A stretch of DNA of 54,561 nucleotides, the filler included, from Sluysia triapertura (lineage: Eukaryota): the NCBI GenBank assembly GCA_046118255.1. It is 4 parts of 4 records of this genome, joined end to end, with 100 filler letters (N's around TTAATTAATTAA, not from the genome) between each part and the next. Parts side by side here need not be neighbours in the genome. Positions count along the whole stretch, not along the records: positions 1 to 12,047 come from JBJNIA010145054.1; positions 12,148 to 24,497 come from JBJNIA010117306.1; positions 24,598 to 38,314 come from JBJNIA010023621.1; positions 38,415 to 54,561 come from JBJNIA010209591.1. The stretch is one strand, 5' to 3'. The notes under the pieces are model-generated. The model searched no databases. It had not been told where the DNA came from and worked only from the letters and a program-made list of their open reading frames with translations. Below are positions 1 to 54,561 of the stretch, piece by piece; the first letter of the stretch is position 1; every line of letters starts with the position of its first letter. The translations under genes were made by a program, and so were the position numbers.

Positions 1-60
1 ATCGGTCTCTAGTGTCATTCTTCTTTCTAAATTCTCAATCAAATTATTATTTTTTTAAAA

Positions 61-92
61 TGACGTAAAATATGGGTGACGTAAAATATGGG
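61..92. repeat. 16-bp perfect tandem duplication (TGACGTAAAATATGGG)x2
   Basis: Directly visible at 61-76 and 77-92. Confidence 0.9.
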
Positions 93-1468
93 TTCGACAT
101 TTATTATTCTAAACTTTAATCAATTTTAACTCCTAAGATATTGTTATCACTCAAACGGCTCAATTTATGTGTTTAGTTTGTTCAAAAATATCAAGTTCGT
201 TTCCCTATGGAGTTCTATTTTAAGTCTGTCTTCAAACAAATAAAATTAAAGTCGGTAAGATTTATTTATAAGAATTAACTAAATAATTACTTATTTTATA
301 AACAAAACGAACAAAAACAAACGATAACAAATTTTTTAAAGTTTTTGTTTTCAGGCTAGACAATAAATATCACTCACGTATGTCTCCCACTTCAAAATTT
401 TAATCTCTGCTTGCAAAATTTCAATCTCAAAACTTCCACTAATTGATAAATACTCCTCTTTGTTGTGAGTAAACACAATTGTGGTATGAGTTTTTGTAAC
501 TGATATTTATATCGTTTATTATTAACATTTAATAATTTAATTTATATATTAGTGTGACAATAATAATTTTATTGAAATTATTTTGTTGATACAATAAATG
601 TATATAGTAACAATTTTGTTAATACGTGCAGTAATAATAAATATTGTTATCAGTAATATCAGTAATGTTAATAAGTAATATAATAATAATTTTGTTAATA
701 ATAAATATTGCTCTCGGCCTGAATATTTAATTTATTATTATTAATTTATATTCATTCTTATTTTATGATAATTTTTTTCGATTATTATTTTGATTGAGAA
801 TAATGTTGCTAATTTTTAAATACATACTATTATTATTCAATCTCATTTTAATATGATTTTAAATTGCATATTATAGTATTCTGAATTATGTTTCTAAGAC
901 GATTCTAATCGGATTTTATGTTCTTAAATTTTTGATTTCCTATCACTGTTATTAATTCTTAATTTAAAATGAATTCTTGATTATGATAATAGAGTTTAAT
1001 GTTTATAAATTTTAATTTCATATAATCCTGTAGTATCACATTTTAAAATGATTATTTATACTATTTCAATTTAAAACGGCTTGTTATTTGCTACTAAATT
1101 TTAAGTTTATACTAGTTAAATCCTATCTTAAATTACTATAAAAGCATTATAATCTCAATGATAATTTAATTTTACTTTAAATTTTATTTTAAGAAATTGA
1201 TTTTAGATTGGATTTAAAATTTTGAAGGATTAAATAGATGATTATTATGCTACAATATCATTGTCAATTAACTTCTTAATTTCATTTATATTTTTATTAA
1301 TTTCTTTCTCTAATCAAAATCATGTAAATATATTTTCGGGATTATATGGCTAATTTCATCTATATATTAATTAATTTTCTATAATATTGGTTTGGTCATA
1401 TAATTTGTTTATTTCGTGTAAATTCATTTGGTCTGTTTTAGTCTCTTATTTGTATTTTCATTTCTATT

Positions 1469-1653
1469 NNNNNNNNNNNNNNNNNNNNNNNNNNNNNNNN
1501 NNNNNNNNNNNNNNNNNNNNNNNNNNNNNNNNNNNNNNNNNNNNNNNNNNNNNNNNNNNNNNNNNNNNNNNNNNNNNNNNNNNNNNNNNNNNNNNNNNNN
1601 NNNNNNNNNNNNNNNNNNNNNNNNNNNNNNNNNNNNNNNNNNNNNNNNNNNNN
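1469..1653. other. Scaffold gap (N run)
   Basis: Plain N run; ORFs 1387 and 1428 crossing it are artefacts. Confidence 0.98.
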
Positions 1654-2438
1654 AATAAATTTAATGGTACAATTATTATAACGTTTTCATTATCTCTTTT
1701 ACGTATAATGTCGAATATTTTGATTGACAGTTATGTCTTATTTTCTATTTTAATAAAATAAAATATGTTAAACAAATTTAAAATCAAATTACTAGTTTTC
1801 TAAATAATTACTGTAAATACTTCACTTCATAATAATTATAGTTATATCCTGCTTTGCTAGATAAATTCATTTGGAAATTATCATTAAATAATATGAAACA
1901 TATCTTATTTATTTAAAAATAAATAAATATGCATTTATATGTAAAAAATATTTTAGACTTTTAACATAAAACTAAAAGTTTCTAGATTGTTAGGTAAAAT
2001 ACTTATGGGATTTTATTTTGTGAAACTTTTTGATAATCTTTATTTTATTGTTATGATTTTTATCTTATTATCTTATTGTGTTTCATCGTGTGACTATATT
2101 ATGAACTTTTGATTTTATAGTGCAACAGATAATTTTTACTTCGTTTAAAATCTATCACTTTAATTGGTTTATGATTAGTCTTTATATCGTAGAAGTTAGT
2201 TATACAAAATTATCAAATCAAACAAATTATGATATACCAAAATTATTTTTAATGTTCAAACCAGAAACTTATATAATATTTTACTATGTAGAAAATACTG
2301 TTTTATGTGATATTTTCTACAAATATTATGTTATTGTTCGGATTGCCCAACTTTGAAATAGGAGATGGGTAGAAAGCATGGAATTACAAAATGTGTGAAA
2401 AATTGATACAAAGTTGTGGATAGAACGTTATAAACATT

Positions 2439-2600
2439 TGTTGGGGTAAAAGGCCTAAAAAGTGCCAAGTAGTATAATTGAATATATTTAAAAATGAAAT
2501 TGTTAGACGGGGCTGATAGCTAAGTGGTAGAACATTCGAACTGCGCAGCGATGGTCCCGGGTTCGATCCCTAGTCAGTCCATTTTACGAAGTCTAACAGT
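2439..2600 (+). repeat. tRNA-containing repeat cassette, copy A (5' leader + tRNA-like body + 3' trailer)
   Basis: Leader TGTTGGGGTAAAAG...TGTTAGACGGGGC and trailer CAGTCCATTTTACGAAGTCTAACA both align with 31573-31865. Confidence 0.8.
2510..2581 (+). pseudogene. tRNA-like pseudogene (Ala/Pro-like body, anticodon not assignable)
   Basis: Acceptor stem GGGCTGA/TCAGTCC-A, A-box TAGCTAAGTGG, B-box GGTTCGATCCC, followed by TTTT. D, anticodon and T stems carry mismatches and the anticodon loop looks 8 nt long. Confidence 0.75.
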
Positions 2601-4399
2601 TACCTCCATTTACTTTCATGGTTTCTACTTCACACCACTTTGTAAGAAAGAAAAACCTTACTCAACGTATTGGAATTCAATTCAGAAAAAGCTTTTTCAA
2701 CAGCATGGTTCAATGTAATGTTCTTGGTTAAAACATCATATAGAAAAAGTGTTTTCATAATGACATTTGAATGAGTTAATTTTTGAAAGTGCAACCTATG
2801 AAAAGAATACTTGCATGTTAATATATGGGATGGTCACAAGAACAAATCTCAAATGTAGCAGTGTTTCAAATGGATCTAATGTTTCAGACTGTTCCACTGT
2901 GAATAAAAACTTTTTTTGTCTTCATCAATGTACCAGAAAAGGCAATACATTAAAAAGTCTGCCAAATACAACAAAATATTACATAATTTGCTGATTGTAT
3001 AGGTAAAATTGTGTTTTCCGAAAAGCGTTAACTAAACTGAACGAAATAATCAATAAAAAAGAGTTATGTTTTAAAGTGGATAAATTTAATTTCTGCAAAC
3101 TTACCGTTTTCCTTTCGCATCTTTGTACACCTTTTGTTGAATTTGTTTCTTTATCGTATTATCATCAATGTAAGTCATTGACTTTTGAGATATAAATCCA
3201 AGTTCCTGAAAAATTGAATTAACTCTTTCAATACGATTTTTTTATTTTAATAATTCGTGTAATATTTATAGCACAAAATATTTATTAACAAATATTTAAA
3301 TAAATGATCATATTATTTATTGATTATTGCAAAATAATAATTGGGACACATTGTCCCAATAGTATTGGTGAGTGAGTCGTATGTGTCTCAACAGGATTTA
3401 AAAAGACGATAGTAGGTTTTATTATATTTTTTAATTGTTAATAGATTACAAAGTTTTAATTTTTAAAAGAAAGTTAGCCAGAATTTTTATCATTGTTACA
3501 TTGAAATTCTTAACATTTAATTTGATTTTATAAACAAAATCTTTAGGCTTAATACCTTTAACAAACATTAACAAAATTTATAGCAAACAAATTAACCCAA
3601 TAAACAAATGTTTTTTATTATAGAACAATAAAAACGAAACAAAAAATGTTAAAAATAAACGTTCATAAAACGATTAATATAAAATTGTATCTCACGCACT
3701 CACAATGCTCTCTCATACGATAAAAAAGGAACACTGTCCATAGATACTTTATGACCTAAATCAATACAATTTTTATACTTAACAGTATTATTATAATTAT
3801 GCCACTGTCTATTATACATTATAACTTGTAAAACATACATGAAAATTGATTGATTAAAATTATTAAAGAAAAATAACAATGTAAATAAGTATACTATAAA
3901 TTTCAAAATAAATTTCTAGAATCAAATTAGTAATCCGACCAATAGACAATTTTAGAATAAGATACATCACTTCTACTATAATGAATGCTATATAATAAAT
4001 ACAAATCTGTATTTACAAGAAAAAAATAGTGAATTCTATGAAATCTAAACCATATGATGATGAAATGCACGCATACAATGAATGAAATTGAAAAAGAAAC
4101 CATTTATAATAGAGCAAGTTTGAATCATTTAACTTGTGTGTTCGATGCGCATAAAATTCATGCCGCTCAGAAGCAATAACTTTATTAACATACATTTACC
4201 AATATCGATTATTTTTGAAAGGGTTTTAATTAATATTAATTAATATATTAATAAGTATTATGAAATTATTATATAAGTAATTTTAATTTTTGAAATTATT
4301 TTCTAAATTTAACCAAATTTTCTTTTAATTAATGTTTTGACTTTTCGTATAATAATTGTTAAATTTATAAAATGGCATAATTTTGCTTCAGTTAATTGT

Positions 4400-4752
4400 A
4401 GATCTAAATATATCTAACAAATATAAAAACAATAATAATAGATATACGAGAAACAATAAATAAACATATATATACGAAAAGAAAACAAATGAATAATAGC
4501 AATCGTAACAATGATAACAACACTGGTCATAACAATAATTATAGCATTATTGTAATAATTTAGTATTATTATGACGATAGTTATTATTATTGCGATAATA
4601 ATTATAATAATAATTGCACAATAGTAGTAATTATAAATTATTGATTGCATTTATGTTTTGAATGTATCGAATAACTTGTCTAGCAATTTGTTAAGAAGTG
4701 TTGATTTATGATGAAATGTGCTTGTGATGTGTAGATTTAGAGTTATTATTTT
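4400..4752 (-). repeat. Dispersed repeat 'module X' (CA-rich coding-like head, TAA-rich tract, pyrimidine tract)
   Basis: Minus-strand AACTCTAAATCTACACATCACAA is identical to the sequence at ~39475 (+) and the alignment continues. Reads TLNLHIT...LLNKLLDKLFDTFKT. Confidence 0.75.
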
Positions 4753-5619
4753 CTTTATTATTACTATTACTATCATTACTATTTTCTTTATTATTACTAC
4801 TTTTGGTCTTTCTGTAACTTTAGTCAAAATATAATGATTCATTTTTAATGCACGCACACCCACAGAAAACAAACAAAAATCGAATCATTGTAAAATATAA
4901 AATAATTACTATTCTTATTAAATGTTCAACCAAATATTAATTATCACCTATTAAATAGTATTACATCAACCAATTAGAATGAGTAAAAATCACAATAAAA
5001 TGATTATTGCAGAAAACTTGTATATAAGTATTACCAGAATAAGTAGTACTTTCTTTGTGTTGAAAATATTAAAAAAAAGTGAAAAAACAATTATCAAAAA
5101 TTCGTTGGTGGTTTAAATTGAATTTGAAAAATATGAACAAAAATTTAATATGATAGAAATTCTGAGTAGATAAACTAAGTGATTTTTCATGATAAATCAA
5201 TCTTTTTAAATTAATAATTCATAAATTAAAATGAATAATTAAATGTTTAATAAACACTGATTTTTAAAATTAAATTATTTACGTCAGAAATATTTTCATA
5301 AAATAATATAAATTAATAATATTTTTAAATCATAAAAAATTATTTTAAATTATTAAGTTATTTTAAAATTTGACAAATAAATAAATATTTTTTAAATCAA
5401 TACTTCGAAATGTATATAGGAGTAGAAAGAATTGTAAGGATTTTGTTATGATTTTAAGTTTTCCATAATTGCTGGTCTTAGAAAATTTATCAAAATTTAT
5501 CAAATGTAAAACATTATATTTAACTTTTTTATTGTTAATTAATTTTAAATAACAAAAATTAATAAAATAAAAATTGATTTTAATAACTTTATTCTTTATT
5601 ACATAAAAGTGTCTATAGA

Positions 5620-6781
5620 GTTAAATTTTTCCAAGACATCTCTTCTGACCATGTTCAGAATCTTAACATCTGAAATAAAAATCATGGATAAATAAGTTTT
5701 ATTATAAAATTTGTAATTGTTTACCTCGCTTGTAGTATCATCGTTGTTCCTTTATATTTGATCATCAGTTAATTGGACGTTAACTGATGATAGTTCCAAT
5801 CTAGTGTTCTGTGACAAAGACGAATCACCGCACAATATTGCATCTTCTAGTTGATTAATGTTGTGAGCATAGCTGCAAGTGATCCCGTACTTCAAACACA
5901 ATCCATTTAGATCGGCTGGGTAAGTACACATCATTCTTTTTGGCTTGTTTGGTTTATAATTAACTTCACGAAGATCCTTGTAATCATGACAGTTCGCCGA
6001 ATCATTACATTTTTTAAAACCATTGCACACTTTTCTATTTAATTCATGTATTAGATTTGAATTAAAATGGTAAGATCGACTTTTAAATTCGATTGCTTTA
6101 ACAGTCATTGATGATACTGAGCTAATAATTCTGTAGCATGATGTATCTTGGAATGATTGATCTTTAATGTAAATATAATCTTTATTTGATTCATGAAATT
6201 TCAATTTTCCGTTATAATTAATTTTGAGTATCATAAATTGATGTTTGTAATTTGTATAGATCTTTACTATCTCACCGGTCTTGAACAGAACTTATCCAAA
6301 GGCATAATTGACTTGATCTTGTAAAATGATTAAGAAAGGCATTACTTGATTTTTTACGATGGTATAGTACTGTAATAGAGACAAGTTTAATTTTATCACT
6401 AATAACAAGACGAATTTCATTTAATGTTTGTTTTCGAGAATTATTTTGACAGCAATCGTCTTGTTGGAAACTAAATTGGTTGTTGATTTCATTAAAAACA
6501 TTTTGTAATTGTCCAAGTAGACTTACGTATACGTGAGGAAATAGCGTTATTTCATTCACTACATTACTAATAGAATTTATTTTGGTAAGAGTTAATTTTG
6601 TACGATCAATACGTGTTTCAGTCATATATTTGCGTAAATATGCTTCACCTCCAGTATAAGCAATATAGAATTCGTTATCAAATATTATATCATCGATTAT
6701 GTTCCTATAAATCACTTCATCAACCGCTTTCGTCAACGCTTTACGTTTAAATTCAAATTGTTGGTTACACATATTAAACAA
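5620..6781 (-). pseudogene. Unkempt-type CCCH zinc-finger family gene, copy 1 (frameshifted)
   Basis: ORFs 6272-6781 and 5752-6234 overlap out of frame at ~6275-6291 (one +1 shift joins them). Finger C-TYPADLNGL-C-LKYGIT-C-SYA-H at 5863-5928. Probable terminal intron 5724-5670 (GTAAAC...TTTCAG). Confidence 0.75.
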
Positions 6782-6944
6782 GTAATAATGATTAAATTTA
6801 TCAAAACGAAAAATTTTTATATTTTTTAATTAATAACTGCGAATTAAAACAATTAATAACAATTACTGGTAAATTTTAGCCAAATCAATGATTTTTATAT
6901 CAGTCTATTAATTAATCTTTGTTTTCTGTAAAAAATAATTGTAA

Positions 6945-7113
6945 TTGGCTGCCCAATCAAAGTGAACATGACCAGTGACACAAGTACGAACTTTTATTGG
7001 GCAGTCAACAAGAGTAGAAAATGAAATAGATGGTCGTGTAATAAGCTGTCATTAGTCGACAGCTGGCAAAATGGTAACAATTGATTTGAAATATCTGTCA
7101 ACTGGTGACAGCT
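6945..7113 (-). promoter_or_regulatory. Upstream element with inverted CCAAT arms and CTGTC/GACAG hairpins
   Basis: TTGGCTGCCCAAT (6945-6957) ... ATTGGGCAGTCAA (6996-7008), then AGCTGTC-n7-GACAGCT and CTGTCA-n5-TGACAG. The same inverted arms lie upstream of copy 2. Confidence 0.55.
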
Positions 7114-7499
7114 AATGGTAATTAAATTTTATAATGAAATATATTGGTGAATAACAAAAATCAGTGGTGAATAACAAAAATTTAGGACAAAAATTGATGA
7201 TAATCGTAAAAATGATAGTGATAAAAATGATAATAATAATAATAATAATAACACAATGTTATTATTATTATTATTAAACTGCATAAACTCTTTCTGAATT
7301 TAACACGACATTTCTTTAATTTTCTTTATATTTCTTGAAATATTTGAAAGCTAGAATTAAAAATGATAGAATTAAGGATAATAACAAGAGCGACAATGTT
7401 ATCGTTATTATTGTTATTAAAATGCATAAAGTCTTAGATTCTTTAAAAATTGTTCATGATCTTACTTTAAATCTTTTTAGATTTCTTAACATATTAGGC

Positions 7500-8087
7500 T
7501 TATGAGAACAAATCAACTTTACAGAATTGTGAATTTGCGATGTTAGGGCTTAAAGATGTAAGATAATGTGTAAGGCTTTTTTTATATAAATCTTAACTGC
7601 TGTTTTCTAGTTTTTTTGTAAATTTTAGATAATTGAACCTAATATTCTAAATGAAATAATGTTTCTAACTGAAAATGTTAATGGATCATGAGTTATAAGG
7701 GTGTAGTTGAGTGTATACAAAGTAGATAAGTTACAGTCTCACTTTTGATAAGTTGGTAAGGTGCTTATAGATGTCTAAAATGTGATTTATTGTCTTAATG
7801 TTTTTAAATAGTGATATATTTATGTGCTGTTGAAAACGAGTTATGAGTTTAAAATGTTCGAATTGATTAGAAGGTGTCAGGTGGATAATTTCGAATGTGG
7901 TTGTAGTTTGATTGTTATGAATATCGAGTAAAATATTTTTGATGAATGTCTTAATGTGAATTGATGGCATTGGATGTCGTTGTGGTTTATATGTTATGAG
8001 ATTGTGGATATAAATTGACTTTAGCGCTTGAATTGTTTTGGTGAATGTAGGAGATAAATATGAGAATGTTAAAATGTTAAAGGACAT
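7500..8087 (-). repeat. Dispersed 'module Y' (CA-skewed coding-like sequence, includes ORF 7731-8087)
   Basis: ATCAATTCACATTAA (minus strand, 7951-7965) is identical to 22288-22302 (+). A similar sequence occupies the same position relative to copy 2 (29160-29700). Confidence 0.6.
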
Positions 8088-8269
8088 GGTTTCATGTATA
8101 ATGTGTTGATTTAGCTTGATATTGTTTTATATTAATTTTTGAATATGAATTATAGATTTTGTAGTATTATGAAAAATGATTTTTATAAAATTTGATAATA
8201 GTGAAAGGTTGACTACCACAGTAACGATAATACACAAGAGATTTATAATAATATAATAATAATAAAACA

Positions 8270-8410
8270 GATTTAGACACTTGTGAAACTATTATGACTG
8301 TGTTTATGTTTTGATGTATTGTAGTTTTTTTAATAACTCGTTTATGGAATATATGTTGATTTATGTTGAAGTTTGTTTGTGATTGTTATGAGTTGATTTA
8401 TAATTCATCG
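8270..8410 (-). repeat. Module X, partial copy
   Basis: Minus-strand AAACACAGTCATAAT is shared with the copy at ~39555; CATAAATCAACA is shared with the 4.7-kb copy. Confidence 0.6.
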
Positions 8411-9900
8411 TTTAATTTCAATTTTAGTTGATTTTGCGTACAAACTTTATTGAGTTCTTAAAATAACTAAATAATAAATTTACAAACATGTTATTTAACA
8501 AATAATTCTTGTTCATTTTTTAAAATTCATCATTACTTATTTTCACGATATATTTAAGTTTTAATTTAAATGATAGAGCTCAAGATTAACTCATAAATTA
8601 TCTGAAGAAATAAATCCATAACGAAATTTTGAATTCGAAAGTTAATTTGAACTCAATTATGTAAACTCTCATTTTATGCACACATCACTATATTGAAATT
8701 TGCCTACTAAGTGATGTGTCATATACAATTTCTATCCACTGACTCAATTATACTATGATAACATCCAGGAAAAATCGATAATTTTTTCTATTGTAATACA
8801 CGCCATCAAACAATTAATGCATAATGTGTGTGTTCATAAAAATATTTTGTAGAAATAACCCAATATTTCTTTGCAAACATCATCACTTTCTTCCTCAAAT
8901 TATTAGAAAAAACGCCATGTTACTTTTATTTCTTTTATTCAACAATTTTTTACAATTTAATGTTGGAAATTAATACAATCTCATAAGATTTTGTAACGGT
9001 AAGCTACTTTTATATTTCATTAATTTAAATATTAAAATTTTTATTGATGTTTTATGGTGGCAGATTAAATGTTTATTTACTTTAATATTAGTTTTGGTAA
9101 TTTTAAACAACTGAAATATTATTATTTTAAATTATTTAACAAAGAAATAATTCCAGTTACAAATTCAATTGTTTAACATTATCAACAATTGTTATTAATT
9201 TCTAGTTATGTTGTATAATTATGAATTAAATATATATATTTGTCTTAAATCGTAAATAAAAGGTACTAGAAATTGGTAAATATATTTTCTTAAGATAAAC
9301 TTTCAATAAATACAATTAAATAATTTTTCGTATAAATTTATGTAATTAATTTTTCCATTTTAGCTATATTTTAAGGCTTAAATATGTAATCAAATATGAT
9401 TTCATATAATTTAACAAACGGTATGAATTTATTTTTGACCTCAGGCGTGAATAGTGAAGTTTTAAAAATATAAATAATTTAACAAAAGTAAAATTTGCAA
9501 ATTCAAATATGTCAATTCTTTTAAAGTTTTCTCAGAAATATTGTTAGAAAAGTAAACTTTTTAGAATTTAAGTTTTAAGTCTTCATTTTTTAATATTATG
9601 ATTAATTGATTGTTGTAACTATTAAGCTTTGTATAACTCTATGTTGTCAAGACGTATAACCGTTATTTTTCACTAAATACATCTCTGTCTCTGTGTCTCG
9701 AAAAGACAATTCAATAAATCATTGTAGTCGGTGAAGTTTTCAAAGTTGTTTTGTCAGTCTGATTTAACTACATTGGTATCACAGTTGTTGTCCGGTTTAT
9801 ATTTGTTCAAATATATCAAATTTGTATACATACATATATAAGTACATACATAAACACAAACATATAATAATCCTCAAAATAACGATCTTTACTGACGACG

Positions 9901-10592
9901 ATGCTATTAACAAAGGATCAACACCATGAATCTAAAGAAGTTATCGTTGAATCCACCAATGAAAAAGAAAGCAGTATTTCGAAAGAAGAGAAAAAAGTAA
10001 CAGAAAAAACGGAAATAACAGAAAATGACTTAAATTCAATTGATAACAATGATAACAATAGTAATACTAATCATACCAGTAATGTTACGAAGATACAAGT
10101 AAAACAAAACCAACGTGGAGGTTTGGTTATTTTAATTTTTTTAAATTTTATTGCAGAAGAAAGAAAATTGTTTATTGGTATGTTAAGCAAACAACAGAAT
10201 GAAGAGGACGTTAAAGAAATGTTTAAGCAATTTGGTAATATTGAAGAATGTACAATATTACGTGATCAAAGTGGTAATAGTAAAGGTTATATTAATATCA
10301 TTTTTAATTAACGATTATCTATTTATTATAGTAATTATTTTACTATATTATTTTTATAGGATGTGCATTTATTAAATTTTCTACTCGTTCTGAAGCTTAT
10401 ACTGCAATTGGTGCAATGCATGGCAGTTTAACAATACCCGGTGCTTCATCAAGTCTTGTAGTTAAATTTGCAGATACAGAAAAAGAACGACAGACACGAA
10501 AATTGCAACAATTTATTAATCCACTTGGAATTTTAAATCCTGGATTGGCGTTATCAGCATTAGGCGGTGCTGCTTATACACAGTACTTAGAA
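9901..10592 (+). CDS. CELF: CELF3-6 / Bruno-like RNA-binding protein, partial (exons 9901-10120, 10157-10285, 10360-10592)
   Basis: Spliced product [51 protein letters not shown]...[24 protein letters not shown] is the CELF3-6 RRM2 signature. GT-AG introns of 36 and 74 nt. The last donor is tentative and RRM3 is not seen before the contig end. Confidence 0.93.
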
Positions 10593-11983
10593 GTTAGTAA
10601 TAGAAATACTTCAGATTGATTTATAATTTAATTTATAAATAAATATTAAATTCATAAAATCAAAATAATAATGTAAGGGTGTAAAAGTTATTATATTTTT
10701 TGTATGTTTAAAAATAATTGTAAAAATTATTAAAATTAGTATTATTTAAAAAATTATAATAATAATTAAATTAAAATTAATAATTATTTTAAAAGTAATC
10801 TAAAAAGAATTTAAGGAATGTTCCAGAACAAGGAAGTGTTTTAACGAAGTAATTTTAATATACTTGTCTTTACGCGTATATAAAGAAAAACAAAGGGGTA
10901 CAGACGCCATTGTTATTACGTCATTCATATGAAAATTTCAAATTGAAGAAGCCACAATTATTGCAACAGACGCCATTAATTCAAAATTATCAATTCCATC
11001 TATCGCTTTTGGTTATTCGCTGTGCTCCAGAAGTCAACAAGTTAATCGATCATCCAGCAGCATGTATCCCGCGTATACGATAAGAGGGATTACAACTTCA
11101 ACTTTTCCGTAATCTGATCAATCAAATTAGGCACTTCCTGATCTTGAACATTAATTTATTAATTGAATCAGTAAGTTTGTTTCATGCACATTGAAAACTC
11201 GCTAGAGTTAAAATGTTTACGTAAAATATCTAATTTTCGGTTGGTCATTAAGATCAACCATAAAATCATTTTAAAATCTAAAATCACCGACTTTTAGTTG
11301 GCCCTTAAGGTCAGTTATAAAATCTTTATCAATAGGTAGAGTCTTCTGGCTAGACCTTTTGTTATAAGTAATTTAATTTTGTTATTATACTTGTTACCAT
11401 TTAAATTACGTTATTTGTGTTTTCATTTTCATAAATTTATAGTTGTTTTATTTTAATTTATTAAGTTTATTAAATTTGTAGTATAATAAAATTTAAAAAT
11501 TTTTGAGTTTTAGCTTATTGTAACTTTTACGTTAAATTTGTAACAGAAGTCGAATTTACTTTCTTTATTTTGCAGGAAATTTAAAATTAGATAAATTTTT
11601 CATTGGAGGCACTTTGATTACAGTGTAAACTCATTAATTCTTCAAAGGATTAAAAAACAAACTTTTATTGATAGTTTATATAAAATAACACATGCAAACT
11701 CGTAAAATCCACGATTATTGTAGTAAGACTTGATAAATAGTTGCAGTTTTAAAGGTAAAAGAGTAACACATCTTTATACAAATCTTATTAACCGTATTCT
11801 TACGTAGACTTAAATACAGACATCCGCGTTGGTCGTGGCTATCTTTATAAGTTATTCAGTTATCTGTTGACATAAATGACAATTTTCTTAAGTCAAAGTA
11901 AGGAGTATTTTTATATAGTTAATCTTTAAAATTGTTTTCACTTAATTTTACAGGTACGCCATTAGTAAGTAGTATAATAAGTA

Positions 11984-11984
<1 letters not shown>

Positions 11985-12045
<61 letters not shown>

Positions 12046-12047
12046 TA
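11985..12047. repeat. (AAT)n microsatellite at contig end
   Basis: Directly visible. Confidence 0.95.
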
Positions 12048-12147
12048 NNNNNNNNNNNNNNNNNNNNNNNNNNNNNNNNNNNNNNNNNNNNTTAATTAAT
12101 TAANNNNNNNNNNNNNNNNNNNNNNNNNNNNNNNNNNNNNNNNNNNN
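12048..12147. other. Synthetic contig linker (44N-TTAATTAATTAA-44N)
   Basis: Six-frame stop spacer, exactly 100 bp; the identical layout occurs three times. Confidence 0.95.
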
Positions 12148-12217
12148 CATAAGTTATTAGCCAATTAAGTTAATATTATAAAATGGGACCAAAAAAGGTT
12201 TGGTAGTGAAAGGGTTA
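12148..12217. mobile_element. Probable piggyBac-type element end
   Basis: GGTAGTGAAAGGG-TTAA matches the TTAA-CCCTT terminus typical of piggyBac. The partner end is not present (contig boundary). Confidence 0.4.
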
Positions 12218-13482
12218 AAAAACACATGTTTAAAAATAATGATTGAAAGCTAAGCTAATATATAAGTAATTTTTAAAAAGATTTTGCACACACCAAAATA
12301 TTATAATTTAAAGATTCAACAATTTCGATTCAAGTTTTTTTATTCGGAAAATTGTGTACAAGTTCTCTCCTTGGGAATTCTTAATTCTACGAAGGTTTTA
12401 ATCGATCAAAATTTTATACAGATTCTTTTCTTGGAGACGCTGCTTTGTGGAAATCATTTTTAAAGAAAAATTATTAATCGATCATAAGTAAGCTAATTTT
12501 TGATAAGTGCATTTATAAAATTTGCATCAACTTATTACGTAAAATCATTTTAAATTGACCCAAGAATTAATCCTGGGTCAAAATTTTTATCAAACTTTAC
12601 CAATTTGTTTATTTATTTATCATAATTCGTTATTTTATTTTGATTAGACTTTAAAAAATTGAGTGTACATTTGTTCATTATTATTTTGTTTATTAATAAA
12701 GTCTTTAAATTTTTTAAAAAGGAAAAAAGTCTCGATTATATAAAAAAAAGATATTGCAATATTACTATAAGTGGTTACAAAGTAAAGTAAAATTGTTAAA
12801 AATACTGTTAAGTTCTTTAACGTTGCCATAAGATTATAAAATACAGTTGGTATTAATTCAAATTAAGTTGCCTAAGGGTGCAATAAGGATATAAAATACA
12901 GTTGATATTAGATAAAGCTTATTATAGAAAATACCAAAAGAAGTAAATTATAAGCAAGTAGTTTTAAAGTGATAAAAGCATTTGATCATAAAAGGATTAT
13001 TTCAGATTAGCTATTTGTTAAGTTCATAAACAGATTTAACCCTCTCATTGTATTCATTTTAAGAGTTAAGTCTGTTTGTGCATCGTAGAGATTCAAATCC
13101 TGTGAGCACGTCCTTTTCAAGATAAACCCGTTACACAGGCGAACCCATTTTACAGCAACTGTTATAATTGTTTTTCGTAAGAAAGGAAACACAGAAAACA
13201 AAAATATCATTTGCATAAAACAGTTAATACCTCACTAAAGCATTGTGTATGATTGACCTCCACTATTTCCATTTAACGTTCCACTGACAAGAGTAGGCCC
13301 TTAATTGAGTAAGATCAATATCGTAAGGGACTCACAAATTTGCAACAAAATAAAAGCAAAGTTATATATTTTCAACATAAAGATATTGTTATTTTTAGAC
13401 TTTATTCTCTTTTGTTAAATATATTTGACAAAATATAAATTTTTAAATAACCTACTCTGTATAGTTTACATAACACTTAATC

Positions 13483-14698
13483 TCACAACAGCAATATTTT
13501 ACACACTAAAAGCTTTAACATATATTCCTTAATCATTTTAACCTCAGGTAATAATTCCATTGATGCACGAGCTTCTAAGGAGTTTAATGAATCTGTAGCA
13601 CGATTTACAATACCATTGAATAATGAGTAATATGCAATTGACGCCATTTCTAAATAAACAGGAACAGAAAACGTTGGAAGCCGCTTTAATATAATATTTG
13701 CAGCCTTACGACCTGATCTTGGTGGAATTAAAAGCTAAATTGGTTAATATATAATACATGAATATAAAATTATCAAACTTGATGTTTCTCTGGGTGAACT
13801 AACGAAATTAATTTCAACATGGTTAAAAGACTATTACTAGACATATGACAAATATTATCATAATAAATTCTTAAAAAATATAAAATTAAATATGAACGAT
13901 CAACAGATGTGATATGATTAATAATTTTTTTGGAACATAAACTTGTTTCAGAAACTTTGTGAAAAGCGTCAGGAACACCAAATTTTAAAGTCGGTAATAC
14001 ATTATTTTGGGGTAAGACACCTAGTGAATTAAAATATGAATATGGAATGAACACTGAAAAATTAGAACTTGAATAGATTGTATTTTCAACATTAATTTGC
14101 AAATCATTATTTTCAACTTTATTGTATAAAATAATTTCTGCATCCGAATTATAAAGTGAGAGCAAACTTGCTTCAATAATATCTGCAATAGAATATCCAT
14201 AATGATAATCATGAGACTTTTTTGAATCATTGAATGGAGAAATTGAAGATGACCGCCGACGAGATCTTTGACGCTTTGGAACATCTGATTCGCTGTGAGA
14301 TTGTACTTAATAAATAAATTTCAAAATAAAATTACCTAAAATTTAAAATAATACTTACAGCAGATACTAAAATATGCCAACATCATTGATGGCAGTATAT
14401 CCACAGCGACTAAAATCAATTTATTATCCGAAGAACAAAATAATTTATTTATATATGTACAAACATGATGAAGTGAATCGCCATACACTTTATCTTCCAA
14501 ACGATTATATACAGAATAAATAGATTCAAGAAATATGTTGTTAATTGAAGAGAAAATAGAACCATCTGATTCATATTCCAATAAAATTTGCGAAGCTTTA
14601 CTTGAATCTGCAGTCAAATGAATTTTTTCGTTAAATTTAACTAATTCATCTATTAAATTTAACCATGCTGTCAATTTAGAATTCAATAACTTTTTCAT
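13483..14698 (-). CDS. FAM126: Hyccin / FAM126 family (PI4KA complex subunit); exons 14698-14359, 14305-13779, 13734-13483
   Basis: LHHVCTYINKLFCS..ILPSMMLAY; IEASLLSLYN; RSYLILYFLRIYY..MSSNSL; YYSLFNG..ATDSLNSLEARASMELLPE follow the hyccin motif order. Two short in-phase GT-AG introns; the exact 3' end is uncertain. Confidence 0.85.
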
Positions 14699-15179
14699 AT
14701 TTTCGCATGTACTTATAATAATAAAAATTCAAAAAATGAATAATTTTATAATGCGAAACAAGGTAAAAATAAAATTCAGCTTTTAATCCACATTAAATGT
14801 TTCCCAGTTTAAGGTAGTTTTAAATTAAAACAAATTTAAAGTAAGAGAATCAAGTTAATTTTTCTAAGGAATCAAATTTATATCATAAAACGGTTCATAA
14901 AATCGTTGTATTCAAGATTTAATATTAAAAATACTATTATATACGAGACAAAATTAAAAAATATTTTGATTCGAAAAGATGGTTTTCAAAGATTTAAAGT
15001 TAAGAAAAATTAGTGTATTCTTTAACATTTCGTAATTATGTAGAAATCAAATACATGGAAATTTTAAAATGAGAAAATCCCATATAAATAAAAAAACTGA
15101 AATTGCTCAAAAAGTCTGAAAAGCTTTAAAAATTGATTAAATTAAATTCCATATTCCATAATGATCAGAATAAAATTAT

Positions 15180-16330
15180 GGAAAATGCTATTTTGGATCG
15201 AGATTGAATGGATATTTTTTCCTAAATGTTGAGATGGTGTAGTAATTGGTGTTATAATAAAAATCAAATAGGCAAGAAAATAGTTGACATTCATTTTAAA
15301 ATTTGGAATTAAATCTTACTGACATAAATGAATCTTTATATTTAGAAATTATATATAAACCACCAAATAGTTCAATTAAATAAGTTTTAGGTGAATTTTT
15401 TGATTATTTTGGTAAAAACAAAGAAGTTCAGTAACAGAAGATTTTAAATGAAGAATATAATATAAGTAAAAAGTTCGTCGAATGAACCGTTTAAAATTTA
15501 AACTAACTAATATGGAAAAATATTAGATTTATTAATAACTAATATTGATAATATATTATTATTGATATAAAAGTGAATGAACTATTAGATATATCTTATC
15601 ATTATTTATTTGTGTTTGGTATAAAAAGATTAATTACAGAAATTTATCAAAAGTTGAAGAGTAAATAAAGCCTTGTTTATGTAGATGCATTAAGTAAATT
15701 ATGTAAAAGAACATTTTATATGCAAGCACTTTAAATGTAAAAATATTATAAGAAATCTTGCTTAAGTCAGAGATTATTTAGTTACGAAGAATAAAACAAT
15801 TTAAAGAAAATTTATAAAGCAAAGAATATATAAATTCTAATAAAAACAATGAAAATATTTACTAAATCATTTAAGTTGAATGTTAAGAATATTTATAAAT
15901 TATTTGGTTGAAAAAAAATCATTTACTTAAAGATAAAATTACTTCAAACTTCTAAATTTATCACCAAAAGTCGAAAAATTACAAAATATTAATAAATCAA
16001 ATATTTAATTAGACATACAAAAGTATAAAATGAGTTTGAATTTAAAACATTAATGATGATTTAATAAATACTACGTTGGAAATGTCAAGAACCTATTCTA
16101 TTGAAAAGTGTTAGCCACTCATTGCATATCTTTATTGTAAATTCTAAAATTCCTTAACAACGAAATATTTCCTCATCTGAAATATGGCGATGCATTATTT
16201 TTTTACTTAATGTCAAATATATCATTCTTATCAAAATTGATCGAAGAAACGTTTCGCCATAATTAGACGAAAAATAAACAATTAAAAATAGAATACAATA
16301 ACGGTATACTACAACGGCGATTTTTAGAAA
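15180..16330 (+). mobile_element. Degenerate LINE (CR1/L2-like) APE endonuclease and RT remnants
   Basis: IIYKPPNSS (~15348-15374, YRPP motif) and LMSNISFLSKLIEE (~16207-16248, cf. RPISNLxFLSKxxE). Many stops and frameshifts. Confidence 0.6.
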
Positions 16331-16960
16331 TTATAAATATTTTATTGAAGAAATTCGTGTCGTTTAAATTGAATATGAAATAAACATTACAGATAATGTT
16401 CATAATTTAGTATTAATGCTGAAACTTCACTTTTTATATTTATTTCATGTTCGTACAACAAAAATTACCTATTAATTACTACGGGCCACGATAAAAACGT
16501 AAAATTTATTTTGGCATATATAAAAAAGGTTGCTCATTTTGGTATACTGTACTAAATTTCGTAGAGAAAATAAGATATTATCTCATACAGTGTTTTATTA
16601 CAGTTAACTGCACAAATTCTCATCCTCAAGTTGATTATTTTCAAAGTGAAATTGAAATGTCATAATTTATAGTGCGATATTAAATATATAGCCTTCCATG
16701 TGCATGTTTTCAGATATATGTGAAGGATTACATATACAAATTACTTCACATATCATAAATGTTGTCAAACTATCATTGATTGCCAATTTTTTAAAATATT
16801 TAAAATATTTTTTTCTTTTTGTAACGCAGATATTTTAAATTTAAATTATTTGTCACAAACAGATCTTTATTAAAATTTAATTTAAATATTATTTGAATTG
16901 TAATAGTAAGGTAATGCACAATGTGCACTTCTTTCAAAATAAAATTACATAATATCTAAC

Positions 16961-19900
16961 ATCTCTAATATCAGTTCTTCTTGGTAATTCACAAAAATTT
17001 TGTCCAGGACCTGTTTCTGTGTCAGCTAATTCAGTAAATAATTCTCGGCAAGTATCAATTTTGTCTTTGGATAACGGAACTGCCTAAGATACATCATAGT
17101 AATATTATGGGAAGCACATAAATATTGCAAATATTGTTGAAAATAATTTAAATAAAATATAATATTGTACCTATTTTAAGTATCTAAATATCAACTAACA
17201 TTCACTTTATAATTTAAAAACTGCTAGAAAAAAGCTATAAAGTAGTAAACAAACGTGAAGGAAAAAGGCAAGAATCCATCACACTTTATTAGCTCCCAAA
17301 AATATTATTGATCAAACGCGGGTACCAATAAAATACATAAAATCCGCTAAAAAGTTAATATTAATATTAATACTAACTAGAAAGGCGGATATAAAAAATA
17401 GTTAGGATTATAATGAAATATAATGTACTGTGAAAATATATTATCAAAAAAGATAATTTGCACCGTAATTAACTAGCATAAAGAAAAAAAAGTCACAATG
17501 TAAGATCCGAAATTGCATAAATTAAAAGGTAAAATATTGATTATAGTAAAGATCTGATGTGATGAAAATTAAATAGTTATTGGCTATAATTCAGAAACAA
17601 GAATAAATGATATATAAACATCAGAAATTTGTAAAGGCATTAACAATGGAAGACAGTGGTAATTGAAGCCAATGTATAATTGGTTTCAAATCTTGTTGCG
17701 GTTGTCACCAATTCTGGGAATTCTTCTTCATTCATTGATATATTATAAATTATATTATAAATTAAATTAACTTATTATAAATTAAAATAATTTAAAACAT
17801 TTTAAAATGCAAAAAGAAGTTTTTAAGTGTGACATTTATTTTTAACCTTGCAAGTCTTTTGTTTTGAGTTTATTATATTTGTGATTAAAGGATAAACTTA
17901 AGTCCACACTATTAACAAAGCACTTCCATCTCTCCCAAAGAGACAAATCAAAATAATTCACGCTTACTCATAATTATAAACCTGAAGTTTAGGATAATGT
18001 TTTAGAATAGTTTTATAAAGCAAAATAAATAGAGCAAAGATAAACATCAAATTTCGAAAAAACTATAGACCTAAACTTAAAAATGAACATAGAATTATAT
18101 TATTCGGCTATTCATCCAACTATTAGTTATTTATTTTATCTGTACAACGTTAAAATATGATCCAATATAAAATTAATGAAAAAAAAATTAAATACATACC
18201 GACCTAAAAATAAGAACTGTTAACTTTTATTTTAGTTTTAGTAGAAAACACATTTTAACACGTTGAATGCCATGGAGGTCACCAGTAACCGGCGAAACCA
18301 ATATTATTAGAAGTACGTGTAAAATTAGGGTGGCATTCAACGTTTTAAATAAAAAATGTGTTAAAGGCCGTAATAGTTGTAATAGATAAAAATTTCATCA
18401 GTTAATAAAATATAAGATTTTATTTTTATAAAACAATGATATATTTTAGTCCGTTTTTTTAAATATTTCATTCATCCTACAAATGTGTTTCCAAAAACAT
18501 TCATAAATAAAAAATACATATCGTCAAGAGAATAAAGATTGCTTAAATCAATTAAATAATGAATATTTTACAAGACAAACCTGCATTTGAAAATGATTTG
18601 CTTTGAAATTTCTTTCAAAAAATACAACACCTAAGTCTAAATCTTCAAAATACCGTCGTATACATTGCATAAATTGTCGAATTTCGCGCAAAACTTCTGG
18701 CGGGCACGATGCCATTGATTGGTAATGTCCTATTGTTACAATTAATAAATGTCTCGTATTCAATGGACCTTTTGGCATAGCTAGATATGTTTCCGTGGAT
18801 ATGTGAACAATTAAATGTTTTTCTACCTGTGGATTTCCAAGACAGAACCAACAACCATCCTGAACAATTTTTTCTGTAAAAAATAATTGAATTATGAAAA
18901 TTATTGTAACCTCATTTTATCAAAAGATAAATTTTATTATGTGCAAATAATGTGGGAACCCCTTAAATATTGTAAAAAATAATTTGAAAAATCATCTTGT
19001 ACTTTATTGACTTTTGATTATGGACGACCTCGTGACTCATCCAAATAAGTTCTTTGATGTTGAAAGGCTTAAGAAAGTTGACGTAAAGAATTATTTAAAG
19101 AGATTATTTAATAATTTACTAATGTGTAACTTCGCAGTGATTATAGAAACTTACATTGTGATTTAAATGAATGCTAAGAATATTAGATAAATGATGCAGA
19201 ACAACACTAATGCCTTAATTGTAAAATTAATAAAGGCCTTCGGTAAAGTAGTTTGAAATAATGTGAAGTATTATTATGTAATATTACACATACAAAAATT
19301 TTATAAAATACAGCGCTTTATAAATTCAATAATATTGTAAAAGACGCTTGCCCTTAAAATATTACGCTTTTTTAAATCCGCCAATTGTTTTAAAATCAAT
19401 AACTATTTACAACCCTCATTTTAAATAGAGGTGTAATATTTATTATCTTGAATATTATTAAATAAATATTAAATGAATATTATTAAATAAATTTTATAGA
19501 ATTACTGTTGAGTTATATTTGTTACACATTCATTTGCACATGATAGCAACATTATTTGACCTTAAATTTTTTTTAAGAATATTATACAGCCGTAATGTAA
19601 AATCTATTATATAAATTATTGTGAAATTGAATTGATTAAAAAGTAAATATTTGTTAAATGGAAGCTGATTATAACATAGATTTAGTGTTGAAAATTTAAT
19701 AGTTATTGGCCAAAAATGGCCATATTGAACGAGAAAAATTTTGTAGAATAGTTTTAGTTTATATATCGGTGGACAATTGACTAAAATTACACAACGTTTT
19801 TTCTTTTTAATTGTGGCAATAATTTTAAGATTTGGAAAATGCAGTTGCATTAATTTCGAGATATAAATAACTTGAACTCATACTCCGTACTGTATTTCCA

Positions 19901-21726
19901 TCTATGCTTAATACGTTAACTCATAATTATAATAAACTTTAATATACCTATTTAAAATCCTATTAGTAATTTAAATAAAAGAATCGAAGATAATCAAACG
20001 AAATTTCAATAAAACTACAAGTTTTAAAACAAAATAAAATGTGCAAACTGTTTCACTATATGAAACTTTAATATGCTGAAAGTTAATTATAAATTTATCA
20101 CAATAAAAGTAAATATTTTAAAAACCTAAAATATTAAATCAATTTTCATTAAAATACATTAACTCATATTAACCCACTATTTGATGCGATTGTCACACTA
20201 TTCTCTTTGTTATGCCAATAATCAATGACCATCGGTATTACGAAATACTCTTTGAAGTCAAACAACCCTAGTTCACTAATACATTAGGAATAAAAATTAA
20301 AGTATCGTTAGAAAAATAGAATTTTAATACACTGTACTAAATATGAGGCAACGAATTAATATGGGTTAACAGTATAATTTATAAAATTATCTCTGCTAAT
20401 TGCATTTCGACAAAATAGAGTAAAGCCAATAGATATAGATTACTTCTTTTCGACACTGTTACATAGCCATTACAATTATCTTGGTCGTCATCGAAGTTTT
20501 CAAAATTTGGTGAATGATCTGGCGAACTTAGCGGTCTTTTAAATATGCGCTCCATTTTTGTGATGCCATCAGTGTCGAAAAAATACTGTTTATTTTCATT
20601 CTGTAATAATAGTAATAGTAATAATAATATCAATGACTATTATATTATAAAATCATTAGTTCCTATCCACAAATAATTACACGATAAAATTTTAATAAAA
20701 AGATTTTTACATTAAATTAAAGTAAAATTAAAATTAAATACATAAGTATAATATATTAAATACATAAAATTAACAAACCATAATTTGATGAGGATCGATA
20801 TCATTAAAAGGATTGTCTGTAAGCATTCTTGGCTTATTGGATAGAGCTTCTTTAGTCATCTCAATCATAGGAATAACATTAACGGCATAAAGATACTAAA
20901 TGATGTTTATTAATTTAAAACATTCACTTGAACACTTAATTTAAAATAAGAGATTTACTTTTTCGTTTTTCTCATTCTTAACTGATCCTAATGAAATAAA
21001 ACGTGTAAAATGTTGTAACTCTGACTGATGCGTATATTTGTGTTTCCTAAATATACATTATTTATTAATTAATAGTACTTGAATGGTTCGCGTTCAAAAA
21101 AGAAGCCCATGGTTCCGACTATATGATATCGTGGATAAACCAAAATGGACAAAGAAGAACATAAATTACTAGTTCTATCCAATTTCTGTGTTAATGAAAC
21201 AGAGCTAATTAATTCAACATTAGTAGGCCACGAATTTGTAAATAAAATATCAACTCCAGTATAATTCAAGTTGGAGCACTGTAACCTTTGAATCAAATCT
21301 TTGACATCGTATAAATCTGGCTCAACCGCACTAATAAAAGCAATTTTAAGTTTTCTTTTCAGTTCCAACACTCCCTTTCTACCAACAAAAGTTAAATTGG
21401 AACATATTAAATCGCCATTTTTATTTATTCGACTTTCGAATTCTTTAACCAAAGGACTGATAACAAAAGTTTCGATATCAACTAAATAAATCATATTCTA
21501 ATAAAATAAAATAAACTTTTTCTTTCTCCATTAATGTAAGGATCTAGAAATTCCAAATTTTTACCAAAAAAGTTGCCAACACAAAATAAAAAATCAAATT
21601 TTCCTTTCTTTTTCTCTAGAGCCGACACCTTCTTATAAAGTTCTGTTAAGCGACCATTTATATCTCCACTTACAAGGCTGAATAAAATTAAAATGCATAA
21701 AAAGTAATTTACATCTTAAAAGTCAT
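16961..21726 (-). CDS. CWF19L1: CWF19-like protein 1; exons 21726-21713, 21677-21517, 21481-21079, 21046-20959, 20895-20779, 20600-20444, 18873-18581, 17083-16961; 3' exons not found
   Basis: MTFKILVSGDINGRL..KKKGKFDFLFCVGNFFG; GVDILFTNSWP; PRYH..FFEREPF; TRFISLG; CWFCLGNPQVEKHLIV..PKGPL..HLLIVTIGHYQS; VVFFERNFKANHFQMQAVP. All junctions are GT-AG and phase-compatible. Confidence 0.95.
18259..18344. mobile_element. 86-bp piggyBac-type MITE in CWF19L1 intron
   Basis: 13-bp perfect TIR ACGTTGAATGCCA/TGGCATTCAACGT, with TTAA on both sides (18255-18258, 18345-18348). Confidence 0.75.
20173..20365. mobile_element. ~193-bp piggyBac-type MITE in CWF19L1 intron
   Basis: TTAA-CCCA...TGGG-TTAA with a degenerate ~24-bp TIR (CCCACTATTTGATGCGATTGTCACA vs CCCATATTAATTCGTTGCCTCA). 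Confidence 0.55.
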
Positions 21727-22139
21727 TTAAATGAGAAAAATAGATACGAAATCATCTATTAAATTAAATTAAATAAAACGTACTATTATTTTTAACTATA
21801 GAAAATCTTTATTAATTATCATTATATTAGATTATTAGATTATTTAAGCACTACATAATTTTGTTTAAAATGTAAAAAGCCAAATTATGTTTATTTTAAC
21901 AAAAACATTTATTGCACAAATTTTAAGCTAAAAAATTTTTAAAAAAATTTATCTGATTTAACTGAAATTAAATTAAAATTATATTATATTTAAAAGTTTT
22001 CGATACGACTGTAATGTTTGCTTTGTGCTTTTTAACCTTATATTGATTTTGTGTGGTCCAATTCATTACTTCTAATTTTATTACAAAATGAGCATTTTAT
22101 AAAATTTCAAGTCATAACATAATTAAAAAAATTCCTAGT

Positions 22140-22320
22140 TTAAATCAAATGATATTCAAACCATTCTTACATTTCATGTCTTCAAAACCTTTCTTCACAA
22201 CATCATTCAATCAAACATTTTAAAATTTTAATTATTTAGCAATAACATTACTTGACAAATTTAATCTACAAGCCATCCACAAACTCAATCAATTCACATT
22301 AATACCATATTAAAGCAAGA
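22140..22320 (+). repeat. Module Y fragment
   Basis: CA-skewed; exact 15-mer shared with 7951-7965 (opposite strand). Confidence 0.55.
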
Positions 22321-23897
22321 TTACAGCTGATGTGGTTTCCTAAAGAAAGCTTACGACCGCAATTGTTTTGATAATAAAGAGTTCGCCTATAATCCGAATC
22401 TTAGATAGTGTGATGGTATTATGATAACATTTATTTAGAGTTAAAGTTGTGTTATATTTCATTTTATTTGGTATTACAAAAATGATAAAAGTTTTATTAA
22501 ATTTATTTTATAAACAATTATTAAAATAAGCATTGTCTAAATCATTTATGGGGTTAACTTTACTAGAATAGTTGACTAAGCTTGTTAAAATATAAAACAG
22601 ATATATTAGCTAAACAATTAAAATAATTTATAATTAAAGTCTCCAGTGATATTAATTTACTACATATAAATTGTAAATGAATGTTTTGATTATACAATCT
22701 TGAATATACTTAGATACAATTTCAAAATGGAAATAAAATTTTATTAAAAATAAATAACACAAATAGTCACAAATAATACTTGATATAAATAGAATGTTTC
22801 TTTACTTGAGGACGGATCCGAGAGAATTGAATTGATCTAGAAAGATGGATTGATGTAGAAGTGTTCTACTGAGAAGTGAAGATTTCATTGACATCTTTAT
22901 AAAATTCGGATATAAAAAGTTTCTGCATAAGATTGTCGATATAAAACATTCAAAGAAATTGTTATGTTCAACAAACAAATACGTCGTTAGTAAAATGTGA
23001 TATTTTGAAGATGGATCATAATTAGTTGAAGTAATTATATAGCATATAATGACATATATGTTCTTATTTTATAACTTTAATTTGTATTAAAATAAAATAT
23101 TTTATCAAAGAAAATTCTGAAATTGAACAAAAAAATTCTAAATTTGCATGTATTATAATGTTTACTAACTAAGATGAATCTTTTCATATCAATCATCATC
23201 ATATTAAAATCAGAAAAGAATTCATTGTTTTTAAGTATAAAAATTGAAAAAGGAAACTTCTTTAAAAATGTTAAAATACAAACACGTGAAACTTGAAATT
23301 TCTCCTCATATCCCATAAATGTTATAACAATCGAGTACACTGTGATCGTTGGCATAACATATTGTTGCGTCTTTAAAATTACTGGCTATTATGACTCAAT
23401 ATTAACTTGGTTAGTTTAAAGGAACCTTAATAATTTGAATAGTCAGTATATCAAATATATTTTTGCAATAATCTTCTCTTATAATATCAGTAACTATTAT
23501 CCCCAAATTTAGGTACTTGATACTCAAAATCAAAACTAAGACAATAATGTAATATTAAACAAAAATTCGTAATATAATTTATTATCAAAAAATATCTTTA
23601 CTAAATGCTGAGAATCACTAAAACGACAAAAATGACAATATTGTTTGTAATAAAATCAAAGAAATTGCAATCTAATTAAGACAAAACAACCAGGAGTGAC
23701 GCAACAAGCACTAATAATATCTAGAGAATTAATAGTAATTATGTTATTTAAATATTTTAGGCCAACATAACAAAAAATGAACACGATTACAACAAAATCT
23801 TTTGGAAAGAATAACTTTAAAGAAAAACGTAACAGTAATTTCTAAAGATAAAACACTTAGTATTTTGATAAATTAAATTGCGCATGGATTTTCTTCC

Positions 23898-24068
23898 AAA
23901 AGTATCTTAAAAATGCCTAAAAATCAAATATTAGCCTTAACAAAAATTGTGTAGAGAATTGTCTGTAAAATCACTTTAAAATAGCTGAAAATCAAAAGTA
24001 TCTTAAATGTACTCTTTAACAAAAATTGAGCAGAGAGTTGTCTGTAAAATTACTTTAAAATAGCTGAA
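23898..24068. repeat. Imperfect ~80-bp tandem duplication
   Basis: TTAACAAAAATTG.G.AGAGA.TTGTCTGTAAAAT.ACTTTAAAATAGCTGAA occurs twice. Confidence 0.85.
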
Positions 24069-24497
24069 TAGAAATAGAATTTAAATAGGTGTTTCCTAGC
24101 AAAAATCTCACAAAATATTTAACAATAAATTATGCGATTAGTATTAAAAATTTATGAAAATTACGGGGGACGTTTTCCACAAAATTATTTGAAAAAATCA
24201 AATTCAAATAAAATCTATCCCTTAATTTAAATAAAATAAAATTAACAATACAAAAATAATTTACATGGATCGTCCAATCAATTCAAAATCTCACAACCAA
24301 ACACTATCTCACACAAATCATTCAAACCTCTTTGAGTATCAGACCGACAATAACGACTATGACAACTACATGAGACGGGCTGTAAAACTCCATTAGATAC
24401 AAAACATAGAAATCTGATTCATTATCAACCATCATTTTCTTTTACTCTACTCAATCTATTTTTACTTAAATTACTTTTCACATTAAAATAACAATCA

Positions 24498-24597
24498 NNN
24501 NNNNNNNNNNNNNNNNNNNNNNNNNNNNNNNNNNNNNNNNNTTAATTAATTAANNNNNNNNNNNNNNNNNNNNNNNNNNNNNNNNNNNNNNNNNNNN
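24498..24597. other. Synthetic contig linker
   Basis: 44N-TTAATTAATTAA-44N. Confidence 0.95.
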
Positions 24598-27494
24598 ACC
24601 ATCCAAATCCATTTATCCGTAAACATAAGTGGGTCTTGTTCTCTCTACAATGGATCTTTGTCTCTACTTTGTTTTTATTTCTCCCTCTAATACTTTTCTT
24701 TTTAACTCTATTTTTCTGTGTGTTACAGAATTCAAATAATGGTTACGTTGTCTTTACACACTGACACACTAACACGCAATTCTCAATGTCCGCCTGAAAA
24801 ATCACAATAGGAGAGTGATTAAACAGTTAGTTGAGGTGTAAATTATTGACTTCATACAATATGCATATAGAAAGAGAAAAATAGAGATTAATCGATTTTA
24901 TTCGGTTTAAATTTTATTTGATTATATATTATAATATAACTTAGTAATAATAATTGAATTTTAATTATAAAATTATTTTTTTAATTCAAAACTTAATCGA
25001 AATTGTAATATTTAAATAGTTAAATATTTTTTAAAATAATTAAAAGAAAAGTAAATAGCAGTAGAAATCGATCTTTAAGATAATCGTATTATCTTAAAAT
25101 AATGTAACGTTAGAAAAACATAAAAGCATTTAAACAAACTCATTTATTTATTTATTGTCAAAAAAATAATTAATCAAGATATCTTTGGAAAAGTTTTATT
25201 TTCAATATTTCTAAATGTTAGTACTTTTTAAGGATTTTTTGGTTAAATTGCTCAGAAAGAAATATTTAAATAATTGTGAACAAAAAAGAAGTATTAATTA
25301 TAGGTATTTCCTGATTATACACAACCACTATTTGTAAGAACACTGTTTTCTTCATATGCTTTATTTGATTTTTTTAAATTTTCTCGGAATTACTAATGGT
25401 TTTCCTTTTGCATTTACATCTTGATGAATTACATCTTATCATACTTCCATTTCCGAAGTGCTTTTCGTCGTAAGCCGTTAACATCTGCTTCGAATACTTC
25501 TGAACATATGGGCCAATAAAGCCAATTATCTAATTATACTATGAATACTGTTTGAAAATGTATAATAAAGCAAATTATCTTTAAATAATCTTTATTTAAT
25601 ATAAGACTTTTTAAATGTTACTAAGCTAACATAAAGCTAACAAAAATTTCAATTTCTTTCATCTTACTCATATAAATAAACATATTACGATGTTCAATAA
25701 TTATAATAAACGATATTTTTAATTTATTAAATATCTTGATATCACGCTTATATGAATAAGAATTTTTGTATAAATAGCTAATTAAATAAGTATTAAAAAA
25801 CATTTAAGATTTTTACAATATTTCTGAGTTAATATTTAATTAATTGTCGATAATTAATCAAAGTAAGCATAATTTGGACACACAATAAAGCAAAAGAAAT
25901 TTAATATTGATTAAGTCATTACTAACCATTTTGTTCACAAATCTTTGCTTTTTGGGGAATACTTGTCTATTTCGATATTAAGTATCCGTTAGTTTTATCT
26001 ATCTATCTATCTATTTAAAACTTTCCAGGCAATTTAATACATTGCTGTTAAATTAATATTTAATTATATATTTTTATCTCTTTTGTTATTTATTCATTAA
26101 TAATATTTATTATAATAATATACTGTCATACATTTATTAAGAAAACGTTTAAAGACCTTCGAACATTTATGTATTGTTCATGTGTCCGCCATATGGTCAT
26201 AAGACATCAACTATAAATTTATTTTGCCTTGTATGAAATAAGAAATTAATCTCATAAACATTAAACAAATAATAGAAAATTGTACATATATTTTGTAACG
26301 AAATTTATGATATATACTATTTACTTAAAATTATAAAAATTAAATAGAATACATTGTAAATATCACGTTCAAATATTTTCAAAAACGAGGAAAATTTTTA
26401 TGCATAAAAATAAGAAGATTTTAAATCAATCAAAATCACTAAAATTTTGAATAGGAATATACATACTACAATTGATTACCAATATTTCCGAATCTGAAAA
26501 TAGTAGTTACAATCAGAATTCTGAATTTGAAGATACAAACTATAATTTATTAATCGATTATCAAAAATTTTAATTTTTAATATACAATTGAGTGGTATTT
26601 ATTGTATTCTCAGCCTAAAGATTAAAATAATTAAATTTACTGTCATTGTTGTGGTGTCACGCCTATCGTTAATAATTTTGTCATCCTTAACATTTATAAA
26701 ATTTCATACTCAACCTATTCACTTCACTATTACTTTCCTACATTAACATAAACTACAAATAATGCTCTCCAAACTCTAAACCTCATACTAAAATCATTTA
26801 TGTCAATATCATAGTTCCCTTCCCTCTGATTATCATCCACACCATCATTATCATCACTTTCAGTGTTATTTTTACCATTTTATTATTCTTATAATTTTTA
26901 CCAGGCATATTAATTTTATTATCCTACCGTTTTTATTATTTTTCAAAATTACAAAGAATTTTAAAAGTTAACGATTGTTTTAATATTGCTTTTTATATAT
27001 TGTTAAATAAACAATTAAATGTACAATTTTTATATATAGTTTTTATATAAATACATTTAAAAATTATTATAAAGACGTACATTTGTATTAATACCTTGGT
27101 TAAAATTTATGAACAATATTTCCAAGAAAAATATAGTTAAATAATTAAATTTGATTTGAATTTCAATTTATGAAGTTTTTATCTTTGAATATATAAAATG
27201 GATATAACAAACAAAAACCGAATACCACACTTGCTAATTCAGCACACTCCAATTGGTCCACATTGTCGTTTTCAAATGATTCCTGCTAAATGATTAGCGT
27301 TTATAAGTTTAAAATTTAAATTTAAATGATATTTATTAATTACTTTAATGAAATCAATTATTATAAATATGCAATTTAGGAATACTTTGTAATCACAATT
27401 TATATACATTTTTATTTCATCATTACAAAGATAACAATCAAGATTAACATATAATAACTTTATTTTTTAAAATAAACAACATTTAAACATAAAT

Positions 27495-28648
27495 TTAAAA
27501 TTTTATGTTTAAATGTTTATTGTCTTCTGAGTGCGCCTTACCACCCGTTTTACTTGTTTCCTAAATGATTTAAAATAAAATGAATAAAGGAATTGGAAAA
27601 TCATAGTTTTATAAAATAAACAAATATTAATTACTTTATAATTCCAGCCATTCTTGTAATGGATTGGATCTGAGCTAAATTCTCTTATTACGTTGCTAAT
27701 TCTACCAAAATAATTAATTGAATTTGAGTCTAAGCCAAAGTCGTTTTTTAATTCAGCAACATTATGTGCATATGTACATTTCTTACCATATCTGGAACAC
27801 TCTGCATTCAGTATTGTGATATAAGGGTAAATAATGATTTTAACATAACAAGAACGATTGTTATTTGCTCGAACAACTTTATATGTTGGAAATTTGTTAC
27901 TCTTGTGAATGGTGTTGACAAATTGACTAAATTGTTCGTTCTAACCGTATCGATGTCTACTATAAATTCAATGCATCTTTGTAGACAGAAATGTCAGGAT
28001 TGTTGTCACAACATTTGGTGCAAATACATTTGTTCAGGAGCATGGATCATTTTTGAATTCACATTAAAAATACTAAAATTATCGTGTGAATTATTACTTC
28101 TTTCGATAAAATATATTGCTATTTGATTTTCTTTAACAATCTCATGGAGAGGATGAGCCTCTTCTTGTTTCTTGCACGTACATGGCAAACGCAAACATTA
28201 ATTCTTTATCCCTTAGATGGTTATCGACTTGAATTAATTGTGAATTATAAGTTGCATTCTCTCGATTTAATCTAATATTTTCAATGTATGGATGTAAAAT
28301 GTACAAATCAAAACTGTAATTATTTAAACTATAATTATTAACAATCACTATATAATTTACACTTTGCAGCTTCAAATCTCGAATTAAAAGTTTCAATTTA
28401 CTTATATTTGTCAAAAGTACACAATGCGTAATTAAGCCTAAATTGCTTTGAAAACGATGCTTGATCCAGTTTATTCTCGAATATAAAGCTTTGTCAAGTA
28501 ATACAATAGCTAGATCAAAGCCTGATTTGTAAAAATTCAAATCAATTGGATCATTTTCAATATTGATGTCTACTTGATCAACAGATAATTCATTTTGATC
28601 TTTAAGAAAATCATCTATATAAGCAATCCAATTTTTCTTCATTTTCAA
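27495..28648 (-). pseudogene. Unkempt-type CCCH family gene, copy 2 (frameshifts and stops)
   Basis: ORFs 28142-28648 and 28006-28194, then ECSRYGKKCTYAHNVAEL (finger core 27764-27799, first Cys lost), NYFGRISNVIR and terminal intron 27634-27561. Confidence 0.7.
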
Positions 28649-28778
28649 ATATTCTTTTCGATTACTCAGGTAAAAATCAAATTAAATAGCGATTTTATTA
28701 ATACTGTTGTTCTTAAATTAGATACCAAATAAATTATTTATTTATAAAATTTCATGATGATATTTTTGTTCTGTATCT

Positions 28779-28927
28779 GAGTGGCTATCCAATCAAAACG
28801 CCTATAGCTGCTGTTGAAAATAGTTCCAATTGGGCAGTCACTCAAACACTGTACAAACAACAACGAGCCAGCACAAACAGAAATACAATCTTGGCACTTA
28901 CAATAAACATCTCTCAGTGATTGACAG
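28779..28927 (-). promoter_or_regulatory. Inverted CCAAT element upstream of copy 2, plus TGATTGACAG
   Basis: GAGTGGCTATCCAAT (28779-28793) ... ATTGGGCAGTCACTC (28829-28843); TGATTGACAG at 28918-28927. Confidence 0.55.
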
Positions 28928-29029
28928 TAGGCAATATTGATACAAAGTTATTTAATTACAGGCAGTTACAATATTTTGTTTAGTGCAAAATTAATTATGC
29001 AGTGATAAAAATGATGATTATTTATAAAA

Positions 29030-29700
29030 TTGAAAAATTAAAAATAAAGATAATAATAATAATGTTATTATTATTATTATAAAATACATAAATTTCTTTA
29101 AAAAATTACATGAACCTGCTGATATTTAAATTTCTTTTTATTTCTAGACATATTTGAAATTATTTAAAGATTTCTATCATCTTTGAAAGATTAGAAGGCT
29201 AAATGTTGAGGTTGTGGACTTAGTATTTTAAATTCAGGTTACGCATTTTGGATAAAATTTGAAGATGTAATTGTGGTTTTAATGTTATTAATTAATATGT
29301 TAAATGTTTTAAGTGAAATTTTAAATGCTATTTAATGGTTTTATCTGAAGATAAGTTTGAGTATTGAGAACTTATGACTTAAGTGTTTTGAGATAATACA
29401 TAAATGTTTTATGTGAATTTTTAAATATACATTGATGTTTTGAATGAAAGTAATATTTGGATGTTAGAAGATTGTGACTTAAAAATGCAATGAAAAAAGT
29501 GTGGTTTAGAGGGTATAAGGAAAATAAATTATAGTCTAGATTTTGGTACATTCTAAAAGGTAATTGTGTGATAATGAAAAATATGATTCTGATTATATTG
29601 ATATGAAGCTATGTGAAAATATGTTTCAAAGAGTTTTTTTAATGTGCTTTGCAGATTTTGAAAGTGAATGTGATTTTGTTGTATTTAAAAGTAAAAAAAA
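29030..29700 (-). repeat. TAA tract + module Y, homologous to 7220-8090
   Basis: AATGTTATTATTATTATTAT.AA...CATAAA and TTTCTT..TATTTCT...ATATTTGAAA are shared with 7255-7350. Minus-strand AATTCACATAAAACATTTAT vs AATTCACATTAAGACATTCAT in copy 1. Confidence 0.65.
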
Positions 29701-29711
29701 TTAAATAGAAT

Positions 29712-30402
29712 TTGTTAAAAGTAATAGGTTGGCCACCACAATTAGATGAATTGTATAGTTTGAAAACATTGGAAGTAATTAATCCAATGCCACTTGAACA
29801 ATATGATTTTGAGTTACCAAAATCTTTTGACATTTTAAAAGGTATTTCCTTTTCAAGAAGTAGATTTTCAGTGTTTAACAAACATAATATGAATACAAAT
29901 GTCAATAAGGTGTCCACCTTTATAGCCGTTTTAATCAACAAATTAACGAACTTCAAGTTGAAAGTATCCGAAATATTACATTTTATAAAGGAAAACCAGA
30001 TTTGAGTTATTAATAAAGCAGTTGTTTTCTATGATGAGACAATACATAATAATACTGATGTAATTAAGATAGAAACGGTAAATTATGTATATGTATCATT
30101 TTTATATATTTCCACTTATGATGGGTCTAGAACTCCGGAGATGAGAGCCAGTCTTGGAGACATACGACTTAATGTTGTTATCGAAGGAGATTTCATGTTG
30201 GTTCCAAATTATCTCATAAACAAGAGAAATTCCGAAGTGTTTGCGTTCTTGCAGTTTCTGTTTCAGATGAAGCCTTCATCGTGCCTCAGATGATTCCAAA
30301 TATAGTCAGGTTGCACCTATTGACTATTTCCGAGGGAAGTTTCCAATGCAGTTTGAAAACTTCTCTATTCATGTTCTTGACTACCTTCCTAGTGGTATTT
30401 AA
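29712..30402 (+). pseudogene. Disabled ORF homologous to the Gypsy-associated ORF at 49320-49801
   Basis: The frame stays open past one TGA (30003) to 30293, then shifts to KFPMQFENFSIHVLDYLPSGI*. The N- and C-terminal parts align with the 49.3-49.8 kb ORF. Confidence 0.6.
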
Positions 30403-30459
30403 AAAACTAATTATTTTAAATTACTTAAAGACATTGATTATGTCTATTCGTAACAAATA

Positions 30460-31020
30460 TTTTAAAACTAACTATTCTAATAAATATATTATCTCAATGT
30501 ATTTTCTCGTACCTATTGTACTTCATATAAACACAATACCAATTAATTTGCCTTTTAAAGGTTTTGCAGTCGCAGTAGTTACCCGCTGAAACAAGAATAC
30601 GTTTTAGATTAGACCAAATTTAAAATTTCGATCCGTACGTATGTTGCAATATACGAGAACATACCGTAATTGAAGATTTACACTGTTTCTCGCCATCATA
30701 TGTTCGTGATTTTTTTGTACGTTTTATGTTTTATAATTTTTATAAAATTTTTTACTGATTATGCATTAGATAAACGAAGTTTTTATTTTGTCTTATGCCT
30801 TTCAATTAATGAATTAATTCTTGGCCTTAAGCCTATTTTTCATTTCGAGTTTAAAACATTTTCTACGGACCTTAAGTCCAAGTTTTATAAAATAATCCTA
30901 ATTAATTTAATTGAGTTCTTCTTTTGTAAATCAGTTTTACTTAATTGTCACAAACACCTTTTAAATGCAGATCTTTTACCACAACTTTCTCAATTCAACT
31001 TTACTCGACCATCTCAATTG
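30460..31020 (+). repeat. LTR/3'UTR-like dispersed repeat
   Basis: GGCCTTAAGCCTATTTT (30823) is identical at 49135; similar motifs on the minus strand near 3544 and 51446. Boundaries are approximate. Confidence 0.45.
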
Positions 31021-31572
31021 TAATTATAATTGTAATTATAATTAATTACAGTTGTTTTTATAATTAAAAATTATCTTTATTCATTATTATTATTATTAAC
31101 GTTATTATTTAATTGTCTTGTCTTCATGTAAAGTGTCTAGTTAATAAATTTTATTGAATTTGATTTTCTTTATTGAAAGTAGCACCAAAGAGGAAAACTA
31201 AAATAAAATCACATCATAATTGAAAATAATAATTGTGATTAAAATTAAATTCCATCATTTTTACTAAGTTCCATCTTAAGATAAAAGAAAGACCTGCTTT
31301 TGCGCTTCTATTTCAGATCATCGATAGGAGTATTTGACCTCACACTTCCATATAAAATAAATATAAAGTATTAATATTACCGAGAAAGTAAACTATAAGG
31401 ATATAAAGTAAATTAATTATTAAACTAATTAGTAAATTAAAAGTTTAGGTTGTTATTGACGAATAATAATTTATATAAGTGAAGACACTTGGATCATTTT
31501 TGAAGACTAAAAGCGCATATTAGCAAAAGTTAAGAATTCATTATAAAGCAATTCAAAAACATTGAAGAATAA

Positions 31573-31865
31573 TGTTGGGGTAAAAGTCATAAAGTGCTGT
31601 GACGGTAATATTGATTATACTAAAATAAAAGTGTTAGAGGGGGCAGCACAATTGGCAGCAGTAGCACGAATATCAATTTCTTAAATAAACAATTAGTATC
31701 AGCCTTATTACATTAACTACATCCATTTATTTATATTTATTGTACCACATTATTTGATTATTTATGTACTTGATTTTGTTGTAAAATAAAAGTTTTCAAT
31801 TCATCGAAGAGCGAGAGGTCCCAGGTTCGATCCCCGGTCAGTCCATTATATGAAGTTTAACAATA
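31573..31865 (+). repeat. tRNA-containing cassette copy B, 5' half of tRNA replaced by ~160 bp of other sequence
   Basis: The leader aligns to copy A up to GGGGC (31644). The 3' half GCGAGAGGTCCCAGGTTCGATCCCCGGTCAGTCCA lies at 31811-31845 and the trailer is shared. Confidence 0.8.
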
Positions 31866-32502
31866 ATAACATTTTGTAAATTTTTAACTTTATATTCGTA
31901 ACAGACTATAGTTAGAACAAAGTGAGGACATAGATAAAAAGATTTAGAATATTATTAACAAGAATTCATAAAGAAAATTACATCAATTACCAATACATAT
32001 AAAATCTATAGAATGTAAGAAAGTATTCAAAGATAGTAAATTTTTATAAAGAACTACTGAGCATTTATTCAAAGTTTTATCATGATATTATTTGTTTATT
32101 TTCCCATATTAGTCATTGTTTATTAAATCATATATTATATTATGTTATTTATTATGTTATTATTTTCTGTTAAATATTTATTATTTCGGATATTATAATT
32201 AAATATACCTTTTATTGTATTTGCAAATATATAACGATTATTTATCTTTCTATTCCACTGTCTTCTCATTCTCTCTCTCTTTTTATTTCTCTTTCAATAT
32301 TTCATGCAACATTAATTTGAAATCTGTTATCTGGACAAATGTAACAAAGTATTGAGAGCATTTCATATCATCATAAACATCGTCATTTCTTTCATTATTA
32401 TAATTATTATCATTATGACTATTATTAAAATCATAATCTACATTAATATATAAAAATGTTTTTTTATGATTATTGCAATTTTCTTATTTCAAGAACAAAT
32501 GA

Positions 32503-32651
32503 NNNNNNNNNNNNNNNNNNNNNNNNNNNNNNNNNNNNNNNNNNNNNNNNNNNNNNNNNNNNNNNNNNNNNNNNNNNNNNNNNNNNNNNNNNNNNNNNNN
32601 NNNNNNNNNNNNNNNNNNNNNNNNNNNNNNNNNNNNNNNNNNNNNNNNNNN
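32503..32651. other. Scaffold gap (N run)
   Basis: Plain N run; ORFs spanning it are artefacts. Confidence 0.98.
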
Positions 32652-35600
32652 ATAATAATCATAATAATAATCATAATGATAATGCTAATGTTACATATAA
32701 ATAACTACATTTATATGAGCAGTTATTTAAGCAGAAAAGTTTGTAAAAACATAATTTATTAATAATAATTATTATTATTATAAAGCGGTATACTTTAATA
32801 TTATAATTTAATATTATAAATAAAAAATAATTTTTTAATAAAATATTACTAGACGATTTCTTAAAATTAAAAAATAAATGACAAATCAAATTTTTTATTA
32901 AAATTAAAATTATTTAATAGCATTATTTTTATATTTTAATATTACACTTTAACCATACTTCAAATTAAAAAGAAATATATTTTAGATAATAATTGAATAG
33001 AAATATCATTTGTTTTGTTGATGTTGTTGAAATTATTTAAACCAATTACCACTAAAATTAGAAGTAGAATCAAAGTTTAAATTGAAAGAATTTTGATAAT
33101 TTAAAGTTGGTACAGTCAAATCTGTTTTTGTGCGACTTTTTCTGATTGTTTTGCAAAAAAATACTTTAAAACCATTGTTGAAGTTTTTGATACGGTCTCT
33201 ATCCCCGCATGAAAACATTATTATTATTATCATTATTATTATCATTATGTTTAAAAATGAGTACTTCCAAAAGAAATTTTTTATGACTAAATGAGAATAA
33301 TTTACATATCTTTAATTGATAATATTAAACTTGACAGTAATTATTATTTTAAATAAAGACAAGGTGGCCTTTTAATTGTTTAAATAATAAGTAAAATATA
33401 ATTTTCAGAATTAATTGAAAATGATTTGCCAAAAAAAACCTTTACGATACTGAAAACAATAAATGAAAAAATGAAAAAAATTAAAATTTGACTATATAAT
33501 AAAATAAATTAATAATTATATAATGAAAATGAAATTAAATGTTTATAAATAATAAACAAAAGAAATTTTAAATGCAAAAAATCACAAAGTTTATAATAGT
33601 TTTTTTCTAAATAAAATTTACAAATAAAACAACAACGGTAACCAATTTTATATATTAAATTTTGTACACTTTTTAAAAGAAAATTGCATTATTATACCGT
33701 TACGTGCAAAAAACATTGAAGAAATGAAAATCTAATTGTAATAAAATATACTGTTACTCTCATTTTAACTTGATACAAACACCAATGAACGCAACAATAT
33801 AATGTTTCATTAAAAGCAAAAAAAAATTAAATGACTTTATTAAAGAAATCGTTAAATAATAAAAATTTAATGTTTATTGTTTATTTTATGGCGCTCATTT
33901 GACCACAATGTAAACATAAATATTTAATTTAATTAATTTATTTTCTACCGGTTAAACTTTCTACTAGTTTTAGTCTTCTCATCAATATATCGTCCATATG
34001 TAAAGTGTGTGTATGTGTTGTGTTGTTTATTTGTGTGTTGGTGTGTCTTTGTCAATGTTTATTAATGTGTCAAAGTATTATTCGCAATAACAAATTAACT
34101 GAAAATAAATAAATAAATAAATAACATGACAAAGTTTATTTTGATGAAGCAGGTCCGGTGGAAGACAAACAACAACAACAGTATTAGTAGTAGTAGTAGT
34201 AGTAATAGTTGCAGTGGTATTATAAAATCATACATTAACTTTGACAATAACAGTTTAAATAACTTTGTGCGACTATATATGATTAATTACGACTTTAATG
34301 ATATCAATAGAAGTGGACCAAATACTAGATGAATACGTAAAACATTATTATTTCATTTAATCTAAATTTTCTTAATTTAATTCTCAATATTAAAACGATA
34401 AAATATACTATTATATTAATAATGTTAGAAAACATATTTGTCATGACTAAATTTAATTTATAAACAAATTAATTAAAACATTTAATTTAAATTTAAATTT
34501 AAAGATTACCTTTAGAGATTTACAAAAAAATAATGATTATTATTATCAATACATTAATAATAATATTATCAATGATAATGTACGGTGGAATTGATTCTAA
34601 AATTCAAATTTAAAATAATCTATTAAAATGTAATATAAAAATCATTTTAAACTTATTTAGTTTAAGAATACTCAAAGTGTTTGAAAAAATGAGTCAACAT
34701 TAAAAAAATAAAAAGCAAAAAAATAGGAAATCGAAGAAGGTTTGAAATAATGACAAAAAAGACGGAATACTAACATACATAAACAAATAGAACTAGATAT
34801 ATTATATTATACAGCAGAATATAATGAGAAAATGTATACATAAATGTATAAGTAACCATGAAATTAAATTGGCTATATTATATTTGAATAAACAAAGAAA
34901 CAATTGATACATTTATAATCTTTACAAGCTTACAGAAGTTTTATTTAATACTCTTAGTAAATAATAACTATTATTTATAATTAATAAAGAATTATTTGAA
35001 GAAAATTTGGAAACATTAATGATTCGAATATCGAATAAATGGTAAAGTTTACACAGTTCTATTTTTTATTTACAACAATTGGCACTTTTTACCACTAACA
35101 TTAGGCACAAATTAAAGAATAATTCAATTAGATTAATTAAATTAAATATCAAATTTAATTAAAACTTATTCAAAGATAATTTGAATATTAGAAATAATTT
35201 AAATAAAATAATTTATTTTTTAATATTACAATAATAATTATACAAATAATAATAAATCTCAATTATGACCTTTTCTGTAAAGGTTGATAAAGTTTAATTC
35301 TAAATATCACTAAAACGTTGTCATTTTTTTAAAAAGCAAATCATATAAATAATAATAATAATAATAATTTTAGTTTTGTATTTCTTCTTATTTCTTTTAC
35401 TTTTTTATTTAAAATTATAAGTAATAAAAAAAGGTTTAAATGAATAACAACGAATCGGTTGTTATAGTAACAGCAACAAGAACAACAGCAACAGTTAACC
35501 CTATCGAAGATAAATTCTGATTTCATTCATTAATAATGCATTTTATTTACCATTTCATATTCAAAATCAATAGAAAAGGCAGACTTTAATGACACAATAT

Positions 35601-36681
35601 ATAAGCCATAATTTGACATAATATAGATTGTGTTATTAAAATACAACGTAGAGAAAACAAGTGATAATTAAATTTTCAAAAAATCAATAAAAAATTACTA
35701 ACATTATGTCAGAATAATGAATAACAATTTATTAATAAAAATGATTTTATTTTTATAAATTTATTGTTTTAATGCTTATAAATTGGAAATGTCTGATTTT
35801 GTTTGAATAATGTAAATCACATTTCAATGAAATCCCTAAGGAGATTAAATAGTAAATCAGTATTATTATTATTATTACTATCATTGTTATTATTATTATT
35901 ATTATTATTTAAAGAAATGAAGAAGCCTTTCGAGATGTGAGACTTAACGTAAAATACATTGTTATCATCATCTTCATCATTATCATCGTCATAGTTATTT
36001 AAAACATTGTCTAAATGTCAATTAGATGATGATAGCTGAATAATTTTTGAGTTATACCTGTATATACTTTCGAGAAAATCGCATGTGTATGAGAGTCATA
36101 GTGTATTTGTAAAATTTTTATGTAAAATGACCCTTTCCCTTGATAATAATAATAATAATTATTATTATTATTATTAAAGTTGAATTAAAATTAAGTATGC
36201 ATAATAATAATTATTATCATTATTTAAATCCAACAAAATCCGTGTTACAATTTATTAGGTCTATCTTATACTTAACAAAATTATAAATTTTTATAAAAAC
36301 ATATATTAACAATAACATTATTATTATAATAGTAATTATTAAAAAATAATAAAAATAAAAAGTCTCTTCAATTTTTATAACAACATACCTAATGAAATCT
36401 TTAAAAAATTCACTATAATAATAATAGTATTATTATTATTATTATTATTAATATTCATTGTATAATTAAAAGAATAGGCCATGTAAAATGTGGTAATGCT
36501 AGATTCTTTAGAATTATTCTAATTATTTTTGGACCACCTGATTCAAGAGACAGCATTCCCAAATTATTAGAATATATTTACAACCTCCTCATCTAAATTA
36601 TCATCATTATCATTGCCATTGTTATTCTTTTATATTTTATTCAGAATTTCTTTGATGCCCATACATAAATAACATTTTTGA

Positions 36682-36683
<2 letters not shown>

Positions 36684-36750
<67 letters not shown>
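36684..36750. repeat. (TTA)n microsatellite
   Basis: Directly visible. Confidence 0.95.
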
Positions 36751-38314
36751 CAACTAGAGTTTGAATGTGCTACTTTTCATGTACATGTTATACAAATAAT
36801 TAAATAAATACTTAAATAAAATAAAACAAAACAAATAGCTGCGAAAAGAAAACAAATAATACAACAAGAAAGTAAAAAAAGAAACATAGCAAAAAATGAA
36901 TAGAAGGGAAAATATGAAAAAAGATCTGTTACTAACGACAACGTGTTATTGAATAAACATTTTTCTTTCTTATTAATTTATGGATGTAAAATAATGTGAA
37001 AATAGTAATTTTAATATTTAAGCTGATAAAAATGGAATAATTTCTTTTATTAATTAAATAATTAATAAAAATACATTTATTGTAAACAATATAAAATTTT
37101 CTTTAATTATTAATAATTAAACAGAACATAATTAAATTGATTTGAGGTTCTAGATCGTTGGTAACAAAAATAATAATACATAAATAATAATTTTAAATTA
37201 CTTGCTCAAGTTTTACAATAAATAATCATTGAATTATTACTAATAATTAACTAATTATTAACTAATAATTAAATTCACTAACATAAATGTAAATTTTGAA
37301 AATTTTAATGATTTGAAATATTTACAGACAATCTAATTGGTTTGGTAAAAATGGGAGAATCAGTTAAATTTCAACTTTGTCATACAACTTTGTCAACTTA
37401 CATTTTTAATATACCATATAATTTTAACCATTTTTTAAATAAAATAAATTATATTTTGTATTGTTACGTTACTTATAAGTTATGTAATTTTTGTCATCTT
37501 TGTATATGCTAAAATTTGAAATATTAATAAATTTTGTAATTTGTAATCTTTATAATTATATTTATAACTTTTAATAATATTATTTAATTATATTATCAAC
37601 TGTAATTTTGTTGTTATAATTTAATTCTATTTTATTATTAATTTGGCTGTGTTTGAATTTGAATAATTTTTATATTTTATTTGACAATTTGAATTTTATT
37701 TCACAATCCATAAAAACTAATAATTCAAAATAATCTTATAAATAATTTTAATATTTTGTTTTAAATTAAAAAATTCATTAAATTAATTATATGTTGTTCA
37801 AACTTTAAGAATTCTAGAGTAGTCAAGGCCAATTAACTTGACTATAAATAGAATGACATTTTTATAAGTAACACACAAACACACACATGAAATTGTTTAA
37901 GAAATATTGATTTTTTCTTTCGAGATAATTCTATAGACAATTTGATTTTATTTCACGTTGACATTTATATATATATATTCGTTAGTTTTAAGAATTTTTA
38001 AGTTTTTCTACTCTTTTAACAAAAGTAGTTAGAATATACTTAAAATCTTTTAATAAAATTTATCTACCCTTTAAATTGGTAGAGATTTAAAATGTATTTT
38101 TTAATATTTCTAGAAATTTTAGGATGAATAATTTAAAATTATTAATCTAGTAAAGTTTTCATAAAGAATTACTAGATAATCAAATGACTCCTTGTGTATT
38201 AATATTGTATTGCTAGTATTTATTGAATAAATTTTGATTTATTAATGATTGTCATTAAAAAATACTAATTAACTTCTACAGTTTTAAAATTATATAAAAT
38301 CTTTAGACGAGTGA

Positions 38315-38414
38315 NNNNNNNNNNNNNNNNNNNNNNNNNNNNNNNNNNNNNNNNNNNNTTAATTAATTAANNNNNNNNNNNNNNNNNNNNNNNNNNNNNN
38401 NNNNNNNNNNNNNN
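38315..38414. other. Synthetic contig linker
   Basis: 44N-TTAATTAATTAA-44N. Confidence 0.95.
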
Positions 38415-39473
38415 TATTACAGTTCATTATAATACCTTATCTTAGTTCTTTAATAACGTTCAACTTATTATATTATTCCAAGTTTTGACCCTTATATCAA
38501 CCTTTATCCTTCACTAATCTCAACACATATTTCAATTCTATTATTACAATTATTTTTAATCAATAAAATTTTATAAAAATCTATTTTTTAGTTACAAAAC
38601 TAATGCATGTTGAATTTATTTTTAGAATTTTAGATGTATGAAGAATCACAAAATTTTTTACAAAATATAAAAAGTGTGCGTGTTTATTTTTAGAATTGAA
38701 ACATATTTAGAATGTACATATTGATTATTGACAAAAATATAATTCAATATATTTAAAATTAATCACAAATAAAATTAAAGTCATGAAAAAATCAACACAT
38801 TTTTAGATAAAACTATACGTGACTACTTTTAATTAAGTATCAGATAAATTCTTTTATTGCTAAGGCTTTTTCAACAAAGTGACTCACATTTCTAAACCAT
38901 CCCTAAAAATTAAAACAACAAGAACCAGATAGACAAACTTAGAAAACATTTCTCTCTTCCAGCATCAGATATGGGCATTAATTTTTTTAGAATATCCAGT
39001 CTGATTTTGCTGGTACAAGCTCATTAATGTATTTTTGATCGAGATCATAATTTATTTAGTAATGTAGCTTTCCAATTAAAAAGTGAAAATGTACGATTTT
39101 TCATTTCTAGGAAAGTTAAACAATTGAAACGTTTGATTGCGTTTAAAAATTAATGTATTTATGCTTAGTTTAATAATACTTGATCAAAATTCGAAAAATG
39201 AAGTGATTGTGGAACGAATGAAACTGACTAAGATTAGATTAGTTAAATGTCAGCAGTTATTTAAAGATACTAAGTCAAAAGAAGTTGATGAATCATTTCG
39301 TTTTCTGAGTGATGCAGTTTGTGGAAATTTACTGTTTAATTTAAAACAATGCACAAAATATCGATGAACAAACTAACAACAGCAATCATTCAATAATGTT
39401 ATCTATTCTCGTAACACATCAGTTAGCATTTCATATTCAAAGTTTTGTCATTATTGAGAATGATTGTTATAGT

Positions 39474-39830
39474 GAACTCTAAATCTACACATCACAAATC
39501 GACACTTCATACATAAATAAAATGCTAAACAAATTACACGATACCTTCTAAACAAAACACAGTCATAATTTATAATTATCATAAATTTATAGTTATTGTT
39601 ATAATAATTACTTACACAATAATTACTCTTATAATAATTTTCATATTATAGTAATAATTTTCACAATAATAATAATAACAACATTTCTGTATTATAATTT
39701 TTTAATTATTATGATAACTGTTTTGTCACAATTACTTTCTTATTTATTTCCCATCTTTTTTGTATGTATGTATGCATGTTTATTTTTGTGCATATTTTAT
39801 TGTTCCTCTTATCCCATCACAGTGCATAAT
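39474..39830 (+). repeat. Module X copy
   Basis: 23-bp identity with the 4.7-kb copy; reads TLNLHIT / MLNKLHDTF. Confidence 0.75.
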
Positions 39831-39879
39831 CGATTAAATGATATAAAAATTTATCTAATATACATTGTTGCAAAATAAA

Positions 39880-40215
39880 ATGAATCATCCATTTTCAAAA
39901 ATTAATTGCACTGATCAAACAACAGAAAATTATCCAAAACATTGAAGATTGGAACTGAAGCTGCAAATCATTCCATTGATGAATGCATGTCTCAAGTTGA
40001 AAAATATTGCCAGAAAGAATCTACGCATTCTCTTGCAAAATTGAGCTACTAATGCACCTCCATTTTATTATACTCAAATTAAATTAAAAAGAAGAATCAC
40101 ATTAACATCAGACGATTCTAATGTTTTCAATCAAATTGCCATTAATTATCCTAATGTTATTGTTTATGATAGTAATCAGAATTCTAAACGGCATTACGAA
40201 TTAGGTCTTTTATAA
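39880..40215 (+). pseudogene. Frameshifted ORF of unknown function downstream of module X
   Basis: MNHPFSKINCTDQ / KTLKIGTEAANHSIDECMSQVEKYCQKE / ATNAPPFYYTQIKLKRR...YELGLL* in three successive frames. Confidence 0.4.
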
Positions 40216-42315
40216 ACATGTCTAAGTATTCAAAACATTACAATTTTCTTTTTAATAAAGAATTTCAAAATTATTTCACTATTCAAGTTGGGTTTTTATT
40301 TATCCTTTTGACATAAGCTATTCGCAGTAATGTGTTTCATTTAAAAAATTATTGCTTTATATTACTTTGCAAAACTTAAAATGACTCTGGATACTTTTTT
40401 CTGTCAATAAATATATATATACTCACGTACTTCATATATACTTAAAATAAATGTAAACAATTAGGCTTTCAATACAAATTCTGTAAAACGATACTATTCC
40501 TCAATATCTTTAAGTTACTTTATAATAGATTCTCAACTTTATTCTTAAATAATAATTTAAATATCCTCACTTATATGAATCGGTAAAACTCCCGACTAAG
40601 TCTAAAGTGCACTTTGCAAATCAAGAAATTATTGTTAAAAATATAACAGAAATTTCAGAAATTTTATCCGATTTATCACAAAATGAGAGTTATCAACTTT
40701 TTTTAGTAAAGTGTTGAATTTTTTGAATACTGCTTACAGTACATTTGAAGCAAGACAACATTTTAATTAGAATTTTACTCTTTAATTTTTCTGTAACTGT
40801 TCTTTAGTTAAAATTATTAATTTGCGTAATAGGAATTATATTTGTCTTAACTTTTTATTTATTACTTTTTCAATTCAAAGATAAAATTTTACATCTATTT
40901 ACAAGTGATAACAAAATTAAAATTATTGTAAAATAACATTAAGATTATTCAAGGAATTGGTTTAGAAATTGAAATAAATTCCTACTATGTTCGATTAAAC
41001 GGTATTAAGGTTGAAATAAACGGTAGCCATTCTTATAAACTTATCTAATAAAGACAGAAATAGGACTAACAAATATTACTTGGAATATGATTTTAAGATA
41101 AATTAATTTCCGACTAAAATTAAGTTCTCATACAGTTTTCAATTAATCACAATTGAGAATTTTCGTCACAAAGTAATTAAGGTCCATTTTAATTTATACC
41201 ATATATACATTTGAAAATATAAGTTCAAATCAAACAGGTTAAAGTTCATAACATGATTTATAACAGTGATAATCTTTTTGTAAGATTTTTCAAGTTACAA
41301 ATATTAGATTGTTTCATGTTCAATAAGATTCATTAAATCAAATTTCAAATTATTCTATAATTTAACATTATCCTTTCACGTCGGCCATACTACTAGATAT
41401 TTAATATTCTCTTTTGATTAATGATTCCTTTGTCTATGGATCCTTTTCGGGTGATATTTACATCTACACCATCATTAGTATCAGAAAATACTATTTATTT
41501 AATTCCAAAAATAATCAGTTTTCTCTACATATCTTTTTTATGTATTTTTATGTATATAATATGTATATTTTCTGGACATTAGTTAATTATAATTTATTTT
41601 ATAGTACTGGCTTTGCAATTATATACGCCTTGATAGTTAGTATTTGCTTGTGCTTTTTAGTATTAATTTTTAGCTGCTTTTATGTTTTATTTGTGCTTGT
41701 GTTTTTATGAGCGGACTATCTCTTTGTTTTTTTTTATACTTCTGCTTTTTTGTTGTATTGTTTAAAGGTCTTTCTAATAATTTTTTTGTTATTCATTTAA
41801 AGTTTTCTGAAAATTCTTTTCTATTCTGAAAAATTTACTACCCTTTTAGGCATTTTAAAGTAAGTGCAATACTTTTTTTTGGTTTATCTTATAATTATAT
41901 GATTTCAGTTTTATATTTTTATGATTTTTTATTCGAAAAACCGTTTGCAAAATTTTTATATTTAAAAGATACGTTTTTTAGTTTCTATAGTCTTCCCGTT
42001 TAATTCGCAGCTTTCCTTATTGTTAATTAAGTTTAGTGAATTCTATTCCACATTCTTATCAATCTATTTTCGCTTTCTTTCTTTTATTCTAAAAACTAGA
42101 ACTTTTGAATTATTTTAAGATATAATTTTAAATTAAATTTTAAAGCTTCTCTTACAGATTGAATATATATTTATTAAAAAAAAGTTCATTATTTAAGGGA
42201 TAGTATAACATGTGGTGGTCTTATTTTAAAAAATTGTTAAATTTATTATAAAAATTAAATACATCCAATAATGATAATATATTAATTATAATTATAAAAA
42301 ATAATATAATTTTAG

Positions 42316-45300
42316 AGATTATCAAAAATATTCAAAACTAGCTGCATATCCATTTCTATTGAAAATGTTACAAGATGTTGAAAAAAGGTATATTTTTATG
42401 AATTAAATAATGTATGTTTAATAATTATTATTGATTATTTATTATAATTTTAAAAGATAAATAATAAATATATAAAATATAAATTTAAGCTGAAATTACA
42501 CTGGAGAGTTTCCAAATTTATATTTTGTAAAATATATTTAAATTAAAACGTGCGATTGAGTTTACAGTAAATTACAAAAAGTTGTGATATTTTACAAGCA
42601 ACATCCCGAAAAGGAGGTGAGTATGCTTATTTCATGATTAATTTTTAGTTTTTTTGCAACATTAAAAAATGAGAAGTATAAAAATTCCGTTCATCATGAT
42701 GGTAACTTTTTTATTCTTTTGAACAAATCTTTCGATTTGGAACCAGAAATTTGTTCAGTTTCAATTTTATATAATCAAATTCTCTGTTTCTGTAATCTGC
42801 AAACAAAATTTTAAGACATTTTAGTTAATATCAGGACTAAATATATCTACTGAAAAACCTCTGATTATCTTCAAACTAAGATCAGTATTGTTCGATTTGT
42901 GTAATATTATCAATTCGAAAGTTTAATGATTTTGTTCGGATCTTAAGGTTGCTATCAAACATATGCTTATCAGTCTTGCCTAAGCAAGATAAACTTAAAA
43001 ATAACAAACTTACGAAATACGAATATAAAAACTTTTCTTGTAAGTAATCTAATCTGATCTGTAATTGAATTTTACATCACAATATCACAAATAAAGTTCA
43101 GTTATTTAAATGTTCTAACTAGTCGGCCTGCCAATACCGTCACAATTATTTTACATATCAATTATTGATATTCTTTGTCTTTGCAAGATTTGTAACGATA
43201 ATTAGTATAAAAGTATTGCAATTGTCAAATTGTAATACAAAGTGGGCCTTATGCCCTAGAAATAAAATAATTCAATAAAAGGTATTAGCGCACGTCCTAA
43301 ATGTAAATAATTATTTTATTGAAATTTGAGCATATGACCTAAAAACAAAAGTAGCAAAATATTTAATGTTTAGATGGCGCGTGGCCAACAGCACAGATTG
43401 GTTTTATGAAGATAGAAAATTAGTTTTCTCAATTAAACCATATAATCAAAACCATTCTGTCATTGTTAGACAATGCAATCATTCAAAATATTTTAGTACA
43501 CCAATTTTAGACTCCACAAACTAGGAGTTCAACATACAACAATGAAGATTTGTTCAGGATGGACTGAAAGTCAAGTTTTCGCTTGATTATTTGCCCGAAA
43601 TAACAAAAATAAGCATTTCTTCTATAAATACCGTTATAAAATACTCTGAAAATTACAATATCGATTTAAGACATTGAACAGAACAATTACAGGTGGCCCT
43701 AAAAACAGGTCTATTTTGTGGTGTACTATGCTCCGAAACCAATATATTATTATAAAAATTAAATACTTTCTACTTTGTTTTGATAACTGTCTATATTGTT
43801 TTTATGCAGTTTATAGCTGTTTATATTGTGTTTGTAAAAGTGAATAGCATTGTATGAATGGCTTAGAGATCCAATTTTTTACCTTAAATAATCAATATTT
43901 CATATAATTTATTTAATATAAATATTAATTTTAAATAATAATTATTTTTATATACTAGTTTATTACATAATTCTATGTATCCATTTAAATGCGACCAAAA
44001 ATTAAAATGTTAAGTAAACAAAACTAACTAGTACTTGTCTACCGAAGCTTGAATAATTTATAAAGCAAATGACGGATGTACAAATATGAATAGGTCTATT
44101 CTCAGTGGAAACCTGGATAATGAATTTACTGTCGAATTCATATTAGATCCATTTCGATTGCCTAGTCGTACATTAGCAACTAGGAGGGAGATAGATACAA
44201 CTGATATAAAATAAACATTAAAGCGAGTACAAGTGATTATTAAATTAAAGGTTAAAAATTGCGCTAATTAATGTCGCCACTGTTTCCAGGATTACATTAT
44301 TCGATTCAAAAAATGTGATTCCAGAGAAATAGCAATTTTAATAAGTATTTTAATTGCATATATTGGTTTTTATATTGAAATAATGCTAGTAACAATGATA
44401 ATAAAATATTTCAAGGTTTTCAAAATTGGCCAGATAAAATTAAAAATGATTTTTGAAACAAGTATTCAAGTTCCGCATTAATAATCAATTTATTACTGCA
44501 TATAGCACAATACAAAAATGAATAGACATTGTGATGGTTTAATGTAGAGAATATGACTAAACATTTGAAATCAAGCTACTATAATTGATTATTTGTATAA
44601 TTGATTTTATTTTTTTAAAATTTACTATTAAAACTTATAAATATTATATTTTCTCATTAACTTATTAAAGGAAATTGTTCTGTCATTTAGTAAATTAAAA
44701 AGAAACACTATTAAAAACCTAAGTTTATTAATATTACAAAGAATGTCAATGTTAATTGATTTTCCCATATGCGTCATGCCGGGCCATGTTTATAAATTAC
44801 TTTAATTTCGACTGATGTAGATTCTTCGGACTGTAGTATTTCGAGCGACGTTGTTTATGGGGACTGTGCCAAAATAAAATTATCTATGTATTGCAGTAAA
44901 GTTTTTATACGATTACAATGACTATAGTAGATTGCCAAGTTGATTTCCAATCCATTAAGCTCTTGAATGGAATGTAAGTATTGACAATTAATACCGTGCT
45001 TTTGACAAACCCCAGAATGTGTCATCTGATAAGGGCATAATCCCGTCTTGTAATGTTCATTTAAGTTTGAATTCTGAATTGAATCATGATGCCTGGGATT
45101 GAAATTATTTACTGGGGTTGTAGATTGTTTAATATTAACATTATGGTTCTACACTTTCGATGTCTAATTTTATGTAGTTAGATTCAGTACTAAATCGCAT
45201 TAATGTTTCACTTGACATTCTACAAAGTACTTCGTTTTATAATATCATTTGACATATCACAAACTAATTCGACTTCAACAAATTGTGGATCATGTAGCAG

Positions 45301-45723
45301 AAATAAGAACTTCTTTACGATCTGATAATAGCATTTTGTTACACAATTTTGCATTCGTTTAAAATTCCTTTTGTTTTTATTCATCCTTTTATCACTAGAC
45401 TTTGTTGATTTGTATTGTGTTTATTTTGCTTGTAATTCGAATTAGGCACATTCGATTTATCTTCATTATTAATGCCATTTGGCAATTGTTGACTGTTTTC
45501 TTCATTTTTTACTAGATGTATTATCAATTTTCATTTTAGTTTCTTCGCCTGATAAATCCGAAAGGTGTTCGGCAGTCGATATTTTCACAAATAACTGATG
45601 CATTTCAGGACCTTTTTTAAACTTACAACATAATCAAACCTTTCAAGAATCACATCTTGTCCTTTTATTATAATTTAATACTCATTCTTAAACCGAATCA
45701 TCTTTAGTTAGATGCTTTTCTAG

Positions 45724-45773
<50 letters not shown>

Positions 45774-46406
45774 ATGTATATTATACATTCTTAAAGAATT
45801 ATAAATTACACAATGATTAATGAGTTCAACAGGAGATATAATAATAATCATAATCACAAAATTTGTGAATCCGACATTTTTTGAAGAACAGTGTTTTATA
45901 TTTTCAGAAAAGAAACCGTAGATATATACATGGGTCATGATCTTACAATGACATATATTCTGAATGCATTGGATTTACGTCATACTACAGATCCATCTAT
46001 ATTAAACTTAGTTTATTCTCAACCAAACTATGCTAGTCGCATGATTATGGAAGTGTATGCACCGATTTTACGTGATAATTCAGAAAATAATGTCGGTATT
46101 GGCACATCGAATGAAGTTTCACGATTGAGATCCGATAATTTAAAACAGAATAATAAAAAAACAAAACATAAAGTAAAGCAAAATAAAGCGACAAAACCAA
46201 AAATTAGAGTTGAGAAATCAAATTTGCGATTTCGATTAATATACAACGGAATAGATATTACTAATTATCTTCAATTTTGTTCTATATATAATGAGACATT
46301 CGGTTGCAATCTTGATTCATTCAAGCATTATTTGAATTCAAATGACGGTTATTGGAAGTTATTTTCAAATAGCAATTATTCTGTACAATGTCAGACTACA
46401 TCATAG
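42316..46406 (+). CDS. PXYLP1: 2-phosphoxylose phosphatase 1 / ACPL2-like histidine acid phosphatase, last two exons (42316-42387, 45908-46406)
   Basis: YMGHDLTMTYILNAL (HD motif), PNYASRMIMEVY and RLIYNGIDIT..FC..CNLDSF match the PXYLP1 C-terminus. The upstream exon YSKLAAYPFLLKM joins in phase 2 across a 3.5-kb GT-AG intron. The RHG exon is not seen. Confidence 0.8.
43373..44340 (+). pseudogene. Degraded coding-like segments inside the PXYLP1 intron
   Basis: ~110-codon frame RWRVANSTDWFYEDRK...LDYLPEI...VALKT with 3 stops, bounded by AG/GT; a second segment KANDGCTNMN...CRHCFQDY at ~44060-44335. Confidence 0.4.
44780..45700 (-). pseudogene. Unkempt-type CCCH family gene, copy 3, antisense inside the PXYLP1 intron
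   Basis: HYKTGL-C-PYQMTHSGV-C-QKHGIN-C-QYL-H-SIQEL (finger 44972-45037). Downstream FYFGTVPINNVAR and AAA|GTAATT match copy 2. Not in the supplied ORF track. Confidence 0.75.
45725..45770. repeat. (TTA)n microsatellite
   Basis: Directly visible. Confidence 0.95.
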
Positions 46407-46519
46407 CATTGTTTAAATGTTAGTATTATTTTTAACAAATATCTAAATACTATAGAGTAATTGGTTGTATAAATACATAAAACAAAAATTGTTCTAAAAT
46501 GTTTTATGCTGTAGGGAAT

Positions 46520-46880
46520 TCATCACATAAAATCCATCACATTCCATCACATAAAAACACTCCACATGTACACAGACTATTAAACAAACTACTAAACTCA
46601 TTTAAGAACAAACACGACCATCACATCTAATTATCATGAACTATCGCTATTATTATTACGATTCAGATCATATTAAAATATATGTAAAAATTATAGTCAT
46701 TATTGTTATATAATATAAATACCAAATAATAACTTTTATAATAATTTTCATGATAAAATTTCATAATAAATTTCAACAATTCTGTATTAATAAACATAAT
46801 AACTACATAATTGTTATCATTATTATTATTTCTTTTATCCTTATTATCAATCTATCTCTCTGTTTGTTTTAATTTTTTTA
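46520..46880 (+). repeat. Module X copy (diverged)
   Basis: Reads HRLLNKLLNSFKNKH; CT.TTATAATAATTTTCAT is shared with ~39627; ends in a pyrimidine tract. Confidence 0.6.
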
Positions 46881-46884
46881 TACG

Positions 46885-48085
46885 ACACCATATATTTGAT
46901 CCTAATTTGTCTTCATCTTTACTAAATTCTATTAAACAAGCCCAGATAAATGCCGTTGAACGAAATCAAGGAGATAGTTTAAATAATCAAAATAATGGTA
47001 CAACTACATCACAAAACAATGTATCATCCCCATCTATAATATCTAATGAAGATGAATTTAATAAATTTTGAATCAAAACATTGTGAAATATGAGAAACAA
47101 AATGCAAAAAGAACTTTATGAGTGCAGTTTTAAGAACAGAAATAAATTGTGTAATGATATGTCAATATTAACAAATAATTTAAGATGTTCGGATTTAACT
47201 GATCACATAAGGGATGATGATCAAGAAATAACTGAATTGTGTAGTAGATCATCCTCTTGTGGACATTACTTTGATTCACCAAGAATGGATGTTTAATAAA
47301 TCATTTTAATGTGGATAAAATCGTTTCGATCTTAAATGGCCGTAGAAAAGATACACTTAAAACCTCATCAACGACAGCTTCATCCAAAAATGTTCCAATT
47401 GTATTGAATTCAAATAATTCCAATAAGCATCTTATCAGTTCTCTTTCATATTCCAACTTATCACCAAATACCAATGCTCCCACGTCGATTATGTCAGGAC
47501 CGTGACCAATATTTGTCTCACAGCAACAACAAATTAAGAAACCTTCACAATATATTGTGTTATTATCAAATGCACCATCTCCTGGAACAAACAGTTCCTT
47601 CAGTTCAGTAAGCACCAGTTCAGTAAGTAAGGTAACAATTCAACACGACTTATTCACCATTCTTCTGCTGCATTACTACATAGCAACAGTGCACCTTTAC
47701 TTCAGTTTCAGACTCAGCCACAGTCACCTATAGTAACTCACCACCAGCTCAAGTTAAAATAGTCAGTCTTCAGTCTAACAATCATAGCACGGTACCACCT
47801 GCATTGCGCATATCATCAATTTCTCGTAATTCCTCGGTCAACTGTATTAGTTCGACTTTTGCAAAGAATACACCAAATACAAGTACTACCAACAATATTC
47901 CAGTTGTAAGAATGGTGCCTGCTCAAAGTGTACGAACTACTGGATTACCGCGTTTTGTTCAATCAGCCGTAAGTCCCGTATCATCTACTAACATTACCCA
48001 TGTCTTTAATAATAAAATTAATAATTCTAATAACAATACCGCGTCTAATCGAAATATTTATGAAGAAGTAATAGAAATTGACTAA
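46885..48085 (+). pseudogene. Intronless disabled gene: Cys/acidic N-terminal part and S/T/N/P/Q-rich disordered C-terminus
   Basis: ORFs 46811, 47090, 47311 and 47804 are linked by in-frame TGA stops and about three frameshifts without introns (~400 aa in total). Family not recognised. Confidence 0.6.
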
Positions 48086-48426
48086 TACATTTTGTATTTA
48101 AATTTATTACTTTTGTTATTGTTTGGTTTTTATTGATGTGCTAATATATATACATACATACATATATATATATATACAAAAGTTTAGGATGCAATAATTT
48201 AATGTGGAATTTGTTTATAGTAGAAGAACATTTAAAATAAAAATATTAAACCGCATAATTATAATCGTGGAAAAATGTCTAATTCTAGTAACATATTGAT
48301 TATATTTTTACTTGATTAAGGATATATTTTAGAGTTATTTAAGTATACAAAAAATTAAAAATTTAAAAAAAATCAATATTGGTAAAAATAAATTTGTTTG
48401 TTTATGGCTAGTAATTTGTTTGGATA

Positions 48427-49030
48427 ATGGCTGGATTAATAACGTTACCATTATTATTTACAACTGTATTAACATGCACAGACTCATCTATGAATTTTGG
48501 ATATACTATCGCTGTATTAAGTAATTTGGAACTCTTCAAGGACAAAATTATCTACGAAACTCATTCAACAAAATTTTCATGTTTTGATGACTGTGGTAAA
48601 AATTGTTACCCGATAAATGACTCATTAAATCGGATTTGCTCAGATAGCCATCGATCATATAATCTAAAGACAAAGATACTCATATTGTAAATTATAATAA
48701 GTGTGCTACGTCAAGACAGAATCATATGACGACTCAAACTCAGATGAATGTTTCTAACTGTCGACAAGATGAAACTAAAGATAGAATGATGCTTTTATCG
48801 AAATATGTACGAACAATTAAAAATCCTATTATAAAGTATAGTGATAATTTGTTTAATCCAATGTCAACTGATTCCATGTTTCATGGTGCAGTGCCATTCC
48901 CAACTAATAAGTCACTTTATCCTCCAAGTATTCAGTATAATTTGTCATCATTACAATGTCAAAGGCCTCTCAATATCAATGACATACATTTCTCACATGA
49001 AAATTCTCGTTCCAAGCTTTTCCCTAAAAA
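48427..49030 (+). pseudogene. Cys-rich ORF with signal-peptide-like N-terminus, broken into two frames
   Basis: MAGLITLPLLFTTVLTC...SCFDDCGKNCYP..RICSD; continues in ORF 48726; followed by the LTR-like repeat. Confidence 0.5.
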
Positions 49031-49260
49031 CGTATTTTTATATTTGTTGTTAATTACACATTTGTTTTATTGTTCTTTGTTTTTTTAACGAGATAACATA
49101 TTTTGTTAAGCTTTTAAATTTCCTAGTTATTTCAGGCCTTAAGCCTATTTTGTTAGAAATTTTAAAATTAATATTTAATTCATTTCTAATTGTAAGGTTT
49201 AAGTTAAACTGTTTGTTTTTTTATTAATGTTTATAATTTACTTATTAAACTTTTAAAAAA
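49030..49260 (+). repeat. LTR/3'UTR-like dispersed repeat
   Basis: 17-bp identity with 30823. Confidence 0.45.
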
Positions 49261-49319
49261 AGATTAAAAATGTATTCAAATTAAATAAATTTTCGCCCTC
49301 CACACAAAAATAAAAAGGT

Positions 49320-49801
49320 CATTCATCAAGGGTAGAGCAGGTAAAAGATCATGTGATAGAAGTGTTCACATATTCGATTGGTATTTTGGAATTTGAAAAG
49401 ATCTTAAAAGAGCTTAAATTCAAAAACATTTCCGAAGGAACCCTTAAAAAGTAACGTATGACCTTTAATTTAGGTCCTACACAATTCACAGTTTGCGAAT
49501 TTAGTGGTATTAATATTAAAAAGGCTTATAAGTCATTACACGGAAATGTAATTGCTAGTTTGCGATCCAAGATATCAACTTGATTTGTAATTATGTAGAC
49601 TACGGGCAAACCACGATTCATATAAGAGACCAGCTGACCAGCAGTTGATCGAATAAATGACATATCATGTATCTGCAATAATTCGAAGCATCTTATTGTG
49701 TAGGGATCAGTGGTATCAGATATTGGAATATCGCTAATTCTTATATCTCGCCAAACGCAGAATTTATCAATGTTGGGATTTCCTAAAGTTAACAACGGCA
49801 T
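49320..49801 (-). pseudogene. Accessory ORF downstream of the env-like ORF
   Basis: ORF 49526-49801 continues as SQTVNCVGPK...KIPIEYVNTSI/DLLPAL; homologous to 29712-30402. Confidence 0.55.
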
Positions 49802-49837
49802 TGAATTACTTAGAGATTGTCATTTCTCATATTTTAT

Positions 49838-51070
49838 TTAGGCTTTTTTAGGCTTCGACCATCAATAAATTGAGCCCACAATGGAAATTACAATCCATCT
49901 GAATTCCGCTATTATAGTTCCAATTAAAGTTTTTAATAAAATTGATAGGGAAGTTGGAAATTGTTTATTCTTGCTTATAAGCCATTTTTTGATGTAGTAT
50001 TTTCTTTCATCAAGTTTTGTATTATGGTAAAGTTAGAGGGAGAGCTGGATGGTGGGGTAATGTTGAATATTCGTGTTGTCAATTTTTGAAGAATGATAAT
50101 TAAAATTTACAAGATCAAATTATCCACACTGGTATTTTGTAGTTAGTATCTGGTGTTAATTGTTTACAAATAGTAGGGTGATTTCCTCCAACTTTTTTTT
50201 ATTTTCGAGTCCGGACATTTGATGAAGATATAAATTGTATAATATTATAGCGAACTTTATAGTGTCAGATATGGTTAAAATTTGTAAGTAATTTGTTATT
50301 CTCTTAACCTTCTCATCTGCCTATAGGAATTCGTTTGTTTTGAGATGAAGAACAATATGGTGATAGTCGGTTGGTGTTTTCTACATACCGGTACAAGGTT
50401 GGTGATGCATATGTTTATTCGTGATTTGGTCGTAATTGTTTAAAGCTGGCTGTCATTTTTGAATTGGGTATGTTACTAGTTGTGAAGTTGAGGTATTCTC
50501 TACAAATTTTAATTCGTATGGATAAATCCGTGTAACGATCGGTTATTTCACATGTTCTTAAAGAAGTGTCAGATCCGCTACCTAATTTTGTGAATAAGTA
50601 CACGTTATTATTGCAAGTACTACAAATGTTTATAAATTCCATCTTCCAACATTGCTATAATAGATGAGTAAAGGGTTACTTGAATGCGATGGGGTGTTAT
50701 GCTATTTGTTGATTCTTCATAAGAAGTGCAACGTGTATTTTCTCATAAAACTTAACTTGACGTGCAAATGAATGTATTTGGGTTCGATTTAAGCTTAATG
50801 CGATGTGTACGTAAGATTTTCTATATGTTACGTATTGAATAATTTCCTTCTTTGGTCGATTAATATTTATTTAATCTAAACCCTTGTTAAGTGAATCTAT
50901 CTCCTAGTCTTATAATGTTTTTTTGCTACTATTAGTTAGTTTTATGTATGAACGCCTAACATTCGTAATTCTTATTTCCTGTAACAATAGTTAGAATTCT
51001 TTATTCAACTTATTAATCTCTTTATTTACTAGTTTCTAATTAGGTGCAGTAGCAAAACTTCTTAATTTAA
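49838..51070 (-). pseudogene. Degenerate env-like ORF (heptad-like segment, Cys-containing ectodomain, C-terminal hydrophobic anchor)
   Basis: KLVNKEINKLNKEF*LLLQEI..EIDSLNKGLD; ORF 50415-50642 with 4 Cys; C-terminus SLSILLKTLIGTIIAEFRWIVISIVGSIY*WSKPKK. Confidence 0.45.
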
Positions 51071-52729
51071 TTCAATAAATTCTATTTATCTCGTCTAAAC
51101 AATAAACTAGTTTCTTCAGTAAATTCTTTTATCTATTACAAAACTCGCTCTAACACTCTAAATATTTTTATATATAACAAATGTAAAAGATATTAATAAC
51201 ACGAATTACAAGCAATAATAAATGTACACAAGCTTTTTATAGATTATGAATTAGTTATAAAATATTATTCTTTTATAATATTATACACGTTTGATTTATC
51301 GTACAGCTTCTCAGTTTACTAATTATTCAAATAAAGGATTTTTTCTAAAATCTCTTTTACAATTGGTATAGGAATGTAACATCTAAGTTAACCTAGATTA
51401 TGATATAATGCTTGTTAAGTAATAAATTATTTCTCCTCTAATAGAAAATAGACTTATGAACAATCAACTTACGATTACAGTAGAACCAATAAGTCTTTAC
51501 AAAGGAATAATTCACGACTGTTCTAATAATGACAAGAATGAATTCTTTAACGTAATAATTAGGTGAATTATTCCTGAATCTGTTCTTTTATATGGATTTC
51601 TAAAATAATTTCTAAAACGATTTCTAAAACATTTGAGAATTCAAGTGTAATTAATTCAATTATTTAATTTCAAGATAACAATAATGAGTATTCGTTGGTA
51701 TAAATAATTTTATTATTTTAGATAATAACATTCCTGATAACGGTAAGTATTATTTTAAATAATGGTAAAAAATGACACCAGGTTAATTATTATTGTTTTA
51801 TTATTATTTTATAAATTCGGATTACATTTTATTTACCTTAACCTGCTGCCAGCTATGGCAGAAGGTAGCCTTTACATCTGCAGATTATAATATATCCAAC
51901 GTTTTCGAAAAAGTTATAAAAGAACTAGTATGAAGGTGAGTAGGAAAATGATCCATGTTCATTTCTCGATTTAGGTATTCTAGTATCCATGTATCTAGCA
52001 TTGCAGTGACAAGTTTCAGCTTCGTAGTCTGCACATATCATTGAGAATTATGGTTCATTTCTATTCAGGTGGATTATATTTGTCATAATTGTACGATGGT
52101 GTTGATTATATGATGATTTACACTAGAGACATGATTTTTAAGGTACACCAAGAGTGTATAGTTATTCCTTTCAAATTTTACAGAAGTTTTAATATTTTGA
52201 TATTAATATTAATATTTTGATAATTTGGGCTATACCTTTTTATTGCTATTCGGTTTGTTAATATAAGTTACTTGTTAATATTACTATTATTAATAAACTA
52301 ATGGAATACTTTACTAGACCTTAAAAGGCTGGTTTAACGTTTGAAATCCCTAAACGATACTTTTGATTTGCACGCTAGACCATAACCGGCTAGCTCAATC
52401 TATTGGTAAACTAGACCATAATTAAACTAGTTTAATTTTACTGTCATTAGATTGGACATAATCCCGAAAAATATTTTTTGCAAAGTAACTACTTGAGACA
52501 AAGGTAAATTTGAAATACATTCTTACAAGACATTAATAAAGTGATTTTAACTATTAGACAAAATCCCAATAGACCGCTTTCGTTCAGATTTAAGTCGTTT
52601 TCTATTAGGTGAATTCAACTTCAGATTCATTTTGCAAGTATAGGTTTTCTTAGCATAAAAATTTTGCATTTCTCTGTTCAGATAAAATTCTTAATTAATT
52701 TACACCTTTTTCTCTTACATCTTTATACT

Positions 52730-54140
52730 ACCTTTTGTAAGCTATGTTAATGGTTTAGCTATTGTTGCAAAATTCTTTATAAACTTTCTGTAATAGTTTG
52801 ATAAACCTCAAGGTTCGTACTTCTATTTGTTTAATCGGTGTTGGAAATAATTTGACTTTCTATCTTTTTTAGGCCAGGAGCGATTCCATTTTTGTGATAT
52901 TACATGTCCTAAGAATAGAAGTTTATCTTTTTCCCACTCAAGTTTTGTCGGTTTTATTTTTAATTTTTCATTTTCCAATCGGATAGATACTTCTACATAC
53001 TTTAGGTGACTTTCAAAATCTGTAGAGTATAAAATAATATCGTCTATGTATACCATCTTTTGTTGGCATCCAAAGGCACCTTTTCGAATTCAGATAGTCC
53101 TCCATCAGATATGGAAATTTTCCAATATCTACTCTGTAAATCCAATGTTGTAATTTTTTTTGCTTCCAACTTAGACATATCATTTGTATTTGGTAACGGA
53201 TATTTAATTTCCTAAAATCAATACAAAATCTCATAGATCCTTCTTCTTAACTAGTAGTATTGGAGCTGAGTACGGTGAAAATCTAGCACGAATTACTCCT
53301 GCCATTTTCATTGTTTCAATTTGTGTCTTCATTAATTCAGTGTGATGAAATGATATTGGATAAGGTCGCAGTTTAATAGGTTTATCTGTGGTTAACGGAA
53401 TTGCATGCTTAATTACTGCACTACTGCCTTTGTCTTGTGGATTTTTTGATGACACTTTTGGATATTTGTCCAAAAGTTGTTCCAACTTTAATTTTTCTAT
53501 CTTATTCAAGTTATCATTATCAATTATGATTTCTTTGCAATCTTCTGAAGCAATTTTTCCTTTTGTATACACCTACATATCATCATATGTATCATATCCT
53601 TATGGTATTCTAATTTTTTTATTTTTATATAATTTTACTGGGTAATACGTAGGATTTCAAATTCAGATTAGTAATTCATGATACATTATTTTGTTGATAC
53701 TTCATGGTAATAAAATTGAATATTTGTGGTTTAAATATGCCAAAGGTTCAAACGTGAAAGTTTCTTCTAAGCAATTATTACCCATTCTAAATTCGGAGGT
53801 AGATTTGTATTTTCTCGTAATATTACAGAGTATTATTGGGGAAGTTTTTCCATAAGGTCAATTAATTCAAATTGGCTTAAATTAATAATTACGTCCAATT
53901 CCTCCAGAATGTCCATGCCTAACATCATGTCATAAGGAGAATTTTTATTACTCTCGGAGCACAGGTAACTACTCTTCCAGCGATTATAAGTTCGCATTTT
54001 AATTTTCCTATTAAATTTATTTCATCGCCGGGTACTGATGTTATAACTCTAAAATGCGATGTTTTTTCTTGCATCATTTTTTAATTTAGATTTTGAACAT
54101 AGATAGTCGAATGAGTAGCGCCGGTATCTCCTTATCTTGG
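52730..54140 (-). mobile_element. Ty3/Gypsy LTR retrotransposon pol relic (protease + reverse transcriptase)
   Basis: GDTGATHS (DTG at 54120-54128), DMMLGMDIL, PYSAPILLVKKKD, MRFCIDFRKLN, VYIDDIILYS, FLGHVIS and GLSNYYRKFIKNFATIAKPLT in canonical order. Frameshifted; integrase not seen. Confidence 0.95.
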
Positions 54141-54561
54141 GTCATTTAGACATATTCATTTGTTCTTGGAAGTAATAATCTATTGCTTCTGTGATCTCTT
54201 ATTTCATTTTCTCTCCATATTTCGAAATAATTACTTAAACGATTTGATTTATGTGGACCATCATTTTCGTTATTTCTTATTATTGTTTAAGTATTCCTCT
54301 TATGCAAAATAATTCTGGAAGTCCGTCCGACAAATCAGGCACGATTTATATCGAAAGATGACGTCCTAATTAGATTTAGAAAACGTTAAAAGAGTTAAAT
54401 ACCTAGGCAACTTAATGAGTGTGTGTCACAAAAACTAATATTAGGTGAAAATTCAAAACTTAAGGTGCTTATGTTTGTTAAACCAGCTTTTTTATGGTCT
54501 GGTCAATTTATTATTGATTTAGAAAAAGGTAAACTAAGAATAAATCTATTATAACCAAGAT

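Follow-up and report, generated by a model that had tools for sequence, protein, structure and literature searches.

Does a CCCH zinc-finger gene spread through this AT-rich eukaryotic genome as part of a mobile element, or do repeats simply lie beside it? The question arises from the window, by which we mean the whole stretch of 54,561 nucleotides that was analysed. There, the order of module Y, a TAA tract, an inverted CCAAT element and the CCCH gene, reported in a first-pass annotation, is the same at 8.1–5.6 kb (locus 1) and at 29.7–27.5 kb (locus 2). The annotation was also right that homology extends more than 1 kb upstream of the gene, as the two loci are collinear across ~1.2 kb of non-coding DNA.

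The repeat leader and its abundance

The TAA tract is a perfect hairpin at locus 1 (Table 1), and the unit that ends Y is the best conserved part between the loci (74% over 156 bp; 7207–7349 against 29006–29159). This 150 bp end is in tandem at locus 1 only, locus 2 having a single terminal unit. No shuffle out of 200 matched the between-locus score of the 75 bp that lead up to the TAA tract, and the score was reached by 3/300 shuffles for the 5′ part of Y, 1/300 for its 3′ part, 1/300 for the spacer and 0/300 for the CCAAT element. Stricter 2/−3 scoring removed the between-locus significance of Y, the spacer and the CCAAT element (19–107 of 200 shuffles), so that homology in the body of Y is modest. 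The inverted element starts with an exact 12-mer at both loci (7007–6996 and 28840–28829), 235 and 198 bp before the ATG; its outer arms at locus 2 differ from those at locus 1 and still pair. It is probably the promoter of the gene. The two halves of the gene DNA did not align between loci above shuffles (155/300 and 41/300), and neither did the flanks outside the cassette (258/300).

The description of Y as ORF-like stands in that its 131-codon ORF at locus 1 is longer than those of 996 out of 1000 shuffles. A coding role was not confirmed, in that this ORF had no Pfam, PHROG or homologue match, with only unnamed prokaryotic clusters returned by Atlas, and that the Y of locus 2 holds no matching ORF (79/1000 shuffles).

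Table 1. Features of the two cassettes and of related repeats in the window
Feature	Position	Strand	Remarks
Locus 1, X core	8270..8410	-	abundant repeat, C/A-rich strand; adjoins Y here, absent at locus 2
Locus 1, Y body	7500..8270	-	very abundant C/A-rich repeat; 131-codon ORF (8126-7734); summed depth 3572-8415
Locus 1, Y terminal unit	7200..7500	-	two tandem copies (~150 bp each); tandem pair 0/200 shuffles
Locus 1, TAA tract	7234..7276	.	perfect (TAA)n/(TTA)n hairpin, 20-bp stem, 3-base loop; z -6.4
Locus 1, inverted CCAAT element	6944..7007	-	two opposed CCAAT boxes within inverted repeat; z -3.0; variant rows in 12-13 contigs
Locus 1, ORF1	6272..6772	-	166 codons, overlaps next frame; longest ORF, 0/1000 shuffles
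Locus 1, ORF2	5752..6291	-	different frame from ORF1; in-frame stop 5754-5752
Locus 1, candidate GT-AG intron	5670..5724	-	unproven
Locus 1, 13-mer with AATAAA poly(A) signal	5581..5593	-	common to locus 2 (27464-27452)
Low-copy gap between cassette and downstream X	4936..5169	.	depth 45; locus-specific contig 4771-5474
Separate repeat with X core	4020..4742	-	X core, AT tract, T-rich tract, very abundant segment 4400-4230, lower-copy tail to ~4020
Locus 2, Y homologue	29085..29720	-	with single terminal unit
Locus 2, TAA/TTA hairpin	29050..29080	.	14-bp stem, 3-base loop; z -2.2
Locus 2, inverted CCAAT element	28778..28844	-	z -1.2, not significant alone
Locus 2, CCCH gene	27452..28642	-	several frame changes and stops; poly(A) word present
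Locus 2, candidate intron	27634-27561		
Locus 2, hairpin	27517-27478		16 bp
Stand-alone X copy	39474..39830	+	with AT and T-rich tracts
Stand-alone X copy	46520..46920	+	more diverged

Amplification was assessed from the short contigs of one run, which is probably the window's own source and hence not independent. Summed contig depth, which is no copy number and was read in tiers against a unique contig depth of 14 as the single-copy reference, was ~8300 over 7744–8211, ~3150 over 7276–7743, ~280 over 6808–7275 and ~450 over 5638–6807, with 45 over 4936–5169 and 20–55 over 8446–8913 outside or after the cassette. An AT tract at 10552–10785 scored 10318, so AT-rich bins are inflated. The step from Y level to gene level coincides with the TAA hairpin, Y standing at about ten times what follows it, and relatives of Y and X are far more numerous than those of gene and promoter, whose summed depth is 20–30 times single copy. 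Independently of depth, variant rows were backed by up to 64 contigs in Y, 12–14 in the CCAAT region and 7–20 across gene and promoter; three contigs match the gene at ~85%, and among the contig pieces listed none links Y with the gene in a further copy. The proposed amplification is supported, as gene and upstream CCAAT region have many 80–90% identical relatives in this run; given these, confinement to a single duplication that yielded the two window copies is an insufficient account. We regard a multicopy cassette tied to Y as the likely architecture.

The CCCH gene

At locus 1, ORF1 found no homologue in word-index searches or in a full HMMER scan, and its structure model (pLDDT 38) was uninformative. 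ORF2 encodes a degenerate first finger (~6042–5974) and a CCCH finger of TIS11/Unkempt type (5940–5854), complete with lead-in and following helix, and similarity to locus 2 runs on beyond its in-frame stop. Pfam zf-CCCH_UNK matched with E 2.3e-8 at locus 1, where the finger exceeds the Pfam cut-off (34.2 against 31.1 bits), and with E 0.009 at locus 2, where the finger is without its first cysteine. The locus 1 finger also matches PDB chains of TTP (E 4.5e-5), Unkempt (3.2e-4) and BRF2 (3.2e-4). This finger points to a cytoplasmic mRNA-binding regulator of the TIS11/Unkempt type as the most likely identity of the protein; its finger is like those of TIS11/tristetraprolin and Unkempt, but the cassette protein has just one that is intact. 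Outside the finger, three word-index searches, one including the Y ORF, returned no relative.

Finger plus tail share 31% identity between the loci (0/1000 shuffles), which are deeply diverged. The N-terminal ORFs, both of 166 codons, do not align, so homology is established for the finger half only. Both gene copies in the window are broken. Among 11 reading-frame differences drawn from the best-supported 40 of 728 rows, six were silent against an expected 24% (P = 0.029). The poly(A) word occurs at only these two places in the window, and an equally long shared word arose in 84 of 2000 shuffles. A third CCCH pseudogene, at 45150–44850, has a TAA tract and is without Y or CCAAT element.

The first-pass annotation had argued from a retained intron that the unit moves as DNA. 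Candidate GT–AG introns do lie at the same place in both genes and are 84–86% AT, against 84–89% for host introns; an alternative candidate, where the frame shifts near 6290, reaches just 70% AT. Both of the former are open in frame (a chance of ~19% each), their lengths differ modulo 3 and the protein alignment of the two loci extends into them, which makes the argument weak. The intron is unproven, and an RNA route is possible even with one.

Module X and searches for class features

Module X, previously taken as part or terminus of the cassette, is not a terminus but either a further abundant repeat or a head that Y can have or lack: none lies beside locus 2, two copies stand alone, and low-copy DNA separates the gene from the X downstream. 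Three cores, at 4742–4630(−), 8410–8270(−) and 39475–39580(+), align in all three pairs under both scorings (0/200 shuffles). A fourth, weaker one at ~46520–46920(+) gave 0/60, 1/60 and 0/60 against them with composition-aware scoring, and was significant in only one of six tests in another shuffle series. The whole of X folds no better than shuffles. The left edge of the repeated DNA is near 8410–8445 (summed depth 2041 at 8212–8445, then 55 and 20 beyond), where the unique contig 8371–10691 matches the window with 0 differences; the right end of the cassette is somewhere in 5170–5580. The downstream X belongs to a separate repeat, which starts directly after a TAA-like microsatellite and is bridged internally by contig records at 4021–4296, 4219–4472 and 4336–4599, with rows in 44–95 contigs.

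No transposase, RT or TIR had been recognised in the cassette, and this was upheld; ribozyme and TSD were likewise not found. Canonical Helitrons have a Rep/helicase, a 5′ TC, a 3′ GC-rich hairpin with CTRR and an A/T target, whilst Helentrons and HINEs have subterminal inverted repeats of 12–15 bp and a T-rich target without duplication. A profile of four Rep proteins (the two scanned with Pfam were both confirmed) had no match below E 1 in 732 six-frame pieces of the window, and a by-eye Rep candidate at 4195–4016 was rejected with a score within shuffles (34–177 of 500). No TC start was found, X starting without A|TC; no hairpin stronger than −3.8 kcal/mol precedes any of the 13 CTRR sites in 5600–3900 of these old copies, and no subterminal inverted repeats were identified. 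For a Pack-MULE, TIR or MITE structure, the left and right arms of X were compared in 12 tests, the best of which gave 13/300 shuffles. A 9-mer direct repeat at 8408 and ~5222 was discarded as a TSD, an equally long one being present in another tested region. Among the 24 ORFs scanned, those close to the cassette encode neither RT nor endonuclease; the one RT seen is a Gypsy-type remnant 45 kb away, at 52.8–53.6 kb, and X and Y do not match its tested flank. Rfam gave no hammerhead and X and Y hold no core motif, an absence compatible with Naiads, which occur without hammerheads. Doublets of TTAGGG and TTAGG, the two telomere-repeat types checked, were not found, nor were paired LTRs or gag-pol at the cassette, nor by eye a primer-binding site after the hairpin. 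A virus-like element gained no support, sequence links to viral contigs not being found. The suggested Helitron or Pack-type nature survives as the best analogy, with no defining feature found.

Possible routes of spread

Our preferred reading, held tentatively, is that the cassette may descend from an abundant non-coding element that picked up a gene by end-bypass transduction of the Helitron/Helentron type. Most Y copies would stop at the TAA hairpin; an old copy would have read through this end and taken promoter and CCCH gene along, and would later have been multiplied in trans by an enzyme whose gene lies elsewhere. Subfamilies would have split while keeping the cis-signals (Y end, hairpin, CCAAT repeat and poly(A) word), the protein diverging under some purifying selection. 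The tandem second Y end at locus 1 fits repeated end bypass, and the alignment of non-coding DNA where gene DNA does not align, with a conservation peak at the Y end, supports transduction, as do the depth tiers and the share of silent differences. According to PMC4067079 and PMC6431247, Helentron subfamilies are defined by 3′ ends bearing a palindrome, some copies have microsatellites, no target site is altered, and missed terminators may capture host DNA. The cassette is like the HINE/DINE-1 elements of these accounts in its abundant non-coding repeat, apparently conserved 3′ end, candidate terminal palindrome, microsatellites and lack of a detected TSD, and like HINE/Helitron transduction in the lower-copy amplification of adjoining gene DNA. 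It is unlike the HINEs described there in its purely AT hairpin and in that no subterminal inverted repeats or Rep/helicase partner were found; also against this reading, two similar TAA/TTA hairpins, at 36143 and 36415, are without Y. Unlike the Helitron fragments in these descriptions, the cargo is apparently an entire gene that has its promoter and shows signs of selection, and PMC6431247 calls whole-gene capture by Helitrons exceptionally rare.

The greater likeness of Y than of the gene between loci, the silent-site excess amid many broken copies and the unalignable N-terminal halves would also be accounted for by a fast-evolving birth-and-death family of CCCH genes, copied to new sites with Y as landing pad, whether through gene conversion, DNA circles or non-allelic recombination. 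We consider this repeat-facilitated expansion, in which no transposase acts on the gene, somewhat unlikely; Tf LTRs and 5S rDNA have been proposed to play such a part for wtf genes. In PMC9562144 wtf genes provide the precedent, with tens of fast-diverging copies, many pseudogenes and linkage to a dispersed repeat; they are, however, often repeat-flanked on both sides and are poison-antidote drivers, whereas the cassette has a one-sided repeat, a CCCH product and no evident drive. No Y lies downstream at either locus, and the near-equal spacing of Y end, hairpin and promoter suggests one old junction, which argues against recombination. An ordinary host gene family that multiplied through segmental or tandem duplication, passively carrying X and Y as repeats that had merely inserted nearby, would suit the independence of X from the gene, the repeat-rich region and the third pseudogene. 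It is nevertheless very unlikely, as a passive passenger is expected to be more diverged than coding DNA and is less so, and the flanks beyond the cassette are unique and unaligned between loci.

Under retro-mobilisation, Y would be where a LINE or Penelope-like element with a TAA tail or TAA target ends on its 3′ side, the gene moving by 3′ transduction or in trans on RNA that may keep introns. The TAA tract ending Y, the pseudo-LTR-like partial tandem and the X right after a microsatellite agree with this. PMC8557442 describes partial tandems, a bias towards microsatellites and retained introns in Penelope-like elements, and the Naiads and Terminons treated there and in PMC6431247 share with the cassette a partial terminal tandem (at locus 1), microsatellites, possible intron retention and accessory or captured ORFs. 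The route is unlikely all the same: unlike Naiads and Terminons, the cassette yielded no RT, GIY-YIG, hammerhead or telomeric repeat, the scanned ORFs near it held no endonuclease, the Y ORF is unmatched, no tail follows the gene, and depth is greater in the 5′ part of Y than at the TAA tract, whereas 5′ truncation would give the reverse. CCCH ORFs may occur in some Terminons. A large LTR retrotransposon or endogenous virus with X-Y as its LTR and the CCCH gene as accessory ORF is highly improbable. The ~10:1 excess of Y over interior would then reflect solo LTRs, the Gypsy-type remnant is at hand, and giant Gypsy elements bear accessory ORFs (PMC6431247), but no second X-Y closes either locus, the gene is followed by neither gag nor pol, low-copy DNA precedes the downstream X, and neither a primer-binding site nor a match to the remnant's flank was seen.

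Finally, the CCCH gene might belong by origin to a selfish element of a class not yet described and not be captured host cargo, which we judge quite unlikely. The conserved C/A-rich leader and AT hairpin would then be the mobilisation signal, with leader-only derivatives in hundreds of copies, and the RNA-binding protein might protect the element's RNA or bias inheritance, possibly as a product of two frames that overlap, the frame change coming after exactly 166 codons at both loci. Were this so, finding three CCCH pseudogenes that look unrelated within 54 kb would hint at a large superfamily hidden in the genome.

In the literature covered, with most subscription papers outside its scope, no paper linked CCCH genes to such cargo. 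Plain duplication would leave no more than a modestly interesting family of orphan pseudogenes. Whole genes under selection are considered to be rarely captured by transposons, and few systems are known in which repeats seed the spread of a gene family; if an abundant repeat carries the mRNA-binding CCCH gene together with its promoter, and these diversify into subfamilies, the cassette would add a new example of one route or the other.

The repeated cassette and its boundaries

The window carries a genuine orphan CCCH cassette that is multicopy and tied to a repeat. The two minus-strand loci at 8.1-5.6 kb (locus 1) and 29.7-27.5 kb (locus 2) were collinear, bearing out the first-pass annotation in that the order module Y, TAA tract, inverted element and CCCH gene recurs. 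The leaders were compared using composition-aware scoring and local shuffles. Alignment was above chance for the 5' part of Y (3/300 shuffles reaching the observed score), its 3' part (1/300), the spacer (1/300) and the CCAAT element (0/300), and not for the stretch from the CCAAT element to the ATG (32/300), the gene halves (155/300 and 41/300) or the 3' flank (258/300). Under stricter scoring, significance was kept by the end of Y and the TAA tract alone. The homology proposed upstream of the gene is thus real, with its peak at the Y end (74% over 156 bp) and a modest level in the Y body.

What was called the "TAA tract" forms a perfect hairpin, of a type also present apart from Y; its stem measures 20 bp at locus 1 and is shorter, 14 bp, at locus 2. 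The terminal 150-bp unit of Y occurs twice at locus 1. The inverted element, which lies 235 bp (locus 1) and 198 bp (locus 2) 5' of the ATG, contains a pair of CCAAT boxes in opposite orientation; its outer arms are unlike in sequence between the loci, with pairing kept in both. A 13-mer containing a poly(A) signal lies 3' of both genes. In public collections the CCAAT pattern had no viral match and four metagenome matches (43-57% GC, without similarity to the window), which were taken as chance. Among three other C/A-rich skewed segments, only the one at 22050-22350 matched locus-1 Y (0/60 shuffles; one of 40 tests).

Module X is a genuine repeat, dispersed over the window in three clear copies and a fourth, weak one. 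It had been placed on both sides of the unit; since it has no copy at locus 2, occurs by itself at two places and lies downstream only beyond low-copy DNA, X is not a terminus of the cassette. The downstream X is part of a separate repeat, and X as a fold-back MITE was rejected, its self-inverted matches stemming from AT tracts and strand composition. The cassette is read as comprising Y, the hairpin, probable promoter and gene, with a right end somewhere in 5170-5580. None of the listed contigs bridges Y and the gene in a further copy; their linkage is shown by the two window loci.

Coordinates of features in the window and summed contig depth in run X1
Feature	Position (strand)	Summed depth	Remark
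Interval	8446-8913	20-55	
Interval	7744-8211	~8300	
Interval	7276-7743	~3150	
Interval	6808-7275	~280	
Interval	5638-6807	~450	
Interval	4936-5169	45	
Interval	4234-4935	4400-21700	
Repeat with downstream X	4742-4020		~720 bp
Segment behind X	4230-4400 (-)		complex, very abundant; variant rows in 63-95 contigs; no clear second copy in window
Perfect hairpins	5761-5791; 27478-27517		12-bp and 16-bp stems; shortly before/across stop codons of the two genes
C/A-rich skewed segments	22050-22350, 24200-24450, 26600-26950 (+)		
Third CCCH gene	44780-45770 (-)		decayed; several frame changes
RRM gene	9.9-10.6 kb		host gene
Hyccin and CwfJ genes	within window		host genes
tRNA-like sequence	2510-2600, 31817-31862 (+)		Rfam 27.6 bits, slightly below cut-off; partial second copy 87%
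Coding stretch, degenerate	29709-30800 (+)		head-to-head with Y of locus 2
Histidine-phosphatase fragment	45885-46406 (+)		isolated; His_Phos_2 E 1.4e-4; between TAA tract and X copy
Gypsy-type retroelement, decayed	49500-54561 (-)		then more broken coding DNA and 97-codon ORF
Gypsy-type RT remnant	52.8-53.6 kb		RVT_1 E 8e-6 (Pfam); within the retroelement
97-codon ORF	49819-49526 (-)		no Pfam or PHROG match

The CCCH gene and its reading frames

The first frame of the locus 1 gene, ORF1, has 166 codons and overlaps a second (ORF2), in which a degenerate finger is followed by a CCCH finger. Scored against the Unkempt-like family of Pfam, the CCCH finger exceeds the cut-off, and it matches tristetraprolin, Unkempt and BRF2 chains. 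Between the two loci, homology covers the finger region together with the tail (31%, 0/1000 shuffles). Both copies are disrupted by frame changes and stops, locus 2 also lacking one cysteine. ORF1 had no homologue among 1.84 billion representatives, and ORF2 none among longer proteins; Atlas matches to ORF2, all at or below 0.82, are leads only, and single-sequence fold models of both ORFs gave a pLDDT of 38. A three-finger alignment search found no relative. Neither viral contigs nor phages yielded a homologue, and the suggested virus-like element found no support. The third CCCH gene immediately follows a perfect (TAA)15 tract and has the best-kept finger (Pfam E 8e-8); it is without Y or the CCAAT element and shows no similarity to locus 1 beyond the finger.

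In both genes the first ORF is exactly 166 codons long and closes at a TGA with the same surroundings, after which the next frame takes over (6272-6420 and 28142-28165, minus strand); a four-residue word after the stop is common to both loci. A conserved frameshift was considered from these likenesses, but neither ORF1 (180/1000) nor the ORF2 start (675/1000) aligned above shuffles. In run X1, a public sequencing run, the stop opening the second frame was absent from most contigs at the overlap variant row, and of the 12 indels listed (97 in all) none falls in the overlap. The frame change may therefore be shared across the family.

The first-pass annotation also held that an intron was retained. 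Each locus has a GT-AG candidate in the corresponding position, and the two resemble host introns (84-89% AT in the two examined). Both are open in frame, their lengths differ modulo 3 and the protein alignment runs into both, leaving an intron (candidate 5724-5670) unproven; it was skipped by 0/15 contig joints listed of 134.

Copy abundance and genomic setting

Genome-wide statements draw on run X1 alone, compared once with positions 4000-11000. One of its contigs (depth 14) is identical to 8371-10691, which makes the run the probable source of the window itself. A depth step was located at the hairpin. Because summed contig depth is not copy number and AT tracts raise it (10318 at 10552-10785), the gene can only roughly be put at 20-30 times single copy, and X and Y at hundreds. 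Distinct contigs behind variant rows, a firmer measure, numbered 12-14 for the CCAAT region, up to 64 for Y, 35-65 for X and 7-20 for the gene, which upholds its amplification. Three contigs among those listed matched the gene at ~85%. The best 40 of 728 variant rows included 13 in the gene, of which 11 were classified (one in the frame overlap and one past the stop being omitted). Silent differences made up 6/11 of those listed against 24% expected (P 0.029), mild evidence of selection on the reading frames during the spread of copies.

The window is eukaryotic, with 23% GC, and comes probably from an invertebrate animal. Its tRNA-like sequence is a possible tRNA-derived SINE. ORFs of the degenerate coding stretch beside locus 2 exceeded all 1000 shuffles in length; Pfam was blank and PHROG matches were limited to E 0.03-0.1. 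A supposed Penelope endonuclease remnant (50.3-51.2 kb) was a likeness by eye alone, blank in Pfam.

Routes of amplification

A passive neighbour is expected to diverge faster than selected coding DNA. The opposite was observed: likeness between the loci persists at the end of Y, in the hairpin, in the CCAAT repeat and in the poly(A) word, whereas similarity of the gene DNA was lost, which points to these parts as cis-signals of an element with cargo. According to PMC4067079 and PMC6431247, an abundant palindrome-ended non-coding repeat with a rarer gene-extended class is the product of Helitron/Helentron end bypass. By such a bypass the hairpin end would be read through, and rarer copies would extend into the gene. 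We tentatively regard the cassette as a Helitron/Helentron-like transduction of the gene. The Helitron/Pack-type suggestion of the first pass is kept as the closest analogy only: a profile search found no Rep/helicase in the window, canonical Helitron ends were not found, and hairpins of this type also lie apart from Y. Whole-gene capture by Helitrons is also described as rare in PMC6431247. A Rep fragment matched by eye at 4195-4016 was not significant, and a candidate 9-bp target-site duplication was at chance level. Separately, a single bacterial MAG carries eukaryote-type Helitron Rep proteins on four contigs, probably eukaryotic contamination of the bin.

Repeat-seeded recombination, as reported for wtf genes in PMC9562144, is a rather doubtful explanation here, as Y is missing downstream of the gene. 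Penelope/LINE retro-mobilisation would retain introns and create partial tandems (PMC8557442); RT, ribozyme and tail were not found and the depth gradient along Y is opposite to that expected, making it unlikely. A likeness of Y to the C-terminal part of a CR1/L2 LINE or Penelope ORF, seen by eye, was without support in searches. Plain duplication appears improbable, and an LTR element very improbable.

Some Terminons reportedly carry CCCH ORFs. Our literature search, with most subscription papers outside its scope, returned no paper linking CCCH genes to such elements, and CCCH is not mentioned in the accessible text of PMC5408684 or PMC5537684. The CCCH cassette would be a new form of repeat-borne gene amplification.

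Follow-up and report, generated by a model that had tools for sequence, protein, structure and literature searches.

Unkempt proteins have a long C-terminal part with a RING, and Helitrons have the ends 5'-TC and hairpin plus CTRR-3', together with a RepHel gene. Unkempt carries six tandem fingers in two clusters of three, and ZnF1-3 of UNK have low affinity and a preference for A/U-rich RNA (PMC12136788, sections consulted). In the accessible sections of PMC2836005, TGTNR is the end pattern of both Ginger and Gypsy elements. Ginger DNA transposons are described there with spliceosomal introns, extra host-like domains, inverted repeats of 40-270 bp, a 4-bp target duplication and a DDE transposase. 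Saci-2 of Schistosoma mansoni is a Gypsy element whose Gag has a CCCH motif (PMC2582038, excerpt).

The window analysed here, a stretch of 54,561 nucleotides from Sluysia triapertura, consists of four contigs with N-TTAATTAATTAA-N spacers between them. Within it are three decayed copies of a repeated gene whose end carries an Unkempt-type CCCH finger (Table 1). They are found on contigs 1, 3 and 4, each on the minus strand, so the earlier note was right to place them on separate contigs. No Rfam match or tRNA gene is present within the window. The sole RT match found is at 52826-53089.

Gene structure and zinc fingers

All three sampled copies are broken, a point on which the earlier note is silent. 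In copy 1, there is one frame change between ~6370 and 6275, and there are stops at 6292-6294 and 5752-5754; the finger region is naturally open over 5755-6030. A general assembly error behind the breaks is ruled out by the neighbouring gene CWF19L1, which has 0 frameshifts in four matched blocks, and by exact contigs that also contain the copy 3 breaks. The putative introns of copies 1 and 2 are 55 nt (5670-5724) and 74 nt long, have 15-16% G+C and lie 140 and 129 nt past the His of the finger. The ORFs stop at most ~70 codons past the finger and are followed by AATAAA.

Table 1. Positions of the gene copies and associated features in the window
Feature	Position	Strand	Description
Copy 1 gene, broken	5599..6772	-	ATG 6772; last exon to stop 5599-5601; AATAAA directly behind
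Copy 1 finger region	5863..6030	-	finger-2-like remnant C-x5-C-x5-C-H, 19-residue linker, finger 5863-5928
Copy 1 promoter-like region (putative role)	6945..7110	-	two inverted CCAAT, 6953-6957 and 6996-7000; TGACAG motifs; hairpin-capable
Copy 1 AAT-rich block	7207..7349	.	perfect 20-bp palindrome 7234-7276; 74% to 29006-29159, E 1e-16
Copy 1 C/A-rich arm, very highly repeated	7333..8220	-	colinear with 29200-29760, 0/100 shuffles
Copy 1 arm start, sharp TGTGG end	8204..8220	-	alignment with copy 2 starts exactly here, 14/17 identical, runs inward
Candidate opposite end of copy 2 element, or start of unrelated TG-ended repeat	26650..26666	+	inverted 13/17 match
Copy 2 gene, broken	27509..28642	-	ATG 28642; at least 4 breaks; finger 27764-27829; putative intron 27561-27634
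Copy 2 upstream: arm, AAT block and CCAAT pair	28780..29740	-	CCAAT at 28789-28793 and 28829-28833
Copy 2 arm start, sharp TGTGG end	29724..29740	-	counterpart of copy 1 8204..8220
Copy 3 repeated, broken fragment	44607..45414	-	finger 44972-45037; apparently without 3' intron and without upstream arm
Single-copy stretch 5' of copy 3	45415..45700	-	depth 24.5-36.7; counted as copy 3 by earlier note

The unusual C-x9-C-x6-C-x3-H spacing reported earlier for copies 1 and 3 is present in both fingers. The copy 2 finger has identical spacing, with Tyr replacing the first Cys in the alignment. Against Pfam PF25427 (zf-CCCH_UNK, cut-off 31.1 bits), copies 1 and 3 score 34.2 bits (E 2.3e-8) and 32.5 bits (E 8.4e-8), and copy 2 falls below the cut-off with 16.3 bits. 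Each locus has one complete finger, to which copy 1 adds one remnant. The His-to-Cys distance from this remnant to the finger is 19 residues, the same as between fingers 2 and 3 of 5elh_A, and the linker resembles that of the Unkempt-like protein P0010. The best PDB match of query P0001 is 5elh_A residues 96-129 (E 0.39). The Pfam matches, 5elh_A and the linker resemblance agree on the finger-3 type of Unkempt to which the fingers had been assigned.

Likeness outside the finger

Before the finger, the likeness of copies 1 and 2 exceeds chance only when frameshifts are permitted. The frameshift-aware score is 71, against 43.6 ± 5.7 in shuffles (0/40 as high), and none of the 70 and 68 real-DNA controls reach it (best 64 and 69). 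Single-frame comparisons outside the finger are at chance level in 8 of 8 cases. The EIVK and IEF motifs of copies 1 and 2 are present as described, 56 residues apart in copy 1 and 53 in copy 2. The N-terminal part of copy 3 has no above-chance likeness in frameshift-aware comparison, where 78/82 and 38/82 controls reach its scores. The claimed likeness outside the finger is thereby upheld for copies 1 and 2, by this alignment and by their upstream DNA, and is unconfirmed for the N-terminal part of copy 3. The YFG..I.NV.R segment after the finger of copies 2 and 3 exists, but the post-finger regions of the two copies are no more alike than shuffles (79/200 and 40/300 as high), and the frame of the segment in copy 3 differs from that of the finger.

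Copy 3 is also shorter than had been thought. Its repeated part ends 286 nt before 45700, and the remainder does not resemble copy 1 or copy 2 (235/300 and 278/300 shuffles as high). Judged from its alignment, copy 3 seems to be intronless and 5'-truncated, and the splice donor proposed at its 3' end is probably no donor. Outside the finger, the case for grouping copy 3 with copies 1 and 2 is weak. It is possible, if doubtful, that copy 3 alone is independent. It is very improbable that copy 3 or all three copies arose separately from Unkempt-like genes with the finger alone in common: protein and DNA tie copies 1 and 2, copy 3 is itself multi-copy, and its 3' end matches copy 1 once the intron is omitted (7/1000 shuffles; one of six comparisons). 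Separate origins would fit the lack of pre-finger likeness and of shared upstream DNA in copy 3, and its Unkempt-like YKTGLC start, which is missing from copies 1 and 2.

The region upstream of the finger had been called an unknown domain, and the searches bear this out. Among 1.84 billion representatives, phmmer finds only two matches, both via the finger. Homologous-protein searches give 0/242 and 0/203 candidates as homologues of the pre-finger region, and 0/8 viral-contig and 0/183 metagenome-contig pattern matches are relatives. The single-sequence models are uninformative (mean pLDDT 36.9 and 37.8). The only model searched, that with pLDDT 37.8, has no Foldseek match at E <= 0.001 and a best VIA Z of 3.6. 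A likeness of the pre-finger region to a cold-shock (OB) domain, as in UNR/CSDE1, is unsupported, with no such match in Pfam, PDB sequences or fold searches. Comparison with E. coli Csp also gives no match, in a weak test with one of seven rows mistranslated, two loci left out and a bacterial reference.

A simple scan, as opposed to a trained predictor, shows no hydrophobic signal-like stretch at the N-terminus of copy 1 or copy 2; the best 11-residue window in the first 35 residues has a hydropathy of 0.95 in copy 1 and 0.26 in copy 2. The parasite effector suggested by the earlier note is unsupported because this stretch is absent and the sole recognisable domain is of an intracellular RNA-binding type. 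The gene likely encodes an RNA-binding protein and not a parasite weapon.

Repetition, shared upstream DNA and origin

Repetition was assessed in X1, one public run that is possibly the window's own source, with depth summed over contigs and giving no copy number. In X1, 1,943 of the 2,527 contigs on 5300-8500 are less than 95% alike. Summed depth is 190-760 over the copy 1 gene, 1,314-16,779 over 7333-8402 and 37.5 beyond. Diverged related contigs cover the full length of the copy 1 gene, and up to 69 contigs carry another letter at one site of its arm. The copy 3 core has a depth of 159-395, compared with 24-113 in its single-copy flanks, and as many as 16 contigs differ from it at a site. 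The diverged contigs of this one run support, for copies 1 and 3, the prediction of many copies genome-wide. Together with the breakage of all sampled copies, they also match the lineage-specific expansion with turnover that had been proposed.

Copies 1 and 2 share ~1.3 kb of colinear upstream DNA, absent from the earlier note, that contains CCAAT pairs, an AAT palindrome and a C/A-rich arm. In both copies the likeness starts at the TGTGG base (8220 and 29740) and persists inward past the first 17 nt (1/1000 shuffles). The region 6945-7110 is colinear with 28780-28945 (score 80.5 against 36.6 ± 6.8; 0/100 shuffles). Upstream non-coding DNA aligns in both blocks (0/100 shuffles each), whereas the coding DNA of copies 1 and 2 is not aligned above chance (7/100 shuffles). 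Two copies lie in repeated DNA and two have the same sharply bounded upstream sequence, so a jumping element likely carries the gene as a passenger. Of the three options in the earlier note, a TE-borne family fits best, by the sharp TGTGG end and the colinear non-coding DNA.

Only one element end is defined, because the three copies have unrelated downstream flanks (139/200, 144/200 and 157/200 shuffles as high), no target-site duplication is seen and there is no long inverted repeat around copy 2 (59/200 shuffles as high). The inverted match at 26650 is the only other match of at least 13/17 to the arm end in the window, where 0.23 are expected. It has no likeness past 17 nt (965/1000 shuffles as high), so that long inverted repeats flanking copy 2 were rejected beyond this length. 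The flanks at 26650 and 29740 differ, and the left end is uncertain. The match is further weakened because C-rich repeats that start with TG occur often in the window (five start areas listed). Domains of transposases, integrases, reverse transcriptases or helicases are absent from the ORFs and arms compared with Pfam; the copy 1 arm has no Pfam domain, and the pieces scanned have no RepHel match. The vehicle is therefore unclassified: neither a transposase nor a target-site duplication nor a long inverted repeat was found.

This lack of a mobility enzyme would also suit a host multigene family under birth-and-death, with functional members elsewhere, three pseudogenes and an old repeat that was co-duplicated from upstream of the ancestor. 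Such a family is unlikely. It agrees with a gene that has a promoter-like region of its own, a putative intron and a polyA signal, and with a synonymous excess in copy 1: among the differences listed against related contigs, 8 of the 14 classified are synonymous (29% expected, P 0.024), or 8/17 when stop-class sites are included (P 0.08). This excess cannot separate a host family from an element, because genes borne by mobile elements are likewise under purifying selection. A host family is opposed by the breaks in 3/3 sampled copies, a non-coding arm that is kept better than the coding DNA, the sharp stop of likeness at TGTGG and the unrelated downstream flanks.

It is distinctly improbable that a decayed Gypsy-type retroelement similar to Saci-2 supplied the arm as its 5' LTR and the ORF as its Gag-like CCCH gene. 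The high-copy arm does not include the CCAAT pair, which has gene-level depth, and no pol (protease, RT, RNase H, integrase) lies behind the ORF; no ORF of at least 90 aa occurs there in ~3.9 kb (copy 1) or 2.9 kb (copy 2). A second direct copy of either arm was not found on its own contig, in a search that is sensitive to close copies only and also missed the match between the arms of copies 1 and 2. The sense intron, the stop after the finger, the Unkempt-like finger and linker, and a pre-finger stretch predicted with low confidence to be mostly strands also argue against a Gag. A retroelement would account for the TGTNR start, the apparently intronless copy 3, the ORF of ~350 residues with its finger near the end and, through solo LTRs, the arm being repeated far more than the gene. 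A CCCH motif is described in the Gag of Saci-2 (PMC2582038, excerpt).

We hold with moderate confidence that a fragment spanning Unkempt fingers 2/3, joined to an orphan domain and with its own promoter, is the passenger of a non-autonomous TG-ended element. The finger-2/finger-3 piece of a host Unkempt-like gene would have been fused behind an orphan region of ~250 residues. The gene would use its own promoter for transcription and undergo a single splicing step; this points to a vehicle of DNA type, with the mobilising enzyme encoded elsewhere. Short arm-only derivatives would outnumber gene-bearing copies, and copy 3 may be a retrocopy from a sister subfamily that was spliced and lost its 5' part. 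By analogy with Unkempt fingers 1-3, the intact protein would bind A/U-rich RNA weakly, and it would serve the element rather than being secreted.

There is a small chance that these are small animal elements whose sole gene, a captured Unkempt module plus a new domain, has been kept across very divergent subfamilies because it shields element RNAs from host silencing or steers their translation against it. No transposon-encoded RNA regulator of this kind was found in the searches made. An Unkempt-derived finger kept as cargo across subfamilies that are ~20-30% alike in protein would suggest that the element gains from RNA binding, and would offer a testable handle on how transposons counter post-transcriptional control. 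If the copies form a host family instead, the case is one of ordinary lineage-specific expansion in which the genes carry an orphan domain. Annotators should be warned that 'Unkempt-like' matches in this genome are mostly decayed repeats.

Comparison with known systems

The gene is like Unkempt (UNK/UNKL; PDB 5elh_A) in the C-x9-C-x6-C-x3-H spacing of finger 3 and, in copy 1, in the remnant 19 residues ahead with a matching linker. It differs in its orphan N-terminal region, in an ORF that ends soon after the finger without the long C-terminal part and RING, and in being multi-copy and broken. Each locus has one complete finger, unlike the two clusters of three in Unkempt (PMC12136788, sections consulted).

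Mobile elements with host-like genes are already known. No Unkempt-type finger on a transposon was found in the literature searched, which excludes most subscription papers and Repbase. The idea of CCCH cargo on Penelope/Terminon elements was not borne out by the literature search or by the consulted section of a review of gene-capturing elements (PMC6431247), in which CCCH has 0 occurrences. That review describes Helitrons, Terminons and Burro with host-like genes, accessory or captured, within mobile DNA, as here. A difference from gene-capturing elements in general is the end sequence, which reads TGTGG/CCACA at the single end defined here.

Saci-2 shares an element-encoded protein with a CCCH motif and, possibly, a flatworm host, compared here by a second-hand description without finger spacing (PMC2582038, excerpt). 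It differs from the present copies, which have neither pol nor paired LTRs, whose putative intron is in sense orientation and whose putative promoter is not part of the repeated arm. The DDE transposase, 40-270-bp inverted repeats and 4-bp target duplication of Ginger, as given in the accessible sections of PMC2836005, were not found here, and old copies may have lost the repeats. The likeness to Ginger consists of TGTNR at one end (TGTGG at 8220 and 29740), putative introns, an extra host-like domain and, if 26650 is the other end, a size class of ~3 kb.

Unkempt-type fingers and the region before them

The three loci (copies 1, 2 and 3) each end in a CCCH finger. In copies 1 and 3, the finger has the spacing C-x9-C-x6-C-x3-H and scores 34.2 and 32.5 bits, respectively, against PF25427, the Pfam Unkempt-like finger (cut-off 31.1 bits), which upholds the finger-3 type proposed in the earlier note. 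The copy 2 finger scores 16.3 bits because it has a Tyr at its first Cys position. When the window is cut into its 1,060 stop-to-stop fragments, the finger ORFs of the three copies match one another (E 6.6e-6, 6.9e-5 and 0.003). The solved structure closest to the copy 1 read-through belongs to Unkempt (5elh_A residues 96-129, E 0.39). Copy 1 also keeps a C-x5-C-x5-C-H remnant ahead of the finger. The remnant His is 19 residues from the first finger Cys, equal to the His81-Cys101 distance in 5elh_A, and the linker aligns over 44 residues (34%) with an Unkempt-like protein. The remnant, spacing and linker point to an origin in the finger-2/finger-3 part of an Unkempt-like gene. The loci are not Unkempt genes, each having a single complete finger and no long C-terminal part.

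Before the finger, the likeness between copies 1 and 2 is real but modest. A frameshift-aware alignment of their N-terminal 700 bases scores 71, which exceeds 40 of 40 shuffles and all 70 and 68 real-DNA controls (best 64 and 69), so the similarity outside the finger that the proposed family calls for is present in this pair. Frameshift-free pair tests among the copies are never above chance (0 of 8). Copy 3 shares no such likeness: as many as 78 of 82 controls in one comparison and 38 of 82 in the other score as high, and the weak N-terminal similarity claimed for it is not confirmed. The YFG segment described after the finger is present, but the post-finger comparison stays within the shuffle range. 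When the 3' end of copy 3 is compared with copy 1, one of six comparisons made, 7 of 1000 shuffles score as high with the putative copy 1 intron removed and 203 of 1000 with it retained. This match to an intron-less copy 1 suggests that copy 3 probably lacks the 3' intron and that the splice donor reported there is probably not a true one.

A search of 1.84 billion representative proteins gave two matches, both through the finger, and no relative of the part that precedes it; further protein, viral-contig and metagenome-contig searches gave no homologue either. Single-sequence structure predictions of this region are unusable. The stretch 6050-6291 of copy 1, which we took to resemble cold-shock domains, finds no support as such in profile, structure and sequence comparisons. 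A simple hydropathy scan of the N-termini of copies 1 and 2 does not support the secretion that would be expected of the parasite effectors suggested earlier.

Decay and repetition

All three copies are broken. The fewest breaks required are one in copy 1 (counted up to the stop at 5752-5754), four in copy 2, and two in copy 3 for 44860-45414 or six if extended to 45700. General assembly error is countered by the neighbouring CWF19L1 gene, which has no frameshift in four matched blocks, and by contigs of one public sequencing run (X1) that are identical letter for letter to 44786-45002 and 45275-45715; X1 may be the source of the window, and its agreement is not independent. Both observations argue that the breaks are decay. 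Most related contigs lack one of the in-frame stops seen in copy 1. Substitution classes come from 40 listed differences of 564 and of 140 between the window and related contigs; for copy 1, 17 of the 19 listed were classified, and for copy 3, 19 of the 22, the rest lying outside a clear frame. Among those listed for copy 1, 8 are synonymous, 6 are non-synonymous and 3 are stop-class, a synonymous excess over the expected 29% (P 0.024 with n=14, 0.08 with n=17), and copy 3 has 5 synonymous of 19. This hints weakly at past selection in the lineage of copy 1.

In X1, 2,527 contigs align to 5300-8500, of which 1,943 are less than 95% alike. Within the copy 1 gene, up to 19 contigs have a different letter at a single site, and one contig of 602 bases covers 5756-6206 with 68 differences. 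Summed X1 depth, which is not a copy number and compares with about 10-30 for single contigs, is 190-760 in the copy 1 gene, 155-430 in its promoter-like part and 1,314-16,779 across 7333-8402, with 37.5 beyond. At copy 3, it is 159-395 at 44607-45414, 24.5-36.7 at 45415-45717 and 24-113 on the opposite side. Judged against single contigs, these depths imply relatives in the tens for copy 1, about ten for copy 3 and hundreds for the C/A-rich upstream arm. The prediction of many copies genome-wide is thus supported for copies 1 and 3, in this one run.

Shared upstream DNA and a mobile-element reading

Upstream of the gene, copies 1 and 2 have about 1.3 kb of colinear DNA in common, which the earlier note had missed. 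The CCAAT block, whose two inverted CCAAT motifs lie 140-230 bases upstream of the ATG, scores 80.5 (shuffled 36.6+-6.8; 0 of 100 as high), the AAT block is 74% alike (E 1e-16), and the arm scores 163.5 (shuffled 111+-10; 0 of 100 as high). The coding DNA of the two copies does not stand out from shuffled sequence (7 of 100 as high). The likeness starts at the same TGTGG base, 8220 in copy 1 and 29740 in copy 2 (minus strand; 0 of 200 shuffles), where 14 of 17 positions are identical, and continues inward (1 of 1000 shuffles as high). A host birth-and-death gene family would account for the promoter, the intron and the synonymous excess, but leaves unexplained both this sharp end and the better preservation of the non-coding arm than of coding DNA; we consider it unlikely.

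Ginger and Gypsy elements have the end pattern TGTNR (available part of PMC2836005). The sole other match of at least 13 of 17 in the window is inverted, at 26650 (0.23 expected per window), and with 29740 would enclose copy 2 in 3.09 kb. These two arms have no likeness past 17 nt, no target duplication is seen around copy 2, and TG-starting C-rich repeats are common in the window, which makes this match less telling. The downstream flanks of the copies are unrelated to each other. A Gag-like gene from a decayed LTR element has a precedent in Saci-2 (available part of PMC2582038). Against this origin, which we consider quite improbable, stand a promoter that the high-copy arm does not include, the absence of a second LTR and of pol at the copies, and a sense intron downstream of the finger.

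The finger type, the decay, the repetition and a common layout with one sharp end are established. The repeated gene is real, lineage-specific and in decay, and is most likely carried by an element; we lean towards a passenger of a non-autonomous TG-ended mobile element. The gene would have a promoter of its own and a single intron (putatively 55 and 74 nt in copies 1 and 2) and would travel inside this element, which would be moved in trans. Arm-only derivatives would outnumber gene-bearing copies, and copies would decay once inserted. Copy 3 would be a spliced, 5'-truncated retrocopy from a sister subfamily. By analogy with Unkempt fingers 1-3, the intact protein may bind A/U-rich RNA weakly, most simply the element's own transcripts; the affinities given are 2.4 uM for fingers 1-3 and 0.4 uM for fingers 4-6 (available part of PMC12136788).

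Host setting and known systems

The four eukaryotic contigs are AT-rich (24% G+C), are joined by spacers beginning at 12048, 24498 and 38315, and contain intron-bearing host genes of ordinary type. The CWF19L1 exon best matches tapeworm proteins (53%), with other invertebrates at 51-52%; these matches indicate an invertebrate host and favour a flatworm only weakly.

Features of the window, with side observations
Feature	Position	Strand	Remarks
Finger, copy 1	5863-5928	-	
Finger, copy 3	44972-45037	-	
RRM gene	9883-10619	+	Host gene, short introns; presumably CELF/Bruno-like
Hyccin	13773-14728	-	Host gene, short introns
CWF19L1	18548-21676	-	Host gene, short introns
Histidine phosphatase	45885-46406	+	Host gene, short introns
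Very abundant short repeat	46510-46860	+	TGT start, C/A-rich, no Pfam domain, summed X1 depth ~4e5; solo LTR or MITE-like, unclassified
Relatives of this repeat	39465-39700; 4568-4750; 8245-8400	+; -; -	
tRNA-like heads	2553-2598; 31817-31862		87% alike, B-box-like motif; no ARAGORN or Rfam call; possibly a SINE family
Gypsy-type pol fragments	52826-54021	-	Decayed; RVT_1 E 8.4e-6; weak spumavirus-protease match
TGTGG-starting C-rich stretch	22052	+	Contig 2
Broken ORF	29709-30590	+	Adjoins copy 2 TGTGG end; no Pfam match; by eye, presumably faintly leucine-rich-repeat-like
TGATTGACAG	28918-28927		Beside CCAAT pair, copy 2; taken to resemble TALE-homeodomain sites
TGACAG/CTGTCA motifs	7045-7115		Beside CCAAT pair, copy 1; taken to resemble TALE-homeodomain sites
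Palindrome, 28-bp arms	27469-27526		Overlaps copy 2 stop codon

An Unkempt-type finger as transposon cargo was not found in the literature covered, with Repbase and most subscription papers outside its scope, and CCCH is not mentioned in the available part of a review of large transposons (PMC6431247). The loci fall outside Unkempt, which has multiple fingers where they have one. Unlike Ginger, they have neither transposase nor long inverted repeats, and unlike Gypsy, neither an LTR pair nor pol, as far as seen in three copies. In their behaviour, they are like gene-carrying mobile DNA.
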